Positions 1 through 64,000 of a stretch of 64,000 nt of DNA are shown piece after piece. A program made the translations under genes and the position numbers. The DNA is from a virus (taxonomy: Duplodnaviria; Caudoviricetes), in the IMG/VR virus record IMGVR_UViG_3300028909_000001; one strand, written 5' to 3'. Positions within the stretch are counted from its first letter, which is position 1; each line of letters begins with the position of its first letter. The notes under the pieces are model-generated. The model was given only the letters and a program-made list of their open reading frames with translations. It made no database searches and was not told the origin of the DNA.

Positions 1-1
1 C

Positions 2-1471
2 CCAAGTACCAGGATGATTAGTATATGCAGCCCCAGGAGCACCAGGAGTCCAATTATTGTTAAATGGCATTGATATCGAACCAACTCTATCGCCATACTT
101 TATTCTACAATATTCACCTTGAGCCCAGGCATTTAAGAATGATAAAATATTATCCCGTTCAGCCAGTATCTGGCTCTTATTAGCCATGAAATTATCAGTA
201 GCTTCTTCAGTTTCCACTTTTTTAGTTATCAAATTATCTCCATTTTTTATATTTGTCTGAATAGCCATACTACCTTGAGTAACTATCCTACTAACGTATG
301 ATTCCGCTAACTGAGGTAGTGTTTTTACTACAATATTACCTAAGGTATTAGGAGCAGGATCTATATAATAACCATTTAATACATTAACCCCTCCAACTGC
401 CCAAGTTCCTTGCAAACCTACTGTATCTGGTACTACATATACGCCTTTAATCGTATTCTCTCCATTATCATTAAAGTTAAAAGAATCATAATCAGCAGGG
501 TAAGCCACATTTCTTTGTATTGACCTTTTATTGACTAGTAGTGAAGGATCTATAGTAACTTGTAGATATGCCGCTTCAGGAACAACAAAGGCAGTTTTAT
601 TACCAACTACAAATGTCGAACCATATTGTCCTATAAAGCGTATCATTGAATTAAGTACTGTATCATCCAGACCAGACATGGCACTTATGATGGAACAGGC
701 GATGGTCGGACTACCAGCACTTAATAAGGTATTACTAGCTTGTAATACCTCATTTGAAGTATAACTTGTATTAATTTGATTTAAGAGATTCTTAACAACT
801 GGTAATAGATTATTGGCATTTATTTGTTGGGCTTCGATAACCTTGCCTAAAGCATTTTGTATGTTTAAATAACTGTTAGCTACTTGTAGAACACCAGTAG
901 TTGCTTGATATACTACTACAATTTTAAATAATTGAATAATAAATGGAATAATAGGTAATGTCAGGTCAGGTGTAAATTGTGGTCCACTAAATATGCCATA
1001 TAAAGGTAAATCACTGGTCAAGAATTGAGTATTGGCTGAAGCTGGTCCAAATTGATTAGGTTCATAAGTTACTGGTTGTTGGACCGTAAACATATTAGCA
1101 GTACCGGCGTTGAGTCCTAATATTCTAGGATAAATTTCATTCAACAATACAAACTTATGCTTGATTATTAAAGCCGAAGATAAGCTACCAGGATGTTGGG
1201 ATATATTAACACCATCCAACCAGCCATTAAATTGTAAGCAACCAGGATCATAGGATAACCCACCAGTCTTTATAGTTACCGTAAGATCTCTTCTACGGTA
1301 GTTATCAAAGTCACAGAAAGTTTGCAGTCCTGATGGATCTACATCTACTTGAGCTACAGGCAACCTATTTATTCCATAAGATATAGAAGCTCCTAATACC
1401 TTTAAGTTTGGGATAATAGCAGTTATAATCGGGTCGGTGCTGCTCAAAGTTATCTGTACATTTGTATTCAT
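2..1471 (-). CDS. Baseplate hub-like tail protein (runs off the left edge; missing from the ORF track)
   Basis: ATG at 1471 (MNTNVQITLSSTDPIITAIIPNLKVLGASISYGINRLPVAQVDV...). The first ~125 codons and last ~20 codons were translated by hand and are open; the middle was not checked. Lies two genes after the tape measure gene. Confidence 0.55.
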   Translation of the reverse strand, partial: MNTNVQITLSSTDPIITAIIPNLKVLGASISYGINRLPVAQVDVDPSGLQTFCDFDNYRRRDLTVTIKTGGLSYDPGCLQFNGWLDGVNISQHPGSLSSALIIKHKFVLLNEIYPRILGLNAGTANMFTVQQPVTYEPNQFGPASANTQFLTSDLPLYGIFSGPQFTPDLTLPIIPFIIQLFKIVVVYQATTGVLQVANSYLNIQNALGKVIEAQQINANNLLPVVKNLLNQINTSYTSNEVLQASNTLLSAGSPTIACSIISAMSGLDDTVLNSMIRFIGQYGSTFVVGNKTAFVVPEAAYLQVTIDPSLLVNKRSIQRNVAYPADYDSFNFNDNGENTIKGVYVVPDTVGLQGTWAVGGVNVLNGYYIDPAPNTLGNIVVKTLPQLAESYVSRIVTQGSMAIQTNIKNGDNLITKKVETEEATDNFMANKSQILAERDNILSFLNAWAQGEYCRIKYGDRVGSISMPFNNNWTPGAPGAAYTNHPGTW

Positions 1472-1473
1472 CT

Positions 1474-1923
1474 TTAACCTAATTTATATGAATAATTACA
1501 GATTAGCCCAGCCAATTTTTGCAAATTAGTAGTGCCATTTTCATATATATCCAAATATAAAGGATAGTTGGTATTGTAATTTAACATATTGGTAGTAGTT
1601 ATATTACCAATGACACTTGAAGCCACACTTATTAAATTTGGCGGAGTAGTTTGAAACACTGCTAAATCTTGTAATGTATAGGCTATTCTAGGATCTACTT
1701 GTTTAAAAACCTGATCTAATTTACAAGCAACTATTAACTGAGTATAAGCATTAGTTCTGGTAAGAATATCAGTCTCTGTATTGGATGGATACAATAAACT
1801 ATAGAAGCTGCTTAATTGTGTAGGTAAAGTTATGGTTGTAAAGGTTGAATCAATATATTCTCCAGCTATATTAGTGGGAGTAATATTCATCAATCTAGTT
1901 CTAAAATTATTAATGTATGACAT
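1474..1923 (-). CDS. Hypothetical tail/baseplate protein
   Basis: 149 aa, tightly packed in the tail operon. Confidence 0.5.
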   Translation of the reverse strand: MSYINNFRTRLMNITPTNIAGEYIDSTFTTITLPTQLSSFYSLLYPSNTETDILTRTNAYTQLIVACKLDQVFKQVDPRIAYTLQDLAVFQTTPPNLISVASSVIGNITTTNMLNYNTNYPLYLDIYENGTTNLQKLAGLICNYSYKLG

Positions 1924-1924
1924 A

Positions 1925-2443
1925 TTAACAGTTTGAAATAAATACTGGTGATGGCAAAGTATGATCTACAATCTCGAATTGCAGGTTATACTCTACAAAG
2001 TTTATGGCTGAAGACTCGGATGAAGCCTTAAAAGAGAAACTGGATAATACACACCAGAATGTAGTATTTCCAAAGGTTATCTGTTGTGACTTGCCTCTTA
2101 ATTGATTTCCTATTACATTCATTAACTGATCTACTCCAGGATAGTTTGTAGGTCCATTATAACTGAATTGTGAAGAAGAAGTTAAACAGGAACCAGCAAT
2201 TAACCCACTAATAGACAAACTACCCAATCCTTTACCGAAATAAAAGAAGGTAACCAAATCATTGAAGGTTAAAAAGTATTGTACCGTATCTTTATTCTGA
2301 ATGCTTACTTCACAAACTATTAACATAGCATCTGGATTAATAAGATTGGTGAGAAATGGTATATGAACAGAGTTATTTACAGTTATTCCTCCTTGAAAGA
2401 CACTGTTACCATTATCAGGGATTGTATAAAATATAGCAGCCAT
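1925..2443 (-). CDS. Tail tube-like baseplate/tube-initiator protein
   Basis: Directly after the tape measure gene; beta-rich; similar pattern to the tube gene (VSIQ..VQYF..F..L...FGK.LGSLSISGL). Confidence 0.5.
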   Translation of the reverse strand: MAAIFYTIPDNGNSVFQGGITVNNSVHIPFLTNLINPDAMLIVCEVSIQNKDTVQYFLTFNDLVTFFYFGKGLGSLSISGLIAGSCLTSSSQFSYNGPTNYPGVDQLMNVIGNQLRGKSQQITFGNTTFWCVLSSFSFKASSESSAINFVEYNLQFEIVDHTLPSPVFISNC

Positions 2444-2450
2444 ATTACGT

Positions 2451-5159
2451 TTACATGTTGGTTAAGGTACTGTTTATTTGTTGTAATTGCGTGACTAAAC
2501 TAGCAATACCATTTTTTATACCATCCATATCACTTGCTTGTTTCACAGCACTATCCTTAATTGCCTGACTATCTGCATCAGCTTGGGTCTTTTCTCCTAC
2601 TAATCCTGTTACAGTAGAATTAGAACCAGCTATGGCTTGTACGGTTTCAGCAGCTTTTTTAGCCGCATCTTCTGAATCAAATTCTTTCCCCCAATCTTTA
2701 CCTATGCCCAAGCCAAACTTTAATGTGTCTCCAGTTAATACATATTTACCATTTTTATTTTTTTCATAACCCATTCCAGCCTCACTCTGTATACCATTTA
2801 ATACATCCCAAGCATTACTACCAAGGCTACTAATAGCCTTACCTAACTGACCACCTTCCCCACCACCTTTTTGAAGGTCTGAAGCCCAACCCATCAACAT
2901 ATCATTGAAACCTTTATTCCTTTGAGCTGTATTCCCTAACGCATCTACCGTAGCTCCAACTAAAGGTTGTTTTAAGAAATCAGCAATACTACCTTGAGAA
3001 AAATCTCCAACATAACCTGATAACGTTCCACCATTAACCATATGTTGGGTAGCGGTGAATAATTGCTGAGCTGAAGCTGAATCCATATTAGCAGGATTAG
3101 CTACTAGTTTTTTCAATGCATCAGCACTTGGCCCAGCCTTTAATATGTCTTGTATAGCACTGGATTTTATTCCAAATTTCTGAGCTAAAGCTGCAAAAGT
3201 AGCTACATTTTTAGCAGCTGGTCCTTTAGCTCCAGATACAAGCATTAAATTCTCTATAGAATTAGCACCTGTTAACTTCTGTATCTGGTCTACATTTTTC
3301 ATTATACCAGCAGTTACAGTATTATCTTTTGAGAATCCCAAACTTTCAAACATGGATGAAATACCCTTATCTTTCAAATCACCACTAAACAAAGACTGAA
3401 TCATTCTTTGCATAGTAGGGGCATTCATTTTACCCATATGATAAGATACAGTTTTATCTAATAATATAGTAGATTGTACTCTATTTCTTAACAATGCATC
3501 TTGTTTAGCAAATGTACTATTATTAGCTACCGCATAATCATAAAGATACCCTTTAGATAAAGCATCTTCCCAAGCCGGTCCAAATTCCCCTTGATTTAAT
3601 CTTCTATCAGTTAACAATTGCTTAAAATTACCACTTCTAATCAAACCAGCAGCATATTTACCATAACTATTATTACCATAGAATAAGTTTATACCTTGTA
3701 GTAAACCTTGTACTTGAGCTTGTCCACCAGCTTTTAATATTTCCGGAGCATCTTGAAAACCATATCTAGTAGCAGCAGGATTGTATTGGGTATATCTCTG
3801 CATATCCACAGCATTTACACCAGTTGCTCTAGCTATACTTTCTTGAAATGCCTGCCAACCACCAGCAGTCTTATTACCAGATACGGCATAATTTCTTATT
3901 GCTTGTTGCACAGTTCCATTACCTTGAAAGTAAGTGTGCATAGCGGCTAATTGAGTAGATATACCTTGTCCAGCACTACTTAAATTCCCCTCAATAGTAC
4001 TTCTAAACATATTAGCAGTACCACCTAAATAACGAACATCTTGCCCAGTCATACCAGAAGCCATCACCATAGTCCTTAAAGCTGCCTCACTAGCCATGGG
4101 TCCTAATTCAGCACCACCTAAATGAGATAATAGAGGATTACTTCCTGCTACTCCTTGTGCCTGACCTATAACATTCAGCATAGTATCGTAACTAATACCA
4201 GTTACTCTAGCAGTGGCTTTTAAAGTACGTAGATTATTCTCTAATGCTGTCTGACCAGCTGTAGTATTGAGATTGTAATTACTGTATCCTACAAATGAGC
4301 TTAATCTATCTGCTAATTGCTTGCCACTTAAGTCATTACCAAAAGCAGATCTAGCAGCATCTAATAACTTGGGTATTCCGGCATTATTACTCCCACCAAA
4401 TTGTTCACTTATCTTTATTAAATCAGTAAATCCCTTTCCACCTACCAGACCATTTCTAATCATCTCATCTCTAGCACCCATCAAATTCTCATAACTAAAG
4501 CCCAAAGTATTAGTATAATTTACACCTCTAGTAATCTTAAAAGAATCTTCCGTACCTTTAGATATGCCAGCTTTAGCACCCTTCTCCACAGCATCAGTAA
4601 TTTGCTTAAGGCTGTCTGGGGCTAGTTTAATACCAGTATTCTGTTGATTATAGAAGTACTTCTCAAAAGCGTCTGCAGCCCCTCTAAGCTCTCCAATACT
4701 AGTACCAGTGACTTTACCTAACCCTGCAGCTCCAATGCCTTGTAGGTTAGCGAAAGCGGCCATTTGAGCTTGTATAGGGTTACCTCCTAAGAAAGGCTTC
4801 ATTAAAGTAGCAGCAATACCATCTGGATTGCTCATCATACTAGTAGCTACCGTACTTAGTAGACTATTTTGATTTAAACCGCCTAAATTCTGAAATGGCC
4901 TCCAACTAGCAACAGTATTTCTAGCTATCTGCATCATCTGAATACTCTGCTGCCTTTGAGCCATAGCATCATATATACCTTCAGGAGTACCCGGAGAAGG
5001 TATAGGAGCCATCATATTACCCATTAAGGCTGTAAGCAAGCTACCACTACCAAAAGATAGTCTATCTCCGTAACCTGCCCCAGTAGAATAGGAATGAAGC
5101 CCTGCAAATTGAGCTAGACTTGCAGGTTGTTCACCAGGTAAATATATAAAATGTCCCAT
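2451..5159 (-). CDS. Tail tape measure protein
   Basis: 902 aa, Ala/Gly/Gln-rich and helical; follows a frameshifted chaperone pair. Confidence 0.8.
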   Translation of the reverse strand: MGHFIYLPGEQPASLAQFAGLHSYSTGAGYGDRLSFGSGSLLTALMGNMMAPIPSPGTPEGIYDAMAQRQQSIQMMQIARNTVASWRPFQNLGGLNQNSLLSTVATSMMSNPDGIAATLMKPFLGGNPIQAQMAAFANLQGIGAAGLGKVTGTSIGELRGAADAFEKYFYNQQNTGIKLAPDSLKQITDAVEKGAKAGISKGTEDSFKITRGVNYTNTLGFSYENLMGARDEMIRNGLVGGKGFTDLIKISEQFGGSNNAGIPKLLDAARSAFGNDLSGKQLADRLSSFVGYSNYNLNTTAGQTALENNLRTLKATARVTGISYDTMLNVIGQAQGVAGSNPLLSHLGGAELGPMASEAALRTMVMASGMTGQDVRYLGGTANMFRSTIEGNLSSAGQGISTQLAAMHTYFQGNGTVQQAIRNYAVSGNKTAGGWQAFQESIARATGVNAVDMQRYTQYNPAATRYGFQDAPEILKAGGQAQVQGLLQGINLFYGNNSYGKYAAGLIRSGNFKQLLTDRRLNQGEFGPAWEDALSKGYLYDYAVANNSTFAKQDALLRNRVQSTILLDKTVSYHMGKMNAPTMQRMIQSLFSGDLKDKGISSMFESLGFSKDNTVTAGIMKNVDQIQKLTGANSIENLMLVSGAKGPAAKNVATFAALAQKFGIKSSAIQDILKAGPSADALKKLVANPANMDSASAQQLFTATQHMVNGGTLSGYVGDFSQGSIADFLKQPLVGATVDALGNTAQRNKGFNDMLMGWASDLQKGGGEGGQLGKAISSLGSNAWDVLNGIQSEAGMGYEKNKNGKYVLTGDTLKFGLGIGKDWGKEFDSEDAAKKAAETVQAIAGSNSTVTGLVGEKTQADADSQAIKDSAVKQASDMDGIKNGIASLVTQLQQINSTLTNM

Positions 5160-5509
5160 TAAGGTTTAGGAGGTTTCTTTGTTAACTTCTTATTAGTTAC
5201 TGCTTTAGGTTGCTGCATTAACTTCTTCATAGCTGCCAAGTTATCTTTGATTGCTTTAATTTCAGTCTTAGGTATATCCTTAATATTAGCCAATTTTTTG
5301 TTGTTGGGCAAAACTATTCCACAATAAGCTTCATACTTATCAAACACATTCTTAGCTATATCTTTGGATTTACCTGAAAGAGGGAGAAGACTAGACAACA
5401 TTAATGCCTGAACCTTTAACAATTCAGCCACTACTTGATTTTCTAGATAATTTACTAGGTAATCCTCCCTAAGCCGGCTAAACGGCATGGGATATTCAAA
5501 ACTAGTCAA
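5159..5509 (-). CDS. Tail assembly chaperone, frameshift extension (lambda gpT-like part of gpGT)
   Basis: In the -1 frame of the upstream ORF and open back to the slippery site. Confidence 0.7.
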   Translation of the reverse strand: MTSFEYPMPFSRLREDYLVNYLENQVVAELLKVQALMLSSLLPLSGKSKDIAKNVFDKYEAYCGIVLPNNKKLANIKDIPKTEIKAIKDNLAAMKKLMQQPKAVTNKKLTKKPPKP

Positions 5510-5553
5510 GCCGCCAACATACCCTCTAGTTATAGCTATGGCGCGACGGCTAT

Positions 5554-6054
5554 TTAAAAATTTTCTTTGAAACTTTCCTCAGTCAATGCCCTGACTTTCT
5601 TCTCAAAGCTCTGGAAAGCTGCTGTTATACCACTAATTTTGAAAGTAGGCCAGTTATCCATTATCTTGAGTTTTTCAATCAAATAAGTTGTGCCAGTTTT
5701 AAGGTCAGTTGGATTGCTGGTTTCATTTATACCAGCGTTAAATGGCTTTTTATCTAATTCTATTAAACTAGCTGCTATTCTATATTGAATAACTTTAATA
5801 AGGTAAGCATCATTATCCTTGGCTGTACCATTTTCTTTGTCTAGTTGCATTTGTAGCATGACTAGATTGCTTTCAGCCATATTCAATGTCTTAAACTTGG
5901 CTGTTAGTTTTCCATTAAAAAGAGTTTCCTCTGCTACATAAGGTTTATCTGCTAAGAAAGCTTTAAAGAATTGCTCCTTCTCCGCTTCAGTTAACTTCTC
6001 TTTTACTTCTTTTAATTGATCTGTCTGTGTATTAGGTAATATTAGGTCTTCCAT
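5554..6054 (-). CDS. Tail assembly chaperone (gpG-like)
   Basis: Upstream of the tape measure gene; ends on slippery heptamer A AAT TTT immediately before TAA. Confidence 0.7.
   Translation of the reverse strand: MEDLILPNTQTDQLKEVKEKLTEAEKEQFFKAFLADKPYVAEETLFNGKLTAKFKTLNMAESNLVMLQMQLDKENGTAKDNDAYLIKVIQYRIAASLIELDKKPFNAGINETSNPTDLKTGTTYLIEKLKIMDNWPTFKISGITAAFQSFEKKVRALTEESFKENF
5557..5563 (-). other. Programmed -1 ribosomal frameshift heptamer A-AAU-UUU
   Basis: X XXY YYZ heptamer in correct phase; GC-rich stem (GCCGTCG/TGGCGGC) starts 6 nt downstream; the -1 frame reads LNSRRAIAITRGYVGGLTSFEYPM into the next ORF. Confidence 0.75.
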
Positions 6055-6056
6055 AT

Positions 6057-8399
6057 TTAAAATGATTTATAATCTGTGAATATATTTTTAACGGCGAAAG
6101 GTTGTTCTTGGGAGATTAATCCCACTGCTTTGTTTGCTAGATCGGTATTTGATATATTACTTAAAGGTATGGTGATATAGGTTTGAGCATTATCATTACC
6201 TGGATAAGGATAAGTATTATTTACCGGGGTTTCAATCCAATTATTTAAGTTTTCATTTAACAAGGCATCAATTTGCTGGGATACGGTTTGAGGAATAACA
6301 TCAGAAGCTTCCAACTCATAATAACTGCTAGGTAGAAATTGAAATTTGATAGTATTGTATTGTGTAGGAGTGCTAAATACATCTAGTAGTTTAGCTGTGT
6401 TTGTAGCCTCTAATTGAGTTACCACTGCTTGTACCTGGGTTATGAACTTGTTAGATTGAGGTAATAATCCTTCTACTGGAATTTCTCCACCACCAAAGTT
6501 AGCTGCCCCAAAGTATTGTCCTTTAATACCAACTAAACTTTGAGACAATCCTATCATTACATTTGACCCATTACTAAAGCTTATTATTTCCTGGTCTGCA
6601 AATACACCAGTTACATTACTAGATAGATATAAGCTTTGATCACTTAATAGTAGTAGATCATTGGTAGTTTGAATAATTGCGTCCGGAGAAGTAGCTATGA
6701 GTGAATTGCTGGCATTTAATCCTATTTGACTAGCGTTAGCACTTATTGATGAATTGGGAGCATTTATTACAATACCAGATACACTAGATATTACAGTTGA
6801 GTTAGGATAAGTAGATACATTGTTGGTAAAGTCCTGACCATCTGTATGTAATACTATCCCGCCTTGGCTACTATATAGATATTGTGCCAAGTTTGTCTTT
6901 ACTCTCATACCACCAGAAGTACTGCTTAAATCTATATCTTGTTGAGCTGCAATACTTATATTACCACCAACCTTACCTATAATATTTCGATTAGGTTGAA
7001 CTATTAAATCCTTGGCTGGTTGAATATAGATGTTGCCACCTTCCATATTAATAGCACTACCCCAACTATCAGAAAGACTTATTCCACCATTCTTCATTAA
7101 AGCTATGCAACTCTTATTCTTTTTAAAACTAGAACCAGTTAATGGATCTACAAAGGTGATATTATTTAACTCTGTCTCTTTAGTAATATCATCATTAACA
7201 TAGAAATCCTTGGTCTGGGCTTTAAAATTAGCATAACCTATCTCTTCATTGATATAAGCTAGATAATCTTTCAGCTGTAGATAATAAAGAAAAGCTGTGT
7301 CATTGTAATTTGCATCTAGTGCAGTATAAGTATCAGTAAATGTATAATCTTCGGTAGTAGGATAATCTAATAGATCACCAGCATCACCAGTAGGGTCTTC
7401 TGGAGTTCTAATTCTATGTGGTACTCTAATCCAATCAGTTTTCTCCAAATATATACCATTGGCACTTCTAAGAATGAGTGTACCGTCTAATCCTGCTTTA
7501 ACTTGTAGCAAACCGGTATCTGGTGTTTTAGGTACAGTTCCGTCCAAAGTGTGAGGTATATTAGCAGGTTTAACTATTAAAAAGTTCACAAATTGCCCTA
7601 ATTTACCTACAAATACTTTCATTCTTTCCAACATATTTAATTGGTCAGAAGATAATTTATAGAATCTTGATAAATTAGATTCGGTTTGTGGATCGGTAGG
7701 TGATATAGCAGGATTGACGGAATTCCCCATACTTTCATCTGGATCATGAGTAGCGCCAATTTCAAGATGGATTCCTTGTCCATCATGAAATACTCTTAAC
7801 TCACCCAAAGCTGTATAATGTTGAAAGTTATGACTAATAATTCTAACCAAATCATCCAGAAAGTGACATTGAATTTGTGATAGTTCAGAAGCTTTGAGAT
7901 TAGCAAATAACTTAAATAAACCCATCATTACACCAAATTCATTGGCAATAACTTTCTCACCCTGCACAGTATCAGTAGGTAGATTATTATTTAATACTGC
8001 ACCTTTAGTTATATGAGAGGCATAACCAGTTTTATGAACTGAATCATGTACCGGCTCCCTACTAGCCAGGATTGCTTTATTAGCTAAAACTGAGGAAGCT
8101 AAAACACCATTGGATTCAGGACTAGGAATAGTGCCAATTAATATTGTACTATCACCACTTCTACCTTGACACAATACTCTAGAACCAACTCCAGGTAAGA
8201 TAGTTTCATTAAATCCCATAGCTGCACTGTAAGTAGCACAAAGGGGATGTGCTTGATAAGTCATAAATCCAGACTCACCATCAGGAGAGACAATTATACA
8301 ATGAGTAGCCGGATCACAACTAACTACAGTGGCATTAAAAATATCACTATTAAGATAGGGGGCGAAATTTTTACTCAGTTCTTGTTGACTTAGAGACAT
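6057..8399 (-). CDS. Baseplate central spike/hub (gp5/VgrG-like)
   Basis: N-terminal OB-fold-like VVSCDP...LPGVGSRVLC; C-terminal beta-helix-like short repeats (SLSDSWGSAINMEGGNIYIQPAKDLIV). Confidence 0.6.
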   Translation of the reverse strand: MSLSQQELSKNFAPYLNSDIFNATVVSCDPATHCIIVSPDGESGFMTYQAHPLCATYSAAMGFNETILPGVGSRVLCQGRSGDSTILIGTIPSPESNGVLASSVLANKAILASREPVHDSVHKTGYASHITKGAVLNNNLPTDTVQGEKVIANEFGVMMGLFKLFANLKASELSQIQCHFLDDLVRIISHNFQHYTALGELRVFHDGQGIHLEIGATHDPDESMGNSVNPAISPTDPQTESNLSRFYKLSSDQLNMLERMKVFVGKLGQFVNFLIVKPANIPHTLDGTVPKTPDTGLLQVKAGLDGTLILRSANGIYLEKTDWIRVPHRIRTPEDPTGDAGDLLDYPTTEDYTFTDTYTALDANYNDTAFLYYLQLKDYLAYINEEIGYANFKAQTKDFYVNDDITKETELNNITFVDPLTGSSFKKNKSCIALMKNGGISLSDSWGSAINMEGGNIYIQPAKDLIVQPNRNIIGKVGGNISIAAQQDIDLSSTSGGMRVKTNLAQYLYSSQGGIVLHTDGQDFTNNVSTYPNSTVISSVSGIVINAPNSSISANASQIGLNASNSLIATSPDAIIQTTNDLLLLSDQSLYLSSNVTGVFADQEIISFSNGSNVMIGLSQSLVGIKGQYFGAANFGGGEIPVEGLLPQSNKFITQVQAVVTQLEATNTAKLLDVFSTPTQYNTIKFQFLPSSYYELEASDVIPQTVSQQIDALLNENLNNWIETPVNNTYPYPGNDNAQTYITIPLSNISNTDLANKAVGLISQEQPFAVKNIFTDYKSF

Positions 8400-8467
8400 A
8401 AATGATAAAACCTAGTTTAGCTATTAAAGGATAAAGCCAAACTAGGTTGTTGTCAAATTTCTTATTA

Positions 8468-9004
8468 TTAGCTAGGACCAGTAGGAGGAAAGTTAGGATC
8501 TTGGGAAACATTAATAGGAGACCAGCCAGATGTAAGTAGTTGCAAGAATTCAATAGTAATATTATCAACTACTTGTAGGTCATCAGCGTTACCTTGGAAT
8601 GAGTAAGCAGTGACGTAACAACCAGCTAATTGAAAAGCACCAGTAGAAGTAGAACAATCAGTAGCATTTGCACCACTAAGATTAATATGAATGGTTGCTG
8701 GGTTTAAACAGACATTCCAACCTAGCAATGTAGTAAAAATATCTTGCTGAGTACCAACAAATAAACGGCCAATCGTCATGGTACCTATAGGACGACCTGG
8801 AATTATAACTGCTTGATTCTGTTGGCTAGAAAGTGTGTATCTACGAGACACTGATTGCTGATATTGAAGCTGCACATTAGTAGCTTGATAAATATCATCA
8901 AAACTACCATCCACACCTTCCCATTGTATATAAATCTGGTCAGCTGTAATTGGATGGGTGATTCCAAATTGTGGCTTGCCAAAGATGTCTTGGTTTGTTG
9001 CCAT
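8468..9004 (-). CDS. Tail tube protein
   Basis: 178 aa downstream of the sheath; beta-rich; C-terminal YSFQGNADDLQVVDNITIEF. Confidence 0.7.
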   Translation of the reverse strand: MATNQDIFGKPQFGITHPITADQIYIQWEGVDGSFDDIYQATNVQLQYQQSVSRRYTLSSQQNQAVIIPGRPIGTMTIGRLFVGTQQDIFTTLLGWNVCLNPATIHINLSGANATDCSTSTGAFQLAGCYVTAYSFQGNADDLQVVDNITIEFLQLLTSGWSPINVSQDPNFPPTGPS

Positions 9005-9029
9005 ATATTATTATCCTGTAAATATTTTG

Positions 9030-9230
9030 TTAAATTAAGCCTAAATCAGCTGCTACTTCACTAAAATTCTTATCTTCACCTTTAGTAAATCTTATCCAAC
9101 CTTTACCAGTATCTTGAATTTTATAGATTACGTTTGGTCTGCCTTCGTCATCAGCTATCAATAATGCTGTGGCCTCAGTTGTATCTAGTAATACTGGGTT
9201 TTTAAGCCCACCTGCTACTAAAATTCTCAT
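9030..9230 (-). CDS. Hypothetical protein
   Basis: 66 aa, stop/start overlap with the sheath gene. Confidence 0.6.
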   Translation of the reverse strand: MRILVAGGLKNPVLLDTTEATALLIADDEGRPNVIYKIQDTGKGWIRFTKGEDKNFSEVAADLGLI

Positions 9231-10888
9231 TAAACACTCAGAGACAAGGTGATAAAGTTCATTGGGTATGGAACCTGCAATGTAACTACAATATCAATCT
9301 GGTCTAGATAAGTTGGGTCTTGCTGAATACTATTAATAGTATATCCGATTAATTGATTACCAGCTCTTTCAGTAAAGGTTTCCAACATGTAAAATTGCAA
9401 TACTGAATTGATAGCAGCTTTAACTCCAAGAACCGTAGCTGGTGTAATGTTGTAAATACCTATGAATGGAGTTAGAGCAGCTTGTAGTGCATAGCTAATA
9501 CTATCTACGTTAGCTGTAATACTATCTTCTGAGAAATTAAGATTAGTATTATCACCAGTTAATTGCTGTCTAGTATAGGCTGTAGCACCTTTACCTACCT
9601 GTGTTACAATCCAGACACCAGCCGCAGCTAATTGATTGAGTTGTGTATCAGTAAAAGTAGACAAAGGTTTATCTAGATAGTAAGGTCCAAGAACCTGAGT
9701 ATTGGTTAAACTCTGATTAGGAGCAGCACCAGACCTCGTAGCAGCTAATGAAGCAGCTAAGTAATATCCAGAAACATTAGTACTAGGTCCAATATAATAA
9801 GTATCAGGGAAAACATAGTGTATTCTACGAGGACCAGTATTAATGTTAATATTCTCAGCTAATCCGTCTGGAAGAGCTGCAATATATGCATTAATTTGTG
9901 TTTGTAAACTACCAATACCAGAAAGTGAGGGAGACAACCAACAAGTACGCCATTTAGCATTGGCTGGTGTACTCATAGAGTTTATATGACTAATAACGGC
10001 AGCACTGATTCCAGAAATAGTTGCATCATTAGTTAACGGTACAATACCATAGTAATTATTTGATTTAGCAGCCAAGGCTAAAATAGCATTGTAGCCAGCC
10101 AAGTTATTAGTAGGAACTGCACCATAATAAACAGTATTGTTATTACTATTTAATACTGCACAATAAAGACCATAAGCTAAAGGATTTGCACTAGGATTAG
10201 CAGTAGGATTACCAAACAAATTTTCGATATCTGTTATTGTGTTGACCGAGCCAATAGCAGAACTATAAGCAGTATTAAGAACAGGTGAAGAACTTATAGT
10301 AACAGTGCCAGGAACTGCATTTACACCACTACCATTAGAATCAGTAACCACCAGAACTGGTGTAAGATAACTATTACCACCATTTACAACAGTATAACTA
10401 GTAATAGCACCAGTAGATAGAGTTGCAGCACCAGGAACAGCGTTATGCCCAGTAGAATCTCCAGGAGCATTAGTTACTGTGATAACTGGAGAAGTATAAT
10501 TAAATCCACCAGAAACTACAGTATATGAACCAACTGCATTACCACTTAAATTTGATGTGATTACTGCACCATAACCAGTAGGATCAGCAATTGAAACTAT
10601 AGGTGGAAGAGTATACAAAGAACCAGCAGTACCCAGAGCTACAGCAGTAATTGCACCTACTGGAACACAATTAGCTGTAATAATTGCACCAGCACCAGAA
10701 CCGGTTGAATCAGTTACTGCAACTACTGGGGCTGTGTAACCAGTACCAGCAGTACCCAGAGCTACAGCAGTAATAGAATTATTAGTGTAAGCGGGACCAA
10801 TTATCAAGGCAGAAAGTGGGCTTACTACAGAAGTTGGCGTATTAGTAAATTGCTGACTAATCTGTAGTTGGGGGACTGTATATGCCAT
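9230..10888 (-). CDS. Contractile tail sheath protein with four inserted beta-rich repeats
   Basis: Sheath-type C-terminus (QLNQLAAAGVWIV..., SITANVDSISY, IDIVVTLQVPYPMNFITLSL); N-terminal SPLSALIIGP. Confidence 0.8.
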   Translation of the reverse strand: MAYTVPQLQISQQFTNTPTSVVSPLSALIIGPAYTNNSITAVALGTAGTGYTAPVVAVTDSTGSGAGAIITANCVPVGAITAVALGTAGSLYTLPPIVSIADPTGYGAVITSNLSGNAVGSYTVVSGGFNYTSPVITVTNAPGDSTGHNAVPGAATLSTGAITSYTVVNGGNSYLTPVLVVTDSNGSGVNAVPGTVTISSSPVLNTAYSSAIGSVNTITDIENLFGNPTANPSANPLAYGLYCAVLNSNNNTVYYGAVPTNNLAGYNAILALAAKSNNYYGIVPLTNDATISGISAAVISHINSMSTPANAKWRTCWLSPSLSGIGSLQTQINAYIAALPDGLAENININTGPRRIHYVFPDTYYIGPSTNVSGYYLAASLAATRSGAAPNQSLTNTQVLGPYYLDKPLSTFTDTQLNQLAAAGVWIVTQVGKGATAYTRQQLTGDNTNLNFSEDSITANVDSISYALQAALTPFIGIYNITPATVLGVKAAINSVLQFYMLETFTERAGNQLIGYTINSIQQDPTYLDQIDIVVTLQVPYPMNFITLSLSV

Positions 10889-10968
10889 AAAATTATTTAT
10901 CTCTTGTTAGATTACTTAAATGTCTTACTATAATATTATCTTGTTATACTGGCTTAGGCAACTACTTT

Positions 10969-11652
10969 TTATAACGAAATCTCTTCTATTAAGTCCTGCA
11001 CTGCATTATAAATCTCAATAGATATATGCTTCATTTTCAGTGAGTTTCTAGTAATAGACCAACTATCATTATAAGTTACATTAAGCATTAATTGGATGGA
11101 AAAGTTGTTTTTACCTTCTTTTAAGAGTTCAGGAGCTGACATCTTTTCTAGTTCAAATGTTCTAATACCGAAATCTTGTTGAATAGTACGTCTAAAATAT
11201 AATAGTGGTTGTTTAACGTATTCAGCTAAGTTTTCAACTACCTCTACTGGTTCGGCTGCTACACAAGTAATGATGACTGGTAATTTAACAAATACATCTC
11301 TAATCTCTAATCCATCTGGTTGATTACCTGCTATAGCCTGTCTCAGTACTTTGGCCTGAAAATCTGCCTCACCTCTTTGAACATAGATAGCTGGAACCTT
11401 ACTCATCGTCTTAGGTTTCCAATCATAACCAATAGCTAATAGAATGTCACTCTCAGCTTCTATCGCACTATATTTTTGAGCTAGCCTGACACCTACATCA
11501 CAAGGTTTATTAGTGAGCATATACCTCTTTATTATTTCATATACTATTCTAGGTATGGTGATAGTATTTAAAAATAATCTATCATGTTCACATACTTCAA
11601 GTCCATGTCTTTGACTAGGGGTAAGTGCAGTTGAGGTAATATTGTAGCTCAT
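10969..11652 (-). CDS. Tail terminator/completion protein
   Basis: Lies between neck and sheath; PAIYVQRG motif. Confidence 0.55.
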   Translation of the reverse strand: MSYNITSTALTPSQRHGLEVCEHDRLFLNTITIPRIVYEIIKRYMLTNKPCDVGVRLAQKYSAIEAESDILLAIGYDWKPKTMSKVPAIYVQRGEADFQAKVLRQAIAGNQPDGLEIRDVFVKLPVIITCVAAEPVEVVENLAEYVKQPLLYFRRTIQQDFGIRTFELEKMSAPELLKEGKNNFSIQLMLNVTYNDSWSITRNSLKMKHISIEIYNAVQDLIEEISL

Positions 11653-12449
11653 AGAACTGGAAATGGAGGAACTTGAATGCTTTGTGTAGTATCAGTACTT
11701 GGTATTAATCTTAGTGTAGGAGATTGTAGTAATATCATAGTAGTACCAGGAAAGTATTTATTTGCCGGGTCTATTACTATGAATCTCTTACCATCTCTCA
11801 TTACTATTATATCATGTTGATCTATATATGGGAACCCTGCACTTCTAATTAACAACATTTCTGAAAATTGTGTCCCTCGACCCGCAGCATCATAATCTTC
11901 TTTAACTTCCCTGTTCTCAATACTTATCCTAGTCAATACTGGTTCATAATATCCACCTACCACACCAGTACCGAAAGTCTTAACTGTATCTAGCATAGGT
12001 TCCCCAGTTATAGGATCTGTTTCTGCTATACAGTCAGTCGCATAGTTCTTTCGCTTTAATAAGTAAACATATAGTCCAGCATAGTTAAATCTTACCTGTT
12101 CCCTTCTAGTAATTTCCGAAGCTAATAGATAGTGATGTTGAGTTACTGAATCTGAAGGATGCCAGCCAAAGAAATTGCTATAATAACATTTCTTATTTAA
12201 ATCTGTTAACCTTAGTTTGTAGAAGAATCCAGGTAGTTGATTCTGCCTAATATTAGTATTATCTATTACAAAGAAAGTAGTACTAGGGATACAATATAGT
12301 GTAGTTTTAAATGATTCATCTTCAAATGCTAGTAGTTCAAAAGTATAAGGTGCCCTGCCATTAAATAAAGGGTCAATGTCATATTGTACCGTAATGACAT
12401 TTCCAACTATACTTAATTGTATATTAATGAATGGATTAGTGTTTAACAT
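11649..12449 (-). CDS. Neck/head-closure protein
   Basis: Position; FGTGVVGGYYEP and FPYIDQHDIIV..DGKRFIV patterns. Confidence 0.55.
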   Translation of the reverse strand: MLNTNPFINIQLSIVGNVITVQYDIDPLFNGRAPYTFELLAFEDESFKTTLYCIPSTTFFVIDNTNIRQNQLPGFFYKLRLTDLNKKCYYSNFFGWHPSDSVTQHHYLLASEITRREQVRFNYAGLYVYLLKRKNYATDCIAETDPITGEPMLDTVKTFGTGVVGGYYEPVLTRISIENREVKEDYDAAGRGTQFSEMLLIRSAGFPYIDQHDIIVMRDGKRFIVIDPANKYFPGTTMILLQSPTLRLIPSTDTTQSIQVPPFPVL

Positions 12450-12738
12450 TTAGTCTAGTAAATTTATCGTAGTATTCTTTAGTAATATTCCAGGCAGTTT
12501 TCCCCTTACTTCTACCACTCATAAATAGGTTAGGATTATTCATTATCTTATCGTGAATCATTTTCTGTATTTGATCCTGAGCCACAACCTTACTACCAGA
12601 CAGTCTCTTTAATGATGATTTAATCTTCTTCTCACAACACCACTGCCTTAAGTTCAATGCAAACTTCTTATCACCTAGTATTTGATTAGTGGTAGGTCCA
12701 CTTTTAGCATTATCTACTATCTTATCGTATTCAGCCAT
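12436..12738 (-). CDS. Hypothetical protein
   Basis: 100 aa, overlaps its neighbours in the operon. Confidence 0.55.
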   Translation of the reverse strand: MAEYDKIVDNAKSGPTTNQILGDKKFALNLRQWCCEKKIKSSLKRLSGSKVVAQDQIQKMIHDKIMNNPNLFMSGRSKGKTAWNITKEYYDKFTRLNVKH

Positions 12739-12739
12739 A

Positions 12740-13180
12740 TCATCTAGCTACATAGATCAACTCTGAAGGCATAGTTCCAAATGCATTAGCTACATTGATA
12801 GTGATCTTTATATTAACTACCTTATCTTTAAACTCTTCCCAGAATTGATTACCTATACTAGCAAAAATCTGTGCCTTATTCTTATCTTGAACAGTTACCC
12901 CATCCGCAGAATAGTCTAATTGATTGCTAGCTTCATTTATACTAGCACTTCTTAATAGATGCCCTGCCACACCTATAAGAAGTGTGTATCTATAAGGAAA
13001 GGTTTGAGGAGTAAATGATACTACAAAAGGTGCAGTTTCATTAAAAAAATCCGTACAGCGATTCAAGGCATTATCTATATCTTCAGTAGACCATCTAACC
13101 CCACGTAAGAGAGAGTTAAGTTCTTTACGGTCCATGCAGAAGGTTCTTATATCAGTTTCTGTAATTTGAGCTATTGCCAT
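12740..13180 (-). CDS. Head-tail adaptor (connector)
   Basis: Helical adaptor pattern (STEDIDNAL...NQLDYSADGVTVQD); first structural gene after the capsid cassette. Confidence 0.6.
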   Translation of the reverse strand: MAIAQITETDIRTFCMDRKELNSLLRGVRWSTEDIDNALNRCTDFFNETAPFVVSFTPQTFPYRYTLLIGVAGHLLRSASINEASNQLDYSADGVTVQDKNKAQIFASIGNQFWEEFKDKVVNIKITINVANAFGTMPSELIYVAR

Positions 13181-13265
13181 ATTATTATTGTAGTTAATTC
13201 AAGCACTCTTCTTTCATTTTATATAAATCTAGTAATTGTAACATTATTTATATTCTATTCTTATA

Positions 13266-14408
13266 TTACTGTATTTTATCAGCTTCAGCAATCTTCTTAT
13301 AAACCCAGCGTAATTTGCCCACATCCCAGATTCTATATAAACCATTCTGAATGCTCCATTGTTTCTCAGTCAATCCTGCAGGGCAATTTGTATTTCCCTT
13401 TTTCTGTGACTGCTTCGATAATCTAACTATCTTACTACTATTAATATTAACATAGCTGTAGTCTGCATCCAAACTATCTTCTAGTACAAACCCAAGCTTA
13501 GGATATACTCCACCCGAGAACCACCTACAATCAGACCAGCTAATCAACTCAGTAATTCCAGTATGATTCAACAAGAACTTAAATAATTTCGAAGCCCCAC
13601 CAGTAACATTAACATCATATTTAAAGCACAGTCTATCTAATACAAACTTACCTATGTCTCTATGATGCTTGCCAAAACTCATAACTCCTAGCAACTCATT
13701 GTTAAAATACAGACCCGCAAATACAAAGCTCAAAAAGCTCTTCCCTTGTATATGGTTTTCGTCATAAAATGCATTACCCATATCTTTGGAGATAATCCGT
13801 ACTTCACATTTCCTAGCATAGAATATCCGGGAGTTCTTACCTAGCATGGATAAGATAGCACCTTTTACCTGCTTATTTCTATTTATCCATTCATCTTCAA
13901 AAATAGTAATTAGATGTATATTGTTATTCTTACAGTTAGTATATTTAGTGTAGTTATACTTTTGCCCACATCCTTTAGATTCATTGCAATCCTTTAATAT
14001 GCAGTAGTTTATACCTACTTTAAGGTCATCATTATATAGATCTGCGTCTTTAGTAGAGGTAAAGGTCAAACTAGTTATCTCTTCCAGCCAAGTTTTAATA
14101 GGTAGTATAGGGTTCAAGGTTCTATTCCTTTTAGGTATATTGTTCTCTCTTAATAGCTTTAATAGTGTAGGATTAGTTATATTATGTTTACTCCATATAT
14201 CAGCTACCTTCATTCCAGTATTATAATCGTTAATTAGTTCAGTTATATTTACTTTAGCTTTTTGACGATTAAGATTACCTAGTTTCTTAGCTTTATCCTT
14301 TATCCTAGGCCAGGTCGTGTTAAATAAGGCTTCCAGATCTTCTTGAGGGGCAAATCTATATAGGTCTTTTAGTTGTAGTTCTTCTTCCAGAGTCCAGAGT
14401 TTATTCAT
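13266..14408 (-). CDS. Hef-like putative homing endonuclease (HTH + degenerate PD-(D/E)xK + GNAT-like C-domain)
   Basis: IYARKCEV, GLYFNNELLGVMSFG, LDRLC, GGASKLFK, SWSDCRW, RIWDVGK motifs typical of this large-phage family. Confidence 0.65.
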   Translation of the reverse strand: MNKLWTLEEELQLKDLYRFAPQEDLEALFNTTWPRIKDKAKKLGNLNRQKAKVNITELINDYNTGMKVADIWSKHNITNPTLLKLLRENNIPKRNRTLNPILPIKTWLEEITSLTFTSTKDADLYNDDLKVGINYCILKDCNESKGCGQKYNYTKYTNCKNNNIHLITIFEDEWINRNKQVKGAILSMLGKNSRIFYARKCEVRIISKDMGNAFYDENHIQGKSFLSFVFAGLYFNNELLGVMSFGKHHRDIGKFVLDRLCFKYDVNVTGGASKLFKFLLNHTGITELISWSDCRWFSGGVYPKLGFVLEDSLDADYSYVNINSSKIVRLSKQSQKKGNTNCPAGLTEKQWSIQNGLYRIWDVGKLRWVYKKIAEADKIQ

Positions 14409-14838
14409 GTTTTTGGAGATAGGTTATAGCGTTATTTAGATTAGTTATACTGTCTTTGAATTGCCCAAGCCCAAAATTACAGTCAATATAGAGCAAACCT
14501 CTTACTTTATTAGTAGTGTGGTTATGATCAACACTTAGATTAACTTTAAAAGTAGAAGCATCTTTACCACATATAGCACACTTATTATTTTGCAATTGTA
14601 GTATGTCATTATATTTTTCTAATGTTATATTAAATTTTCTTTTTAAATCTCTTCTTCTATCATAATCAGGATTTTTCTCTTTCCATTTAGCTATAGTAGT
14701 ATATTTATGAGCTATTCTGTATTGTTTATCACATAGTATACAACTAGCTCTAGGTTTGCCTTTACGTATTCCTTTCTTTCTAATATAGAATGCTGATATA
14801 TCTTTAGTTAATTTACACTGAGTACACTGTTTATTCAT
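14401..14838 (-). CDS. Endonuclease VII-type HNH homing endonuclease (one Zn ligand C>Y)
   Basis: QNNKCAICG...VDHNHTTNKVRGLLYIDCNFGLG. Confidence 0.85.
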   Translation of the reverse strand: MNKQCTQCKLTKDISAFYIRKKGIRKGKPRASCILCDKQYRIAHKYTTIAKWKEKNPDYDRRRDLKRKFNITLEKYNDILQLQNNKCAICGKDASTFKVNLSVDHNHTTNKVRGLLYIDCNFGLGQFKDSITNLNNAITYLQKHE

Positions 14839-14845
14839 GTTTACT

Positions 14846-14873
14846 ACCTTATCAGAAAGAAATAAATTGTCAA
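14846..14873 (-). promoter_or_regulatory. sigma70-type promoter, probably leaderless
   Basis: TTGACA-16-TAAGGT preceded by TGn; ATG 7 nt downstream. Confidence 0.6.
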
Positions 14874-14891
14874 GTAAGAAATGAAAGAAGA

Positions 14892-14921
14892 AGGCCTCCT
14901 ACTAGTGAAAGTAGAAGGCCT
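14892..14921 (-). terminator. Intrinsic terminator after the major capsid gene
   Basis: AGGCCTTCTACT/AGTAGGAGGCCT stem followed by TCTTCTTTCATTT. Confidence 0.6.
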
Positions 14922-14952
14922 ATGAAACCCTTAATTTTAAAGGGAATTATTA

Positions 14953-15912
14953 TTATACAAAATCAACACGGAAAGCACCTTTTGGTCCACCTATACTCAT
15001 GCCCACGTTCAAGTACTGGAAGAACTGTAGGAAAAACGCCTTAGTCTCCATAAATACTGTTAACGGTTGGAGACGGAAGTATTTGCCTAGAAATTCCTCA
15101 GAACTGAAGAAGTAGATAGTACCATCAGGAACCAATTCACGTTTAATAGTCATGATAGTCTTGATACCGAGAATAGAAGGAGGAGGAGTACCCTCTAAAT
15201 AAGCACGTTCAGCTTCATCACCACCAACTTCACTACGTTCAAACTTCAAGAAGTCAGCCATAGTTACGTTGTTAGCAAGCATAACACCCTTACTAGAAGC
15301 ACCATCAGGTTGGAGCGGTCCGAAGGGAACGCGCAATCTCTGGAACGCTTTAACTGCTTCAATAAAGTTTGTTCTAGTAATACCACCACTCAAGGTAATA
15401 TAGCTAGGCAGACCAGTAGCAGTAAAGGAGTTAGCAGTATTAGCTACACCAAGGATACTGTTAACCTTTTCCAAGAGCTTACTATCAAGTTCAGTAGCCA
15501 AGTCTTTAGTACTGTTTTCAAGCAAGATTTGGCGAATATCGTAATCATAACCACGAAGTTTATCAATATCTTTCTGGAACACAGGACTCATCAACCTAGA
15601 GAAGTAAACTGGATAACGAGTACCAGCGAATTGGTAACCATCTGGAACGTTACCTAGTGGGACTGTAACTGCCGGAGGTTGATCAGGTTCACGATCACAC
15701 CATTTCACATGCAATTCAGGATTCTCACTCTTATCAAGTTCATCATTAGCGATGTCAATAGGAGTAAGGATCTTCTCTGCAAATGAATTTTCACGGAGTT
15801 TATTACGAGTAAAGGTAAGAGCAGATTGAGCTGCTTTCTTTTCATTTCCACCCTCTAACATATCAACAAAAGTATTATTGAATACTTTAATATCAGCAAT
15901 TTTTTCTAACAT
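14953..15912 (-). CDS. Major capsid protein (HK97-fold)
   Basis: 319 aa; TRNKLRENSFAEKILTP, DREPD, DIRQILLEN patterns; downstream of protease and scaffold, upstream of the adaptor. Confidence 0.75.
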   Translation of the reverse strand: MLEKIADIKVFNNTFVDMLEGGNEKKAAQSALTFTRNKLRENSFAEKILTPIDIANDELDKSENPELHVKWCDREPDQPPAVTVPLGNVPDGYQFAGTRYPVYFSRLMSPVFQKDIDKLRGYDYDIRQILLENSTKDLATELDSKLLEKVNSILGVANTANSFTATGLPSYITLSGGITRTNFIEAVKAFQRLRVPFGPLQPDGASSKGVMLANNVTMADFLKFERSEVGGDEAERAYLEGTPPPSILGIKTIMTIKRELVPDGTIYFFSSEEFLGKYFRLQPLTVFMETKAFFLQFFQYLNVGMSIGGPKGAFRVDFV

Positions 15913-15931
15913 ATAATTATTTCCTTTAAGG

Positions 15932-16552
15932 TTAGACGGTAGCAGCGAGCTTAATCGTCAGAACAGGGACATTAATTTGGGCCTTGTAAGTGTTTGATTT
16001 AGTAGTAGGTGTATAAGCTGGAAAAGCTGTATTACCTGATGCATTAGAAGCAGCATAGTCAGCAGCTTCAGTAGCAGATGTATAGTTCTGTGTAAGTGAA
16101 GAACCGGCACCAGCAATAGGAGGACCAAGTGAGCTGGGGGTTGACAATTGCAAGAACCGAACGTCTCTAACCCATCCAACCAAAGTACCAGTAGAGGTTT
16201 TCTGTACTAGACCAGGGTTATTAGTACTACCATAAATAGCAGTACCGACAGGGTAGTTAGTGAGTGAAATGACAGAAACGCTGTCAGTAGCAATATCTAC
16301 TTGGTCGGTTTCAAGAATAGTATTTCCATCCAAAGAATAGAGGGCGATTTTCTGACTCTCAATAACATCACCATCTGTAGAGTTATTGATAGCAAAACCA
16401 CGAATACCATTTGAACCTGAGCCACCAGCAGTAATACTACCAGTAGTTGAATCGATGCGGCATAACATTCCAGCATAAATGCCTGAAGTAGCTGGGCCAA
16501 TAAGATCGGCTTGTGCTAGCGAATGACTTGTACCTTTTCTTACGTTAATCAT
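15932..16552 (-). CDS. Capsid decoration/cement protein
   Basis: Beta-rich Gly/Thr/Ser protein immediately upstream of the capsid gene. Confidence 0.55.
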   Translation of the reverse strand: MINVRKGTSHSLAQADLIGPATSGIYAGMLCRIDSTTGSITAGGSGSNGIRGFAINNSTDGDVIESQKIALYSLDGNTILETDQVDIATDSVSVISLTNYPVGTAIYGSTNNPGLVQKTSTGTLVGWVRDVRFLQLSTPSSLGPPIAGAGSSLTQNYTSATEAADYAASNASGNTAFPAYTPTTKSNTYKAQINVPVLTIKLAATV

Positions 16553-16643
16553 ATAAAAATCCTTTTATAAGGTTTAAAATTGTTCTCTTTTGATGAGTAG
16601 GTTATGCTGGTCAAGATAACCGACCACTTACTAGATTAATATT

Positions 16644-16672
16644 ATTTTAAGGTAATTATATAGTTATGTCAA
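16644..16672 (-). promoter_or_regulatory. sigma70-type promoter upstream of decoration/capsid genes
   Basis: TTGACA-17-TAAAAT. Confidence 0.65.
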
Positions 16673-16693
16673 TTAATTATATAATAAGTACTA

Positions 16694-17110
16694 TTATGAA
16701 AGAAGAAGACTTGGAGAATGCTTTTGTAGATATTTTATAGCATTTGTGAGGGTGTTAATATTCTCATCAGCCCTACTTAGTATATAATTGCAGTTGTTAT
16801 GCACAATACCTCTAACCTTGCCTGTCTTGTGTGAATGATCTAAATGAATACTTTTTAATATTGTAAAGTCTAAAGGTTTATTACATATAGGACAAATATT
16901 TTTCTGTTTAATTAATATATTATTATATTCTTCTAGTGTGATATTATACAGTCTTTTTAACCTACTATTTCTATACTGTAGTTTAATTTCAGGCCGGTTT
17001 CTATATTCTTTACCTCTAGCTGCAATTCTTAGTTTAACTTCAGGCCTGCTTCTATATATTTTATTCCAAATAGGGTTATTACTCATTATCTTGTAAATAT
17101 TTAATAGCAT
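16694..17110 (-). CDS. Endonuclease VII-type HNH endonuclease (likely start 17086)
   Basis: QKNICPICN...HLDHSHKTGKVRGIVHNNCN. Confidence 0.85.
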   Translation of the reverse strand: MLLNIYKIMSNNPIWNKIYRSRPEVKLRIAARGKEYRNRPEIKLQYRNSRLKRLYNITLEEYNNILIKQKNICPICNKPLDFTILKSIHLDHSHKTGKVRGIVHNNCNYILSRADENINTLTNAIKYLQKHSPSLLLS

Positions 17111-17573
17111 TTAATAACGTTTGTGGATTTTCATAAGCAAATCCTAATAAGTGATTACATTTACTATGCAAAACACCACGTATTTTGCTGGTTATGTGGT
17201 CATGATCTAGATGGGTATGCCTAGTATTAACAAGATCTAATGGTTGTTCACAAATAGGACATTTATTATCTTGTGCTTTAAGTAGACTATTATATTCTTC
17301 TAGCGTAATACCAAATCTTCTTTTTAGATCATTATTCCTACGTCTTAATTTATTTTCAGGTTTAGCATCATAGTCTATATTATAATGTGTTATACAGAGA
17401 CCTAAATGTTTAACTGGGAAATTACAACCTGCTCTTATACATACTTTTGGTTTTTCTGGTTTTATAGGTAATTCTAGTGTTCCGTGTTTCTTAAGTCTAT
17501 AGTAATGTTTTTGGCAATATCCATTACTATTTACATTTTTATCACAGTCTTCAACCTTACATTTGCTTGGCAT
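17079..17573 (-). CDS. Endonuclease VII-type HNH endonuclease with two N-terminal Cys/His Zn-finger repeats
   Basis: CKVEDC...YCQKHY; CIRAGC...LCITHY; QDNKCPICE...HLDHDHITSKIRGVLHSKCN. Confidence 0.85.
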   Translation of the reverse strand: MPSKCKVEDCDKNVNSNGYCQKHYYRLKKHGTLELPIKPEKPKVCIRAGCNFPVKHLGLCITHYNIDYDAKPENKLRRRNNDLKRRFGITLEEYNSLLKAQDNKCPICEQPLDLVNTRHTHLDHDHITSKIRGVLHSKCNHLLGFAYENPQTLLNAIKYLQDNE

Positions 17574-17581
17574 AATTCTCT

Positions 17582-17609
17582 AATATATCTAATTATATAA
17601 TTAAGTCAA
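17582..17609 (-). promoter_or_regulatory. sigma70-type promoter for the HNH pair
   Basis: TTGACT-16-TATATT, 8 nt before ATG. Confidence 0.45.
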
Positions 17610-17664
17610 ATAATATAATGAAAGAAGAAGGCTTTGAAATTAATACTAATACCTAAAAATAAGA

Positions 17665-17692
17665 AGGGTGGTTAAACTTAATTAACCACCCT
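17665..17692 (-). terminator. Intrinsic terminator
   Basis: 11-bp stem AGGGTGGTTAA/TTAACCACCCT followed by TCTTATTTTT. Confidence 0.7.
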
Positions 17693-17719
17693 CAATATAT
17701 GAATAATCAATCAACCAAC

Positions 17720-18115
17720 CTATTCGTCAACCAAAGTTCTAGCACTATAACCGAAAGCAGCTTCCATTACGGGGTCGTAGGATTCAGCAGTTTTAGGTCT
17801 AGCCGCAATTCTAGCAGGTTTACCTATTTGCGCCACATCACTAGCAGCACAAACCTTTTCGAGTGTCCTTATTATATAGATAGGATCTTCCATAGCTTTT
17901 TTAACAAAGCTTCTCTTCTCATGTTCCCCACTCAAAAAATCACTATCATATAAAACATCAGCAACCTTATTCAAAGCCATCTTATATTTTTCTTTATTTA
18001 ATTCTTGAACGGTAGCAGCTTTTATTTGATTCAACAATCTATCTTGCAAATCTTCATTTACTTCTATAGCTAACTTAATAAAGGATGCCGCTTGATGTAA
18101 AAAATTATTATCCAT
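17720..18115 (-). CDS. Putative head-associated protein (KxA motif)
   Basis: 131 aa; SFIKLA. Confidence 0.55.
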   Translation of the reverse strand: MDNNFLHQAASFIKLAIEVNEDLQDRLLNQIKAATVQELNKEKYKMALNKVADVLYDSDFLSGEHEKRSFVKKAMEDPIYIIRTLEKVCAASDVAQIGKPARIAARPKTAESYDPVMEAAFGYSARTLVDE

Positions 18116-18272
18116 TAGCTTGTTTAGATAGATGTTTTACTGCACTTATATAATCGATTACCTTTAACTTTTCTTTATCTGGGAGTTTATCCAGACTATT
18201 GCTATTAACTTTGCTAGAAGTAGGTTTATTTACTTCTAGCTTAGTCTGAAGTTTATTTAACAGAGAAGGCAT
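18108..18272 (-). CDS. Small 54-aa protein ending ...SKQANG (not in track)
   Basis: TAATG overlap with the scaffold stop; MPSLLNKLQTKLEV...; overlaps the next start. Confidence 0.6.
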   Translation of the reverse strand: MPSLLNKLQTKLEVNKPTSSKVNSNSLDKLPDKEKLKVIDYISAVKHLSKQANG

Positions 18273-19438
18273 TATTTAGCAGACTCAGTCTTAAGTCTAG
18301 CAATAACTTCTTCCACTACTCTACCACCCCAGGAAGCAAATTTAGCATCAAGTTTAGCTTCTTCTGCCTGCTTCTCAATAGTAGTTTCATAATGAGCTAC
18401 CTTGTCAGCCAGTTCTTTAGCTTTCTTTTCAGCTGCATACTTCTCATTAGTCAAAGCATTAACCTTCTGTTCAAATGCAGCCTTGATTTGATTAGCTTGT
18501 TCTTCTTCCTGTGCCTGCTTCAAAAGAGCATAGAACGCTTGGGCACCGGCTTCTTCTGCCTGCTTAACTTGCTGTTCTTCTGCCTGTTTCTGGAGTTGAG
18601 CATCATTAACATTAGCTTGCTTAGTAACAGGTTTAGGAGCAACTACTTTATTCTCATTTTCTAGTTCAGCCGCAGCAGTAGCAATAAGAGCTTCGAAGTC
18701 TCTCCTACCCGCTTCCTTATAGATATTAGCATCTACACTAGCAGTCTTACTCTTCAAGAATTCACGAGCAAACTGTCTACCCAACTCAAAGCTAGCTTCC
18801 TTATCCAATTCAAGTTCTTCAGCATTCTTAATAGCCTTGTCATTACCTTTTTCCTGCTTAAATTCTTGAGGATTGTGTTCGGGATGACCTTCCTTATTCT
18901 TATTAACCTTCTCAGTCTCTTTACTAACAGAGACGTAATGTGTATCAGCAGAGGGTTTACCGGTAGCCTTACCAGCTTCACCTGACTTCTGCATCTCATT
19001 AATAGTATCTAACAATTGCTGACCTAACTGAGCCAACTTTTCATTAGCGCCAGATTCAGCAGCCATTTTCTTACCTTCATGTTGCATAATTGTAGTAGGA
19101 GCTTCTTCTTTAGCTACTTCAGCAGGCTTAGTATTAGGAACCGCACATTCTTCTTTCTTGGCTTCCTTGGCAATTTCCGCTACTTTTTCAGGTTCAGGAG
19201 TAGGAGTGGCTTCAGCATTCTTAATAGCCTTGTCATTACCCATCTCTTGTTTAAACTCTTGAGGATTATGTTCGGGGTGACCTTCTTTATTCTTGTCTAC
19301 CTTTTCATGTTCCTTGCTTACTTCTGTATAATGTGTATCAGCTCCAGGCTTACCTGTAGCTACTCCTGCAGTGGCTTCTTTCTTGATCATAGTATTAAGT
19401 TGTTCTAGAAAGGCTGCATTCTTAGTAATTTTACCCAT
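18272..19438 (-). CDS. Capsid scaffolding-like protein
   Basis: Charged coiled-coil with very many KxA motifs; internal ~50-aa duplication; upstream of the capsid gene. Confidence 0.6.
   Translation of the reverse strand: MGKITKNAAFLEQLNTMIKKEATAGVATGKPGADTHYTEVSKEHEKVDKNKEGHPEHNPQEFKQEMGNDKAIKNAEATPTPEPEKVAEIAKEAKKEECAVPNTKPAEVAKEEAPTTIMQHEGKKMAAESGANEKLAQLGQQLLDTINEMQKSGEAGKATGKPSADTHYVSVSKETEKVNKNKEGHPEHNPQEFKQEKGNDKAIKNAEELELDKEASFELGRQFAREFLKSKTASVDANIYKEAGRRDFEALIATAAAELENENKVVAPKPVTKQANVNDAQLQKQAEEQQVKQAEEAGAQAFYALLKQAQEEEQANQIKAAFEQKVNALTNEKYAAEKKAKELADKVAHYETTIEKQAEEAKLDAKFASWGGRVVEEVIARLKTESAK
18818..19372 (-). repeat. Two imperfect ~160-bp direct repeats in the scaffold gene (~18818-18980 and ~19211-19372)
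   Basis: Both encode ATGKP.ADTHY..VSKE.EKV.KNKEGHPEHNPQEFKQE.GNDKAIKNAE. Confidence 0.85.
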
Positions 19439-19480
19439 AATTATTATTGGTTAGTGGTTATTAGTTATTATCTAGCTTTA

Positions 19481-20281
19481 TTAGGAGGGACCTTGGGGAC
19501 CAGCTGGCATTGGAGGCATTGCACCAGGACCTCCTGGGGGTGCTCCGGCAGGACCTGCTCCGGCTGGACTTGGTCCACCACCTTGGCCACTAATTGCAGC
19601 TAAAAGACTTTGAATTATTTGTTGCTGTTCTTCAGGAGGCAAGCTTTGAAGCATCTGCATAATTTGTGCAGTTTCAGCATCAGCACCTGGAGCACCTTGG
19701 CTAGGATCACTACCAGGACCACTAGGACCACCAGGACTTGGAGGTGCACCAGCAGAAGGATCACTAGGAGGAGCACCGGCACCAGCATCAGGAGGTTGCT
19801 TAAACATTCCGGTACTATCATCTGAACCATGTGCTTGCTTCTCTCTATCAACAACATCAACTAAAAGTGAAACAGCTTCATCTTGACTTAGACCAGCTTG
19901 TTTAGCCATACCAATAAACCCTTCAGCATATTGGCTGAGTCTTGGGTCATTAGCGATGGCATTAACCTTAGACATAAATGCCAACTTAGTATTGGTGGCA
20001 TCTAGAGCAGTCTTGGTGAATTGCAAAGCTTGGGCAACATTAGCACCATTCATAAATGCTTCATTAAGAATACCATTTACATAACTAATCGAAGAAGCAT
20101 TCTTTTCCATTCCAGCATTCTTAAGTAAACTATCTACAATATCTAGTTTAGGAGCAGCTGCAGTTTTTGTTTGTCTACTAGCAATTTGAGAGGCCTTGTT
20201 TAGAAGGGCGGCAATGTTTTGTTGAGGTACACCATTAGCCAAAGCTTGCTTAGTGAACTCTTGGACGTATAAATTATTCAT
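19481..20281 (-). CDS. Putative internal virion protein, Pro/Gly-rich C-terminus
   Basis: Repeated helical units YVQEFTKQALANG / YVNGILNEAFMNG / YAEGFIGMAKQAG; KxA motifs. Confidence 0.6.
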   Translation of the reverse strand: MNNLYVQEFTKQALANGVPQQNIAALLNKASQIASRQTKTAAAPKLDIVDSLLKNAGMEKNASSISYVNGILNEAFMNGANVAQALQFTKTALDATNTKLAFMSKVNAIANDPRLSQYAEGFIGMAKQAGLSQDEAVSLLVDVVDREKQAHGSDDSTGMFKQPPDAGAGAPPSDPSAGAPPSPGGPSGPGSDPSQGAPGADAETAQIMQMLQSLPPEEQQQIIQSLLAAISGQGGGPSPAGAGPAGAPPGGPGAMPPMPAGPQGPS

Positions 20282-20344
20282 GATATCCTGTGTTGTTATA
20301 ATTATAATATGTTAAATTGATTAAATCGTCAACTATTTAGTATC

Positions 20345-21217
20345 TTAAGGACCGTGGTTTATAGCACCATTAATTACGTTAGTTTCATCTTGATTAGGCT
20401 TTGGTGCATTGAATGCTCCATCAGTTAAGGCAGACAAAGGACCATGACTACCACCAGGAGCACTAGAAGGTAATTCTTGTTGGCCTAATAGTTTAGCTAG
20501 TACATGTGGGTCAATTGAAGCACCACCTAATCCACCCAAACCAGCTCCAGTCAATCCACCTAGTAAAGCTCCACTACCTCTATGTTCTTTCCCACCAGCC
20601 ATAGCTCCTAAACTAGCTCCACCCAATCCACCACCTATAGCACCAGCAGCTTCAGGGTGTTGAGCTATTAATTGTTGTAATTGATGCATATCAAAGGCGT
20701 GCTTCAATAATTTAACAGCTAATAGAGGTTGTACTCCGTTAGTCAGTGCAGTCTTTATAAATCCTCTATCAAATGCTTCTTTGTTCATGTCTTTAAGTGC
20801 TTCAGGTTTAACTATCTCTTTAATTAGTTTCTTATCTTCTTGTTCATCTCCATGTCCGATACACTCAGGACATTTACCACATTCACAACTACCTCGCTTA
20901 ACATCAATACCGGTCATGTCTTTGAATTTTTCTGGAGAATAGTGCCCATTAATATTGTTGATGTTATTACGATATTCTTCATACCAGCCTGCTCGCTTTT
21001 CTTTATTCATCTGTTTCTTAATAGTTTTAAGTATTTCTGCTCTTTTAGGCAGTGATTTATCTATATGTCCTCTTCCCATAAAATGTTCTACAGAGCTTGG
21101 TTTCAGTTCGTGCGCAACTTCTTCTACTTTAGGATAGCCTTTACCACTAGCTTCACCCTTTTGAACTGCATGCACAAAATTAAAGAACTTTTCTTGTTTC
21201 TGACTAGTACTAGGCAT
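20345..21217 (-). CDS. DUF3008-like N-terminus + glycine-zipper putative virion protein
   Basis: MPSTSQKQEKFFNFVHAVQKG; AFDRGFIKTA; GAIGGGLGGASLGAMAGG. Confidence 0.55.
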   Translation of the reverse strand: MPSTSQKQEKFFNFVHAVQKGEASGKGYPKVEEVAHELKPSSVEHFMGRGHIDKSLPKRAEILKTIKKQMNKEKRAGWYEEYRNNINNINGHYSPEKFKDMTGIDVKRGSCECGKCPECIGHGDEQEDKKLIKEIVKPEALKDMNKEAFDRGFIKTALTNGVQPLLAVKLLKHAFDMHQLQQLIAQHPEAAGAIGGGLGGASLGAMAGGKEHRGSGALLGGLTGAGLGGLGGASIDPHVLAKLLGQQELPSSAPGGSHGPLSALTDGAFNAPKPNQDETNVINGAINHGP

Positions 21218-21258
21218 ATTGTTAATTGTAAGTGATATCTTTAATCATTTTAACTTAT

Positions 21259-21684
21259 TTATATATTATTACAAGCTGATAAATGTGTTAATATATCTTC
21301 TGCAACTTTATCAAACTCTTTTAGTATGGCAGAACCTTTATATCTTAGAACAATATAATTTAACTTTTGTAATCTACTATTTATCCTGGCATCACGAAAT
21401 CTTCTTTTAGCTCCTGAATGCCATCTATCTCCATCACAATAAATCAATACATTATTATCTAAAACAAAGTCAGGAACAGAAATATTCTTTATACTTACTT
21501 GAGATTTAAAGTTTATATTTTGTTTCTCCAACCATTCTCTCATCTTCTTCTCTATATCAGTTTCATGGTGATGGCTAGCTATGTAGAATAGAGAACCACA
21601 TTTTCTAGAACAGTAGTTTTTCCATCTACCTTTTAATACTTTACCACAATTTTTACATTTAAGTTCCATATTACTTCGATTCAT
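21259..21684 (-). CDS. Zn-finger + DUF559/Vsr-like PD-(D/E)xK endonuclease
   Basis: CKNCG..YCSRKC; VPDFVL..IYCDGDRWH; RDARINSRLQKLNYIVLRY. Confidence 0.75.
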   Translation of the reverse strand: MNRSNMELKCKNCGKVLKGRWKNYCSRKCGSLFYIASHHHETDIEKKMREWLEKQNINFKSQVSIKNISVPDFVLDNNVLIYCDGDRWHSGAKRRFRDARINSRLQKLNYIVLRYKGSAILKEFDKVAEDILTHLSACNNI

Positions 21685-23071
21685 GCCAGGCTAGGAATGA
21701 GGGTTGGAATAAGGCCCCACTTCTCATCTGCTTACTATATCTTACATTAGCTACTCGTCCTAAATAATCTTTAGGATTGTTGTATATATCTTTTCTAGTA
21801 GCATCAGTCAATCCACTCGCAACCTCACCTACTACTTTACTTTTAGGTGTTAAAGAATATTTAACTGCACCCACTCCTTTATTCTTCAATCTACCCTTAC
21901 CTTCAGAAAATCCTCTAGCATATACATCTCTTTCAATAAAGTTCTTCAATTTAAAAGGCTCATTATTTTTTCTAGACCAGGCTACCACACCCTCACTAGT
22001 CAACTTATTCTTACCTTTAGCTATATCCTGTATCTTCTTAACTACATTTTCTCTATCTAGATACGGTACTTCTTCAAATTTATCTTTAGGTAGGTGTTGT
22101 AGTATCTCTTGTATTTTAGCTCTTCTATTATCTGGGCCACCTTTAAATCCTACTATATCAAATATGGCAGCTTTAAGTTTTATCTTTTCCTTCTTCTGTG
22201 TATTTAATGACTTCTCAGTACTAGAATTAAGCAGCCCACCTAAAGTTTGTTCAGGTATAGCTTCACCATTTCTAATACCATATAGTTCACCTCTCAATAT
22301 AGTACCAACCAATTCATCTGGTATATCCAAGTCTTGTTTATCTAGTCCGAACATTTTAAGAGTATGTATTATAGGCCTCCCAGTCTTACTAACTCTATAA
22401 GATACTACATCTACACTATTTTTATTAAGTCTAAACAAGTTCGAAGCCCCACTCAATTTAGCTGAGATTAGATGTGTCTTAGATAGTTCTTTTAAGTCTG
22501 GATTAGTTAGAGACTTCATTTTTAATTTATTCAATGCTTCTGGATTCTTAATATACTTCTTAGCATTGGTAGGACTTGTATTTAATGCCAACCAGTTTTT
22601 ACCTTTAGTATTGATTAAGGAGAACTGTTCAGGAAACTTTCTATGTAATAAGGTGAAGTTAATCTTTTTAGGTTCAGCTTTAGTTACAATAGCACTGCCT
22701 GATTCATTGGTGGTTACTTTTCCAGCCCCATATCCACTTTTAATCTCTCCTCGAAAATCTGCATATTCTCTAGTATGTAAAGGTTGTTGGATAAATAACC
22801 TCTTCTCTCCAGGTTTAGGTAGTCCATGTTTAGATACAAAACTATGGAGTTCTTTATCTCCTAATCTAATATCATGGTGAAATCCAGCCTTCCTAGCATA
22901 ATGATTTTGAACAACGAACTTAAGCTTTTTATAGAGTGGAATATCTTTTACATTTCCATAGTTGTTTCTATCTTTAATTCCAGGAGCAAAATCAGCTAGC
23001 TTAGTATAAAGAGGAACTCCACCAAATTTGGTGGAGTTCTTTATTATATCTCTTAGTACTTCAAAACTCAT
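21671..23071 (-). CDS. LigD-type 3'-phosphoesterase domain fused to ATP-dependent DNA ligase
   Basis: FVVQNHYARKAGFHHDIRL...HTREYADFRGEIKSGYGAG (PE domain); AKLSG, LRGELY, IFDI, EGVV, KLK and C-terminal OB-fold. Confidence 0.8.
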   Translation of the reverse strand: MSFEVLRDIIKNSTKFGGVPLYTKLADFAPGIKDRNNYGNVKDIPLYKKLKFVVQNHYARKAGFHHDIRLGDKELHSFVSKHGLPKPGEKRLFIQQPLHTREYADFRGEIKSGYGAGKVTTNESGSAIVTKAEPKKINFTLLHRKFPEQFSLINTKGKNWLALNTSPTNAKKYIKNPEALNKLKMKSLTNPDLKELSKTHLISAKLSGASNLFRLNKNSVDVVSYRVSKTGRPIIHTLKMFGLDKQDLDIPDELVGTILRGELYGIRNGEAIPEQTLGGLLNSSTEKSLNTQKKEKIKLKAAIFDIVGFKGGPDNRRAKIQEILQHLPKDKFEEVPYLDRENVVKKIQDIAKGKNKLTSEGVVAWSRKNNEPFKLKNFIERDVYARGFSEGKGRLKNKGVGAVKYSLTPKSKVVGEVASGLTDATRKDIYNNPKDYLGRVANVRYSKQMRSGALFQPSFLAWHESK

Positions 23072-23214
23072 TTAATATATTGTTTAAGCCAACCAGCCCT
23101 CTTATTATATAGTTTGTTAGTGAAGTTATTATCTATACCTAATTCTGCAGCAGCTTTGAAGAAACCAGCTTTGAATGCTATTTTTATTTTATTTTCTTTA
23201 ACTGACTTATTCAT
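23068..23214 (-). CDS. Small 48-aa protein with AFKAGFFKAA motif (not in track)
   Basis: MNKSVKENKIKIAFKAGFFKAAAELG...KRAGWLKQYIK; ATGA overlap with the ligase start. Confidence 0.65.
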   Translation of the reverse strand: MNKSVKENKIKIAFKAGFFKAAAELGIDNNFTNKLYNKRAGWLKQYIK

Positions 23215-23219
23215 AGAGT

Positions 23220-23882
23220 TTAACCCATCCTTGCACCAATCATATCACCAAAAGGCAAAGCAGTGAGATAAGGATGTTCATTCTTCATTTTAAGTGCCCT
23301 ATGTTGTGATTCATTAGTAGTATTATTTGTAATATATTTGTTTATTGCACCACCCAAACCTCCGCCCAAACCTCCAACCAAACCTCCAACACCAGTACCA
23401 ATTAAGGCTCCTACTCCACCATTCATTAGCATTTCTTTTGTGTTTAGTATTTCGGGGTCAGGCCCAACGTGGCTACCTGCATATCCACCAATAGCAGCAC
23501 CAGCAAGACCACCTAATAGTGCCATAGGTTTTGCCCATTGTTTAGCACTATGCCATGTATTTTCACCCGTTGTCCTTGCCTTCATATCTTGCAAACTTTG
23601 ATTCATCCTTTTCCCTCGTTCATCTTTTTTACCTAAGAAACGGCTGGCGAACATTTCTGGGGTACCTAACAAACTAACATAAGGAACAGAACCTAACATC
23701 ATACCAGGAACTGATCTAGCTGGATTATCTACATATGTTTGCGCAGCTATAGCTTTTTGGGCAAAGTATCTACCTAACCCAGAAGATTCAGCTAATTTGA
23801 GTAGTTCTCCTGTCTGTAATAGATTTAATCCATTATCGATAGCAGCTTTAATGAAACCGTATTTAAAAGATTCTTCATTCAT
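23220..23882 (-). CDS. Glycine-zipper putative internal virion protein
   Basis: SFKYGFIKAA leader; two GxxxG hydrophobic stretches. Confidence 0.65.
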   Translation of the reverse strand: MNEESFKYGFIKAAIDNGLNLLQTGELLKLAESSGLGRYFAQKAIAAQTYVDNPARSVPGMMLGSVPYVSLLGTPEMFASRFLGKKDERGKRMNQSLQDMKARTTGENTWHSAKQWAKPMALLGGLAGAAIGGYAGSHVGPDPEILNTKEMLMNGGVGALIGTGVGGLVGGLGGGLGGAINKYITNNTTNESQHRALKMKNEHPYLTALPFGDMIGARMG

Positions 23883-23885
23883 AAC

Positions 23886-26444
23886 TTACTGATTCATTAA
23901 AATAGTATTAAGTAGAATATCATCAGTTAGCTTACCTTGTTCATTAATGTAGTTTAAACTAGCTAGCTGATACTCCGCATACTTCTTTGCAAATTCCAGG
24001 TCACATGCTTCTTTAGTAGGTTCTTGTTCTTCTCTCTTAATATTCCCACTACCACAAATTACAATCATTAGTCTTCTAACTACTGGACCTTCTTTCAAAC
24101 TATGCCCTTCCTCCAAACCTTTAACCGTCTTATCCAAATCATGAGGAGTATGAGTATGCAGGCTAGGATCAAATGTTTCAGAGTTTACAGCCTTATCATT
24201 ATCCAGCTTATTATAGATATGAGGTAAATGTGTCTTCATTCCTTCTACTCGCTCAGGCTTAACCTTATCATCAAACACATATCTACTAAAATCCTCAGGC
24301 TTTAAAACTATTCCATGATCTGCCAATGTCTTCAATACAGTACCTGGATCTAGTTTACGTAATGAATCTATGCTATTACTATCTATATTAGGAGTATGCT
24401 TAAGTTTATGTCCATGTTCCTTAATAAACTTATCCTTACTAGTAACTGGATTACCTTTAGTTACAGCATCCACATACTTTTCTAATTCTGCTAATTTCGT
24501 TAGTAATTCCCTTTTATCCGAAGCTTTCTTACTAATCATTAATTCATCAGGTATATAAATATCACTGTATAGATTAAGGAAGTGAGAGGGAGGAAGTGGT
24601 TTATAAGTTAAATCTGACGCTAGTTTGGATAAGCTCATACCAATCCTGTCAGCAGGTCTACGTACATAACTAATCTCAAACCATCTAGGGTCCGGAGTAT
24701 TAATCATTCGGCACATTTCACCCTCTTTATTAATTTCTCCTAAATGATTCTTAACGCAATCACATCTATCATTCTCTGTTTTAGCTCTATGACCACACCA
24801 AGAGCATAGGTCAGAGGCCATTTTTGCAGCCATACTCCAATTCGTATTACCTGTTCGTTCTTGCTCATCTAGAATATCTGCACATTTATCTCTATCCAAT
24901 CCTACTACTAATTCTATTCTACGCATCTTGTCATTATAAGCTGAAGCTTTTATAGTTCCATACTTAGGATCATTTGGTTTATTTTGATGATGCCTATGCA
25001 CAGCTCTTTTACTATCAGAGAAATAATGATGATTTTTGATACAATCCTTCTCTAAAAAGCAATCGCCGTTGCGATTGCTATTATGTACTTGGATGTCCAC
25101 TACATATGTATTATCTTCTTCAACTTCTAGATTATACTTTATTGTATCTTCTATTTCAGATAGTTCAACCAGTCCAACTTGTAATACTAAATGATTACTA
25201 CTAATCCAAGATCTACCTGCAAGATATTTTGGTTGTTTACTTGATGGAGCTAGTCGAAGAGTATATTGTAGTATTTTATTCGAATGACAACTCCCAACCC
25301 CTACAGTATAAATAACATGGTCAGTTTTTCCAAAGCATCCATTAGAGTGTTTATTCATTCCTTTATAAACATTCGAAGTTATACCACAAGAAGCCAATAA
25401 CCGATGTAAATCATAAGCTAGATTTCTAGAAGCTGTGGAGGCTGACATTGAACCTATATATCTGGCTGCTCCATTTGAATCAGGTCCTATAACATGTCCA
25501 TCACCATCAAAATAAGCAGCTAAGAACTTAAGTTTCCACTCAATAGATTGCTGGAATATTATAGGTGATAAGAATTTTATAGTGGAATGACAACCAAATA
25601 GTTTTAGGCATTGTTGGGCTTTTTCATAATTTTGGAACGAAAATCTTCTGCCATATTCACTAGTAAATGATTTTTGAATACTAGTTTCGGCCCCATTCAG
25701 TTTCTTTATAATAGATTGGATCTTATCAATACAAGGCTGATCCCCAACCGCCATAGTAAACAGGATTTTTGTATACTCACCACAATGACTTCTATCTTCT
25801 CTATATTCTTTCGCCAAACATCCTTCAGCTAAGTAATAACCAAACAAATAAGCATCATCTTCAGAAAATACTTCTTTTTTATCTTCATTATCTATATTAA
25901 TAGGAGTTAATACATAATCTCCAGGTTTAATCTCACTAGCTGGAATATAGGGGGCTTTGCTTATAATATCATCCAATACATCTTTGGGATTCACACCATC
26001 ATCTAATAATGAAGGACAGCGATGTTTAGTTCTAAAATCTACAGCTTTAATTACTTGTATAGGATGATTATCAGTGCATTCTATTCTATCACACAGACTA
26101 ACAATATCTAATGATACTTTAACTCCACTAAAATCATTTTCGTAGGTTTTTAGCACTTTTCTATATCTGCCTTTATGTGTAAGTACTAAATCTCCAACTT
26201 TTATATCTTCTATAGGTTTTATACCATTGATAGTTTGTACTGGTGCTCCTTTAAAGAAACATCCTGTACCTTCATATGATCCTACAGCAATTATATGCAA
26301 ATCCTCTTGATTTGGAGTCTTTTCGTACTTCAATAATGATTTAGCAGAAGCCCTCTTCTTTAACTCTTTGCCTGAGTCTTTTAAAAGCACCACACTTTCA
26401 CAATCAAAATCAAAGTCATTATTACCAGTAAATTTAAGAATCAT
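23886..26444 (-). CDS. Prohead (maturation) protease with LAGLIDADG intein
   Basis: Exteins G|SNRNGD, HRHHQN, WSM, CSWCG, FEISYVRRPAD, KLA: HK97/herpes-like serine protease pattern. Confidence 0.7.
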   Translation of the reverse strand: MILKFTGNNDFDFDCESVVLLKDSGKELKKRASAKSLLKYEKTPNQEDLHIIAVGSYEGTGCFFKGAPVQTINGIKPIEDIKVGDLVLTHKGRYRKVLKTYENDFSGVKVSLDIVSLCDRIECTDNHPIQVIKAVDFRTKHRCPSLLDDGVNPKDVLDDIISKAPYIPASEIKPGDYVLTPINIDNEDKKEVFSEDDAYLFGYYLAEGCLAKEYREDRSHCGEYTKILFTMAVGDQPCIDKIQSIIKKLNGAETSIQKSFTSEYGRRFSFQNYEKAQQCLKLFGCHSTIKFLSPIIFQQSIEWKLKFLAAYFDGDGHVIGPDSNGAARYIGSMSASTASRNLAYDLHRLLASCGITSNVYKGMNKHSNGCFGKTDHVIYTVGVGSCHSNKILQYTLRLAPSSKQPKYLAGRSWISSNHLVLQVGLVELSEIEDTIKYNLEVEEDNTYVVDIQVHNSNRNGDCFLEKDCIKNHHYFSDSKRAVHRHHQNKPNDPKYGTIKASAYNDKMRRIELVVGLDRDKCADILDEQERTGNTNWSMAAKMASDLCSWCGHRAKTENDRCDCVKNHLGEINKEGEMCRMINTPDPRWFEISYVRRPADRIGMSLSKLASDLTYKPLPPSHFLNLYSDIYIPDELMISKKASDKRELLTKLAELEKYVDAVTKGNPVTSKDKFIKEHGHKLKHTPNIDSNSIDSLRKLDPGTVLKTLADHGIVLKPEDFSRYVFDDKVKPERVEGMKTHLPHIYNKLDNDKAVNSETFDPSLHTHTPHDLDKTVKGLEEGHSLKEGPVVRRLMIVICGSGNIKREEQEPTKEACDLEFAKKYAEYQLASLNYINEQGKLTDDILLNTILMNQ
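25080..26261 (-). mobile_element. Intein (394 aa) with LAGLIDADG endonuclease
   Basis: CFFKGAPV...TDNHP...YLFGYYLAEG...FLAAYFDGDG...YNLEVEEDNTYVVDIQVHN|S. Confidence 0.92.
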
Positions 26445-26448
26445 GATA

Positions 26449-27072
26449 TTACTTTAAATTAGCTGCATTCTCTCTTACCGCATTAAGATTGTTAACATCG
26501 TTATATCTTTCATCTTGCAGCCCATATTCATGTAGCCCACTAGATAATCCATAACCTAAACCTGCACCTAACAAACCTTTAAATGATAACGTCTTTGTAG
26601 GATACTTGCCAAATTTGAGTTCTGGAGGAGCACCTTTATATTTGGCATACCAATGATCTGGATATTTTTCTGTATCTATTTGTTTTCTAGCATATTGTGA
26701 TAGTCCAGGTAACACTGCCCCTCCACCCAATGAACTTAGTCCTGGATGTCCTGCCACCCAATCTAAACCACTATGTATCATGCCTTTCTGTTCTGTAGGT
26801 TTAGGAGTAGAAGCAGGGTTAAGCAAATCACCTAACCCAGCAGAAGGATCATGTGATGCTTCTGGATCTAAATAATCTTTGGCAGCGCGCATACCTCCAC
26901 CAGTAACACCACCTAAAGCACCACCTAATAGCATACTCTTTAACAAACTTCTTTTCTTGTGTTCTTCTGGAGATAGTAGATTAGCAGCACCCATACCAAC
27001 TGCTCCAATTCCAGCACCTACACCTGCACTACTACCCAAACCTTTAAGTAAATCGATTGTTTGTTGGTCCAT
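26449..27072 (-). CDS. Glycine-zipper putative virion protein
   Basis: GVGAGIGAVGMGAA; LLGGALGGVTGGG; GLLGAGLGYG. Confidence 0.6.
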   Translation of the reverse strand: MDQQTIDLLKGLGSSAGVGAGIGAVGMGAANLLSPEEHKKRSLLKSMLLGGALGGVTGGGMRAAKDYLDPEASHDPSAGLGDLLNPASTPKPTEQKGMIHSGLDWVAGHPGLSSLGGGAVLPGLSQYARKQIDTEKYPDHWYAKYKGAPPELKFGKYPTKTLSFKGLLGAGLGYGLSSGLHEYGLQDERYNDVNNLNAVRENAANLK

Positions 27073-27076
27073 AAAA

Positions 27077-27442
27077 TTAAATTACAGTAATAAATTCATT
27101 GCTGAAGTTATCTGTGGTAGATCTCAATGTAGTTATAGCACTAGTAATTCTAGTAACCATTGTAGTTCTATATAAGTCTAGATTAGCCTCTACAGTAACA
27201 TCAAATGGTACAGTTCCTGAGAATGAAATACAGACTGGGAAATCGTTAGGGAAGTCATAGTAATTACTAGGCATAGTATACATTTGAGTTCCATTAGTAA
27301 AAGAGCCACCAAAATCTATACTAGGTTGCCCAAATTTCCTGACTAACAAATAATCTGTATCACTAATGCTTTCAGGATCAATAGTGAATAGAAACTTAAA
27401 GTTATCATTTACTATTTGTTGTTGTACTCTTAGTTTAGCCAT
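27077..27442 (-). CDS. Hypothetical protein
   Basis: 121 aa, operonic. Confidence 0.6.
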   Translation of the reverse strand: MAKLRVQQQIVNDNFKFLFTIDPESISDTDYLLVRKFGQPSIDFGGSFTNGTQMYTMPSNYYDFPNDFPVCISFSGTVPFDVTVEANLDLYRTTMVTRITSAITTLRSTTDNFSNEFITVI

Positions 27443-27478
27443 AAATTTGTTATATAGTTAAGAAGCACTCTTCTTTCA

Positions 27479-28870
27479 TTATTCCCCTGCTACTGGATTA
27501 GGAGGCGGTTGTAGTCCTCTTTGTAGTTGATGTTGCTTAAATAAACCTGTATTCGCCTTAATTAAGTCAGCTGCCTCAAATGGTGAAATGGCCTGACTCG
27601 CACCAGCTTGTCTAAGGAATGCTCTAGTAATTTCCTTCTCACTACTTAATTCTGGAGCAATTCTAAGCATTTGTTGGTAAGCATCTACTACATGATGAGT
27701 AGGAAACTTACTTATAATAGGATCAGTAGCTACAAGTTCTTGTAGTAATAATGCTCTATCCCTGTTCGCTTCAGGAGTATTAGTACTGGCACTCAATTCT
27801 GGTTTACCTTGTTTATCCTTATAACCTGAAAAGCTTTTAGTTATATTCATGAGGTCAATTGCAGACTTAATTCTACTATCAAACTCCTCCTCTACCGCAG
27901 CTTTCTTTTCAGCAATACAAGTCATAACCGGATCTTCAGGGTCAGCCTTGGCAATCTTACTTCTTTCTGCCTTGATAGATGCATCGACCTGGGCTAACAA
28001 AGAATCAGTATCTGCTATCTTTTCTATATCTTGTTTAAACAATCCTTTAAAATAACTCTGTTCAAAATTAAGGTTATAGGCTGCATCTTCTGACTTTACG
28101 GTAGCTTCTTTAAGATATGTTACACTATTAATAAACTTATCATATAGTTCAGTTTCATTACATAGTGCAGCTAATTTAATGTTGGAATCATGAACACCTC
28201 TTTCTTCTTTTAGATTAGAGGTTTTATATAACAAATCCAAATATCCATTACTAGCATTACCATACTTACTAAATACGCTAGTTTCAAATTCATGCCAGGC
28301 AGATCTACAATCATTACTCTCAGCGAATTTTCTAAGTATATTGCAGAAGTTTTTATTTACTTCAAATTCAGCATCTAATCTATCTGCTTCAGCATCATAG
28401 GCTTGTTTTTGTAATTTACTAATATATTTTACACTCTTATCATAAGCACCAGATTTACTTAATTCATTTTTACCTACATCTTCAGTAAGTATTAGTTTAG
28501 CATAAGCTTCTTTATAAGGTCCTGGCTCCAAATATCTTGCAAATTTAGGAGCAGTTTCTTGGATTTGAAAAGAAGAGAATAGTTCTGATTCCAATTCTGA
28601 GGCAGTCTTTTCTTTTCCGCTATATATATCTTCAGCAACTTTGGCTGCATCAACTATGGGAAAATCATCAGCTTTTGAGTCTGGATGCTTCTTAAAGTGA
28701 TCATAGTGCAAAGCTACATTAATAGCTTCACAACTACGCTTAATAAAGTTATGATTAAGTTCCAGTGATTTAGCAACCTTAGTAGCTGCTTCTTGAGGTG
28801 GAGTACCAGTATTTATCTCAGTAACTATCTCATGGACTGCAAATTTTACCAATTCTTCAGGTGTGCGCAT
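27479..28870 (-). CDS. Putative virion protein, KxA-rich
   Basis: 463 aa; KFA, KTA, KQA, KLA, KIA motifs. Confidence 0.6.
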   Translation of the reverse strand: MRTPEELVKFAVHEIVTEINTGTPPQEAATKVAKSLELNHNFIKRSCEAINVALHYDHFKKHPDSKADDFPIVDAAKVAEDIYSGKEKTASELESELFSSFQIQETAPKFARYLEPGPYKEAYAKLILTEDVGKNELSKSGAYDKSVKYISKLQKQAYDAEADRLDAEFEVNKNFCNILRKFAESNDCRSAWHEFETSVFSKYGNASNGYLDLLYKTSNLKEERGVHDSNIKLAALCNETELYDKFINSVTYLKEATVKSEDAAYNLNFEQSYFKGLFKQDIEKIADTDSLLAQVDASIKAERSKIAKADPEDPVMTCIAEKKAAVEEEFDSRIKSAIDLMNITKSFSGYKDKQGKPELSASTNTPEANRDRALLLQELVATDPIISKFPTHHVVDAYQQMLRIAPELSSEKEITRAFLRQAGASQAISPFEAADLIKANTGLFKQHQLQRGLQPPPNPVAGE

Positions 28871-28889
28871 AAAAGTGTTTGTTATATCT

Positions 28890-28918
28890 ATATTAATATG
28901 TTATATAATTCTAGTCAA
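28890..28918 (-). promoter_or_regulatory. sigma70-type promoter
   Basis: TTGACT-17-TAATAT. Confidence 0.5.
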
Positions 28919-28922
28919 TTCA

Positions 28923-29993
28923 TTAAGGCTTTACCTCCAACACATCTACATATGAAGGATATTTGCCTGGATTCTCTAATAACATCATTTCTCTTAAGTT
29001 TTCCATTAAAGTATTATCTTCTACGGTAAGACTTACAGTTTCATTGATACCCAACTCTTTTTCTATTCTTTGAGCATTCAACCTCATTACTGCAGCCCTT
29101 TGTTCAAGTTCAAGTCTGTGTAGATTAGCATTAACATAACCTACTACAGAATTATTAAAGATAACTGATTCTTTAAGACTAGTTATGGCAAATCTCTGAT
29201 CCATTAAGTTATCCACACCTGCTCCAGCTAAATAAGACTTAACCTCATCCCTTTCATCTTCAGTTAATACTTGATGTCCCAATATACTTCTTAAACCCAG
29301 TTCTCCTAAATCATAAATACGCTTAAATGCATGATAATCAGCATCATCTATCTCTTTATTATTGGCTAATTGTCTTAAGCAACTATATTGAACTAACTTA
29401 TCTTTAGGCCAGCCAGAATAGTCAAAGAATATTAATCTTAAAGCTTCTATGAATTTAACTGGCTTATACCATTGTTTAGCTAGTTCTATATCTGTTTTAT
29501 TACCATATATACTATAATTTAACCATTTACAATTAGTCTCATTAGTCTTGGTTTTATAGAACTTTATAGCTTCTGAAATATACTCATTAGCTTCATAGTT
29601 ATAGCAATGAAAGATAAGTTTTTGAACATAATCGTCATTAATCTTTTTAACCTTATTAATGTTCCAGTTAATCATCCCTGCCCGGTTATTATTGAAAGTA
29701 ACTTTTCTAACCCTATTATTAAAGTATCTTTTATCCCAAACTTTTATAAGTTGTTGATAAAGTAAGGCTGGAAGCTTGTTATATAATTGTTTAATATATA
29801 TAGGTAGATCATAAGAATCTACAGGAACGATACCATTAGAAATTAAACGCTTTAAATTGCCTGAGTTAACACCGGGCTGGGAACAGAACTTTTCAAATCC
29901 AAATCGTTCAGGGTAAAAAGCTAATTGATATCTCCAGGAAGGGGATTGAAACTGAGTCCCCATCTTGCTGATTGGAACTATAGGTAAAAGCAT
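28923..29993 (-). CDS. Hypothetical protein
   Basis: 356-aa ORF with no recognised motif. Confidence 0.6.
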   Translation of the reverse strand: MLLPIVPISKMGTQFQSPSWRYQLAFYPERFGFEKFCSQPGVNSGNLKRLISNGIVPVDSYDLPIYIKQLYNKLPALLYQQLIKVWDKRYFNNRVRKVTFNNNRAGMINWNINKVKKINDDYVQKLIFHCYNYEANEYISEAIKFYKTKTNETNCKWLNYSIYGNKTDIELAKQWYKPVKFIEALRLIFFDYSGWPKDKLVQYSCLRQLANNKEIDDADYHAFKRIYDLGELGLRSILGHQVLTEDERDEVKSYLAGAGVDNLMDQRFAITSLKESVIFNNSVVGYVNANLHRLELEQRAAVMRLNAQRIEKELGINETVSLTVEDNTLMENLREMMLLENPGKYPSYVDVLEVKP

Positions 29994-30016
29994 GATTACT
30001 ATCTGATTCCATCTAA

Positions 30017-30304
30017 TTAAATACTAAATGGTTTATTATTTAGATTTGGAACTACTCCCGGTACTTGAGATATTGGATTTTGTTGTCTGAACTGGGAGAG
30101 TAATTGGTAGAAAGGGAGTTGTTGTGCTCCTGATTGATTTTGTGGTTGTGAAGGTTGAGCTGGTCTAGTAGCTTGAGGTCCTGGTTGATTCATTGCAGGG
30201 TTAGGTTGTGACATATTACTCATTGCACCTAAAGCCGGAATTTGACCACCTTCTCCTAACGCTGCTTTTATAAAACCATTAATATATGCATCTTCTATTG
30301 TCAT
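30017..30304 (-). CDS. Gln/Pro-rich protein with YINGFIKAA leader (start likely 30304)
   Basis: MTIEDAYINGFIKAALG. Confidence 0.6.
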   Translation of the reverse strand: MTIEDAYINGFIKAALGEGGQIPALGAMSNMSQPNPAMNQPGPQATRPAQPSQPQNQSGAQQLPFYQLLSQFRQQNPISQVPGVVPNLNNKPFSI

Positions 30305-30305
30305 A

Positions 30306-32549
30306 TTATATATCATTTTTAGATTGGTCATTAGAATTGATATCCATATTTGGCATCTGTTTTTTTAGGAAGATTACCAGATCTCCTAAATTATTAAATA
30401 CATTTTTAACTAATTCAATTAGTTCTGGAAGTTGATCTTTGCCGAACAATTCATCAAATTCATCAGTATTCCAATAAGTTAAAAACAACATTTTACCAAG
30501 TTTATCTAGAGCCGATACAAAGTTAGGCACGTATTCCTGTATTTTATCTCCAGAATTAGTATATTTAGCCAATGCACCAATAGTCTGGGTATCGAATATT
30601 TCTTTTTGTCCTTGTTGAGCTAATTGAACTGCATGATTGATTGTACCGTCTAATTGTGCTTCATCAGGCTTAACCCCCAAACCTTGCTGTGTAGGATCTT
30701 TGGTATACCCATCACTACAATCATGCTGGTCTACCCAAGGAATGCCATAATAAGTAGGTTGCCCAGCTTCATTACTTTCCGGAGTTTCATCTTGTAGAGT
30801 TAAAGTATGGTCACCTAACACAGATATTTTAACCATTCCTTCTCTTTTCTTATTAGGAATTAGGTCAGCCAAAACTGCCTCTGCATCCTTTTCTCTCAAT
30901 CCAATATCAGTAACCATTGCAATTTTAGCTTCAAGTGGATTTGCATAAGTTACTTTTGCGCCAGCTACATTAAGGAAGAAGTCACTACCATTTGTGTGTA
31001 AAGTTAACGGGAAAGTATTGTTCTCTCTAAGGAAACTAGTTAGATAACATAGACCACCAGGTTTGCCAGACTTGATTTCAGACTGCTGTTTCTGACCCTC
31101 CATTCTCTGTTTATCTTGTTGTGTCTTGGAAGCAGAATAATCTATGTCAGGACGATAATAAGAACTTAAATGTATTTTAAGCAATTTGAATCCTTTAGGA
31201 ACATAGACAGCCTTATTACGATGTTCTAGTTTATCCCCTGGTTTTTTAGTAAGTACCAATATTGTTTCGCCATTGTCTTTCTTCCTAGGTTCACCACAGT
31301 TATAAGCTTTTTTAGCTTCATTATACCAGGTAGGTTCAATTTTAAGCCTTCTAATACCAGAACCATCTTTATAGTTCTCAATGATTCTAAAAGGTTCAGT
31401 AGCTTTAAGATTCTCATTCAATAATACATAGTCATCATAGCTAGGCAAGGCTTCAGCTAATTCCTCCAAATTCTTCATAGCCTCACTTATATCTTTAACT
31501 ACTATTTGGTCCTTAATAAATATATCCTTTACATTGCAATCATAGGCCTGTCCCGGTCTAGCTGCTTGTAAATCTATAACCAAGGCTTTATCATGACCAT
31601 AACCAGGTATTAATGATTCAACACTAGTTAATACTAACCCATATCTAATAGTACCTAACTCAGTTATATATGGATAAAAACCAGTTTGTACAGGGTTGCT
31701 AAACTGCTCAGTAAACTTAAAGATACCAACTTCAGATATCTCTTCCTTCATTCTATTATCTACAATAGAAATTCCTTTAGTAACCAGTTCTTTCTTAGTA
31801 TGTTCAGACAAATCTTTAAAGTTAGTTTCGGTATCAAAGTCTATTACCTTTAATTTCTTAGGTTTAGCTTCTTTTACAATAGCTGGAACAGTCAAAGCTT
31901 CAGCAATTGCATTATCAGAATAGAATGTCCTGACAGCATCAGTAAATTCAGCATTCTTATTCATAACGTCCCAAAATGCTTCTTTAACTGAATTATCCGA
32001 GTTTTTTATATAATCTAATAAAGAAGGGATAGGGAGAAAATCTTTTTTATCTAACAAGCTCTCAGCAACCTTATCAAATACTTCTGAATTCTTTTCTTCC
32101 AAATCTTTAGCTTCAGCATAACTAATACGTCCAGTACGAGGAGGCCAGATCACATTACGCATACTAGGAGCAACAATATCTTTTTGCACATCCTCTTTAC
32201 GTTGATTGCTTACACTTCCCATCCCAGTTACATCATCTTTTAAGAATAGTTCTGCAAAATCTTCAGTAAGTGGGTACATTTGTTGATTGTTCTTACTATA
32301 TAGTATGTCCAAGTCTTTAATTTTTCCATCAACAAAGAAAGCAGGGACAAACATGATTTGTCCATTATTACTCTTAAATCCAAAAACACCCACAGCTTTG
32401 GTATCGTTATCACTCTTTTTAATTAGCTGGAAGCCTACTAAGAATGGTACTAGGTTACTTAGTTTGCCTTGTAACTTATCATATGCAAGAGTAAAGAACG
32501 CTTTCTCAAAATCATCCTCAGAACTCGCTAATTTAGTTGAACTATTCAT
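30306..32549 (-). CDS. Large putative virion structural protein
   Basis: 747 aa; TKLA|SSEDDFEKAF N-terminus; KxA motifs. Confidence 0.6.
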   Translation of the reverse strand: MNSSTKLASSEDDFEKAFFTLAYDKLQGKLSNLVPFLVGFQLIKKSDNDTKAVGVFGFKSNNGQIMFVPAFFVDGKIKDLDILYSKNNQQMYPLTEDFAELFLKDDVTGMGSVSNQRKEDVQKDIVAPSMRNVIWPPRTGRISYAEAKDLEEKNSEVFDKVAESLLDKKDFLPIPSLLDYIKNSDNSVKEAFWDVMNKNAEFTDAVRTFYSDNAIAEALTVPAIVKEAKPKKLKVIDFDTETNFKDLSEHTKKELVTKGISIVDNRMKEEISEVGIFKFTEQFSNPVQTGFYPYITELGTIRYGLVLTSVESLIPGYGHDKALVIDLQAARPGQAYDCNVKDIFIKDQIVVKDISEAMKNLEELAEALPSYDDYVLLNENLKATEPFRIIENYKDGSGIRRLKIEPTWYNEAKKAYNCGEPRKKDNGETILVLTKKPGDKLEHRNKAVYVPKGFKLLKIHLSSYYRPDIDYSASKTQQDKQRMEGQKQQSEIKSGKPGGLCYLTSFLRENNTFPLTLHTNGSDFFLNVAGAKVTYANPLEAKIAMVTDIGLREKDAEAVLADLIPNKKREGMVKISVLGDHTLTLQDETPESNEAGQPTYYGIPWVDQHDCSDGYTKDPTQQGLGVKPDEAQLDGTINHAVQLAQQGQKEIFDTQTIGALAKYTNSGDKIQEYVPNFVSALDKLGKMLFLTYWNTDEFDELFGKDQLPELIELVKNVFNNLGDLVIFLKKQMPNMDINSNDQSKNDI

Positions 32550-32633
32550 AAATTGAAAGAAGAAGGCTTCTTATATATACTCATCTTCACTTATTATTAT
32601 CATATTAGGAAAGTTATAGTTAAGCAATGTCTA

Positions 32634-33917
32634 TTATACATTAGCTAATTCACTCCTAACTTTATTTTGCATCATTTTATTCTCATTATTCAAGTTGTCT
32701 ATGTCTTTATTATGATAATGATTATAAGCACCTATAGCAGCTGTAGGGGCTCCAATAATACCACCAGCTACTAGATATGGTTTTAAAGCTTCCCATCCCG
32801 TAGCAGGCTTAGAAGGTGCTACGGGTAAGCCAGGTTTAAAACTATCATTAATATTCTGTCCTATCTGCTTAATCTTTTGAACTGAGTTGGATTTGTCAAA
32901 GTTAATATTCTCAGCACCAGCACCTTCAATACCTTCAATAAGATTAGCTGGAGTCTTAAATACATTACTGCCTAATCGTGTTAATGCTTTTGGAAGAGTA
33001 TCAAAGTTACCACTATTATCATTTTGTCTTTCAGCTATAGTCTCTGCACTACCTAATATAGCTGAAGGAATCATTAAACTCTTGACTGGATTCCTAGTAA
33101 TAAAATTGTTTAACAGAGTATTAGGATGATTTACATTCTTTTGTAATATGTTTAGAGGAACTGCATTATCTTTAGCATTACTTATCAGTTCTTGTAATTT
33201 ATCAACTCCAATATTAGATGGTCGGTTTATATATTTTTTAAACAGAGGGTTGTCTACTATTCTATCCAATACTGATGCTTGTTTATGAGTAAGCATCTGT
33301 AATAAAGCATTTGTTCTTTCAGCTTCTTCTTTTCTATGCTTCCTAGTAATGGCATCATAAGCCATAACCGGGCCAGCAGAAAGAGCGGTAGCCCCTAATA
33401 TGCTTTTAACTGGATGATTCGCCATATCTTGCATAGTACTAGAGAATATGCCTTTACCAAATTCCTTGCCTGCCTCATTATAAAGAGGACCCATTTTCTC
33501 ATTAGCCTTGTCTATTAATGCTTCAGCAAATTCATTTCTAGTAGTAGGATTAGTTATATTAGATAGTGAATCCAATACTTTCTGAGCATTAGGATTTTTA
33601 TCTACACTATTTAATACACTATCAGAAGCAGAACCAAGAGCAGGACCAGCACCAGTAGCATTAAGTATTGCACTAGTTAGATGGCCTACTTGTCTACCAG
33701 TCCAAGGAGCACCACCCATTTCTAGATGACCGTGTAAAGCATTATTAATAGTCCTTCCACCTGATTCTAGAGTTGCTGAGGCTAACCCTGCTCCCAAACC
33801 TAGACCGGCAGCACCTTTCAAACCAGCTCTACTATAATCAAATATACGTCCTAATTGAGATAATACGTTAGCTTTCTTATCAATGAAATTAGTCAAAGCT
33901 TTAGTATTGGCATTCAT
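32634..33917 (-). CDS. Glycine-zipper putative virion/ejection protein (start likely 33917)
   Basis: KKA and KQA motifs; three predicted hydrophobic GxxxG segments. Confidence 0.6.
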   Translation of the reverse strand: MNANTKALTNFIDKKANVLSQLGRIFDYSRAGLKGAAGLGLGAGLASATLESGGRTINNALHGHLEMGGAPWTGRQVGHLTSAILNATGAGPALGSASDSVLNSVDKNPNAQKVLDSLSNITNPTTRNEFAEALIDKANEKMGPLYNEAGKEFGKGIFSSTMQDMANHPVKSILGATALSAGPVMAYDAITRKHRKEEAERTNALLQMLTHKQASVLDRIVDNPLFKKYINRPSNIGVDKLQELISNAKDNAVPLNILQKNVNHPNTLLNNFITRNPVKSLMIPSAILGSAETIAERQNDNSGNFDTLPKALTRLGSNVFKTPANLIEGIEGAGAENINFDKSNSVQKIKQIGQNINDSFKPGLPVAPSKPATGWEALKPYLVAGGIIGAPTAAIGAYNHYHNKDIDNLNNENKMMQNKVRSELANV

Positions 33918-33918
33918 A

Positions 33919-36258
33919 TTACTCAAATGATAACTGCTCTTCCAGTTCTTCTGCAAATTTATGGGTCCCAAATCCTTTGGCATATGCAAGCCCTGGTATT
34001 GGAGATGGTCCCTCCAAACTACTAGAAGCTCCAGTATTGACAGCCTTTATTAATCTACGTTCCAGATTAGTACTATATAAGGTATGCATCCAGTCATGTT
34101 CATGTGCTGGGACATCTAATAATCTTTGCATTTCTGGTTCAAATTCAGGTTTTGTCTCATTTACCGTAACATAATCGATATTATGTTTCTTCAACTCATT
34201 AATTACAGTACTGGTGATTCTAGTTCCTATTGTATAGTGTAATTCAGGTATTTCCAAGTATAAACCTTGAGCCATATCAGTTCTGACCTTCTTACTATTA
34301 GTTCTAGGAGAATAGGCTTTCTCCAGTGTATGATAATTTACTATACTGTCTGGCAAGTTATTCCCTAAGCCTTTAGGATTGGTTATTTTAACATGAGTAA
34401 TTAAACCTTTACTTATAATATCAAAATTACGTTTATTTATTCCACCTAATTGACTAGTTTCAAATGTATCTTTAATAGCTTTGGAGAAATACCTTCTACC
34501 TTCTCCAATACCTTTATGCTTTGTTATTTTAGCTGGATTAGGTATACCATCACTTAACACATCACCTTCTTCAACTAGCTGGCCTGATTTAACCAATACT
34601 TTCAAATCTGGGTGTACATAATATTCTTCAAGTTTTCCATTATCATGCTTAATAACTATATAATGACCTCCTTGTGGTGCTACTCTTACTTCTTCTATCT
34701 TACCATCAGAGTCAGCTATTGGGGCTTCATGGACAAATGAATCCGGGATATTAAATAATTGATTGATGTATTTAAAGCCACCAAATTGATTAGAACCAGT
34801 TGCACTACCTCCCTTGTGCTTACTATTATGTACTATTAAGCCATTCGCTAATACAAATAAAGCATCTTTACTATCTACTTCAATATCCCAACATTGTATT
34901 AATCCTAGATACTCTGGTTTATTGTATAGTACTACCCAATAATCATTTGTAGTAACTACATCTATAGTTTCATCAATATCTTTTAGAGGCATTTCTGTTA
35001 ATACATTACTACATTCCAGGGTTTCACAAAGTATCTTATGATTCTCTGTAGCATATAGTTCAATTACTTTATCTTTATTATCTATAAATATATATTTATT
35101 AACAGGTTGTAATCCTTGATTGAATAACCTTAGAACTTTGACTGGAGAGGTTTGACCAGCGTTATCAGAGCCAAGCACCATATCTCCGACCTTTATATCT
35201 TGAATAGCTTTAATAGAATAATCTGCCATTCTTACTAGTGTTCCTTCAGCTAAACAGTTTAACGCCCCTTGTGCTACTGGTTCTGCTGCTGAAGTACCGG
35301 CAACAACTCCAATAAAAGAATTAAGTTCAGACAAGCCTTTACCTCTGATACCCACACATAATTGACAAAGAGCACTAGAAGTTCCATCATGACTAGCTTC
35401 ACAAGTTATAGGATTTCTAACTACAATCTCTTCTATGCCTTTGCTTTTTAGAATACCCAGCATACTAGAGGTAACTTCATTATTATAGTGATATTTGTCT
35501 ATAGGATGAGCTAAGAACGAACCGATGTAATCATTATCATTTGTTTTTACAGGTATTCCATTATGAGTACCACAATCATGTTCTTCTATCACCATTGTCA
35601 TGTTTGCTCTAGCTAATTGCTTGCCTAAAAACCCACCTTCTGCCACTGATAATTTTGTGGCCGCGCTGGCTTGTCTCGCACCAAAAGTATGTGCCAAATA
35701 TTGGGGCAAGGTTAATCCTTCAGCAAAAGATCTATCAATAATAAAATCAGTTAGAATACCGCCTTTATTATCGTTAACGGCTACTGGGGAGAAAATAGTT
35801 TGACGATATTGTTCGGGACTCCCTCTCGCTCCGGCTTTAACTACCTTGGCTAGAGTCTTATTATCTTTAAGGCCTTCTTCTATTATTTCCTTATTTGCAG
35901 TGTCAGAAAACTTGTTGAGCAAATTTGTTAGTTCATCATCTTCTTTCTTTTTAGGTAACTTTTTATCCTTTATGCTCTTAATCTCTTTATTGAGTTCTTT
36001 AAATCTCTCATCTTTAAAGGAGGGTGGAAGCAAGTCACCTAGTCTGACAGTACTACCCAACCTAGTAGCTGATTCAAACCCAAGTCTAGTTAAATCTGAT
36101 ACTACTTTCTTATAACTATCTTCATTATGCTCTGCTAAATTAGAGAAGAAAGCACCTATATTCTTCTTATCCAAATCTTTGCTTTCTATAAATGAATGAG
36201 AGTTAGCAGGAGAGTAATGCTTAAGCAGGATTTTGCCTACTGTTGTTACCTCAGACAT
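33919..36258 (-). CDS. rpoC: Multisubunit RNA polymerase beta' C-terminal fragment with mini-intein
   Basis: AGARG, EGLT..Y....GAR, DCGT, RNPITC, CQLCVG, EPVAQGALN|SKHKGG (trigger-loop equivalent). Confidence 0.88.
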   Translation of the reverse strand: MSEVTTVGKILLKHYSPANSHSFIESKDLDKKNIGAFFSNLAEHNEDSYKKVVSDLTRLGFESATRLGSTVRLGDLLPPSFKDERFKELNKEIKSIKDKKLPKKKEDDELTNLLNKFSDTANKEIIEEGLKDNKTLAKVVKAGARGSPEQYRQTIFSPVAVNDNKGGILTDFIIDRSFAEGLTLPQYLAHTFGARQASAATKLSVAEGGFLGKQLARANMTMVIEEHDCGTHNGIPVKTNDNDYIGSFLAHPIDKYHYNNEVTSSMLGILKSKGIEEIVVRNPITCEASHDGTSSALCQLCVGIRGKGLSELNSFIGVVAGTSAAEPVAQGALNCLAEGTLVRMADYSIKAIQDIKVGDMVLGSDNAGQTSPVKVLRLFNQGLQPVNKYIFIDNKDKVIELYATENHKILCETLECSNVLTEMPLKDIDETIDVVTTNDYWVVLYNKPEYLGLIQCWDIEVDSKDALFVLANGLIVHNSKHKGGSATGSNQFGGFKYINQLFNIPDSFVHEAPIADSDGKIEEVRVAPQGGHYIVIKHDNGKLEEYYVHPDLKVLVKSGQLVEEGDVLSDGIPNPAKITKHKGIGEGRRYFSKAIKDTFETSQLGGINKRNFDIISKGLITHVKITNPKGLGNNLPDSIVNYHTLEKAYSPRTNSKKVRTDMAQGLYLEIPELHYTIGTRITSTVINELKKHNIDYVTVNETKPEFEPEMQRLLDVPAHEHDWMHTLYSTNLERRLIKAVNTGASSSLEGPSPIPGLAYAKGFGTHKFAEELEEQLSFE
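34825..35256 (-). mobile_element. Mini-intein (144 aa, no endonuclease)
   Basis: CLAEGTLVRMADY...ATENHKIL...CWDIEVDSKDALFVLANGLIVHN|S. Confidence 0.92.
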
Positions 36259-36260
36259 AA

Positions 36261-36932
36261 TTAGTGATTGCTATATAGTTCAAATAGAGAAGATTTCTTT
36301 ACTATTTGAAATCTAGCAGGTGTAAGATCTAATACTTTAAGACTGCAAGAAATACCTAATATATCCGCCATAGCTAAGTGATGATGTCCGTCAAGGATAC
36401 TATCATTGAGTAACAATATATACTTATTATTATTCTTGGCTTGAAATTTATCGGCTAAAGCTTTCTTACCTAGTTTAGTCATTTCTTTCTTTATATGAGA
36501 TTTAGCAGATTCGTAGTTATGTATATCTACTTTAGGTAATAGCTCACTAGTTGTCATACCATAAAGTACGAGTTTGGTATCTTTATCAGCTCCAGGAGCA
36601 AATTTTAATACATCTGCTTGAGTATCTTTGGGTAGGCTATTTACTGTAATATCAGCTACATAAGCAGAAGCAACCTTGCCAAATTCAGACTTATTCGGTT
36701 CAGGTTTAGCTATATCAGGCATCCATTTATCAATTTTTTGGTCAACCTCATCTTTAGTACGATTTGTTAGTGGCTGATTCTGTTCCTGGGCATGTAAAGC
36801 TGGTTGTTCGATTTCTTCTGTTTCTTCAGCATTAACTAGCTGGTCTAGTAAGGATGAAGCAGCCTTCTTTACTTTTACATCCTTGGACTCTGCTGACTTT
36901 TCAAGAAATGATTGGATAACATTAAAGTTCAT
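36261..36932 (-). CDS. KxA protein with C-terminal ParB/Srx-like motif
   Basis: ILLLNDSILDGHHHL resembles IDGHHR. Confidence 0.45.
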   Translation of the reverse strand: MNFNVIQSFLEKSAESKDVKVKKAASSLLDQLVNAEETEEIEQPALHAQEQNQPLTNRTKDEVDQKIDKWMPDIAKPEPNKSEFGKVASAYVADITVNSLPKDTQADVLKFAPGADKDTKLVLYGMTTSELLPKVDIHNYESAKSHIKKEMTKLGKKALADKFQAKNNNKYILLLNDSILDGHHHLAMADILGISCSLKVLDLTPARFQIVKKSSLFELYSNH

Positions 36933-36934
36933 TG

Positions 36935-37636
36935 TTAGATTTCTGGATTTCCGCCTGGTTCATCTTCACCATTATCATATTCACTATCTTCTGATTTTCT
37001 ATGCTTGCTATATAGATAAGCCCCTAAACCACCTAAACCTGCAGCGCCCAAACCTAATTCATAAGGAACTTTGTTGTTACTAATATGATTGGATAATACT
37101 TCAAATAAAGATTGGGGAGAAATATCATTCTTATGTAAAGCTTGTTCTGCTCCAGTTATAGCTCCATGTATACTAGGTTTAATAGTAGTATTAGCATTTA
37201 CATTATTAAATACATTACCTAATCCTTGACCAGCATAATGAGCACCTATGCCTCCACCTACTCCAAGTCCGGCAGCAGTACCTAGTCCCATGTCACCAAC
37301 TGATTTACTTTTGAATAGTTTACTCAATACGGATTTGGCATCAATATTAGCTGGTTCTGGTTTACTATTTAATTTAAGTTGATTTCCTCCAAAGCCATCT
37401 AATTTAATCTTATTACTTATAGAACCTAGATTAAGTTTACTAGATGGAAAGTCAGAACTAGAAGGAGCTTTAGGTATAGCTAAATTAGAAACAGCTGCCT
37501 CTGGTATAGAAGCACCAGTAGCCTCAGTAGCACCAGTAACTTCAGGTTTAAGTACATTAGCCAATTCTTCAAATGACTTAATAGGATTTGCAGAAGCTTT
37601 AATAAATCCGTTAATAAATGCGTTATTTAGATTCAT
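36935..37636 (-). CDS. Glycine-zipper putative virion protein
   Basis: AFINGFIKAS leader; GLGTAAGLGVGGGIG; LGLGAAGLGGLG. Confidence 0.6.
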   Translation of the reverse strand: MNLNNAFINGFIKASANPIKSFEELANVLKPEVTGATEATGASIPEAAVSNLAIPKAPSSSDFPSSKLNLGSISNKIKLDGFGGNQLKLNSKPEPANIDAKSVLSKLFKSKSVGDMGLGTAAGLGVGGGIGAHYAGQGLGNVFNNVNANTTIKPSIHGAITGAEQALHKNDISPQSLFEVLSNHISNNKVPYELGLGAAGLGGLGAYLYSKHRKSEDSEYDNGEDEPGGNPEI

Positions 37637-38286
37637 ATACCTAGACCTTGTTGGGGTTGGGCTGATTGTGCTGGTTGGGTTGGTTGTGCAGGATTACTAC
37701 CATCCATCGGCCCACTACCATAAATACCTCCACCCATCATACCTTGTTGTTGCTGTTGTTGCATCATTTGTTCTTGTTGTTGCTTCTGCTGTTCTTCTCT
37801 CTGCTTCTGTTGCTCTTCCCTATGCATCTTAGCACGTTCATATTGATGCTTTTCTTTTAATTGTTCAGTCTTCAAATGACTCTGTGTTGCCTTCCCGCCA
37901 CTATGTAAATCTAATAGATCAGCTACACTTAATGTAACTGTAGTATCTTTTAACCCTCTAGACTGTTGTTTTGGGGCTAAATCATCACTTTGTCCTGGTT
38001 GTGGCTGACCTCCCTGACTCAGATCTTGCTGAGGTTGACCCTGGCCTTCTTGTTGCATTCCTTGGCCTTGACCCATTTGTTGAGCTAATTGAGCCATCTG
38101 TTGTGGGTCTGGTTGTTGACCTGATCCACCTTGACTTGGTTGTGGAGATTGTGAAGATTGTGGAGGTTGAGGTTGTTGCCCAGGTAAACCTCCTTGTTGT
38201 TGAGCAGCAGTACTATTAGGTGATGGTATAAATGCTTGTTTATGCATCATACTACCTATTTCTTCTAAGATTTGTCTGTAAGTCAT
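37633..38286 (-). CDS. Gln/Pro-rich low-complexity protein
   Basis: MMHKQA|FIP; polyQ tracts. Confidence 0.6.
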   Translation of the reverse strand: MTYRQILEEIGSMMHKQAFIPSPNSTAAQQQGGLPGQQPQPPQSSQSPQPSQGGSGQQPDPQQMAQLAQQMGQGQGMQQEGQGQPQQDLSQGGQPQPGQSDDLAPKQQSRGLKDTTVTLSVADLLDLHSGGKATQSHLKTEQLKEKHQYERAKMHREEQQKQREEQQKQQQEQMMQQQQQQGMMGGGIYGSGPMDGSNPAQPTQPAQSAQPQQGLGI

Positions 38287-38349
38287 ATTAAAATTGGTAT
38301 TATCTCTATTTCAAAGTTCTATCTATTATGGAGATTGATGGTAGTTATA

Positions 38350-38571
38350 TTAATGATACTTTTGTAATAGTTTCTCACTTTCCCAGGCCACAGCTTCATC
38401 AATAATAAATTCTTCCAAGGATTTTTTAACATTAGCTAATCTACCTTGGTCTATTCTACCCTTTAATTTACTTTTAGGCAAATCAATATCTCTTAGTTGA
38501 GTTAGAGCTTCTATCAACTTATCTAATTTCTGTTGTTCGTTCAATACTAACCATACATCTCTAGTTATCAT
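38350..38571 (-). CDS. Hypothetical protein
   Basis: 73 aa. Confidence 0.5.
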   Translation of the reverse strand: MITRDVWLVLNEQQKLDKLIEALTQLRDIDLPKSKLKGRIDQGRLANVKKSLEEFIIDEAVAWESEKLLQKYH

Positions 38572-38587
38572 ATAAGGTCTTCTTCTT

Positions 38588-40309
38588 TCATTTCTCTATT
38601 TCTATGTTGTCTCCTGGCTCTAAATCACCTCTGTTATATGCAGCAACTACTTCTTGTTCAGTTTTATATTTTTTAGGAGTGTTATGTTTGTTTTCTGTAC
38701 TTAGTCCATAAAGGCCCAAAGCTGCTTCATTACTAGGGATTAATACAGGTTGAAAAGATTTAACAGATAATAAATTTTTGCTAGGCATCATTTTAGCTAT
38801 AACTTCTTTACGTGCTTCTTCAGTGCCTGGAATATGGACATTAAGTTGGTCTCCGTCGGAATTTTTTGTATATCCTCCTATAGTTAAGAAACTTCCGTAG
38901 TTTGGTATTTCCAAATCGTAAGCAGTATTAGATTGTAACTTAGTTACTCTTTTAACTTTCTTCCATTTTAAACTACCATTATACACCTTACCTAAATATG
39001 ATATCCATTGTTCATTATTCTTTAACTCAACTAGAAGTATTTCAATTATTTCTTTTAAAGTGCTTTTACGAAATCTATCTGTTTTAAATTCCTGGCTTAA
39101 TCTATATTTTAAATTATAAAGTTCCTTATTCTTTTGTAATTTATATTTATTATTAATAGCTGTAATTATATTTTTTTTAACAGTTTCTGAAGGAAGTGGT
39201 ACTAAGTCATTAAAGTTATCACCTATACCTGTTATATCTTTTAAGCTATTCTCTAATTTTTCCTTCTTCAACTCATGACTTATTCTAAATTTTGTTCTTT
39301 CAACTAACTTTTTAAATGTCCCAGTATGAAATCTGAAGGAGAAATTATCTTTACTACTCAGCCTAGATGCCCCTTTATATACTCCATAATTTAAATTTAA
39401 CCGTTTACTCATATATCTTAAACCGTTAATTAAATGAATTGATGATGTGCAGATACTTATATTTATAACTGTTTTATTAGAAGAACTGACACTTACTGTT
39501 CCATCAGTTGAGATTAACCCATCTAATATACCTAGTAGATGTTCTTCAGGACCGTTTAAACTAAAAGTAGGTATTTTCTTATTAAAAGCTCCACTCCCTA
39601 TCTGCTCTTTTAACCACTTATTAAACCAGGCACAAGAAGCTCTAGTTTTACCTCTAGAAGTAAATTGCCCCATCATATTCTCACTAACTCTATCTATTTC
39701 TTTAACTCCATTTTCATAAGGAAGATATTCACTATTACATAAATCAGCAAATACTTTTCTATTCATTAATTTTTCTTTGGTAGAACCGGCTAAGAAAAGT
39801 TGATTAGCATTATCTACCCAACCATCACCTAAAACCATTCCTATAAAAAGTCCGGTTTTATAATTAAGTTGCAAGTTAAATGAATTTTTAACAAATCCTT
39901 TTCCTCGTATTCCTTTCATTCCTCTAGTACCCATCATACCTTCAGCTAATACACTTGATTGAATATTGGGTGCTATAGTTGTAACATCACTAGGACAATA
40001 CCTACCTACTGCCTCTTCGGTATCAACTTCTTCAATACCACTATCAGTATAAGCTAATAAACTATGATCTTTGGCTGCAAATATAAAATCCCCATCTATA
40101 AATTGTACCAAATATAAAGGTACATTAGGATGAATCGAGAATGTCTTTGGATTTACCCAATCTACTTCACCAGTTATAAGGTTTAATGATTTTACTTCTA
40201 CATTACTAGGTACATCATAAAGGATATTACCATTTATAGTAGTAGTGGCTGAATTTTCTATTCTAGGGAAATCTGAAATAGGTACTAGTGTATATTTATA
40301 ATTAATCAT
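38588..40309 (-). CDS. rpoC: Split-intein C-fragment (483 aa, LAGLIDADG) + RNAP beta' segment starting SDGDQLNVH (90 aa)
   Basis: GMVLGDG and DGLISTDG motifs; TAYDLEI...GYTKN|SDGDQLNVHIP; SNEAALGLY. Confidence 0.85.
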   Translation of the reverse strand: MINYKYTLVPISDFPRIENSATTTINGNILYDVPSNVEVKSLNLITGEVDWVNPKTFSIHPNVPLYLVQFIDGDFIFAAKDHSLLAYTDSGIEEVDTEEAVGRYCPSDVTTIAPNIQSSVLAEGMMGTRGMKGIRGKGFVKNSFNLQLNYKTGLFIGMVLGDGWVDNANQLFLAGSTKEKLMNRKVFADLCNSEYLPYENGVKEIDRVSENMMGQFTSRGKTRASCAWFNKWLKEQIGSGAFNKKIPTFSLNGPEEHLLGILDGLISTDGTVSVSSSNKTVINISICTSSIHLINGLRYMSKRLNLNYGVYKGASRLSSKDNFSFRFHTGTFKKLVERTKFRISHELKKEKLENSLKDITGIGDNFNDLVPLPSETVKKNIITAINNKYKLQKNKELYNLKYRLSQEFKTDRFRKSTLKEIIEILLVELKNNEQWISYLGKVYNGSLKWKKVKRVTKLQSNTAYDLEIPNYGSFLTIGGYTKNSDGDQLNVHIPGTEEARKEVIAKMMPSKNLLSVKSFQPVLIPSNEAALGLYGLSTENKHNTPKKYKTEQEVVAAYNRGDLEPGDNIEIEK

Positions 40310-40315
40310 ATAGAC

Positions 40316-40344
40316 ACAATACGGTGACTAGTTGAACTTGTCAA
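40316..40344 (-). promoter_or_regulatory. sigma70 promoter overlapping the TGA of the upstream RNAP gene; leaderless start at 40309
   Basis: TTGACA-17-TATTGT-6-ATG. Confidence 0.7.
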
Positions 40345-43094
40345 TTAATTTTCTCTCTATAAATAATATAATCTACAATACTATCCGCACCATACCCCTT
40401 AAATACTAATGGATTCATTTTAATAGTTTTATCTTTAGAATTTGGATTAGCAATTAAATTAAACCCTAATAGATTATATTTATGCCAGGCTGGATCTCGC
40501 GTTATAATACCAGGTCTTACTGCCATCTCTTCCTTTAATGCCATAACTGCTAATGGACTATGTTTTTTAACATAATCAACCGCACTAATAGCTGGTACAC
40601 CCTTCATAACCAACCTTCTAATAACAAAAGGTTTATATATCTGCCACAGCATATCTTGAGGTACACTAGCCTGGTCTACATCCAATCTAGTATCTGGAGT
40701 TAACACAGCTCTTCCCACCAAATCCAGACTCTTATTAACCACCTTACTCTGAAACATTGTACTTTTAGCCGTTCCACCCTTTAATCCAAACATAGTAGCT
40801 AATATACCTTTAACATTCTTATCCTGGTGTTTCTTATTAATTGGATCACCCAAACCAAAGGCAGCTTTTACTCCATCATATTCATTTTGTTTTAATTTCC
40901 TAACTACTTCGTCCGGCACATTCTCAGTATTTTTAAGTGCATTGTTATTTAGTATGAGGTCTTTATATAGATTATTAACATCACTAGTTAATACTACATC
41001 ACCCATCTTACTAGCAGGTCTGTATTGGGCTGGTAGAATAGGTACTTTATGCAACATCAAATCTTTAGGATGTAACTTATGTTCTTTTAGTGTAGTGAGA
41101 AATTCTAACAATTTAACGGCATCATCTCTTCTAGTCTTCTTCTCACTACCTATATACTTCTTCATTTCTTCTATCTTCTTATCCAGATCTATATTATTAA
41201 GGGCTTTTTCCATTTCCCCATCCACTACCATATCATTAAACTTAAACTTGGTAACTCCTAACAACTTTCTGAGATAATCCTCACTAATAGGATTAGGTAT
41301 GGGATGATTAAGATTTATGTGATTAAACTTGTCACCTAATATGCCTATTATATTAGGATCAAATAGTCCGCCAGGTTCATGTATTAGTTCTTCTTGATGT
41401 GGCTTGAATAATGAAGGTTTCTTAATTTCACCATTACTCAAAGCAGTAGTATCCTTATCTGTTAAAGGTAGGATATTAAAGGTATTACCAACTCTATCTA
41501 CATTAATACCGGCAGCTTTTAAACTATCTATGAACTTGTTAAAGATGAATGGAACTTTAGGGCTGGGTGGGGTTTGGCCCAATTTAATAGCACGCCAGAA
41601 TTCATCATTCTGAGTACCTTTAACAGTACCTATATCCTCCAATACATGTCTGACATCATGACTTAGCAAAGCTGTAGTACCTAAATTTCCTATTCTCTTT
41701 GATGAACCACCTTCCACTGCTGACTTACTTGGTTGCCGGTCGAAACTGTATCCGGACCCCTGACTTCTAGTACTTAGTTTATCTTCACTAATATGAGTTA
41801 ACCTACTATAGAATAATGGACCTACAACTGCTTCAATATTTCTACCAGTAATTGGATCATATAGTTGTTCAGTATCATTTATATTATTCTTCTTTAATAC
41901 ATTAATTACATTCTTAATAGATGAATCCTTTCTAAACTGATCCATTTTAATAGTCTTACCAGTCTTCTCAGCTAATTTACCAAGGCCTAGAGTTATGGCT
42001 AAGGCTGGTGCAACTCTTGACGTGATGGACATGGAGTTAAGCATGATATCAACTGGCTTCCCATTAGGTAGTAGTGGAGCTTGTGAGTCTGATACAATCT
42101 TCGTTACACCCTTAGCTCCAAAGTAATTAGAAATCTTATCACCAGGTAATAGACTTCTTACCGTCTTGATATGTACTGTAATAAGTGGGCCATGTTTGGT
42201 TACATCCACTACTTCTCCATCATGTTCGTAGTCCCAGGCTTCTGAATTATCTTTGAATGCATGTTTTAATACTTTACTCAGCTTACCTAATGCCAAATCT
42301 GTACTCTTTAATGCTCTGGGTGAGTAAGCCAGGATTACCGGGTCTCCAGCTTTCAATCTAGACCCTACTATAACCACTCCATCTGAATCTATATTTTTAA
42401 TTTGATTATTCGTATATTTATTAGGAAATAGTGCTACAAATTTATCCTTGCCTGCCTCTACTCCAAATTTCTCTTCAATACTAAAATTGATCATTTGTTC
42501 TGCTGCCAACTTTTTAGCACCACTTTCAGTCACTGCAAAAGCATCCTCAAAGTTGTCTGAGCGGTACGGGATTATAGCAGTAGTAAGGTTAGTTCCCATC
42601 GCCATATTACCTTCTTTATCATTATAATTACTGTAAGCTATTACTTCATTAGTTTTAACTTTATCACCAACCTTCACTTTAGGGGTATGAGTAATAAAGC
42701 TTTTCCTGCCTAAATGAAAGTTATTATATAGTTGATAGGTAGACTTGGTTTTATCTGTATTATCTACTTTAATATGATTTTCAGTAACTTCAGTAACAGT
42801 ACCAGGTTTAGTTGCAGTTACAGATAAATAATGTTTACCATATAGTTCTTGAGTACTTTCTTTGTTAGTGTCATCTGAACTTTCTACTAACGGACGTTCA
42901 GGATTTACTAAAGGTATAGCTTGGAGAGAAGCCTTGGCTCCTAGTAACACACGCCCGCCGGAAACTGAATTTAGCCCAGTAATCATGTTAGTAGGTAAAG
43001 CAAATAAATCCCTACTCGAAGGCATGGATATATGATCTTCATTTAGTTTGTCCACCTTCTCAAAATTTCCCTTATTAAGTACAGTATAACTCAT
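40341..43094 (-). CDS. rpoB/rpoC: RNA polymerase beta C-half fused to beta' N-half, ending in a 13-aa intein N-fragment (start likely 43094)
   Basis: beta-like: QAIPL, NFEDA, GDKISNYFGAKG, PVDIMLN, RLTH, KRIG. beta'-like: GGLFDP, VPILP..YRP, GRAVLTPD, RDPAWH, GYGAD|SIVDYIIYREKIN*. Confidence 0.9.
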   Translation of the reverse strand: MSYTVLNKGNFEKVDKLNEDHISMPSSRDLFALPTNMITGLNSVSGGRVLLGAKASLQAIPLVNPERPLVESSDDTNKESTQELYGKHYLSVTATKPGTVTEVTENHIKVDNTDKTKSTYQLYNNFHLGRKSFITHTPKVKVGDKVKTNEVIAYSNYNDKEGNMAMGTNLTTAIIPYRSDNFEDAFAVTESGAKKLAAEQMINFSIEEKFGVEAGKDKFVALFPNKYTNNQIKNIDSDGVVIVGSRLKAGDPVILAYSPRALKSTDLALGKLSKVLKHAFKDNSEAWDYEHDGEVVDVTKHGPLITVHIKTVRSLLPGDKISNYFGAKGVTKIVSDSQAPLLPNGKPVDIMLNSMSITSRVAPALAITLGLGKLAEKTGKTIKMDQFRKDSSIKNVINVLKKNNINDTEQLYDPITGRNIEAVVGPLFYSRLTHISEDKLSTRSQGSGYSFDRQPSKSAVEGGSSKRIGNLGTTALLSHDVRHVLEDIGTVKGTQNDEFWRAIKLGQTPPSPKVPFIFNKFIDSLKAAGINVDRVGNTFNILPLTDKDTTALSNGEIKKPSLFKPHQEELIHEPGGLFDPNIIGILGDKFNHINLNHPIPNPISEDYLRKLLGVTKFKFNDMVVDGEMEKALNNIDLDKKIEEMKKYIGSEKKTRRDDAVKLLEFLTTLKEHKLHPKDLMLHKVPILPAQYRPASKMGDVVLTSDVNNLYKDLILNNNALKNTENVPDEVVRKLKQNEYDGVKAAFGLGDPINKKHQDKNVKGILATMFGLKGGTAKSTMFQSKVVNKSLDLVGRAVLTPDTRLDVDQASVPQDMLWQIYKPFVIRRLVMKGVPAISAVDYVKKHSPLAVMALKEEMAVRPGIITRDPAWHKYNLLGFNLIANPNSKDKTIKMNPLVFKGYGADSIVDYIIYREKIN

Positions 43095-43185
43095 ATTTTG
43101 ATTATATACTCTTATTATTGATTTCCACAACCTCAAACTTTAGTCTTTAATTAACCTGGAATATACATTAAACTAGGTTAGATTT

Positions 43186-43536
43186 ATGAAGAGTTGGATT
43201 ATTATTGTATTTAGCTTGATTAGTATTAGTATTGAAGCACAACAATTAAATAAAGTCTATCTAAATCACTTATTAGACGCTATTTATCTAGCTGAGGGTG
43301 GGGCTAATACTAAATATCCTTATGGAGTGATTGGAGATTTTAAAAAGAGTCCAAGAATTATAGCTGCCAATACTATAAAACATAATTACAATAACTGGTT
43401 AAATAGTAGTTCTAAAACAGATTTCTTAAGATATCTACAACAACACTATTGTCCTATAAATGCTAAAAATGACCCTAATCATTTAAATGATAACTGGTAT
43501 AAGAATGTATCTTTAATAATGAAACAGTATGAATAA
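43186..43536 (+). CDS. Lysozyme-like/transglycosylase-type protein with signal peptide
   Basis: Hydrophobic N-terminus; DAIYLAEGG..YPYG; YCP...NDP..LN.NW..NV. Confidence 0.5.
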   Translation: MKSWIIIVFSLISISIEAQQLNKVYLNHLLDAIYLAEGGANTKYPYGVIGDFKKSPRIIAANTIKHNYNNWLNSSSKTDFLRYLQQHYCPINAKNDPNHLNDNWYKNVSLIMKQYE

Positions 43537-44206
43537 GTTAGATGCATTTATTAATGGTTTTATCAAGGCTGCTGGCCCACTCCCTCCACCTCCTCCACCT
43601 CCTACACCTCCTACACCTCCAAAAATTCCGATGATTTCATTACCACACAATGCTTATACTGTTGGTGGTCTCCCTCCAAATATGCATAATTTTGTTAATA
43701 AAGGTGGTAATACCCTTAATATAAATGCTCACGGTGGTCCTGATAGTGCTATTAATGGAGAATATGCATTTCAAAGTGATTCTAATAATTCTAAAAACTT
43801 GCTTTATAACAATGAACCACTAACTTATACTCCTCAAACATTGGCTAAACTTATTGGTCCAGCTACTAACAATATCAATAATATTTATACTACTGCTTGT
43901 AATGGTGGGGATTGCTCCAATACTAATGTGAGTCCAAACGAAGTGCTTAAAGGGTTTGCTACTCCAGCTATGTACCGTAAATTATTCCCTAATCTTACTA
44001 ACGTTGTTCAAATCCCTCCCAGGCATTATGGTCCATTAATTCCAAGTCAATTTAAGACTAATGAATACCCAGACGTAGTGAATATAATAAATAGAATTAT
44101 TAAAGATAGGAATCCTAATGATCCAATAACTACAAGCTTGCCTCATCAATATAATCTACAAGGTGGTACTAATTGGGTGGATAAAGGGACTTACTATAAT
44201 TACTGA
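43529..44206 (+). CDS. FINGFIKAA-leader protein with possible clan CD (caspase/CHAT-like) His-Cys dyad
   Basis: INAHGG...IYTTACNG after a poly-Pro linker. Confidence 0.45.
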   Translation: MNKLDAFINGFIKAAGPLPPPPPPPTPPTPPKIPMISLPHNAYTVGGLPPNMHNFVNKGGNTLNINAHGGPDSAINGEYAFQSDSNNSKNLLYNNEPLTYTPQTLAKLIGPATNNINNIYTTACNGGDCSNTNVSPNEVLKGFATPAMYRKLFPNLTNVVQIPPRHYGPLIPSQFKTNEYPDVVNIINRIIKDRNPNDPITTSLPHQYNLQGGTNWVDKGTYYNY

Positions 44207-44207
44207 T

Positions 44208-47063
44208 ATGACAGACCGACACAATGTATATGTAGTTGAATTGGATAAGGAGGTCTTAGCTAAAAAAAAGTTTTTAAAGTTGAATCCTAACTACAATCCA
44301 GAACTACCTCCACTTTATGTAGGAGAGACTGGTTTGAGTCCTGAAGCTAGATTCGAGAAACATAAAACTGGACTAAAAGCCAATATCTGGGTAAAGAATC
44401 ATGGGCTTAGACTTAGGCCTGAACATTATAAAGATTTAAATCCCATGCCATTTCATAAAGCTGAAAGAACCGAGGAATGGTTGGCAAAGAAGTTAAGGGC
44501 TGAGGGTTATCCAGTAGTAGGTGGGAATCCTAGAACCGTACCTTTGAAGAAGGAGGCTGGTGAAGAAGCGTTACAACCTCAACAAGCTAGAGTAATTAAG
44601 AAGATTCAAGATAAGAATACTTCAGGGTTAGTGCTTTATCATGGGATGGGTAGTGGAAAAGGATTGGTTATAGGCTCAAAGATATTAACACCTACAGGGT
44701 GGATAAATATAGAAGATATAAAACAAAACACAGAAGTGATTTCTGTTAATGGTGTGAAAGCTAATGTGACTGGAGTCTATCCTCAAGGGTATAAAGATGT
44801 GTATAAAATTACTTTTAGGGATGGTGCTACTATAGAATGTGATGATTCTCATTTATGGTTCACTCAATCTAGATGTGAACGTAAAAATTACGTTAAAAGC
44901 AAGGATCAATTTAAATATAGGTGGGTAGGTAAAGTCAGGAGTACAAGCGAAATTAAAGATACAGTATTATCTAATGATAATAGTTTAAATTATACTATTC
45001 CTATTGTGAAACCTATTCATTTTAAATATAGAAAACTTCCACTAGACCCGTATTTTGTTGGTTTGATTTTAGGAGATGGTAGTATTTGTGGAGGTGGCTG
45101 TGCGATAACAACAGCAGATGACGAAATTCTGCAATCAATTAAGTCTTTATTTCCAAATTTTACTCTTAAAAAATATTCTAAATATACTTATGGATTAGGT
45201 AAACCAAAAGGATATAACAGTTACATTGTTCAAGCATTTAAAGAATTAAAATTACAAGGTATGAATTGTTTTACAAAATTTATACCTGATATTTATATGT
45301 TTAACACAGTGAAATCTCGCATAGCATTATTACAAGGGTTAATGGATACTGATGGTACTGTAAGTAAAGATGGTATGGCTATAGTTTATGAGTCCGTCTC
45401 AAAACAGTTAGCAGATGGTGTGCAATTCCTTGTTGAATCACTAGGAGGTTTAGCAAAGATAACAACTAGAATTCCAACATATTCATATAAAGGAGAAAAA
45501 AAGAAAGGAGCTTTATGTTATAGGGTTTGGTTAAGTTTACCACCAAATATCAATCCATTTAGATTACACAGAAAAGCAATTCAAGTAATTCCTAAGACTA
45601 AATATAAACCAACTAGATATATAAAAAGTATAGAATATGTTGGAAAAAAAGAGACAATCTGTATTGCAATCGATGACCCTTCTCATCTATATATTACTGA
45701 ACATTGTATAGTTACGCACAATACACGCGAAAGTATTGAATCCTGGAAAGCATTAGGATTACCTAAGACTGATATCATTGTTCCAGCTTCATTAAAATCC
45801 AACTATCGTAAAGAGTTGCAGAGATGGTATGGCAATTCTAATCCTTCTAATATCAACTTAATTAGTCAACAAAGATTTGCTAATTCTAAGTTAAATACTC
45901 CAATATACAATACTGGTTTGCAGATAGTAGATGAAGCTCAAAAAGCTAAAAATAGTAATAGTGAATTATATCAAGCATTGGTTAAAACGAATCCAGCCAA
46001 GCGCCTTCTCCTTTCAGGAACTCCAATTCTAAATGATCCTACTGAATTAAGTAATCTTGTTAACTTAGTAGCAAAGAAACAAGTATTACCTAATAATTTA
46101 TCTGAGTTTAAAAAACAATATTTTAAACAGGAAGAAGTTAAACCTGGATTTTTTGGTAGATTAATGGGAGTTTCTCCAGGCATTCAATATAAGCTACAGA
46201 ATAAAGCTCAACTATCTAAGATTCTGGATAAGTATGTTGACTACTATAAACCTACTCAAGAAGGATATCCTACTGTGACGGAGCAAGAAGTTAATGTTCC
46301 TATGGGTGCTAAACAACAAGAGATATATGATACAATACTCGGAAAGACACCATTTTGGACACGTTATCGAATTAAACATAATTTACCTCCTGGACGTGGT
46401 GAATTAGAAGGTATGCGAGCATTTTTAAGTGGACCTAGACAAGTAAGCAATTCAACTGCTGGATTTACTAAAAATTTAAGAGACGTGGAATCCCCTAAAA
46501 TAGATGCAGCTTTTAAGTTTTTACAAATACAATTAAAACAAGATCCAAACTATAAAGCTCTAGTATATAGTAATTATCTTAATAATGGTCTTAGACCTTA
46601 TGAATCATTATTAAGAAAGAATAATATACCATTTGGAGAGTTTAGTGGAGCTGTAACACCTACTATAAGAGACCAGGCAGTTAAAGATTATAATGCTAAT
46701 AAATTAAGAGCATTATTAGTATCAGGAGCTGGGGCTGAAGGATTGGATTTGAAGGCTACAAATTTGACACAACTTTTGGAACCTTTTTGGAACCTTCCTA
46801 AAGAGAGACAAGTTATCGGAAGATCAGTACGTTTCCATAGTCATGATAGTTTGCCTCCAGAAAAGAGAAAGGTTTTAGTGCAACGTTATTTTGCCACACC
46901 AAAACCTAGTTTATTGGATAAACTTACATTCAATCCCAAACCTACTGGTACAGATTCATATATTAGAAATTCAATCAGTAAACCAAAAGATAATCTTAAT
47001 CAAGAAATAACTAATTTAATAGCCAAGAATCAAGAACCTAAATCTTGGCTTAACTACAATTAA
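44208..47063 (+). CDS. GIY-YIG-like domain + SNF2-family helicase with class 3 intein (start likely 44208)
   Basis: VYVVEL...LYVGETG; GMGSGK|T; VDEAQK; LLSGTP; GAEGLDL; QVIGRSVR. Confidence 0.85.
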   Translation: MTDRHNVYVVELDKEVLAKKKFLKLNPNYNPELPPLYVGETGLSPEARFEKHKTGLKANIWVKNHGLRLRPEHYKDLNPMPFHKAERTEEWLAKKLRAEGYPVVGGNPRTVPLKKEAGEEALQPQQARVIKKIQDKNTSGLVLYHGMGSGKGLVIGSKILTPTGWINIEDIKQNTEVISVNGVKANVTGVYPQGYKDVYKITFRDGATIECDDSHLWFTQSRCERKNYVKSKDQFKYRWVGKVRSTSEIKDTVLSNDNSLNYTIPIVKPIHFKYRKLPLDPYFVGLILGDGSICGGGCAITTADDEILQSIKSLFPNFTLKKYSKYTYGLGKPKGYNSYIVQAFKELKLQGMNCFTKFIPDIYMFNTVKSRIALLQGLMDTDGTVSKDGMAIVYESVSKQLADGVQFLVESLGGLAKITTRIPTYSYKGEKKKGALCYRVWLSLPPNINPFRLHRKAIQVIPKTKYKPTRYIKSIEYVGKKETICIAIDDPSHLYITEHCIVTHNTRESIESWKALGLPKTDIIVPASLKSNYRKELQRWYGNSNPSNINLISQQRFANSKLNTPIYNTGLQIVDEAQKAKNSNSELYQALVKTNPAKRLLLSGTPILNDPTELSNLVNLVAKKQVLPNNLSEFKKQYFKQEEVKPGFFGRLMGVSPGIQYKLQNKAQLSKILDKYVDYYKPTQEGYPTVTEQEVNVPMGAKQQEIYDTILGKTPFWTRYRIKHNLPPGRGELEGMRAFLSGPRQVSNSTAGFTKNLRDVESPKIDAAFKFLQIQLKQDPNYKALVYSNYLNNGLRPYESLLRKNNIPFGEFSGAVTPTIRDQAVKDYNANKLRALLVSGAGAEGLDLKATNLTQLLEPFWNLPKERQVIGRSVRFHSHDSLPPEKRKVLVQRYFATPKPSLLDKLTFNPKPTGTDSYIRNSISKPKDNLNQEITNLIAKNQEPKSWLNYN
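44661..45722 (+). mobile_element. Class 3-type intein (354 aa) with LAGLIDADG, Gly at position 1
   Basis: GK|GLVIGSKILTPTGW; SHLW (W), TICIAID (C), VTHN|T (T); GLILGDG and GLMDTDG. Confidence 0.88.
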
Positions 47064-47314
47064 GCTTTCTCTTCCTTTTCCTGCTCCTTAGCTAATTGCA
47101 GTATTTTCCGCATCAAGTCTGGGGTGAATCTTAGCGGCTGATCTCCGAAATCAAATACATTGCATAGTTCATCCATTACCGAACTAGCGATTGTATTTAT
47201 AACTACCTCAGGTTTGCTAAAGTTATTCACATCTTTAAGTAATGCCTCAACTCCAGAAGTAACTCCACTAACCACTGAATTTTCTGTAACGATATAAGAA
47301 TTAATATTTATCAT
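47060..47314 (-). CDS. Hypothetical protein
   Basis: 84 aa; upstream TTGACA-16-TATATT-7-ATG (47322-47349). Confidence 0.6.
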   Translation of the reverse strand: MININSYIVTENSVVSGVTSGVEALLKDVNNFSKPEVVINTIASSVMDELCNVFDFGDQPLRFTPDLMRKILQLAKEQEKEEKA

Positions 47315-47391
47315 AACTGTAAATATAGCTTAATATTTTCTTATGTCAATTACTGATAGCTAAAAAAAGGGATTTGCAGTCTCCCCTCTCA

Positions 47392-47838
47392 TTACAACAA
47401 GTCTTTATAAGCCTGTACTGCCAAACTATCTGCTTCTTCATTTAGAGGATTTCCGGCATGGCCCTTAGTCCATTCCCAGGTAATCTTTAATTTATCCATA
47501 AAACAATCCATAGTTTCCCACAGTACTTTATTTTTTACTGGTTTTTTATCTTTTGTCCTCCAACCATTTCTCTTCCAATTAGTTATCCATAGACTAGCTC
47601 CCAATACTACATACTCACTATCAGCAATTACTTTAACTATAGTACCTAGTTCGGGATTGTCTAGTATGTATGATAATCCTAAAATAGCACCATAAATTTC
47701 CATCTGGTTATTAGTAACATCAGGGTAAGCCGCAGTTAATCTTTTTATTACTATATCGTCATTACATATAATGGCGCTACACCCACCAACCTTATCTTTT
47801 GAACTTGCTCCACCATCTGTATAAATTATTAAAGCCAT
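47392..47838 (-). CDS. rnhA: Ribonuclease HI (start likely 47838)
   Basis: YTDG, TNNQME, ADSEYV, WKRNGW, KNKVLW, WTKGHAG, NEEADSLA. Confidence 0.95.
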   Translation of the reverse strand: MALIIYTDGGASSKDKVGGCSAIICNDDIVIKRLTAAYPDVTNNQMEIYGAILGLSYILDNPELGTIVKVIADSEYVVLGASLWITNWKRNGWRTKDKKPVKNKVLWETMDCFMDKLKITWEWTKGHAGNPLNEEADSLAVQAYKDLL

Positions 47839-47883
47839 ATTGTTGTTATTGTAAAAATTGTTATTGTTTGGTATTATATCATT

Positions 47884-48678
47884 ATGCATTTAAATGAACA
47901 CTTTATTAATGGTTTTATTAAGGCTGCTCTAACTAATCCAGGCAATATTAGTCAACCTAAGCCAGCTCCTAAACCCAGCTCTCCACCTATTCAATCAGCT
48001 CCTTCACCTAACCCAGCTCCACCTCCTCCTTTAGCCAACACTCCTCCACCTCAAGTTCTACCTACTCAACCACCTACTAATCTAAATCATGGTATTATGC
48101 CACAATATGATGGTTGGAAATTGAGGGGATATGCTAAATCTAATAATGGTGGAACTTATGATTACCAAGATACTGCTGGTAAGTATCATTTAATGAATCA
48201 TGAATTAGGTGAAGGTGCTCAAAGTTTGGAGGATTTTAACAACGATAATAGTATATCTAATGAAAAACCAATTGCTAGACAAGCTATTACTCCAGAAGTA
48301 GAGAACCAAGCTTTGCGTTCAGCTTATAGTAATTTAGGGAAACCAGATCTGGATTTGAATAGATCTGCTAACGATATATTAGGTGATCCATATACTAGTG
48401 TTGGTCTTCCTAGAGTAGATAGCGTTACTAGAGGTGGTAGTCCTGAACCTGATCCTAATGAGTTATATCAAAGACTGCAACACAATATGACGAATAATAA
48501 CGGTCTATTCGATCAATTACAAAGTGCTGCTAATGGTCTGCCTGGTAGATTGTGGAATAGTGATCCTGGAATTCATGAACAAGGTATGGGTCAACTATTG
48601 CAGATGGTTAAACATCTAGCCACTACTAATCCACCTTTAGCTCAAGAATTGTATCAGAAGTACTTTGGGCAAAATTGA
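47884..48678 (+). CDS. FINGFIKAA-leader Pro-rich putative virion protein
   Basis: HFINGFIKAAL. Confidence 0.6.
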   Translation: MHLNEHFINGFIKAALTNPGNISQPKPAPKPSSPPIQSAPSPNPAPPPPLANTPPPQVLPTQPPTNLNHGIMPQYDGWKLRGYAKSNNGGTYDYQDTAGKYHLMNHELGEGAQSLEDFNNDNSISNEKPIARQAITPEVENQALRSAYSNLGKPDLDLNRSANDILGDPYTSVGLPRVDSVTRGGSPEPDPNELYQRLQHNMTNNNGLFDQLQSAANGLPGRLWNSDPGIHEQGMGQLLQMVKHLATTNPPLAQELYQKYFGQN

Positions 48679-48690
48679 TAGTTAAAAAAG

Positions 48691-48714
48691 AGGTTGAGTT
48701 TGCACTCTCAACCT
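48691..48714. terminator. Bidirectional terminator between convergent genes
   Basis: AGGTTGAG/CTCAACCT stem flanked by an A-run and a T-rich run. Confidence 0.6.
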
Positions 48715-48725
48715 GTTGTTTTAAC

Positions 48726-49166
48726 TTATACTCCTAATACTTTAAAGGTACTAGTAAGGTCAGCTTGGAGACGCTTCTTTTCTGAGGCCCTACAGAACCA
48801 ACCAACGCCTCTGCTTGTTGGTAAAAAGTTGTATTTAAACAACATTTTCTTATCTGCCGCTGCCTCATTAAATTCCTGCTCAGAACAAGGAACATAACCA
48901 TCGCCGGTTTCATCAGGTTTTGAAAACACCCATATATCATAGGTTTCCTGTGTATCAGGATGATTAGTATTTGCAGCATCAGAAGCCCCAAAAGGAGCTT
49001 TGGTTATTTCAAATGGTCCTTTTGTTGGCAAGCCTGGTGCCAAAATCCATATCTCACCGGATCCATCGCTTGCCGGCAGTTGAGGCCAACAACGCTCACA
49101 AGAAGCCACTATTACGGTGCAGCCCCTTCCCTCAAATATTTCTTTTATTTCCTGCCTCGTTCTCAT
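48726..49166 (-). CDS. Hypothetical protein
   Basis: 146 aa. Confidence 0.55.
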   Translation of the reverse strand: MRTRQEIKEIFEGRGCTVIVASCERCWPQLPASDGSGEIWILAPGLPTKGPFEITKAPFGASDAANTNHPDTQETYDIWVFSKPDETGDGYVPCSEQEFNEAAADKKMLFKYNFLPTSRGVGWFCRASEKKRLQADLTSTFKVLGV

Positions 49167-49252
49167 ATTTTTTGTCTTTCATCCTTTTGCTTAGTTTGTT
49201 ATGCTGGGATTGTATTGTTAAAAAAGAGGGATGATTAATCCCTCATGAAATA

Positions 49253-49720
49253 CTAAATCCGCCCTACAAACACCCACTGCTTGTGTTCGAAAGTAGGTTT
49301 CCCACCTTCCACCGTCCGTTGCACATTCCATGCAGAGTAGCATGGAATTGCCGTCCCACCTCCAGTTACATATCTTGCAGTTTCATTAACCAAATGGGAC
49401 TGCACCGGTGCTGCAAAGACACCAAACACCGCCGAGAATATATTCTCGGAGGGAGGACAGTCAGGAGGACAGTCAGGAAGCTCCGCGTACTGCAAGTACG
49501 CCACCACCCCCAATAAATCGTCATCAGTCTGGATTGACATGGAGGCATACTTTGTTGCCTCCTCCAATATCACCAGTTCGAACCCCATCCCCACCGCCTC
49601 AGCGGTTTGGACAGGGGTTGGGGTATGCCGTGAAAACCACAATGCTTTTTTCATATTTATTAATTGTTGATTGTTCTTATAACAAAGGCTAATATCCTTG
49701 TTCATTATGTTATACCACAA
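49253..49720 (-). CDS. Hypothetical protein (start probably 49654, MKKALWFSRH)
   Basis: WFSRH...FGVF..P...FEH..W pattern; 12-bp tandem duplication (PDCPPDCP). Confidence 0.55.
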   Translation of the reverse strand: MWYNIMNKDISLCYKNNQQLINMKKALWFSRHTPTPVQTAEAVGMGFELVILEEATKYASMSIQTDDDLLGVVAYLQYAELPDCPPDCPPSENIFSAVFGVFAAPVQSHLVNETARYVTGGGTAIPCYSAWNVQRTVEGGKPTFEHKQWVFVGRI

Positions 49721-49763
49721 TTACTTGAAATCATGGTAGAGGGGTGGGGTAGGTAAGTGAATT

Positions 49764-50087
49764 TCATTTCATCTTAATGAGAAGCCCAGTCCTGGCGAAT
49801 TCTGTCAACTCTTTGTCAGTAAATTGGGCTAACACTGATTGTCTTGGTTCAACAATCAAGTTACCAGTCATGTCCCAGATGTAACTGTCTCTTATTAATA
49901 CTGAATCTATAGTTAGACATATACTAACCAAGGAATCATCTACCCATAACGTCCGTGAATACCCACCATGGTTAACTCCATTAGTGAGTACGTTCGCGTT
50001 ATACACTATACCGTCAACTAGCTGAAAAGCTAGGTCCTTAGGTTTAGTTCTGAATATTTTGACTCCGGCCTGCTCGACCCCCGGCAA
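49764..50087 (-). CDS. Hypothetical protein, possibly the 3' part of a frameshifted gene starting at 50196
   Basis: TTG start inside an overlapping 50-aa ORF at 50044-50196. Confidence 0.4.
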   Translation of the reverse strand: MPGVEQAGVKIFRTKPKDLAFQLVDGIVYNANVLTNGVNHGGYSRTLWVDDSLVSICLTIDSVLIRDSYIWDMTGNLIVEPRQSVLAQFTDKELTEFARTGLLIKMK

Positions 50088-50255
50088 ACCGTTGCAAGTC
50101 GAGCTCCTGTCCGCTCGTAATGATTACCAGCACGTCCTGAATAAGTTTTCGGTCCCCGAAACCAACATAATGTATAGCATGGATTGCTTTATTCATATCT
50201 TAATTCCTTTTTATTATAGTTAGTAGCATGCACTCTACTAACTTTTATTGATTAT

Positions 50256-50540
50256 TTAAAGCTCAGTGAAAACCCGGTATCCAGCATCTTTCAAAGGCTG
50301 GACTAATAGTTGACCTACTTTTTTATCACCAATGCCTGGCAACTTTTTCATCGCCTTGACATTAACCACTACCGAGACAACCGCTTCTTCATTTTCAGGA
50401 TTGTCCAAGTCATTATGCCACAGGACTTTGGTGAACTGCAAATTTTTCCCTGCAATCTTGTTAATTTCAAGAATGCAGGTTTGGACTAACTCAAAGTCTA
50501 CTTCCATATTTTTCCTTTCTTGTTTAAGGTTGACTAGCAA
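50256..50540 (-). CDS. Hypothetical protein
   Basis: 94 aa. Confidence 0.5.
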   Translation of the reverse strand: MLVNLKQERKNMEVDFELVQTCILEINKIAGKNLQFTKVLWHNDLDNPENEEAVVSVVVNVKAMKKLPGIGDKKVGQLLVQPLKDAGYRVFTEL

Positions 50541-50898
50541 GATAATTATCTACAAACAGTTTTGCGCGTTCGATTGTAACTGGAACACTACAACCATTAT
50601 CGGTAACCTCATATTTAAGTTCACCAGACTCCAGGGCTATCATAACTTCTATCAGAAATTTTGCCAGTTCTAATTTTTGGTCTTTGTAAAGACGGAGACG
50701 GAGAGGAAGAGGATCACCAGCTTTCCGTCTAGTAGTAGGCAATTCAATAACATACTCAGTAGTAATAGGCAACTCTTGGTTTATTGACAATTCCTTTTTT
50801 TGCCTTGCAAGTTCTTCCTGTGCCTCTTCAACAGAGAGGGTTATTACTGTTTTGTATTTCATAGTGGTTCTTGAAATGAGCAGGAAATTACAAGACAC
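50524..50898 (-). CDS. Hypothetical protein
   Basis: Likely start at MKYKTV. Confidence 0.5.
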   Translation of the reverse strand: MSCNFLLISRTTMKYKTVITLSVEEAQEELARQKKELSINQELPITTEYVIELPTTRRKAGDPLPLRLRLYKDQKLELAKFLIEVMIALESGELKYEVTDNGCSVPVTIERAKLFVDNYLASQP

Positions 50899-50983
50899 CA
50901 GAGCAAGTACCTTTTGAATTTGGACTTGCCCCGGAAATCTTGGAGGGAAAATCCTGCTGCCCTCATAGTTTTAATTGTAGTGT

Positions 50984-51301
50984 TCATGATTGTAATAGCG
51001 TTGTTTCTCCAAGAGTCAATATTGTATCATCATTCATAAAGACTAGTTCTTCTGATGATTTAATGAAGCCTAATACTATCAAGGCTTGGATTGCTTGGAA
51101 CAAATTACCAGAGTGACTAATATCTTTTGAACGCACCCCGTTGTTGAGAGCAGAATTTATCAAGTCTCTCACTGTGATTTGGGTAGGAGAGGTTTTAACA
51201 ACTCCTACCAGCCAGTTAATTGTTTCTTGAGTAGTTTTCATATTATTCTTTTTCCAACCATAGAACTGTACCTCGTTCAAATAAAGGTACCATTCCTTCA
51301 A
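50984..51301 (-). CDS. Hypothetical protein (winged-helix-like)
   Basis: ITVRDLINSAL...QAIQALIVLGFI. Confidence 0.45.
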   Translation of the reverse strand: MKEWYLYLNEVQFYGWKKNNMKTTQETINWLVGVVKTSPTQITVRDLINSALNNGVRSKDISHSGNLFQAIQALIVLGFIKSSEELVFMNDDTILTLGETTLLQS

Positions 51302-51512
51302 CTAGTTGAGGAGTAGAACCACCTCCTAAACAAGAAGTATGGACTGCCGGATCGAACTCGGCTTCCCATCCATCCTTCGATACATCAACAAAAACACTGT
51401 TAGCTGGATGGCGTTTCATTACATATTCTTGATTAGCCGGATTATCCAAGAATGCTCCATTAACTACGAATCGTTGGCATTCACAACAAACTGCATTTGC
51501 AAAATTTTTCAT
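51243..51512 (-). CDS. Hypothetical protein
   Basis: 89 aa; starts inside the direct repeat. Confidence 0.5.
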   Translation of the reverse strand: MKNFANAVCCECQRFVVNGAFLDNPANQEYVMKRHPANSVFVDVSKDGWEAEFDPAVHTSCLGGGSTPQLVEGMVPLFERGTVLWLEKE

Positions 51513-52272
51513 ATTTTATCATTTTATTAAAGAGGGTGGACTCATTTAGAATCCACCCTCCTAGTTTAATTGTAGTTATTGATCTTGATAGACCAAGATC
51601 CCTTCTAGAGTATCAACCACTCCAGATTTAGAACTGCTACCACGACCAAACAGGTAGCCCACTATGCCTGGCCTATAATGCCCATGGTGGCTGGTACATA
51701 TATGTGCACCTACTAGCAGCACTTGATGGCGGTATGTACCACCGACATCCCATCGGATAAACTCTGTTTTCAGTTTGCGAACTTCTGTGAAGTCCTGATT
51801 ATTAGCCCATAGATATAGGGCCACCTCTTTTGCTAGGCCTATCCAATGACCTAGCCTTGCTATTTCGAGGTAACAAAGGTGCTTGGCTGTTTCATCAGCC
51901 ATATACTGCTTTAAAGCAGCAATATATCCGGCTCGGTACGATTCCGATGTGTCCCTGAATTCGGCATTAATGCCGGTAGATATGAACTTTCTACCATCCC
52001 ACCGGCTGAATGGGGTGTAAACCAACTCGTCCGGATAGTTTTCCGGAATTTCTTTTATCCAATAAGATTGGCATTCCGCCGTCCCTGCCAGATACCCATG
52101 TTCCCAGTCTTGCTGGGATTTAGTCATGGATTCTGCCCATTTTTGGGCAACCTCTTTTATTCCATTTTCCTTTGCAGCCATCAAAGCTGCAATTAATCTT
52201 CTATGTTTTTTCATATTTTATCATTTTATTAAAGAGGGTGGACTCATTTAGAATCCACCACTCCTAGTTTAA
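51505..52272. repeat. Two near-identical 65/66-bp intergenic direct repeats (51505-51569, 52207-52272) with a hairpin
   Basis: Identical except one inserted A; stem GAGGGTGGA/TCCACCCTC. Confidence 0.9.
51576..52214 (-). CDS. Hypothetical protein
   Basis: 212 aa, bracketed by the direct repeats. Confidence 0.55.
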   Translation of the reverse strand: MKKHRRLIAALMAAKENGIKEVAQKWAESMTKSQQDWEHGYLAGTAECQSYWIKEIPENYPDELVYTPFSRWDGRKFISTGINAEFRDTSESYRAGYIAALKQYMADETAKHLCYLEIARLGHWIGLAKEVALYLWANNQDFTEVRKLKTEFIRWDVGGTYRHQVLLVGAHICTSHHGHYRPGIVGYLFGRGSSSKSGVVDTLEGILVYQDQ

Positions 52273-52598
52273 ATTTGAGACCAGTGAACGGGCTGAGACT
52301 CTACCGGAACATTAACATAAGCTGGTAGATCGCCAGCAGTTGCCGTCATATCATCAGAGTAGTGCTTCTCGATATGCACACCACCCTGGTAATGCCCTAC
52401 TACGATCACAGTGAAGTGACCGTTGATCGTCTTGCCACAAAAAGTAATGCTTTCCAACTTCAGAATCTTGTGAGGATTAGCACTACTATTCTGCTGCCCT
52501 AAGTTCACTGCAATATCAGTATGCAGTGGAATTTTCCCCGGATCTGTCCGCCTCTTAAAGAGACGGTTCGCCCTATTATAGTTATCTAATGATGCCAT
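52269..52598 (-). CDS. Hypothetical protein
   Basis: 109 aa. Confidence 0.5.
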   Translation of the reverse strand: MASLDNYNRANRLFKRRTDPGKIPLHTDIAVNLGQQNSSANPHKILKLESITFCGKTINGHFTVIVVGHYQGGVHIEKHYSDDMTATAGDLPAYVNVPVESQPVHWSQI

Positions 52599-52599
52599 A

Positions 52600-52986
52600 T
52601 CAATATTGTTTTTTGGTTATTACTAGATACGGAATGTACCCAGCTTTCGTTGGTTGGTCTAGTTTGAGAGCTTTGACTAGCTCTATTTTAACTACATGAC
52701 CGTGCTGCACTAATGCAACCGGTCTATTGAATCCTTGTAGTTGCTCCAAACTATCATCTAGCTGGAACAGGTGATATGTGAATACAAAGCCTGGAAACCG
52801 AAGTCTCAAGGCTCCTAACGGGTTAAGTCCGAAGGCATAGCACATCGGAACGAATTCCTGAATTAACTCCTGGTAATCAGGATGATGTAATAGTAGGGTA
52901 TGATCTCCATGTACCCCTATATTTTCCAATTCAGTGAAGAGGGTTTTTAAAACCTCTCCTACTAGTCGGTTAGTTTTTGTTTTCAT
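52600..52986 (-). CDS. Hypothetical protein
   Basis: 128 aa. Confidence 0.5.
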   Translation of the reverse strand: MKTKTNRLVGEVLKTLFTELENIGVHGDHTLLLHHPDYQELIQEFVPMCYAFGLNPLGALRLRFPGFVFTYHLFQLDDSLEQLQGFNRPVALVQHGHVVKIELVKALKLDQPTKAGYIPYLVITKKQY

Positions 52987-53056
52987 TTAGATTAACTACA
53001 GCTTCTTATGGGAGCTAGTCCAGGTTGTGTTATTATAGTCAACCAACTATATTATT

Positions 53057-53899
53057 TTACCCTTCCCGAACAAACCTGATCTTATCTGCACATGGCCCCT
53101 TCTTATTAGTGGAATATACGAAAGAGACGGTATCTCCTTCATATAGTTTCCCGCTATCGATGGGAAATGTTACATCTTCCCAGTTAGTGACGTGCCAGTA
53201 TAGCCGTTGTGCCCCAGGGATATTGGGAAGAATAAATCCATACCCATTAGTGAAGATGGAGATGACAGTACCCTCCACCCTTTCATTAGATGAGGTCAGT
53301 TCCTTCAACCCAATGTACCGAATCTGCCCACCAACTGAAGAAACGGTTTTCATCTCGAACTCAGGTAACATTTCAATGATTTCGGAGAGCGATGTAACTC
53401 CGAACTCAGTGTAGTCTATCTCTGGGTTGAGCTTTTTCAAAGTCTCCCCTACAGATGCTAAGTTCGCACTCGGCCCACCCAACTGCCTTATCGTAGCTAA
53501 ATAGGCAGCCTTGATTTGCTGCTTCACTACATCTGATATTGGTGGGAATGCCTCCGGCTTGATCTCCTTCACTACCAAAGTAGCAATGGAGTTGGTTTCG
53601 CCACTAACCGGATCACGCTTTACCACATTAAGCTGAATTTTCCCAGCCTGCAGTTTCCGGAGCATGAATCCGGCATACTTCCCACCCGCCAATGTAATGT
53701 CAATAACCAGATCGATTACCTCCTGTTCGACCTTGACCGACTTCATCTCTGGTTGAATATTAGTGAGTTTAGTGAGTTTAACAACTTCCTCAACCTCAAG
53801 TTCTGTTAAGGAGCAGGAGGTTGAGTTGAGCCGAGGGACATACTTGAGAATCTCCTTACTAGAGATTCCCAACTTCTTAGCTAATTCGTGAACGCGCAT
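53057..53899 (-). CDS. Modular RNA-binding protein: IF2 N-terminal HTH + LOTUS/OST-HTH + cold-shock domain
   Basis: MRVHELAKKLGISSKEIL; ANLASVGETLKKLNPEIDYTEFGVTSLSEII; GTVISIFTNGYGFI...YWHV...GDTVSF...KGPCADKI. Confidence 0.75.
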   Translation of the reverse strand: MRVHELAKKLGISSKEILKYVPRLNSTSCSLTELEVEEVVKLTKLTNIQPEMKSVKVEQEVIDLVIDITLAGGKYAGFMLRKLQAGKIQLNVVKRDPVSGETNSIATLVVKEIKPEAFPPISDVVKQQIKAAYLATIRQLGGPSANLASVGETLKKLNPEIDYTEFGVTSLSEIIEMLPEFEMKTVSSVGGQIRYIGLKELTSSNERVEGTVISIFTNGYGFILPNIPGAQRLYWHVTNWEDVTFPIDSGKLYEGDTVSFVYSTNKKGPCADKIRFVREG

Positions 53900-54073
53900 A
53901 TGTTTTTAGTTTGAAGGAGGAACAAGGAATTTATCTTGTCCCTATTATTGATTGTGAGTTTTACAGGAGTTCTAACAACCCCCTCCTGCCTTATCTTTAT
54001 TGCTGGAACAAAAGCCAGCAATTGAATTTTTGCGATTTTGATTTTCATTAAGTTAACAAACTCTGTTCAATAT

Positions 54074-54192
54074 ATTATACCTGATTATGGTAAATATAGA
54101 TGGTGGGGGGAGGGGTCGTTATTCATATGTATCGTGTAATATAGTACCCGACCCCTCCCCTCCTAATTATTTTGCCTAAATAAAGGTATAAT
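54074..54192. promoter_or_regulatory. Symmetric divergent promoter pair around a 12-bp GC-rich inverted repeat
   Basis: Arms 54107-54118 and 54149-54160; GGTATAAT outward on each side at near-equal distance. Confidence 0.55.
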
Positions 54193-54264
54193 AGTCTGAT
54201 AGAGCGTCTTTAAATATTTAGAGATGTTCTCAGTAAACCGCAACAAACGTTACTACAAAACATT

Positions 54265-54378
54265 ATGAAGATCACTGTTATCTGTTTATCCGTGGCCTGT
54301 GTCGTTTTACTGGGCTGGGCCATTGTCAAGACCACCCCCTCTGGGAGCAGAGCCCCGGCCCCTACTGCCCAGAAGTAA
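54265..54378 (+). CDS. Small membrane peptide (37 aa; not in track)
   Basis: MKITVICLSVACVVLLGWAIVKTT... Confidence 0.4.
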   Translation: MKITVICLSVACVVLLGWAIVKTTPSGSRAPAPTAQK

Positions 54379-54482
54379 GTACAAGTTTCAACCCTGGCGC
54401 GCCCAGCAGTAAGCCAACGGTTGCGGTAGGAGGGGGCTGGAGAAGAGTAGTCTTCAGCCCCTATCCTTCCAGTTACATTCAG

Positions 54483-54526
54483 TAGTAAGTAAACTACCTA
54501 GATACTCATAGGTAGTTTACTTACTA
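54483..54526. repeat. Perfect 18-bp inverted repeat with 8-nt loop
   Basis: TAGTAAGTAAACTACCTA/TAGGTAGTTTACTTACTA. Confidence 0.9.
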
Positions 54527-54567
54527 TTTTGTCATCTAATTTTTTTTGCTAGCGAACAACAAACAAC

Positions 54568-54840
54568 ATGAACATTTCTTTACTACGAGCACAATATGAT
54601 AACGCAGGGTCAAGGTCATGGTCAGGGACAAGGTCAGGGTCAAGGTCAGGGTCAGAGTCAGTGTCAAGGTCAAGGGCAGGGTCAGGGTCAAGGTCAGGGT
54701 CATGGTCAGTGTCAAGGTCAGGGTCAAGGTCATGGTCAAGGTCAGGGTCAAGGTCATGGTCAGAGTCAAGGTCAAGGTCAAGGTCAAGGTCAGGGTCAAG
54801 GTCAAGGTCAAGGTCAGGGTCAAGGTCAGGGACATGGTAA
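54568..54840 (+). CDS. Ser-Arg/Gly/Trp dipeptide-repeat protein, copy A
   Basis: MNISLLRAQYDNAG then (R/G/W)S repeats from (N)GGTCA hexamers. Confidence 0.6.
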   Translation: MNISLLRAQYDNAGSRSWSGTRSGSRSGSESVSRSRAGSGSRSGSWSVSRSGSRSWSRSGSRSWSESRSRSRSRSGSRSRSRSGSRSGTW

Positions 54841-54915
54841 AAATAATAAAGTTCTGATCAACTCTACCAACGAACAACAAACAACAAACAACAAACAACA
54901 AACAACAACAAAAAT

Positions 54916-55278
54916 ATGATTAACATTAATGAACTAACTATTGGGGAAGTCAAGGAACTGGCAAAAATTGCTCAGTCGTTAAACCTCTGTTCCAAACCTG
55001 CTCCTGAAAATAACTCCCATCCGTACCAAGTCGGTGATAAATATTTCGTACGGACCGTTACCCATCACTATACCGGCCAGTTAGAGCAGGTATCGGAACA
55101 TGAGTTGGTCCTCTCCCAGGCCGCATGGGTTGCAGATGATGGTAAGTTTTCAGCAGCGGTCAGTTCTGGTAATTTCAATGAAGTTGAGATGTACCCGGCT
55201 TGCCAGAAAGTGATTATTGGTAGGGCTGCGATTTTGGATGCAGTAATGATTCCGGTGTTACCTACCCAGACCAAGTAA
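54916..55278 (+). CDS. DUF6948-like (Sm/LSm-fold-like) protein
   Basis: VGDKYFVRTVTHHYTGQLEQVSEHELVLSQAAWVADDGKF...FNEVE..P..VII. Confidence 0.6.
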   Translation: MININELTIGEVKELAKIAQSLNLCSKPAPENNSHPYQVGDKYFVRTVTHHYTGQLEQVSEHELVLSQAAWVADDGKFSAAVSSGNFNEVEMYPACQKVIIGRAAILDAVMIPVLPTQTK

Positions 55279-55399
55279 GTGAAGTTAATAGGAGGGGTTG
55301 GAGAAGAATAGTCTTCAGCCTCTCCTAATTATATTTAGTAAGCAGTTTACTTACTATTTTGTCATCTAATTTTTTTGCCAGCTAACAATAACAAACAAC

Positions 55400-55738
55400 A
55401 TGAACATTTCTTTACTACGAGCACAATATGATAACGCAGGGTCAAGGTCATGGTCAGGGACAAGGTCAAGGTTAGGGTCAGGGTCAGGGTCAGGGTCAGG
55501 GTCAGGGTCAAGGTTAGGGTCAGGGTCAGGGTCAGGGTCAGGGTCAGGGTCAGGGTCAAGGTCATGGTCAAGGTCAGGGTCAGAGTCAGTGTCAAGGTCA
55601 AGGTCAGGGTCAAGGTCAAGGTCATGGTCAGGGTCAAGGTCATGGTCAGGGACAAGGTCATGGTCAGGGTCAGGGTCAGGGTCATCGTCATCGTCATGGT
55701 CAGGGTCAGGGTCAGGGTCAAGGGCAGGGTCATCGTAA
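55400..55738 (+). CDS. Ser-Arg/Gly/Trp dipeptide-repeat protein, copy B
   Basis: Same 23 N-terminal residues as copy A, different repeat order and length. Confidence 0.6.
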   Translation: MNISLLRAQYDNAGSRSWSGTRSRLGSGSGSGSGSGSRLGSGSGSGSGSGSGSRSWSRSGSESVSRSRSGSRSRSWSGSRSWSGTRSWSGSGSGSSSSSWSGSGSGSRAGSS

Positions 55739-55778
55739 TGGTCAGGGTCAAGGGCAGGTGCTATTAAGTAAGCAATTT

Positions 55779-55819
55779 GAATTGGTAGAATAGTTCAACT
55801 CTGGCTATTCTACCAATTC
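55779..55819. terminator. Perfect 15-bp inverted repeat after module B
   Basis: GAATTGGTAGAATAG/CTATTCTACCAATTC. Confidence 0.55.
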
Positions 55820-55989
55820 CTTAAAAATAAATAATTTAACTTATTTTTAACTATAAGTAACTGTTTTACCTTATATACCACATTTACCCTCCTATCCACC
55901 TCCCTCCACCCCTCTCTGCATCCCCTAACCCTCACCTTTACCCTATAAACATTACTCATTATATCAAACTGTAGTATTATTTTATCTAT

Positions 55990-56337
55990 ATGAAACATAC
56001 AACTCGAATTACAATAAACCACCACTCCCTACCTCCAGAATACAAACTAACCCTGATAAATAAACTAACCCTCCTATACCCCCTCTCTTCAACTACTCAC
56101 TATTATTTAATCGTTCTTATACATGCCTTAACTAGCGCTACCACTAATATTACCTATTATGAGATTGGTAGATTCTTTTATAAACTATTTAAATGTATTA
56201 AGAATAATAAAGTTGAAGATAGAGTATATATTAATGCTAACCAATACTTAACCGAAACTGACATGCAAATCCTCTCCAACCTGATTGAATTCCATGACCT
56301 TACTACCGAACAAAATCAAGCTAATATCCAAAACTGA
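55990..56337 (+). CDS. Helical hypothetical protein, paralog 1
   Basis: LPPEYKLTLINKL...YLTETDMQILSNLI. Confidence 0.55.
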   Translation: MKHTTRITINHHSLPPEYKLTLINKLTLLYPLSSTTHYYLIVLIHALTSATTNITYYEIGRFFYKLFKCIKNNKVEDRVYINANQYLTETDMQILSNLIEFHDLTTEQNQANIQN

Positions 56338-56596
56338 TAGACTAGACCTTATTTATAGTTTAACTAATATATTCTTTGATACCATTCTAGTTAATACTGG
56401 TAGAAGTAATAAAGATAAAGTATCACTATTAACCGTAGTACATGCATTATCTTTTCCTAGCTCAGACTGGTATCCGATAACAGGATATTATAAAAAGCTC
56501 CTAACTTACATTAAAGAAGATGAACTAGAGGCTGATCCTAATATCAATATATATTTTACTAAGAAACATATAAAACTACTGAAATCAATTATATGA
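56285..56596 (+). CDS. Helical hypothetical protein, paralog 2
   Basis: ISKTDRLDLIYSL...YFTKKHIKLLKSII. Confidence 0.5.
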   Translation: MNSMTLLPNKIKLISKTDRLDLIYSLTNIFFDTILVNTGRSNKDKVSLLTVVHALSFPSSDWYPITGYYKKLLTYIKEDELEADPNINIYFTKKHIKLLKSII

Positions 56597-56949
56597 ATAA
56601 CAATCCTATCTTTAATGAACCATTTATCCTCAATTTAAGTAGTGAGGCCAAACTACTACTAATTAAAGCCTTATGTAAACTAGCTATAAGTAATTTCAGC
56701 CATACTATATTAATTGATTCTTTTATAGTTATTAATAGTATAGTAAATAACCTGGAACGGGATACTGTTAATCTAGGTGATTACTGGCGAACTCTACCTA
56801 CTAGTAAAAGAACTAAGTGGGTAAGAATACTAGTATATATAAAGAATAGTCAGAACTTGGCCGAGACGCTTACATATCAACGAGGAAGCAGAGTTATTAA
56901 TCTGCTAACTGAACATGAATACGAACTACTTAAACAACTGATATTATGA
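56593..56949 (+). CDS. Helical hypothetical protein, paralog 3
   Basis: LSSEAKLLLIKAL...LLTEHEYELLKQLI. Confidence 0.55.
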   Translation: MNNNPIFNEPFILNLSSEAKLLLIKALCKLAISNFSHTILIDSFIVINSIVNNLERDTVNLGDYWRTLPTSKRTKWVRILVYIKNSQNLAETLTYQRGSRVINLLTEHEYELLKQLIL

Positions 56950-57314
56950 AAGATAAGATTAAGAAAGTATTGATTGAACGCAGTATTATGGAGCTACCTC
57001 TTAGTTTAAGTGGTGGATATGCTAATGGTTATGTAGGTATGCCTCCTGAACATCCTTGGTTCGGTAAGTATTATACTAATCTTGACGTTTCCATTCACGG
57101 TGGGCTTACTTATTCCAACCCGTATTTACCTAATAATATATATGATACAACATTGTGGTGGATAGGATTTGATACTAGTCACTACGGCGATACTATAATT
57201 ACCTGTAATAGAACTTACTGTGAAAATGAATTGAAATCCTTATATAATCAAGTAGTGGCTGCAATTCCTGGCATATACTGTATTTACGTTGATACTATCT
57301 GTCCTAAATTATGA
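56946..57314 (+). CDS. Conserved phage hypothetical protein
   Basis: NGYVGMPPEHPW...IHGGLTYS...WWIGFDTSH.GD pattern common in phages. Confidence 0.65.
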   Translation: MKDKIKKVLIERSIMELPLSLSGGYANGYVGMPPEHPWFGKYYTNLDVSIHGGLTYSNPYLPNNIYDTTLWWIGFDTSHYGDTIITCNRTYCENELKSLYNQVVAAIPGIYCIYVDTICPKL

Positions 57315-57448
57315 GATTATTCATACCTTTAATCCTGGTAGTCTCCCTGCTCAGCTATTGGTTCTGGTCCACCTATATCAGAAGTGAAAGTAAAAGACGT
57401 AGGGATATTAATTCTGACATTGAAAATAAACGCTTTGATGACTTATGA
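57311..57448 (+). CDS. Small membrane protein (45 aa; not in track)
   Basis: ATGA overlaps at both ends; MRLFIPLILVVSLLSYWFW. Confidence 0.6.
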   Translation: MRLFIPLILVVSLLSYWFWSTYIRSESKRRRDINSDIENKRFDDL

Positions 57449-57840
57449 AACTAACAAAAAGAGCTGATAGATGGTATGACGAAAACGATAATAGTTGGTC
57501 TACAGAAGAATCAGCTACTACATATTCACCTACCTTAACTAATTGTTATAATTGTAGAGATTGTAATGCTTGTAGTGGTTGTAGTGGTTGTAATGGTTGT
57601 AGAGATTGTTATAATTGTAGTAATTGTATTGATTGTAGAGATTGTATTGATTGTAGTTATTGTGATGATTGTAGTGATTGTATTGCGTGTATTAATTGTA
57701 TTACTTGTAGTGAGTGTAGTAGTTGCAGTAATTGTACTAATTTAATAGATTGTGAACCATCGCCCAGACCTAAAATAATTCAAAATGATACTAGACCAGA
57801 ACTGAATATTAATGATAGAAGGCTAGAACTTGAACTATAA
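57445..57840 (+). CDS. Cys-X-X repeat (beta-solenoid-like) protein
   Basis: 22 consecutive Cxx units encoded by 9-bp repeats at 57541-57753. Confidence 0.7.
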   Translation: MKLTKRADRWYDENDNSWSTEESATTYSPTLTNCYNCRDCNACSGCSGCNGCRDCYNCSNCIDCRDCIDCSYCDDCSDCIACINCITCSECSSCSNCTNLIDCEPSPRPKIIQNDTRPELNINDRRLELEL

Positions 57841-57933
57841 AATATGACCTCTTATTTCTTCTAATAAGGCTCTCTTAGGTCATTCTTTTAGAAGGAAATA
57901 TCTCATGTGTTTCCTTTTTTTAGCTAATAGTAA

Positions 57934-57961
57934 TTGACAATAATCCGTATACCTCTAAACT
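57934..57961 (+). promoter_or_regulatory. sigma70-type promoter
   Basis: TTGACA-16-TAAACT. Confidence 0.55.
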
Positions 57962-57975
57962 CTTTATTTATCTAA

Positions 57976-58785
57976 ATGTATTCACGTAGTCAGATCATCT
58001 CTAAATTAGTCTATAGTATTGACCAACTATCAGCTCAGAACTTGGTTGGAGATATACTGGTTACGGCTAAAAGGTCTGATCAGTATGACGGTGAATTTCC
58101 TAACAAGTTAAATAAGCTGAATGCCTGCTTAAAGAAGTTGTTTAGTAAAGGAGTCTCTATCGTAACCAGGTCTGATTCTGGTAAACTACATGCTCATATA
58201 GGTGTGGAGATGCCTGGTCCTGTCACTAACTTTGACTGGGTAGCTTTTGAACAGAGTGAAAGATACTACAATCTATATAAGCATTTTAAAGATAAGGATA
58301 GCTTGAAATTCTACAACTATTATACCAAGAAGTATAGAAATAGCCTCCCTACTACCTGGCAAGTTATTAATAGTAAACTAATGAGTATAGGTAAAAAGCT
58401 GGGTTTAGGTCGAATATTCCTAACCCCTATTAGAAAGAATCTAACTGCATATAAATGGTATTTAGTATCTAATGTTCCTTATAAAAGAGAAAAGAGAGAT
58501 AAATACATTAGATTCTTCTTTAGTTGGGGTATGGCGGTAGTAGATAAATGTCAGATATTAAATAAGTATACTAAAGCATACCGTAATAAGCTCAAGTCAT
58601 TTGCTGAAGGCTTGCAATTAACTAGTGAATCCTATAATATGGTTTTAAGAGATGTACTAGGTAATTCCTGGCATTATCGTGTTAATGAATTGATCAAACA
58701 TATAGATTCTTTAGACTCTTTAGAATTAATCAAATATAATGAATTAAAGTCAACTGTAGCCCTGCATTTACTTCGTTCTCAATGA
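57976..58785 (+). CDS. HUH-superfamily rolling-circle Rep-like protein, diverged
   Basis: RSDSGKLHAHIGV (motif II); LGLGRIFLTPIRKN..AYKWY (motif III region). Confidence 0.5.
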   Translation: MYSRSQIISKLVYSIDQLSAQNLVGDILVTAKRSDQYDGEFPNKLNKLNACLKKLFSKGVSIVTRSDSGKLHAHIGVEMPGPVTNFDWVAFEQSERYYNLYKHFKDKDSLKFYNYYTKKYRNSLPTTWQVINSKLMSIGKKLGLGRIFLTPIRKNLTAYKWYLVSNVPYKREKRDKYIRFFFSWGMAVVDKCQILNKYTKAYRNKLKSFAEGLQLTSESYNMVLRDVLGNSWHYRVNELIKHIDSLDSLELIKYNELKSTVALHLLRSQ

Positions 58786-59801
58786 ATAAAACATCCTTCT
58801 ATAAAGGTTTACTAGCTGAGTTAACCAAACTAACCAAACTATCTGAACTAGCTAAAGAACCATCTAAAAAACATTGGTATCAGAATCCTTATGTATTAGG
58901 AGGATTAGGTATTGGTGCTGGCGCTCTAGGTACTTATGGATTGAATAGATATTTTGATAATCCTGCAACAAGCCCAACCCAATCAATTACTACCTCTACT
59001 CCTACCACTCCTACCACTCCTGCCCCTACCTCATTTAACTCTTTGAATAATGGAATAGCTACTGGAGTTGGAGCAGGTTTAGGTGGTTTGGCTGTAAAGA
59101 AATGGGGCCTTAATGGAGTATCTGGTGGAGTTGATGCTCTTAGTGGAATTAATAATATATATGATAGTGTTTCAAATCCTGATAACTTAAGTCCTGGTTT
59201 AAGAGCAGTTCAAGGTGTAGGTGGTGCATCTCAAGCAGTATTAGGTGGTTTAGGTTTGGCTGGTAAATCTGTTCCTATGGGTGGATTTGGTAGTCTAGGT
59301 AGATCAGTATCTATGAGACCAATAACCAACCTTGCCTCCAAACTACTACCATCAGCTCTTAGAAGTACTGCCCCAGCTATACAAAGCTTCTTACCAGGTT
59401 TTGCTGCACCTCGAGCCATGACTGCTGCTGCTGGTAGTGTAGCTGCTGTACCGTTATCTGGTGGGGCTGCAGTTCAAGCTTTATTAAATGAAGGAGGAGA
59501 TAAAGCTCAACAACATTCAGATTTGCTAGGTAGTGTAGCAGATAGTCTAGTAGGTACTAAGAATAACCCTGGTATAAGACAGGAACTAAGGTCTGGCGAT
59601 CCGGCCTTAATCAATGATGCTAAACAAAGATTAAATAGTTTCTTTAGTTCTGGATCAAATAATCTAGTGACAAGTCCTGGTACATTAGCTAATATAGGTT
59701 ATAACCCTACTCCTTGGTCTAATAAAGGAAATACTGAGAATTTTCAGACTATTGCACATTTACTAGAACAAGTACGTAGAGAGGCAGAGTTAACCAAATA
59801 A
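58782..59801 (+). CDS. Glycine-zipper putative virion protein
   Basis: SFYKGLLAELTKL leader; several GxxxG segments. Confidence 0.6.
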   Translation: MNKTSFYKGLLAELTKLTKLSELAKEPSKKHWYQNPYVLGGLGIGAGALGTYGLNRYFDNPATSPTQSITTSTPTTPTTPAPTSFNSLNNGIATGVGAGLGGLAVKKWGLNGVSGGVDALSGINNIYDSVSNPDNLSPGLRAVQGVGGASQAVLGGLGLAGKSVPMGGFGSLGRSVSMRPITNLASKLLPSALRSTAPAIQSFLPGFAAPRAMTAAAGSVAAVPLSGGAAVQALLNEGGDKAQQHSDLLGSVADSLVGTKNNPGIRQELRSGDPALINDAKQRLNSFFSSGSNNLVTSPGTLANIGYNPTPWSNKGNTENFQTIAHLLEQVRREAELTK

Positions 59802-59803
59802 TT

Positions 59804-60565
59804 ATGAGTAACTTATATAATGAATTTGTAAGCGGTTTCTTAAAGCTGGCTGAAGAAGAGAAGTGTGACGTAGATTTCCTCAAAGGCTATATTAAGCAAG
59901 CTGATGAAATAGTAGATATTTGGACGCAAGCCTTTGACGTACTAGCTAAAGAATCTGGTGACCCTCAATACAAGGTTAAGCTAGCTAATGAGATTATTAG
60001 ATTTACTCAACTACTACCTCAAATACATAAACAAGCAGATTTACAAGATACTGAGAAAGGTTATGAAAACTTCCTAGGCGGACTTAATAATGGAGGATTA
60101 AGCCAGGGTCAAAATTGGCTGGAGCATCAATCCTGGATGCCTCAATTTATACAGCAAGCATTACATAACAATCCAAACCTATTATCTAGTCTACTCTCTG
60201 GTAGTATGGGTGGTGGTTTAGGAGGACTATTAATTGGTGCATTGCTAGGTCATCCAATGTCTGGTCTGATGCTGGGTGGTTTAGGTGGTGCAGCTTCAGG
60301 AGCATTCTTAGGTAATCAAGGTATTAGAGATATGTTTAATTCTGGAGATGGAGTTCCCAAACCTACTCCTCCTCCTCAAGAACTTCCAGACAGGGCTCCT
60401 AGTAGTCTGAATCATGGTCCTGACGATCTACCTACTAGTGCTCCTAGTAATCAGAGTCATGGTGTTATAGAACCAACTCCTACCTCAGCTCCTACTAATA
60501 GTATTCCTAATGTTAAACCTATTAGTCCTGTTAATAATGCAACAAATACAGTACCACATAAATAA
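59804..60565 (+). CDS. Glycine-zipper putative virion protein
   Basis: EFVSGFLKLA; KQA twice; GGGLGGLLIGALLG. Confidence 0.6.
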   Translation: MSNLYNEFVSGFLKLAEEEKCDVDFLKGYIKQADEIVDIWTQAFDVLAKESGDPQYKVKLANEIIRFTQLLPQIHKQADLQDTEKGYENFLGGLNNGGLSQGQNWLEHQSWMPQFIQQALHNNPNLLSSLLSGSMGGGLGGLLIGALLGHPMSGLMLGGLGGAASGAFLGNQGIRDMFNSGDGVPKPTPPPQELPDRAPSSLNHGPDDLPTSAPSNQSHGVIEPTPTSAPTNSIPNVKPISPVNNATNTVPHK

Positions 60566-60569
60566 TCAT

Positions 60570-60782
60570 ATGTTTCTATATCTTACACAAATCCTTAAAG
60601 AAGCTAATGAGTTTGGTTTCGCTAATCAACCAAATACAAGTTTTAGTAATACAAATCCAGCTCCACAATCAGCTTCATTACCTCCTCCTAATCCTGCCCC
60701 ACGACCTAGTCCTGTTCCTAGTATTGGCGGTATGACACCTAATATACAGACAAACAGCCCAGGGTTTACCAGAACTATATGA
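60570..60782 (+). CDS. Small Pro-rich KxA protein (start likely 60570)
   Basis: MFLYLTQILKEA. Confidence 0.45.
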   Translation: MFLYLTQILKEANEFGFANQPNTSFSNTNPAPQSASLPPPNPAPRPSPVPSIGGMTPNIQTNSPGFTRTI

Positions 60783-61690
60783 AACTAGATATTAATGATT
60801 TTAGTGAAGGTGTTAAAGATATCCTGGCACTATATAAACAAGGTAACAATATCTTTGAAATGAAGAGTGGTGATTTATTCCCTCACAACACTTCTCAATC
60901 TACCTGGCAGTTCGCCAAGGATAATGGTAATATACATTTCTCTGATGGTACTCATACTTATAGTTTTAAAGGTGATCTAAGTGAGTATGATACAGAATTG
61001 GAGAAGATGCCAGAAGCACCACTACCTAATGTATTTTCCAATGCTAAGATTAAGGGTAGGGCTCAGGTACATAGATCAGATCCAGGTAGTATATATTTTA
61101 CTTTGCAAGAAGGACGAAATAATCCAACCTATACTTTAAAACATCAGGGAGATAGTAAATGGAAAGCTATTCCTAAACCTAGAAAAGTCAAAGCCCAACT
61201 AAAAGAAACAGTTACTCCTCTTAATGTAAACTTGGAAAAAGTAAAAGAAGGTATGTTAAAAGAGTTGGAGGAATTCATTAAAGAAGGTGATGGACCAAGT
61301 TTTTTTGATAATGCCAATCATGTAATAGGTAGAGGAGTGCAAGGATTGGCTAATGGAATTACTAAACTTCCTCTATTACCTGGTAGAATTGGTGGAGAAG
61401 TACCAGTACAACAATCAGATAACGGTCCAATATCTACTGAGGGTGCAGGAACTATAGCCGGTAATGCCTTGCTAGCTAGTGGGATAGGTGCTGGTAGTGG
61501 TTTATTATATCATTTAGCTAAACGTAATCTGTTAAATACGACTCAAGAAAATGCTGAAGAAGATGCAGAAGGTGGAAAACTTGGTAAAAGAGTGATGTTA
61601 CCAGCTCTAGGTATGGCTGGTTTAAATATAGCTGGTAGACAGATGCTACCTAACGCTATTAATGATCCTAAATTAAACATATTTCCTTAA
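60779..61690 (+). CDS. Putative virion protein with C-terminal hydrophobic segments
   Basis: 303 aa. Confidence 0.6.
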   Translation: MKLDINDFSEGVKDILALYKQGNNIFEMKSGDLFPHNTSQSTWQFAKDNGNIHFSDGTHTYSFKGDLSEYDTELEKMPEAPLPNVFSNAKIKGRAQVHRSDPGSIYFTLQEGRNNPTYTLKHQGDSKWKAIPKPRKVKAQLKETVTPLNVNLEKVKEGMLKELEEFIKEGDGPSFFDNANHVIGRGVQGLANGITKLPLLPGRIGGEVPVQQSDNGPISTEGAGTIAGNALLASGIGAGSGLLYHLAKRNLLNTTQENAEEDAEGGKLGKRVMLPALGMAGLNIAGRQMLPNAINDPKLNIFP

Positions 61691-61694
61691 TTAA

Positions 61695-61997
61695 ATGGAT
61701 ATTGATACTATAATGAATCTGGTTAATAATGATAATAACCTGAGTAGTGAGCAGAAACAGGAATTGAATCAAGCAGAGAATAAACAGAAACTTGAAAAGT
61801 TATTATCTAGTGTAGCTGGTTCCGCTATAGGATTGGTAGTTGCTAAATTTAATGATTTAAGCAAGACTACCCAAGTATTGTTAACACTATTAGGTTTTGG
61901 TCTGGGTAGTGTGATTTATGATTATTATCATCGTAGTAAGTTTGCTAATTACGATGACAAGACTAGAACTTATAAGATTGATACTGATAAATATTAA
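61695..61997 (+). CDS. Small two-TM protein
   Basis: VAGSAIGLVV; LLTLLGFGLGSVI. Confidence 0.55.
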   Translation: MDIDTIMNLVNNDNNLSSEQKQELNQAENKQKLEKLLSSVAGSAIGLVVAKFNDLSKTTQVLLTLLGFGLGSVIYDYYHRSKFANYDDKTRTYKIDTDKY

Positions 61998-62000
61998 TAT

Positions 62001-62339
62001 ATGAATAAAGCTGAATTGATAAAAGAAGCAATCTCTGCTGAATTAGCTAAAGAAGGTAAGACATTGTTAGACTTGGAGAGAGCCTTGAGTAAAGAGGCTG
62101 GTGGAGGTGGCTTGTTCTTTTCACCAGAATCGTTCACTAATGTAGGTAAAGGTCTATTAAATCTTTACGGAGCCTCAGCATTAGCGGTAGGTGCATTAGG
62201 AGGTACTGGTGCTTATATGGGGTTGCAGGCTAATGAGGATAGTACTAATCAACAATTAAAGAAAATCAGGGAAAAACAACAATACGAAGAAGCTACCAGA
62301 TCTTTAATAGAACATATTAAAAACCCTTCAACTCTATAA
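62001..62339 (+). CDS. Glycine-zipper KxA protein
   Basis: LSKEA|GGGG; ALAVGALGGTGAYMG. Confidence 0.6.
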   Translation: MNKAELIKEAISAELAKEGKTLLDLERALSKEAGGGGLFFSPESFTNVGKGLLNLYGASALAVGALGGTGAYMGLQANEDSTNQQLKKIREKQQYEEATRSLIEHIKNPSTL

Positions 62340-62341
62340 TT

Positions 62342-62746
62342 ATGCCTAAGAAAAATATTGAGATTAAGAATCGTGAAGACTTCATGCTGCAAGGAACATT
62401 GAGTGAGGTACCTTGGGAACCAAAGTCTGAAGAACAGATTCAGAAAGATTTATTTAAAAGTAGTGACCCGGATAAGATACTTGATGCTTTTGAAACTCAA
62501 CTAGGTATAAAATCAAATAATGTACCTATTCCTAATGAGATCTATAAGTGTATATTTTTAAAACCATGTAGTGATGATGAACATGCTCAATTATTACAAG
62601 ATTTATATAATAACTCTAGAAGATATAGAGTTTTGAATCGGTCTGATAATTGGACCCATAAAGGAGATTTGGTAATGTTTGTTGAATATGTTGAAAACCT
62701 GGATGTTAAAGCAGAGTTGGAGAAAGAGAAGGAAAACAATATATGA
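62342..62746 (+). CDS. Hypothetical protein
   Basis: 134 aa. Confidence 0.55.
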   Translation: MPKKNIEIKNREDFMLQGTLSEVPWEPKSEEQIQKDLFKSSDPDKILDAFETQLGIKSNNVPIPNEIYKCIFLKPCSDDEHAQLLQDLYNNSRRYRVLNRSDNWTHKGDLVMFVEYVENLDVKAELEKEKENNI

Positions 62747-63711
62747 ATGAAATTTTAAAGAAAGCTTCAGGCTATACTCCCCCAGAATTGATGTTGTTAT
62801 CTGCTTTGGGTGGCGGAAGTGTATTTGCCGGACTAAGGTTGCTCACAGATATGGGGAGTAAATTAAATCCACCTAAAGTAGAGCAAAATAAAATCAAGCT
62901 ACAATTACCGGAAAATAATGGAATTGCTTCAGTAACTCCTGGGGAAGCTGGTCCATTACAAGGTTTCGGTAAATCAGCAGAACCAATGCAGCCTGATTGG
63001 TATGTTTCTCCTCTCTCAGCCTTAGTAGGTTTGCCTATAGGATTCTTAGGAACTAAAGCGCTTTATGACAAATATCAGGAGAATCAAGGAAATGCTCAGA
63101 TAGCCGAAGCTAAAAAGAATTATACTAAGCAGTTAATGCTAGCTCAACAAATGAATAAAATGAGTGAAGAAACACCATTAGTAGATGCATTCTGTAAAGC
63201 TGCTGCAGAAGAATTGGATAAAGAAGCTGCTTCTTTACTTAGTTTGACAAAAGGTCTGATAAATAAAGTACCAGGTCTTAATGCTGTAAAAGGTTTCACT
63301 AATCAACATAAATGGGTTACCCCTATCGCAGGTTTAGGTGCATTAGGTGTGGCTGATAATTATGTAGAACCAACTACTAAATCTTTAACAGAAAATGCAC
63401 CAAATGCTATGGGATTTGCTCCCTCAGCAGTACCTGGTATTGATAGTAGTACTATTATGAAGAATCTCCCTACTGATGATGCTAGCTTGTTAAGTGCTGA
63501 AGATAGTTTATCTAATAAAGCTTCTAAAGGTGGTAATGCATTTGTAAACAAGCTTACTGGTAATTATTGGGGACAGACTAAAGATACTTGGAAGGCATTA
63601 GCTGGTTTAGGTACAGCTGGTACATTCGGTATACTATTAAATAATCATCTAAAGAAAAAAGAGAAGGAAGAAAAAGCTCAATATCCTGTAGGTGTTGAAT
63701 ATGCAAAATAA
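62743..63711 (+). CDS. Multi-segment KxA/membrane-helix putative virion protein
   Basis: KKA, KSA, KAA and KEA each precede a unit with a hydrophobic helix. Confidence 0.6.
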   Translation: MNEILKKASGYTPPELMLLSALGGGSVFAGLRLLTDMGSKLNPPKVEQNKIKLQLPENNGIASVTPGEAGPLQGFGKSAEPMQPDWYVSPLSALVGLPIGFLGTKALYDKYQENQGNAQIAEAKKNYTKQLMLAQQMNKMSEETPLVDAFCKAAAEELDKEAASLLSLTKGLINKVPGLNAVKGFTNQHKWVTPIAGLGALGVADNYVEPTTKSLTENAPNAMGFAPSAVPGIDSSTIMKNLPTDDASLLSAEDSLSNKASKGGNAFVNKLTGNYWGQTKDTWKALAGLGTAGTFGILLNNHLKKKEKEEKAQYPVGVEYAK

Positions 63712-64000
63712 TGCTTTTTATAGAGGAGTACTTAGTGAGATAAATAAGTTTGCTCAAGTAACTCCTCCTACACCTCAAATAACACCTTCAGCTCCTAGTC
63801 CAGTTATCTCAGGTATTAAGGCACCTCTTCTCTCTCAAACTCAGCATACAATAAATGATTTTGAAAGTGTTTATCCTAAAGTAGAATCAGCTTTGCCTAA
63901 TATAGAGAAATCTATTAGTAGTATACCAGATAATCAATTAGCTTCCACTACTCCTGAGCAATTTAAAAATACAGTCACTCCTTCATTTTCACAGATACTA
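63701..64000 (+). CDS. Partial ORF with AFYRGVLSEINKFA leader (runs off the right edge)
   Basis: MQNNAFYRGVLSEINKFAQVTPPTP..., open to the window end. Confidence 0.6.
   Translation, partial: MQNNAFYRGVLSEINKFAQVTPPTPQITPSAPSPVISGIKAPLLSQTQHTINDFESVYPKVESALPNIEKSISSIPDNQLASTTPEQFKNTVTPSFSQIL

Follow-up and report, generated by a model that had tools for sequence, protein, structure and literature searches.

The DNA analyzed here, a 64,000-nt window from an uncultured jumbo phage, raises the question of why proteins with little else in common share nearly the same short leader, and whether this leader and its terminal K-x-A motif form a code for loading proteins into the capsid and cutting them there. 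The leader is present in 11 ORFs of the window, at the N-terminus in 10 and internally in one, and follows the consensus Met, 4–6 residues and [FY]-x-x-G-[FLV]-[ILF]-K-x-A. A first-pass annotation had listed ten occurrences, each of which was found where it had been placed; the eleventh, absent from that list, lies at the N-terminus of ORF 19481–20281. The leaders and their genes are as follows:

19481–20281, minus strand: scaffold-like protein of 266 aa with an N-terminal hairpin
20696–20788, minus strand: internal hairpin (residues 144–174) of ORF 20345–21217, beginning M-N-K-E-A-F (HMM E 4e-18)
23071–23214, minus strand: small ORF of 47 aa, nearly all long-class leader (HMM E 7e-14)
23784–23882, minus strand: long-class leader (helix-turn-helix hairpin, residues 1–33) of ORF 23220–23882
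30260–30304, minus strand: short-class leader (15 aa, K-A-A end) of ORF 30017–30304, followed by a Pro/Gln-rich region
37592–37636, minus strand: short-class leader of ORF 36935–37636 (233 aa, Gly-zipper segments)
43529–43573, plus strand: short-class leader of ORF 43529–44206 (225 aa), followed by a poly-Pro linker
47884–47928, plus strand: short-class leader of ORF 47884–48678 (264 aa), followed by a Pro-rich linker
58782–58859, plus strand: looser variant, F-Y-x-G-L-L-A-E-L, of ORF 58782–59801, with no clear K-x-A
59804–59851, plus strand: variant leader (K-L-A end) of ORF 59804–60565
63701–63754, plus strand: variant leader, F-Y-R-G-V-L-S-E-I-N-K-F-A, of an ORF that continues past the window end

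The Met lies 4–6 residues upstream of the F/Y in nine ORFs and 13 residues upstream in the small ORF 23071–23214, which may be a remnant adjoining the inserted ligase gene. The internal copy in ORF 20345–21217 is preceded by M-N-K-E-A and sits C-terminal to a DUF3008-like domain, a fusion that recurs in other clusters. A K-x-A terminus is general among the copies, and even the looser variant of ORF 58782–59801 has an ortholog, in relative L001, whose leader terminates in K-T-A. Comparison with the sister phage G001 backed the Met at 30304 as the start of ORF 30017–30304 and indicated that the leader of ORF 59804–60565 is a full hairpin.

The leader is conserved in G001 and in three relatives of ~50% identity, and F-x-K-x-A is its invariant core across relatives. 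F, K, and A occur without exception in 17 hairpins, and among 15 homologs of ORF 23220–23882 the motif G-F-x-K-x-A (G9, F10, K12, A14) does not vary while the remainder is 23% identical. Beyond the leader, these proteins are mostly unrelated in sequence and diverge fast: their cargo parts are 14–40% identical between G000 and G001, compared with a head-block average of 60%. In the four ORFs that encode [FY]-I-N-G-F-I-K-A, synonymous codons differ at 5/8 positions, indicating that the leaders are not recent DNA copies.

The first-pass annotation had missed that the leader is helix 1 of a hairpin domain of ~30 residues. In an AF2 model of ORF 23220–23882 (220 aa, with Gly-zipper segments, directly downstream of the protease gene), helices spanning residues 3–16 and 21–33 form the best-defined part of the protein (pLDDT 58–74). 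The K-x-A of this long-class hairpin falls in the middle of predicted helix 1, so that cleavage at this point would break the domain in two and not detach it. The scaffold-like 266-aa protein carries two further degenerate copies, giving three in all, and its homologs have 3 stretches that match the hairpin profile. A profile search found the domain far outside this phage, in 456 protein clusters. Among the best 148 of these clusters, the hairpin lies within the first 15 residues in 83%, and the C-terminal parts of 117 of the 148 fall into 63 BLASTP groups. Other contigs carry 3–5 adjacent genes with a hairpin at the start of each. In 20 proteins scanned, ten representatives included, neither Pfam nor PHROGs had a family over the N-terminal ~30-residue hairpin, and the only matches were to unrelated C-terminal or upstream domains (DUF6321, DUF3008, Gly-zipper). 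An unannotated N-terminal domain of ~30 residues, present in hundreds of protein clusters, is thereby defined. In 35-kb-class contigs with tandem hairpin genes we saw neither the protease nor K-x-A enrichment, suggesting that the hairpin may function without proteolysis there.

K-x-A is strongly over-represented in the head/enzyme block (27 ORFs, 10,187 aa), where 112 copies were observed against 65.9 expected from whole-protein shuffles (z 6.3). Shuffling within local windows of 10–30 residues gave an expectation of ~64 (z 6.6–7.0), and none of 300 such shuffles reached 112. Among 1,600 patterns (400 residue pairs at gaps of 0–3), K-x-A ranked first in this block, while the reverse pattern, A-x-K, was flat (64 observed, 65 expected). 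The tail block held 16 copies against 16.5 expected, and head-block z values were 5.8–7.0 across tests, in line with the view of the first-pass annotation that K-x-A recurs in head proteins but not in tail genes. The comparison covered the head and tail blocks; ORF calls in the accessory block at 48.7–57.4 kb are uncertain. The same asymmetry was apparent near N-termini: K-x-A occurs within the first 35 residues in 9/22 head-block ortholog pairs, 6/15 right-block pairs, and 1/29 tail pairs. The extended form, hydrophobic-x-K-x-A, shows specific enrichment and conservation in three settings: scaffold-like proteins, the protease, and the N-terminal ends of ~20 head-block proteins; position -2 is hydrophobic at 37/68 sites, which yields a helical i/i+4 pattern. 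K-x-A is dense in three further proteins:

17720–18115, minus strand: small head-block protein of 131 aa (7 K-x-A, 1.6 expected)
18272–19438, minus strand: scaffold-like charged helical protein of 388 aa (22 K-x-A, 8.3 expected)
27479–28870, minus strand: head-block protein of 463 aa, ortholog of Arash gp220 (15 K-x-A, 5.0 expected)

The scaffold-like 266-aa protein likewise has 8 against 1.9 expected. Many of these sites are retained in G001, including 19/22 in ORF 18272–19438 and 12/15 in ORF 27479–28870, and K-x-A pairs are kept as a unit at 71/98 sites (72%, 40% expected). K-x-A is also the top-ranked pair in the distant relatives L014, L015, and L016 (z 6.1–7.7) and in gp218–226 of the cultured Salmonella phage Arash (z 5.4), whose tail proteins are flat. 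As a positive control, the same blind test applied to T4 ranked I.E and L.E first, which is the known protease motif I/L-x-E, and counted 16 copies in gp22 against 5.8 expected. Together, these data support the conclusion that K-x-A behaves like a prohead-protease motif: it is enriched, asymmetric, head-specific, concentrated in scaffold and protease, conserved as a pair, and clade-wide.

The capsid protein, encoded just outside the 17720–64000 range in which the leaders lie, carries the motif in its N-terminal arm:

14953–15912, minus strand: HK97-fold major capsid protein of 319 aa, with K4-I-A6 and K25-x-A27

Across 38 homologs, K4, K25, and A27 are invariant and A6 is nearly so (at least 90%). 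By tblastn, the nearest cultured relatives of this protein are Arash and three Vibrio phages (28–30% identical), with no phiKZ-type phage among the matches.

A candidate reader of the motif is encoded in the same head module:

23886–26444, minus strand: prohead protease split by a Hint/LAGLIDADG intein

Its extein combines, from N- to C-terminus, a domain of the gp21/assemblin fold, a disordered linker that holds conserved K-x-A|S sites, and a helical domain, and it matches the PHROG for head maturation protease (E 2e-6). An AF2 model of an intein-free ortholog (pLDDT 77.7) consists of a beta-rich part at 38–210, a low-confidence linker at 202–237, and a helical C-terminal domain at 241–453. 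The model aligns with T4 gp21 (5jbl_A) over 136 residues (Z 9.2, rmsd 3.4), followed by six herpes proteases (assemblins) at Z 5–6.7, while hhalign of the protease family against gp21 found no sequence similarity (probability 0.07). H90, H91, and S142 are invariant or nearly so in 41 homologs. These homologs average 11.8 K-x-A against 3.9 expected and share nine conserved columns, which include K211-x-A213|S in the linker and K241-K-A243|S-D at its C-terminal edge. Three of the columns (K104, K125, and K146) lie inside the folded protease domain, which means that not all sites can be accessible cut sites.

The over-representation and conservation of the leader's K-x-A in head-assembly genes indicate that the leader is most likely a load-then-cut code for the capsid. 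On balance, and with some reserve, we favor a code of the T4 type, address plus cut site, written in a new sequence and read by a T4-like head protease, with cleavage and encapsidation deduced from the patterns above. In such a scheme, the leader helix or hairpin would bring its protein into the prohead core as this assembles. The protease would cut after Ala, with Lys at P3, Ala at P1, and mostly Ser, Glu, or Ala at P1'; it would shred the scaffold proteins, free itself from its own C-terminal helical domain, and trim N-terminal propeptides such as that of the capsid protein. Cleavage at the leader would then release the cargo within the head. As Gly-zipper and Pro-rich proteins make up most of this cargo, it would probably leave the capsid along with the DNA on ejection and then affect the host envelope.

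The closest parallel is T4, in which IPI, IPII, IPIII, and Alt carry a 10-residue capsid-targeting sequence (CTS) that the prohead protease gp21 removes at L/I-x-E; residues 4 and 7 of the CTS determine targeting, and residues 8 and 10 determine processing (PMC9026906). As in T4, a short N-terminal leader is common to unrelated, fast-evolving proteins and ends in the P3-x-P1 motif assigned to the head protease (here K-x-A, in T4 I-x-E), both scaffold and protease are enriched for the motif, and the protease fold is shared (Z 9.2 to 5jbl). The leader reads F-x-x-G-F-I-K-x-A rather than M-K-T-Y-Q-E-F-I-A-E, however; the proposed specificity is for Lys at P3 and Ala at P1 rather than Leu/Ile and Glu; and the leader is often a two-helix domain of ~30 residues that is repeated in a scaffold-like protein. 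Unlike that for T4, the evidence presented here is computational. Since leader, motif, and protease all differ in sequence from those of T4, the system would work in a T4-like manner but does not belong to the T4 family by sequence.

In the giant phages phiKZ and SPN3US, which have a virion RNAP, the proteases gp175 and gp245 process many head and ejection proteins at A/S/G-x-E (A-x-E in SPN3US; PMC10052503). This jumbo phage resembles them in having multisubunit RNAP genes beside its head genes and, if our reading is correct, in its many N-terminal propeptides, several motif copies per propeptide, and protease self-cleavage. It differs in its motif, in a small capsid protein of 319 aa that lacks a long propeptide, and in a leader domain common to several proteins; to our knowledge, no shared leader domain has been described in phiKZ-like phages. 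Herpesvirus pUL26, a protease-scaffold fusion, is cut at R and M sites with Ala at P1 (PMC4498786). The phage protease, as modeled, may have a similar layout, in which a protease domain that shares the herpesvirus fold (Z 5–6.7) comes first, followed by a linker with a candidate release site and a helical C-terminal part, and its presumed sites share Ala at P1 and often Ser at P1'. Lys at the proposed P3 sets it apart from the Val/Leu/Gln-type P3 of herpesviruses, for which we know of no cargo leaders. Encapsulin cargo-loading peptides usually sit at the C-terminus and bind directly to the shell protein without being cleaved; the proposed leader would likewise be a short portable peptide that directs diverse cargo into an HK97-fold shell, but it is N-terminal and would be cut. 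In the staphylococcal phage 80alpha, the host protease Prp removes an N-terminal leader common to the scaffold and capsid proteins. Both systems have a conserved leader at the N-terminus of several head proteins, with a cut, putative in the present phage, at a fixed motif; they differ in scale and enzyme: about twenty proteins and a phage-encoded protease here, two proteins and a host protease there.

Other explanations deserve consideration. Although unlikely in our judgment, the hairpin could be a permanent assembly or oligomerization module and hydrophobic-x-K-x-A a multivalent docking sticker that is never cut, the proteins still being head-bound. The three hairpins of the 266-aa protein, the K-x-A inside a predicted helix, the hydrophobic position -2 with its helical spacing, and the conserved K-x-A within the folded protease domain would all suit such a module. 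It accounts poorly for the conserved K-x-A|S in the disordered linker flanking that domain and near many N-termini, for the P3-x-P1 form typical of the protease superfamily, and for the fact that an identical statistic recovers the true cleavage motif of T4. Less probable again is that the leader acts as an amphipathic helix after ejection or in the infected cell, targeting its proteins to the membrane of the host, to the envelope, or to some factor of host or phage, and has nothing to do with capsid loading. The motif is indeed amphipathic, many carriers have Gly-zipper, membrane-like segments, HExxH, or other enzyme-like parts, and hairpin genes of smaller contigs adjoin tail-fiber-like genes; yet the domain is common to scaffold-position genes between protease and capsid protein, the head-specific K-x-A pattern falls on its invariant residues, and the leader genes of this phage are embedded in the head module.

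K-x-A might instead mark lysines that are chemically modified or conjugated, given an invariant Lys in a short consensus comparable to the psi-K-x-E of sumoylation sites, but proteolysis explains the placement of the motif at domain ends and N-termini, and we consider modification very improbable. That the shared N-termini are mere traces of gene duplication and the K-x-A excess a by-product of composition is the least credible of these ideas. The long-class proteins 23220–23882, 20345–21217, and 19481–20281 are indeed paralogous over ~30 residues. This explanation is nevertheless already disfavored by the 63 unrelated C-terminal groups, by a motif that is kept while the remainder falls to 14–40% identity, and by local-composition shuffles (z ~7, A-x-K showing no excess); the copies also differ in their synonymous codons. 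Returning to the load-then-cut code, a broader form of it would make the hairpin a general, portable capsid-address domain of a large assemblage of uncultured phages (jumbo phages of this clade and 35–45-kb phages, at least 456 clusters). The invariant F-x-K-x-A would be read by the head protease and serve two ends at a single site: binding of the still inactive protease in the core would recruit the cargo, and cleavage by the activated protease would free it. We raise this extension only tentatively and consider it unlikely.

The first-pass annotation had also counted enzymes among the marked cargo. The HKFA at the C-terminus of RNAP beta'-C, proposed as a site, is conserved in none of the relatives. 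In the RNAP pieces, ligase, and SNF2 protein of the block, K-x-A is neither enriched nor clearly depleted, and the ligase, with its proposed TKLA, has no ortholog in the relatives examined. The proposal of T4-like packaging and cleavage thus retains its footing in motif enrichment, asymmetry, head specificity, pair conservation, and the gp21 fold, but loses the RNAP site and any enrichment in enzymes. Enzyme cargo has indirect support from the distant cultured relative Arash, in whose virions mass spectrometry detected a helicase and the RNAP subunits beta and beta' at levels like those of capsid proteins (PMC10585845).

Ordinarily, mass spectrometry of cultured phages is the only means of identifying the proteins that travel in the head and are injected. 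If the code can be read, sequence alone would suffice to predict which proteins are injected by this widespread clade of uncultured jumbo phages, represented by ~340 homologs of the protease and capsid protein, many of them on 130–290-kb contigs. Were the portable-address reading true, metagenomes could directly reveal injected proteomes, and the tag could serve to load foreign proteins into capsids. Lys at P3 and Ala at P1 would, if confirmed, define a new specificity class in the gp21/assemblin superfamily, between the phage enzymes that cut after Glu and the herpesvirus enzymes that cut after Ala. As the K-x-A signature reaches the cultured phage Arash, the idea is testable at the bench now.

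The window corresponds to bases 10900-74899, on the reverse strand, of a 127-kb virus record with a G+C content of 35.5%. Tail protein genes, one of which has a sheath match, lie at 1-13 kb, and a head block with embedded enzyme genes extends from 15 to 48.7 kb. The main head-block features were:

14953-15912: HK97-fold capsid protein (language-model look-alikes at 0.98)
18272-19438: 388-aa scaffold-like protein, with a ~50-residue internal duplication (residues ~27-76 and ~158-207; T-G-K-P-x-A-D-T-H-Y ... K-A-I-K-N-A-E)
23886-26444: head maturation protease, interrupted by an intein
Enzymes within the block: split multisubunit RNA polymerase (RNAP) genes, DNA ligase, SNF2 helicase and RNase H

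The sister phage (G001, 134.6 kb) was syntenic with the window, and its head-block proteins were 60% identical on average. The protease and the capsid protein each had ~340 metagenome homologs, many from contigs of 130-290 kb; by capsid protein, the nearest cultured relatives were Salmonella phage Arash and three Vibrio phages (28-30% identity). Megablast of 25 kb of the window against GenBank phages gave no match, as did phmmer searches of PDB sequences with the protease, the capsid protein and a 747-aa protein. The latter was not adopted as the portal: look-up gave no usable match, and the Arash portal annotation falls on a different gene. Between the tail and head blocks, a 380-aa protein (13266-14408) had a weak Mom-family match (E 2e-4).

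The first-pass annotation had proposed that a short leader and recurrent K-x-A form a packaging and cleavage code like T4 CTS/gp21, found in head proteins and enzymes but not at comparable boundaries in tail genes. The statistical part of this proposal held: K-x-A was enriched across the 27 ORFs of the head block (112 vs 65.9 expected, z 6.3), and the tail block had no excess (16 vs 16.5 expected). The reverse pattern A-x-K occurred in the head block at the expected level (64 vs 65.8), and none of the 400 residue pairs, at any gap from 0 to 3, ranked above K-x-A. When local composition was controlled by shuffling within 10-30-residue windows, z was 6.6-7.0 and the observed count was reached in 0 of 300 shuffles. 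Position -2 was hydrophobic in 37 of 68 sites, and the residue following the Ala was mostly Glu, Ser or Ala.

Table. K-x-A counts, seen/expected, in individual proteins.
388-aa protein: 22/8.3
266-aa protein: 8/1.9
131-aa protein: 7/1.6
463-aa protein: 15/5.0
Protease: 10/4.0
ORF 36261-36932: 6/2.5

As a positive control, the same blind test was run on T4 genes 20, 67, 68, 21, 22, 23 and 24. I/L-x-E is the established gp21 motif of T4, and the test placed I-x-E first (z 4.1) and L-x-E third (z 2.8). Restricting it to the core proteins gp67, gp68, gp21 and gp22 brought the two to ranks 1 and 2. This signal was concentrated in the scaffold gp22 (16 vs 5.8) and gp21 itself (7 vs 2.6), and T4 tail genes showed nothing comparable. 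K-x-A and A-x-K were equally frequent in the T4 core proteins (12 each), so scaffold proteins do not in general share the K-x-A asymmetry of the window phage.

The motif was also conserved. Across 83 ortholog pairs with the sister phage, head-block K-x-A was kept as a pair in 71 of 98 cases (72% vs 40% expected from single-residue conservation; rank 2 of 124 patterns), with the middle residue and flanks often altered. Within the first 35 residues, K-x-A was found in 9/22 head-block, 6/15 right-block and 1/29 tail ortholog pairs. In 38 capsid protein homologs, K4, K25 and A27 of K4-I-A6 and K25-x-A27 were invariant and A6 was conserved at 90% or more. K-x-A likewise outranked every other pair in the head blocks of three more distant relatives (L014, 79 vs 34.0; L015, 77 vs 38.9; L016, 79 vs 34.6) and in Arash gp218-226 (46 vs 21.0), where the tail block was flat (19 vs 19.8). 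Candidate cut sites in Arash include V-K-E-A near residue 29 of its capsid protein gp226 and T-K-Q-A in gp222, its protease. K-x-A is a genuine head-specific signal.

The sister-phage protease ortholog is intein-free (453 aa), and we modeled it with AlphaFold from 41 homologs (pLDDT 77.7). The model comprised a beta-rich domain (~38-210), a low-confidence linker (202-237) and a helical C-terminal domain (241-453); S142 is a candidate for the catalytic Ser. VIA-align placed T4 gp21 first (5jbl_A, Z 9.2, rmsd 3.4, 136/165 residues aligned), followed by six herpesvirus proteases (Z 5-6.7) interleaved with MCE-domain proteins; the gp21 match was clear only with VIA-align, as plain Foldseek against the PDB gave no match with E below 0.06. 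Because hhalign detected no sequence similarity between the family and T4 gp21, the protease was assigned by its fold and gene position, together with a single PHROG hit and its language-model neighbours. The family itself has nine conserved K-x-A columns, averaging 11.8 K-x-A per protein vs 3.9 expected. Of these columns, K29-R-A31|S precedes the catalytic domain, K211-x-A213|S falls in the linker, and K241-K-A243|S-D borders the linker on its C-terminal side; three fall within the folded protease domain. This predicted layout may be akin to that of herpesvirus pUL26, in which a release site with P1 Ala lies between the protease and the scaffold part (PMC4498786).

Hint domains (inteins) were found in four head-block genes (23886-26444, 33919-36258, 38588-40309 and 44163-47063), which encode the protease, RNAP beta'-C, an RNAP beta' middle piece and the SNF2 helicase; three contain LAGLIDADG. 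The sister-phage orthologs are shorter by ~400 (protease), ~350 (SNF2 helicase) and ~140 residues (beta'-C), which suggests that these three orthologs lack inteins.

A six-frame scan of the window recovered every leader occurrence previously listed, plus a further copy at the start of ORF 19481-20281. Met precedes the F/Y by 4-6 residues in nine leader ORFs and by 13 in ORF 23071-23214, which is small; the remaining copy, the eleventh, lies inside its ORF. Four ORFs share [FY]-I-N-G-F-I-K-A with synonymous codons that differ at 5 of 8 positions; it is therefore the peptide that is being kept, rather than a recent DNA copy. In the long form, the leader is followed by x-x-N-G-[ILV]-x(4)-A-x-x-L-L-K, and for a 220-aa leader protein AlphaFold predicted two helices (3-16 and 21-33), a hairpin with the leader as its first helix and K-x-A in mid-helix. 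Only this hairpin reached moderate confidence in the model, whose mean pLDDT was 44.8. The short form ends at K-A-[AS] and passes directly into Pro/Gln-rich linkers. The scaffold-position protein (19481-20281) carries three hairpin copies.

The 47-aa leader-only ORF (23071-23214) lies immediately next to the ligase; it may be what is left of a disrupted leader gene. The ligase (LigD phosphoesterase and ligase domains; 21259-23214 region) looks like an insertion, since it had no reciprocal-best match in the sister phage and the adjoining 141-aa Cys-rich gene matches a gene that there directly follows a leader gene. Overlapping the start of leader gene 43529-44206 is a 116-aa ORF (43186-43536) with a typical N-terminal signal peptide and no family match, and a clear RNase H (47392-47889, E 2e-33) is divergent from leader gene 47884-48678.

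Leaders were present on syntenic genes of the sister phage and in three relatives at ~50% protease identity. Among 17 hairpins compared, the F, K and A of F-x-K-x-A were invariant and the Gly four residues later nearly so. G-F-x-K-x-A was invariant across 15 homologs of the 220-aa protein, the remainder of which averaged 23% identity; cargo parts were 14-40% identical between the window phage and its sister, against the head-block average of 60%. A profile of the 17 hairpins, searched against 1.84 billion representatives, found 456 clusters at E ≤ 0.001. In the best 148 of these, the proteins were 54 to 799 aa long and the domain lay within the first 15 residues in 83%; for 117 of the proteins, BLASTP sorted the C-terminal parts into 63 groups. 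Three contigs (L017, L018 and L020) each carried 3-5 adjacent genes starting with a nearly identical hairpin, followed by unrelated remainders (HExxH motifs, an ATP-grasp-like part, Gly zippers, Pro-rich regions).

These tandem genes begin M-N-T-Q-Q-A-Y-I-N-G-F-V-K-R-A-A-E-Y-G. In L020, from a contig of 34.7 kb with 40% G+C, they lie between a SNF2 helicase and collagen-repeat, tail-fibre-like genes; the other two contigs, L017 and L018, are short. Many clusters have a DUF3008-like domain (M-P-x-x-S-x-A-Q-Q-R-L-F-G) at the N-terminus, joined ahead of the hairpin (for example 20345-21217, P0256, P0282, P0285, P0286, P0290, P0343 and P0359); some of them also have DUF6321 or HExxH parts. No Pfam or PHROGs family spanned the hairpin or leader in the leader proteins and hairpin representatives scanned, tblastn of a 40-aa hairpin against GenBank phages gave no match, and the exact back-translated FINGFIKAA pattern was absent from IMG/VR. 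The strings GFVKRA, GFIKRA and GFIKAA appeared in no paper in a full-text search of the searchable literature. A complex prediction of capsid protein and hairpin scored 0.00 and carries no weight either way.

Motifs of this protease superfamily take the form P3-x-P1: L/I-x-E in T4, A-x-E in SPN3US (PMC10052503) and x-x-A|S/T in herpesviruses. K-x-A conforms to this and shares its P1 Ala with the herpesvirus motif. Fast-evolving internal proteins of T4 bear the CTS, a leader of 10 residues in which positions 4 and 7 target to the core and 8 and 10 direct processing (PMC9026906); the leader described here shares that logic, with a conserved hydrophobic part and then K-x-A on fast-diverging proteins. 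From this fit and this shared logic, we judge that K-x-A is probably the motif of the protease, and we give roughly even chances to the leader acting as a prohead address. Leaders and conserved N-terminal K-x-A together account for ~20 proteins in the window, close to the more than 20 first proposed.

Among the enzymes, the SNF2 K-x-A site was roughly conserved at a domain junction. 'HKFA' of RNAP beta'-C was not conserved and was rejected as a conserved site; RNAP, ligase and SNF2 had no K-x-A excess. The one pointer to enzymes as possible cargo is the virion proteomics of Arash, in which the spectral counts of RNAP beta (3,516), RNAP beta' (1,210) and a helicase (1,148) matched the level of the capsid protein (1,333) (PMC10585845).

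To the right of the head block, 48700-57400 has a G+C of 0.40-0.44 vs ~0.35; its ORFs, found on both strands, are all short, and it has no tRNA and no Rfam family. The nearby ORF 57445-57840 is Cys-rich and has the C-terminus R-R-L-E-L-E-L.

Follow-up and report, generated by a model that had tools for sequence, protein, structure and literature searches.

The closest known system to the locus described here is PolB16 OarG, a natural, atypically split Ser1/Ser+1 intein with a 15-aa IntN that trans-splices (Pasch et al. 2023, Chem Sci; PMC10189870). It was termed the 'shortest characterized' (PMC10189870), and in March 2026 the range of natural IntN fragments was still 15-37 aa (PMC13014065). 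VidaL has a 16-aa IntN and is split at S1, while the S2 break of AceL-TerL (25 aa) and GOS-TerL (37 aa) follows the first helix; all three need a cysteine at one or both junctions (PMC13014065). Engineered S1 split inteins with an IntN of 11-12 aa (Ssp DnaB S1/M86, Ssp DnaX, Ter ThyX) trans-splice in cells and in vitro (PMC3620165). Only four of the 14 designs worked, however, and the other ten gave no trans-splicing, two of them only C-junction cleavage (PMC3620165). An S1 split is therefore no guarantee of ligation. In 'fractured genes' (Dassa et al. 2009; PMC2677866) a phage-type gene is broken in place by a split intein and a selfish nuclease brings control elements along. [quoted passage not shown]

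The window analyzed here is a 64,000-nt stretch of viral DNA. The locus comes from a large peat-soil phage.

The metal-binding catalytic loop (DxDGD) of the phage RNA polymerase (RNAP) β′ subunit is spread over two adjoining minus-strand genes. Like PolB16 OarG, the intein at this site is metagenomic, lies within a polymerase gene, has a natural atypical S1 split near its N-terminus, combines Ser1 with Ser+1 (oxyester chemistry) and class-1 motifs, and carries an extra conserved histidine upstream of block B. Since PolB16 OarG is already known, the Cys-free chemistry is not new. The RNAP split inteins have an IntN of 13-14 aa rather than 15 aa, and the one in the window also differs in its 483-aa IntC with an intact LAGLIDADG nuclease rather than a 168-aa mini IntC, its host β′ at the catalytic DxDGD loop, and its penultimate Lys. 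The 13-residue IntN is shorter than any natural one described and, together with the retained nuclease, is what is new. VidaL, AceL-TerL and GOS-TerL share the short natural IntN and long IntC, though only VidaL shares the S1 break; to our knowledge none of them has a nuclease domain. The engineered S1 inteins also supply the first strands on a short IntN but are artificial, start with Cys1 and had their nuclease domain deleted. The 'fractured genes' resemble this locus in the in-place break by a split intein, but they are broken at the canonical mid-intein site and their halves flank a free-standing GIY-YIG or Vsr-like gene (PMC2677866), whereas here no gene intervenes (31 nt), the nuclease remains a fused part of IntC and the intein is broken at S1.

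Anatomy of the split locus

The two genes and their parts are as follows.

40341-43094, minus strand: ORF1, RNAP β C-half and β′ N-part, 917 aa from ATG or 931 aa from an upstream TTG
40383..43094, minus strand: N-extein, RNAP β C-half fused to β′ N-part, 904 aa
40344..40382, minus strand: IntN, 13 codons, SIVDYIIYREKIN, nucleophile Ser1
40341..40343, minus strand: ORF1 stop TGA, inside a -35-like hexamer (T-TGA-CA)
38588-40309, minus strand: ORF2, 573 aa, N-terminus MINYKYT
38861..40309, minus strand: IntC, 483 aa, remainder of the Hint domain enclosing a LAGLIDADG nuclease
38588..38860, minus strand: C-extein, Ser+1 then DGDQLNVHIPGTEEAR, 90 aa and stop, middle piece of β′

ORF1 ends with KGYGAD, the 13 IntN residues and TGA. 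The last Asp of KGYGAD, and so of the N-extein, is the first Asp of the DxDGD loop. The N-extein matches the Pfam families RNA_pol_Rpb2_6 (4.8e-45) and Rpb1_1 (9.5e-10) and the start of Rpb1_2. IntC ends in GGYTKN, with the codon for Asn483 at 38863..38861, and is followed by SDGDQLNVH. The C-extein holds the end of Rpb1_2 and can be aligned with the tails of intein-less homologues. A preliminary description had placed the intein at 38861-40379; the start is right, but the end is one codon short as Ser1 is encoded at 40382..40380. Its other statements on the sequence are correct.

The gap between the ORFs is 31 nt (40340..40310, minus strand) and the next codon is the ATG at 40309..40307. ORF2 is in the +1 frame relative to ORF1. 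Frame 0 is closed by TGA at 40343, the downstream frame by TAG at 40330, and the third frame across the gap by TAA at 40347 and TGA at 40308. Each of the three frames thus meets a stop, and no single indel fuses ORF1 and ORF2, as the preliminary description had argued from the gap and its TGA and TAG.

Conservation and origin of the split

The same split is found in two further phage lineages (P0002/P0010 and P0003/P0013), which are 55-57% identical to the window over the whole of ORF2 and 74-76% over ORF1. Their gap is 24 nt compared with 31 nt in the window. Only three lineages have the split, with DNA from only two of them. The IntN sequences of the relatives are STIDYIVYREKLTS and SVIDHIIYREKLTS. 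All three lineages show strong conservation of IntN, each with Ser1; between the window and L002, one of the relatives' contigs, its codons show three synonymous and five conservative changes, and its length is 13 in the window and 14 in the relative. The hosts of all three group into a single clade whose sister is a group of intein-less phages (UFboot/SH-aLRT 92/94; terminal branches 0.22-0.33), which fits a single origin, long maintained.

Most of the about 500 homologues of ORF1 are 985-1000 aa and uninterrupted at the insertion site. The expected spliced chain would be 994 aa, compared with 985-999 aa for intein-less homologues, and P0123 natively reads GYGADSDGDQ. A search for contiguous homologs, proposed in the preliminary description, found P0125 with a Ser1/Ser+1 intein at exactly the same insertion point (AGAD, SILGVVKVYEQGEGKFVNIADVP...LYQ, SDGDQ; 48% identity). 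The ORF ends, the three lineages and P0125 all agree with the original claim of a Ser1/Ser+1 split with a 13-residue IntN cutting DxDGD. Alignment with P0125 places the break in the β1-β2 (first β-hairpin) loop, at S1 as in PolB16 OarG and VidaL. The break had been proposed to follow the first β-strands, which holds, and to be of the AceL-TerL type, which does not, as AceL-TerL is an S2 split (PMC13014065). The split would have arisen once, in the hairpin loop of the first two strands, from a formerly contiguous intein.

Together P0125-P0137 (L007, L008 and L010 included) belong to the same family as the split intein, with 27-48% identity, but are single-chain. P0126-P0137 sit at the neighbouring DFDGD site of phage β′, before S/T, in the same catalytic loop. 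P0125 ends in Gln and some of P0126-P0137 in Asp, while the split intein ends in Asn. Unlike the split intein, most contiguous relatives carry an extra 20-35 aa behind the first strand.

The junction in DNA and RNA

The source is a metagenome and the genome record is only 58% complete, which could point to an error of assembly or sequencing, or to a pseudogene in decay. We consider such an origin extremely improbable. The junction, whose confirmation in reads had been suggested, is the same in L005, a JGI contig of a different sample, a DNA contig (X2) is identical across a 4.7-kb stretch, and all sampled words are contained in 16 DNA runs. These independent samples and runs, the three diverged lineages that keep the break with the catalytic residues and nuclease motifs, and frames that no single indel can rejoin all speak against an artefact. 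The split, with the anatomy given above, is real in the DNA and conserved.

RNA splicing had been raised as a further point to exclude. We saw no RNA-level joint or removal of the gap, as RNA-library contig X17 (record 3) is unchanged over 40275-40614, crossing the gap. Read-through transcripts, or DNA carry-over into the library, must therefore also exist.

Recoding could instead give a contiguous precursor, either by stop readthrough or by a ribosome hop (T4 gene 60-like bypass) from the AAT before the TGA to the AAT after the ATG. In the window a direct repeat supplies take-off and landing codons that match and lie 43 nt apart, with the stop directly after the take-off:

40343..40349, minus strand: direct repeat ATTAATT, copy 1
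40300..40306, minus strand: direct repeat ATTAATT, copy 2, codons 2-3 of IntC

Deleting one copy with the interval (43 nt) would give an in-frame REKIN-YKYT. The chance of such a repeat is about 0.01 by a post hoc hand estimate. In the minimum-energy fold a small hairpin begins at the TGA, and the gap of L002 preserves the frame and holds just one TAA. Repeat and hairpin are both absent from L002, however, and the folds are no better than those of shuffles (z -0.55 and +0.73). A frame change is needed in the window but not in L002, so no single recoding mechanism fits both. All three lineages retain the ATG, which a hop would not need. The 127 kb examined gave no suppressor tRNA, the only tRNA there being a tRNA-Cys. 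Recoding is thus very unlikely.

Intein residues and predicted fold

IntC residues 1 to ~147 and ~446 to 483 make up the Hint parts, with the LAGLIDADG nuclease nested between them. The claim that the nuclease was retained is borne out by a Pfam LAGLIDADG_3 match of 32.8 bits (cut-off 22.5) and conservation of Asp162 and Asp269. The Pfam Intein_splicing match (27.7 bits) is under its cut-off of 35.8, which counts against the intein reading. No sequence similarity of the split intein to any PDB chain was detectable. The AF2 model of IntC (pLDDT 85) has as best PDB folds the TliVMA intein (3e-18), PI-PfuI, PI-TkoII and PI-SceI. IntC is predicted to fold as an intein-associated LAGLIDADG nuclease, with predicted nuclease activity. 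Its main residues and motifs are:

40130..40132, minus strand: His60 of IntC (alignment A3)
40064..40066, minus strand: block B (N3) histidine His82, in K-D-H-S-L
39812..39853, minus strand: first LAGLIDADG motif, GLFIGMVLGDGWVD, acidic Asp162 nearly invariant
39500..39538, minus strand: second LAGLIDADG motif, LLGILDGLISTDG, acidic Asp269 invariant

His60 is invariant in 15 related Ser1/Thr1/Cys1 inteins (alignment A3), making it a candidate for the 'NX' histidine of Ser1 inteins (PMC10189870). The residue before it is Ile or Val, not Lys or Arg. Each of the three split lineages retains Ser1, Asn483, Ser+1, block B His82 and block F Asp465, the two Ser in agreement with the proposed lack of a catalytic Cys. 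The penultimate residue is Lys, as first described, and in the relatives either Lys or Cys; His would be usual at this place, and its lack counts against the intein.

We modeled the complex of IntN with IntC. It has an ipSAE of 0.86, compared with 0.00 for the best control. The docking mark is reached by 51 of 78 solved complexes and two of 108 mismatched pairs; the runs share at least 69% of contacts, with a partner pLDDT of at least 55. In the model ORF1 residues 908-913 pair with IntC residues 5-11 and 36-40 and the C-terminal junction (474-478). We infer that the 13-mer associates with IntC, though passing the mark may reflect likeness to known structures as split-intein complexes have already been solved.

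Proposed trans-splicing of the polymerase

All the computational tests run agree with, and support, a genuine split Ser1/Ser+1 intein with a 13-aa IntN and a retained LAGLIDADG nuclease. Most likely the two RNAP pieces must be joined after translation by the split intein, and we judge trans-splicing probable. Its feasibility is supported by the engineered S1 inteins with an 11-12-aa IntN (PMC3620165) and by PolB16 OarG (PMC10189870), which do trans-splice. Gene 1 would encode β/β′-N ending in the 13-residue IntN with Ser1, and gene 2 the 483-residue IntC with its intact nuclease, followed by the next 90 β′ residues from Ser+1. The 13-mer would dock as the missing first β-strand of the Hint fold. 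An N-O acyl shift at Ser1, transesterification to Ser+1 and cyclisation of Asn483 would then yield the 994-aa chain, its GYGAD-SDGDQ loop intact. Once released, the intein may act as a homing nuclease on intein-less alleles. A role as a post-translational on-switch for the phage RNAP is speculation.

It is also conceivable, but improbable, that IntN completes the fold and IntC cleaves at Asn483 without ligation, the RNAP pieces assembling non-covalently so that two chains together form the DxDGD loop. Multisubunit RNAPs of phages are often encoded in more than one piece, and in this phage β′-C has its own gene (33919-36258). The intein lacks the penultimate His, C-cleavage in the absence of splicing is seen with some engineered S1 designs (PMC3620165), and PolB16 itself shows up to 25% C-cleavage (PMC13014065). 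Yet Ser1, Ser+1 and the block B His are kept in three of three lineages, the loop is in one chain in all of the about 500 homologues, and in the Mg-binding loop a 13-aa tail left after the first Asp would occupy the active centre.

A promoter-like element between the two genes

By its sequence the 31-nt gap appears to be more than a spacer and to carry a conserved promoter-like element:

40339..40344, minus strand: -35-like hexamer TTGACA
40316..40321, minus strand: -10-like hexamer TATTGT, with a 17-nt spacer from the -35 and 6 nt to the ATG, a leaderless geometry

The window reads TTGACA-N17-TATTGT-N6-ATG and L002, L003 and L004 read TTGACT-17-TATATT-7-ATG. This spacing is kept although the stop differs (TGA inside the -35 in the window, TAA in the spacer in L002), and despite changes in frame (+1 or in frame) and IntN length (13 or 14). 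The strict pattern has nine matches in this genome, six of them ahead of ORFs of at least 80 aa; 200 Markov simulations gave 0.01 on average. Besides the IntC ATG, it marks five real gene starts, including those of a free LAGLIDADG-like gene and two Endonuclease_7 genes. Genes of this phage are without Shine-Dalgarno sites. Promoter-like matches in the region overall are not enriched (39 found, 59 expected), which speaks against promoter use.

The consensus match makes it moderately probable that the gap acts as a sigma-70-type promoter, though the -10 in the window is only TATTGT. The 24-31 nt between the genes would then direct a leaderless mRNA from the IntC ATG, giving the nuclease-bearing piece its own expression. 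Taken as a whole, a real, naturally split class-1 intein in the Mg-binding DxDGD loop with a gap that is probably a promoter is the likely explanation.

A less likely possibility is that the intein is real and trans-splices while the gap is no promoter, with IntC translated by re-initiation from a bicistronic read-through mRNA. The conserved TTGAC and TAT..T blocks would then have a role in translation or be remnants of a coding sequence. At 24-31 nt the gap is short, the RNA-library contig spans it, and AT-rich DNA commonly gives sigma-70-like matches. The distant contiguous relative P0126 (L047) has an in-frame AAG-CTTGACT at the corresponding position with no convincing -10, so TTGAC may be old coding sequence (K-L-D/T-S). 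Against this, lineages that differ in frame, stop position and IntN length share the -35, the 17-nt spacer, the -10 and a distance of 6-7 nt to the ATG, and the strict pattern recurs at the five other gene starts. A weaker promoter-like site also precedes ORF1; with only three of six -35 positions matching, it was missed by the promoter scan:

43101..43130, minus strand: TTGTGG-N18-TATAAT-N6-ATG

The polymerase gene is divided between two reading frames

At this locus the RNA polymerase coding sequence is interrupted between two ORFs:

40341..43094 (minus strand): ORF1, with Pfam RNA_pol_Rpb2_6, Rpb1_1 and the start of Rpb1_2; it ends ...KGYGAD, then SIVDYIIYREKIN and a TGA stop
38588..40309 (minus strand): ORF2, in the +1 frame, 31 nt after ORF1; it begins MINYKYTLVPISDF

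The Ser1 codon of the intein is at 40382..40380 in ORF1, which encodes the N-fragment (IntN). The C-fragment (IntC) has 483 residues; in ORF2 the intein part closes with ...GGYTKN and is followed by SDGDQLNVH and the end of Rpb1_2. With the insert taken out, GYGAD and SDGDQ give the native GYGADSDGDQ of the homologue P0123, and the joined exteins come to 994 aa, compared to 985-999 aa for intein-less homologues. About 500 homologues of the host protein were found, most of them 985-1000 aa long, and in those inspected that lack the split the catalytic loop is undivided (GADNDGDQ, NADADGDQ, GYGADSDGDQ).

The preliminary description held that no single indel could rejoin the two ORFs. We agree, because on reading the sequence each of the three frames has stops in or beside the gap, including a TAG in the downstream frame. 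Stop-codon reassignment was rejected as well, as the frames cannot be joined in the window and an upstream frame read through the TGA stops at the TAA at 40304. No suppressor tRNA was found in the 127-kb IMG/VR virus record to which the window belongs. The sole tRNA gene in that record, from a phage of about 218 kb, is a tRNA-Cys (genome C1:120165-120238).

The junction as first described was also found in independent sequence data. It is identical letter for letter in L005, a JGI contig of a near-identical strain from a different sample, the sampled junction words are all present in 16 peat-metagenome DNA runs, and one DNA run is completely identical to the locus across the 4.7-kb stretch compared. 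Removal of the gap at the RNA level was looked for in RNA-library contigs and not seen, because X17 record 3 spans 40275-40614 across the gap without change; no joint, insertion or deletion over the gap was reported in such contigs, though DNA carry-over into the RNA library is possible. An assembly artefact or a pseudogene is contradicted by the independent samples and runs and by conservation of the split in three lineages of one clade.

The split is conserved in related phages

Two other lineages, represented by P0002 and P0003, have the same two-gene layout. Their second ORFs are 568 aa (57% identity) and 562 aa (55%) long, their upstream genes encode 917 or 916 aa, and 24 nt separate the two genes. 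The N-fragments in these relatives are STIDYIVYREKLTS and SVIDHIIYREKLTS, giving an IntN of 13-14 aa across all three lineages. Between the window and L002, DNA of one relative, three IntN codons differ synonymously and five by conservative replacements. When the host protein is placed in a maximum-likelihood tree, the three phages with the split group as a single clade (support 92/94); their sister group is intein-less, and the end branches measure 0.22-0.33 changes per site. On the simplest reading, the split would have arisen once and then been kept for a long time, and such persistence speaks for function.

Megablast of public phage records with the 4.5-kb locus gave no match, the nearest isolates by protein (Salmonella phage Arash and Vibrio phages D69 and D181) share only about 30% identity, and the intein piece matches only unrelated LAGLIDADG inteins in those records. 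Scanning IMG/VR for the IntC start, at protein level with a pattern and at DNA level with a degenerate one, found nothing. Many relatives of 500-600 aa have as their first residue a conserved Met close to this position, raising the prospect of a wider family of such splits. That family was rejected because the upstream frames are open in all three cases checked (P0152, P0225 and P0157), making these gene-call or contig-edge artefacts.

In contiguous relatives (L043 2985-3003; L044 95-117; L045 65-89) there is an insert of 20-35 aa after the first strand, with a conserved Met that has GGAG(A) before it in frame. Translation of the nuclease-bearing part may start internally at this Met, although the sample is biased because the cases came from gene callers that favour such sites. 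P0152 (L043 2615-2900) has a stop-rich stretch before a frame with ...FDGD/CCLGS... (slash, junction). The stretch, which follows directly on the upstream called gene, opens some 385 nt ahead of the called start and may represent an intron or other insert just ahead of the catalytic loop.

Intein class, break position and key residues

Splicing blocks A, B, F and G are all present (S-I-V-D..., K-D-H-S-L, A-Y-D-L-E-I-P and G-Y-T-K-N), and the Pfam Intein_splicing match on ORF2 is weak (27.7 bits, under the cut-off of 35.8). In sequence and modelled fold the locus has the features expected of a class 1 intein: Hint fold and blocks, junction nucleophiles, and a host protein whose motif and length are restored. 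Ser1, block B His82, block F Asp465, Asn483 and Ser+1 are conserved in all three split lineages.

A contiguous homolog of the intein, which the preliminary description had proposed to search for, was found among 1.8 billion representatives. This protein, P0125 (1436 aa, 48% identity), carries its intein at the identical insertion point and reads AGAD/SILGVVKVYEQGEGKFVNIADVP ... LYQ/SDGDQ. Aligned with P0125, the break falls in the β1-β2 loop, which joins the first two strands, the position that PMC13014065 defines as S1; VidaL (16 aa) and PolB16 OarG (15 aa) are natural examples. The naturally split intein of the preliminary description is supported, with its two-fragment anatomy, Ser1/Ser+1 and 13-aa IntN; its likening to AceL-TerL does not hold, since AceL-TerL is split at S2 (PMC13014065). 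Judged by its sequence, the intein qualifies as a predicted natural, atypical split of the S1 type, with separate genes that are real in DNA and conserved, and a break after the first strands.

Many related LAGLIDADG inteins are inserted three residues further along, at DFDGD/(S or T), in other phage polymerases. Related beta' inteins include some with unusual C-terminal residues, Gln in P0125 (LYQ/S) and Asp in P0126 and P0132 (IVQD/T), and other inteins at the neighbouring DFDGD site finish in Asn/Thr (P0125, P0126, P0132 group; L007, L008, L010). His60 of IntC, 22 residues ahead of the block B His, is invariant in 15 relatives. Ser1 inteins have a specific 'NX' motif upstream of block B in which a His is preceded by Lys or Arg (Pasch et al., PMC10189870). 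The residue before His60 is Ile or Val here and Lys in P0125, and His60 may be the 'NX' histidine even without a preceding Lys or Arg.

Cleavage at the C-terminal junction without ligation is the serious rival to splicing, because some engineered S1 splits act in this way and the penultimate His is absent. Against it, Ser1 and Ser+1 are conserved and a 13-aa tail left on ORF1 would sit awkwardly in the active centre. We consider cleavage alone improbable.

Predicted fit of the fragments and the nuclease

If the fragments trans-splice, the Mg-binding loop of the polymerase would exist only after protein ligation. Ligation would require the fragments to associate. We modelled IntC (residues 1-520 of P0001, which differs from the window ORF by S319G only) with the last 50 residues of ORF1. 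The complex reached an ipSAE of 0.86, whereas the best of three controls scored 0.00; 51 of 78 solved complexes reach the score mark used, as do 2 of 108 mismatched pairs. At least 69% of contacts recurred between runs, with a partner pLDDT of at least 55. IntN residues 908-913 paired with IntC 5-11 and 36-40, with further contacts at 474-478 at the C-terminal junction, and these modelled contacts are exactly those a Hint fold requires. The model supports the putative binding of IntN by IntC, although the score may reflect likeness to solved complexes because split-intein structures have already been determined.

The AlphaFold2 model of IntC (pLDDT 85) has intein-associated nucleases as its closest PDB folds: the TliVMA intein (E 3e-18), PI-PfuI, PI-TkoII and PI-SceI. 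By sequence IntC had no PDB match at E up to 1. Pfam LAGLIDADG_3 is matched in ORF2 at 32.8 bits (cut-off 22.5), and the nuclease fold, with two motifs and an α-β-β-α-β-β-α order, resembles I-SceI, I-DmoI and PI-PfuI. Among the acidic residues of the motifs, Asp269 is invariant across 15 relatives and Asp162 nearly so. IntC thus carries a predicted LAGLIDADG homing endonuclease that is apparently intact.

The gap between the ORFs as a probable promoter

Table. Features of the gap between the two ORFs.
Window: TTGACA, N17, TATTGT, N6 to the ATG; TGA stop inside the -35; +1 frame; IntN 13 aa
L002-L004 (relatives): TTGACT, N17, TATATT, N7 to the ATG; TAA stop in the spacer; in frame; IntN 14 aa

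Both forms of the gap fit a σ70-type leaderless promoter, taken as -35 and -10 elements 16-18 nt apart, with the start codon some 6-8 nt downstream of the -10. The promoter geometry is conserved between the window and L002-L004 while the coding properties differ, and this speaks against the gap being translated in any way. The strict promoter pattern is found at nine places in the genome, six of them ahead of an ORF of at least 80 aa, where Markov simulations give a mean of 0.01 such cases; a free LAGLIDADG-like gene and two Endonuclease_7 genes are among the genes that start in this way. No Shine-Dalgarno sites were found at this phage's genes, and ahead of ORF1 stands a weaker site with this geometry. 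Given the conserved geometry, the recurrence at real gene starts, the lack of Shine-Dalgarno sites and the similar ORF1 site, the gap is probably the promoter of a leaderless IntC mRNA.

Recoding, by a ribosome hop or readthrough, would instead yield a contiguous intein precursor. A repeat and small hairpin in the window fit this, but neither has a counterpart in L002, the gap folds no better than shuffled sequences (z -0.55 and +0.73), giving no support for a conserved RNA structure across it, a frame change is needed in one lineage and not in the other, and the ATG is conserved in all three. A bypass of the T4 gene 60 type was rejected in the same way, as matched take-off and landing codons, stop and hairpin were found in the window and not in L002. 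We regard recoding as very improbable.

Turning back to the promoter, the two Endonuclease_7 genes, the free LAGLIDADG-like gene and an 84-aa ORF all begin 6-8 nt after TTGAC(A/T)-N16-17-TAnnnT.

Loci with the same promoter geometry:
14401-14838 (minus strand)
17079-17573 (minus strand)
47060-47314 (minus strand)
genome C1:8719-9404 (L046)

From these sequences there looks to be a leaderless promoter class common to selfish nuclease genes, IntC included. Contigs from two different RNA runs meet inside the promoter spacer, X19 record 22 ending and X18 record 13 beginning on adjacent bases (40324/40325), which may be coincidental or produced by the assembly.

The 36-nt cassette in the window is flanked by a 7-nt repeat, ATTAATT, and removal of 43 nt leaves an in-frame REKIN-YKYT. 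The repeat is absent from L002 and may be either a target-site duplication or chance (rough post-hoc chance estimate about 0.01). The conserved gap block TCACCGTAT was rejected as a repeated genome motif, with four matches at one mismatch or fewer against seven expected. Looking for an internal promoter in a contiguous relative, P0126, we found an in-frame TTGACT without a convincing -10.

Tentatively, the split might be the product of a selfish 'stop-promoter-start' cassette of about 36 nt that inserted itself into the first hairpin loop of an intein already carrying a nuclease, giving IntC its own host-read leaderless early transcript and making maturation of the polymerase loop a timing switch. 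If so, maturation of the catalytic loop would, as a side effect, depend on two separately expressed proteins meeting, a timing switch at the post-translational level. The IntN would then also be the shortest natural one without cysteine, and as a synthetic 13-mer it could serve as a ligation tag.

Relation to known split inteins

The closest known system is PolB16 OarG, a natural S1-split Ser1/Ser+1 intein whose 15-aa IntN was termed the 'shortest characterized' (PMC10189870), and the present intein would work in the same mode. It differs from PolB16 OarG in its IntN of 13-14 aa, in an IntC of 483 aa that retains an apparently intact homing nuclease, in its insertion in the RNA polymerase beta' catalytic loop, and in a break that bears a promoter-like cassette. 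Nor is the locus a 'fractured gene' (Dassa et al. 2009, PMC2677866), because there a free-standing endonuclease gene lies between the halves and here there are only 31 nt (24 nt in relatives). As the break seems to carry a promoter, it offers a concrete route from contiguous to split intein, unlike the 'fractured gene' route.

Neither a natural split intein with a nested nuclease nor an intein at the RNA polymerase beta' catalytic-loop motif was found in the literature searched, whose coverage was incomplete. As far as that literature goes, this would be the first natural split intein keeping a homing nuclease within one fragment, and its split site is different from the nuclease insertion site. 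Short cysteine-free IntN peptides are actively sought in protein chemistry. [quoted passage not shown] The three natural 13-14-aa IntN variants would be direct candidates, presumably under selection for function because the host enzyme is essential.

Other inteins in the genome

The beta'-C gene (ORF 33919-36258) contains a second intein, at window 34825-35256 (minus strand), a 144-aa mini-intein reading CLAEGT...LIVHN/S. In L005 (from 8049 on) the same beta'-C intein has in addition an inserted LAGLIDADG domain (LFGLLLGDGC...); the two strains therefore differ in whether this intein has a nuclease. At window 44208-47063 (plus strand) a gene for a SNF2-family helicase of 951 aa contains a third intein, whose domains include LAGLIDADG_3 and Hom_end.
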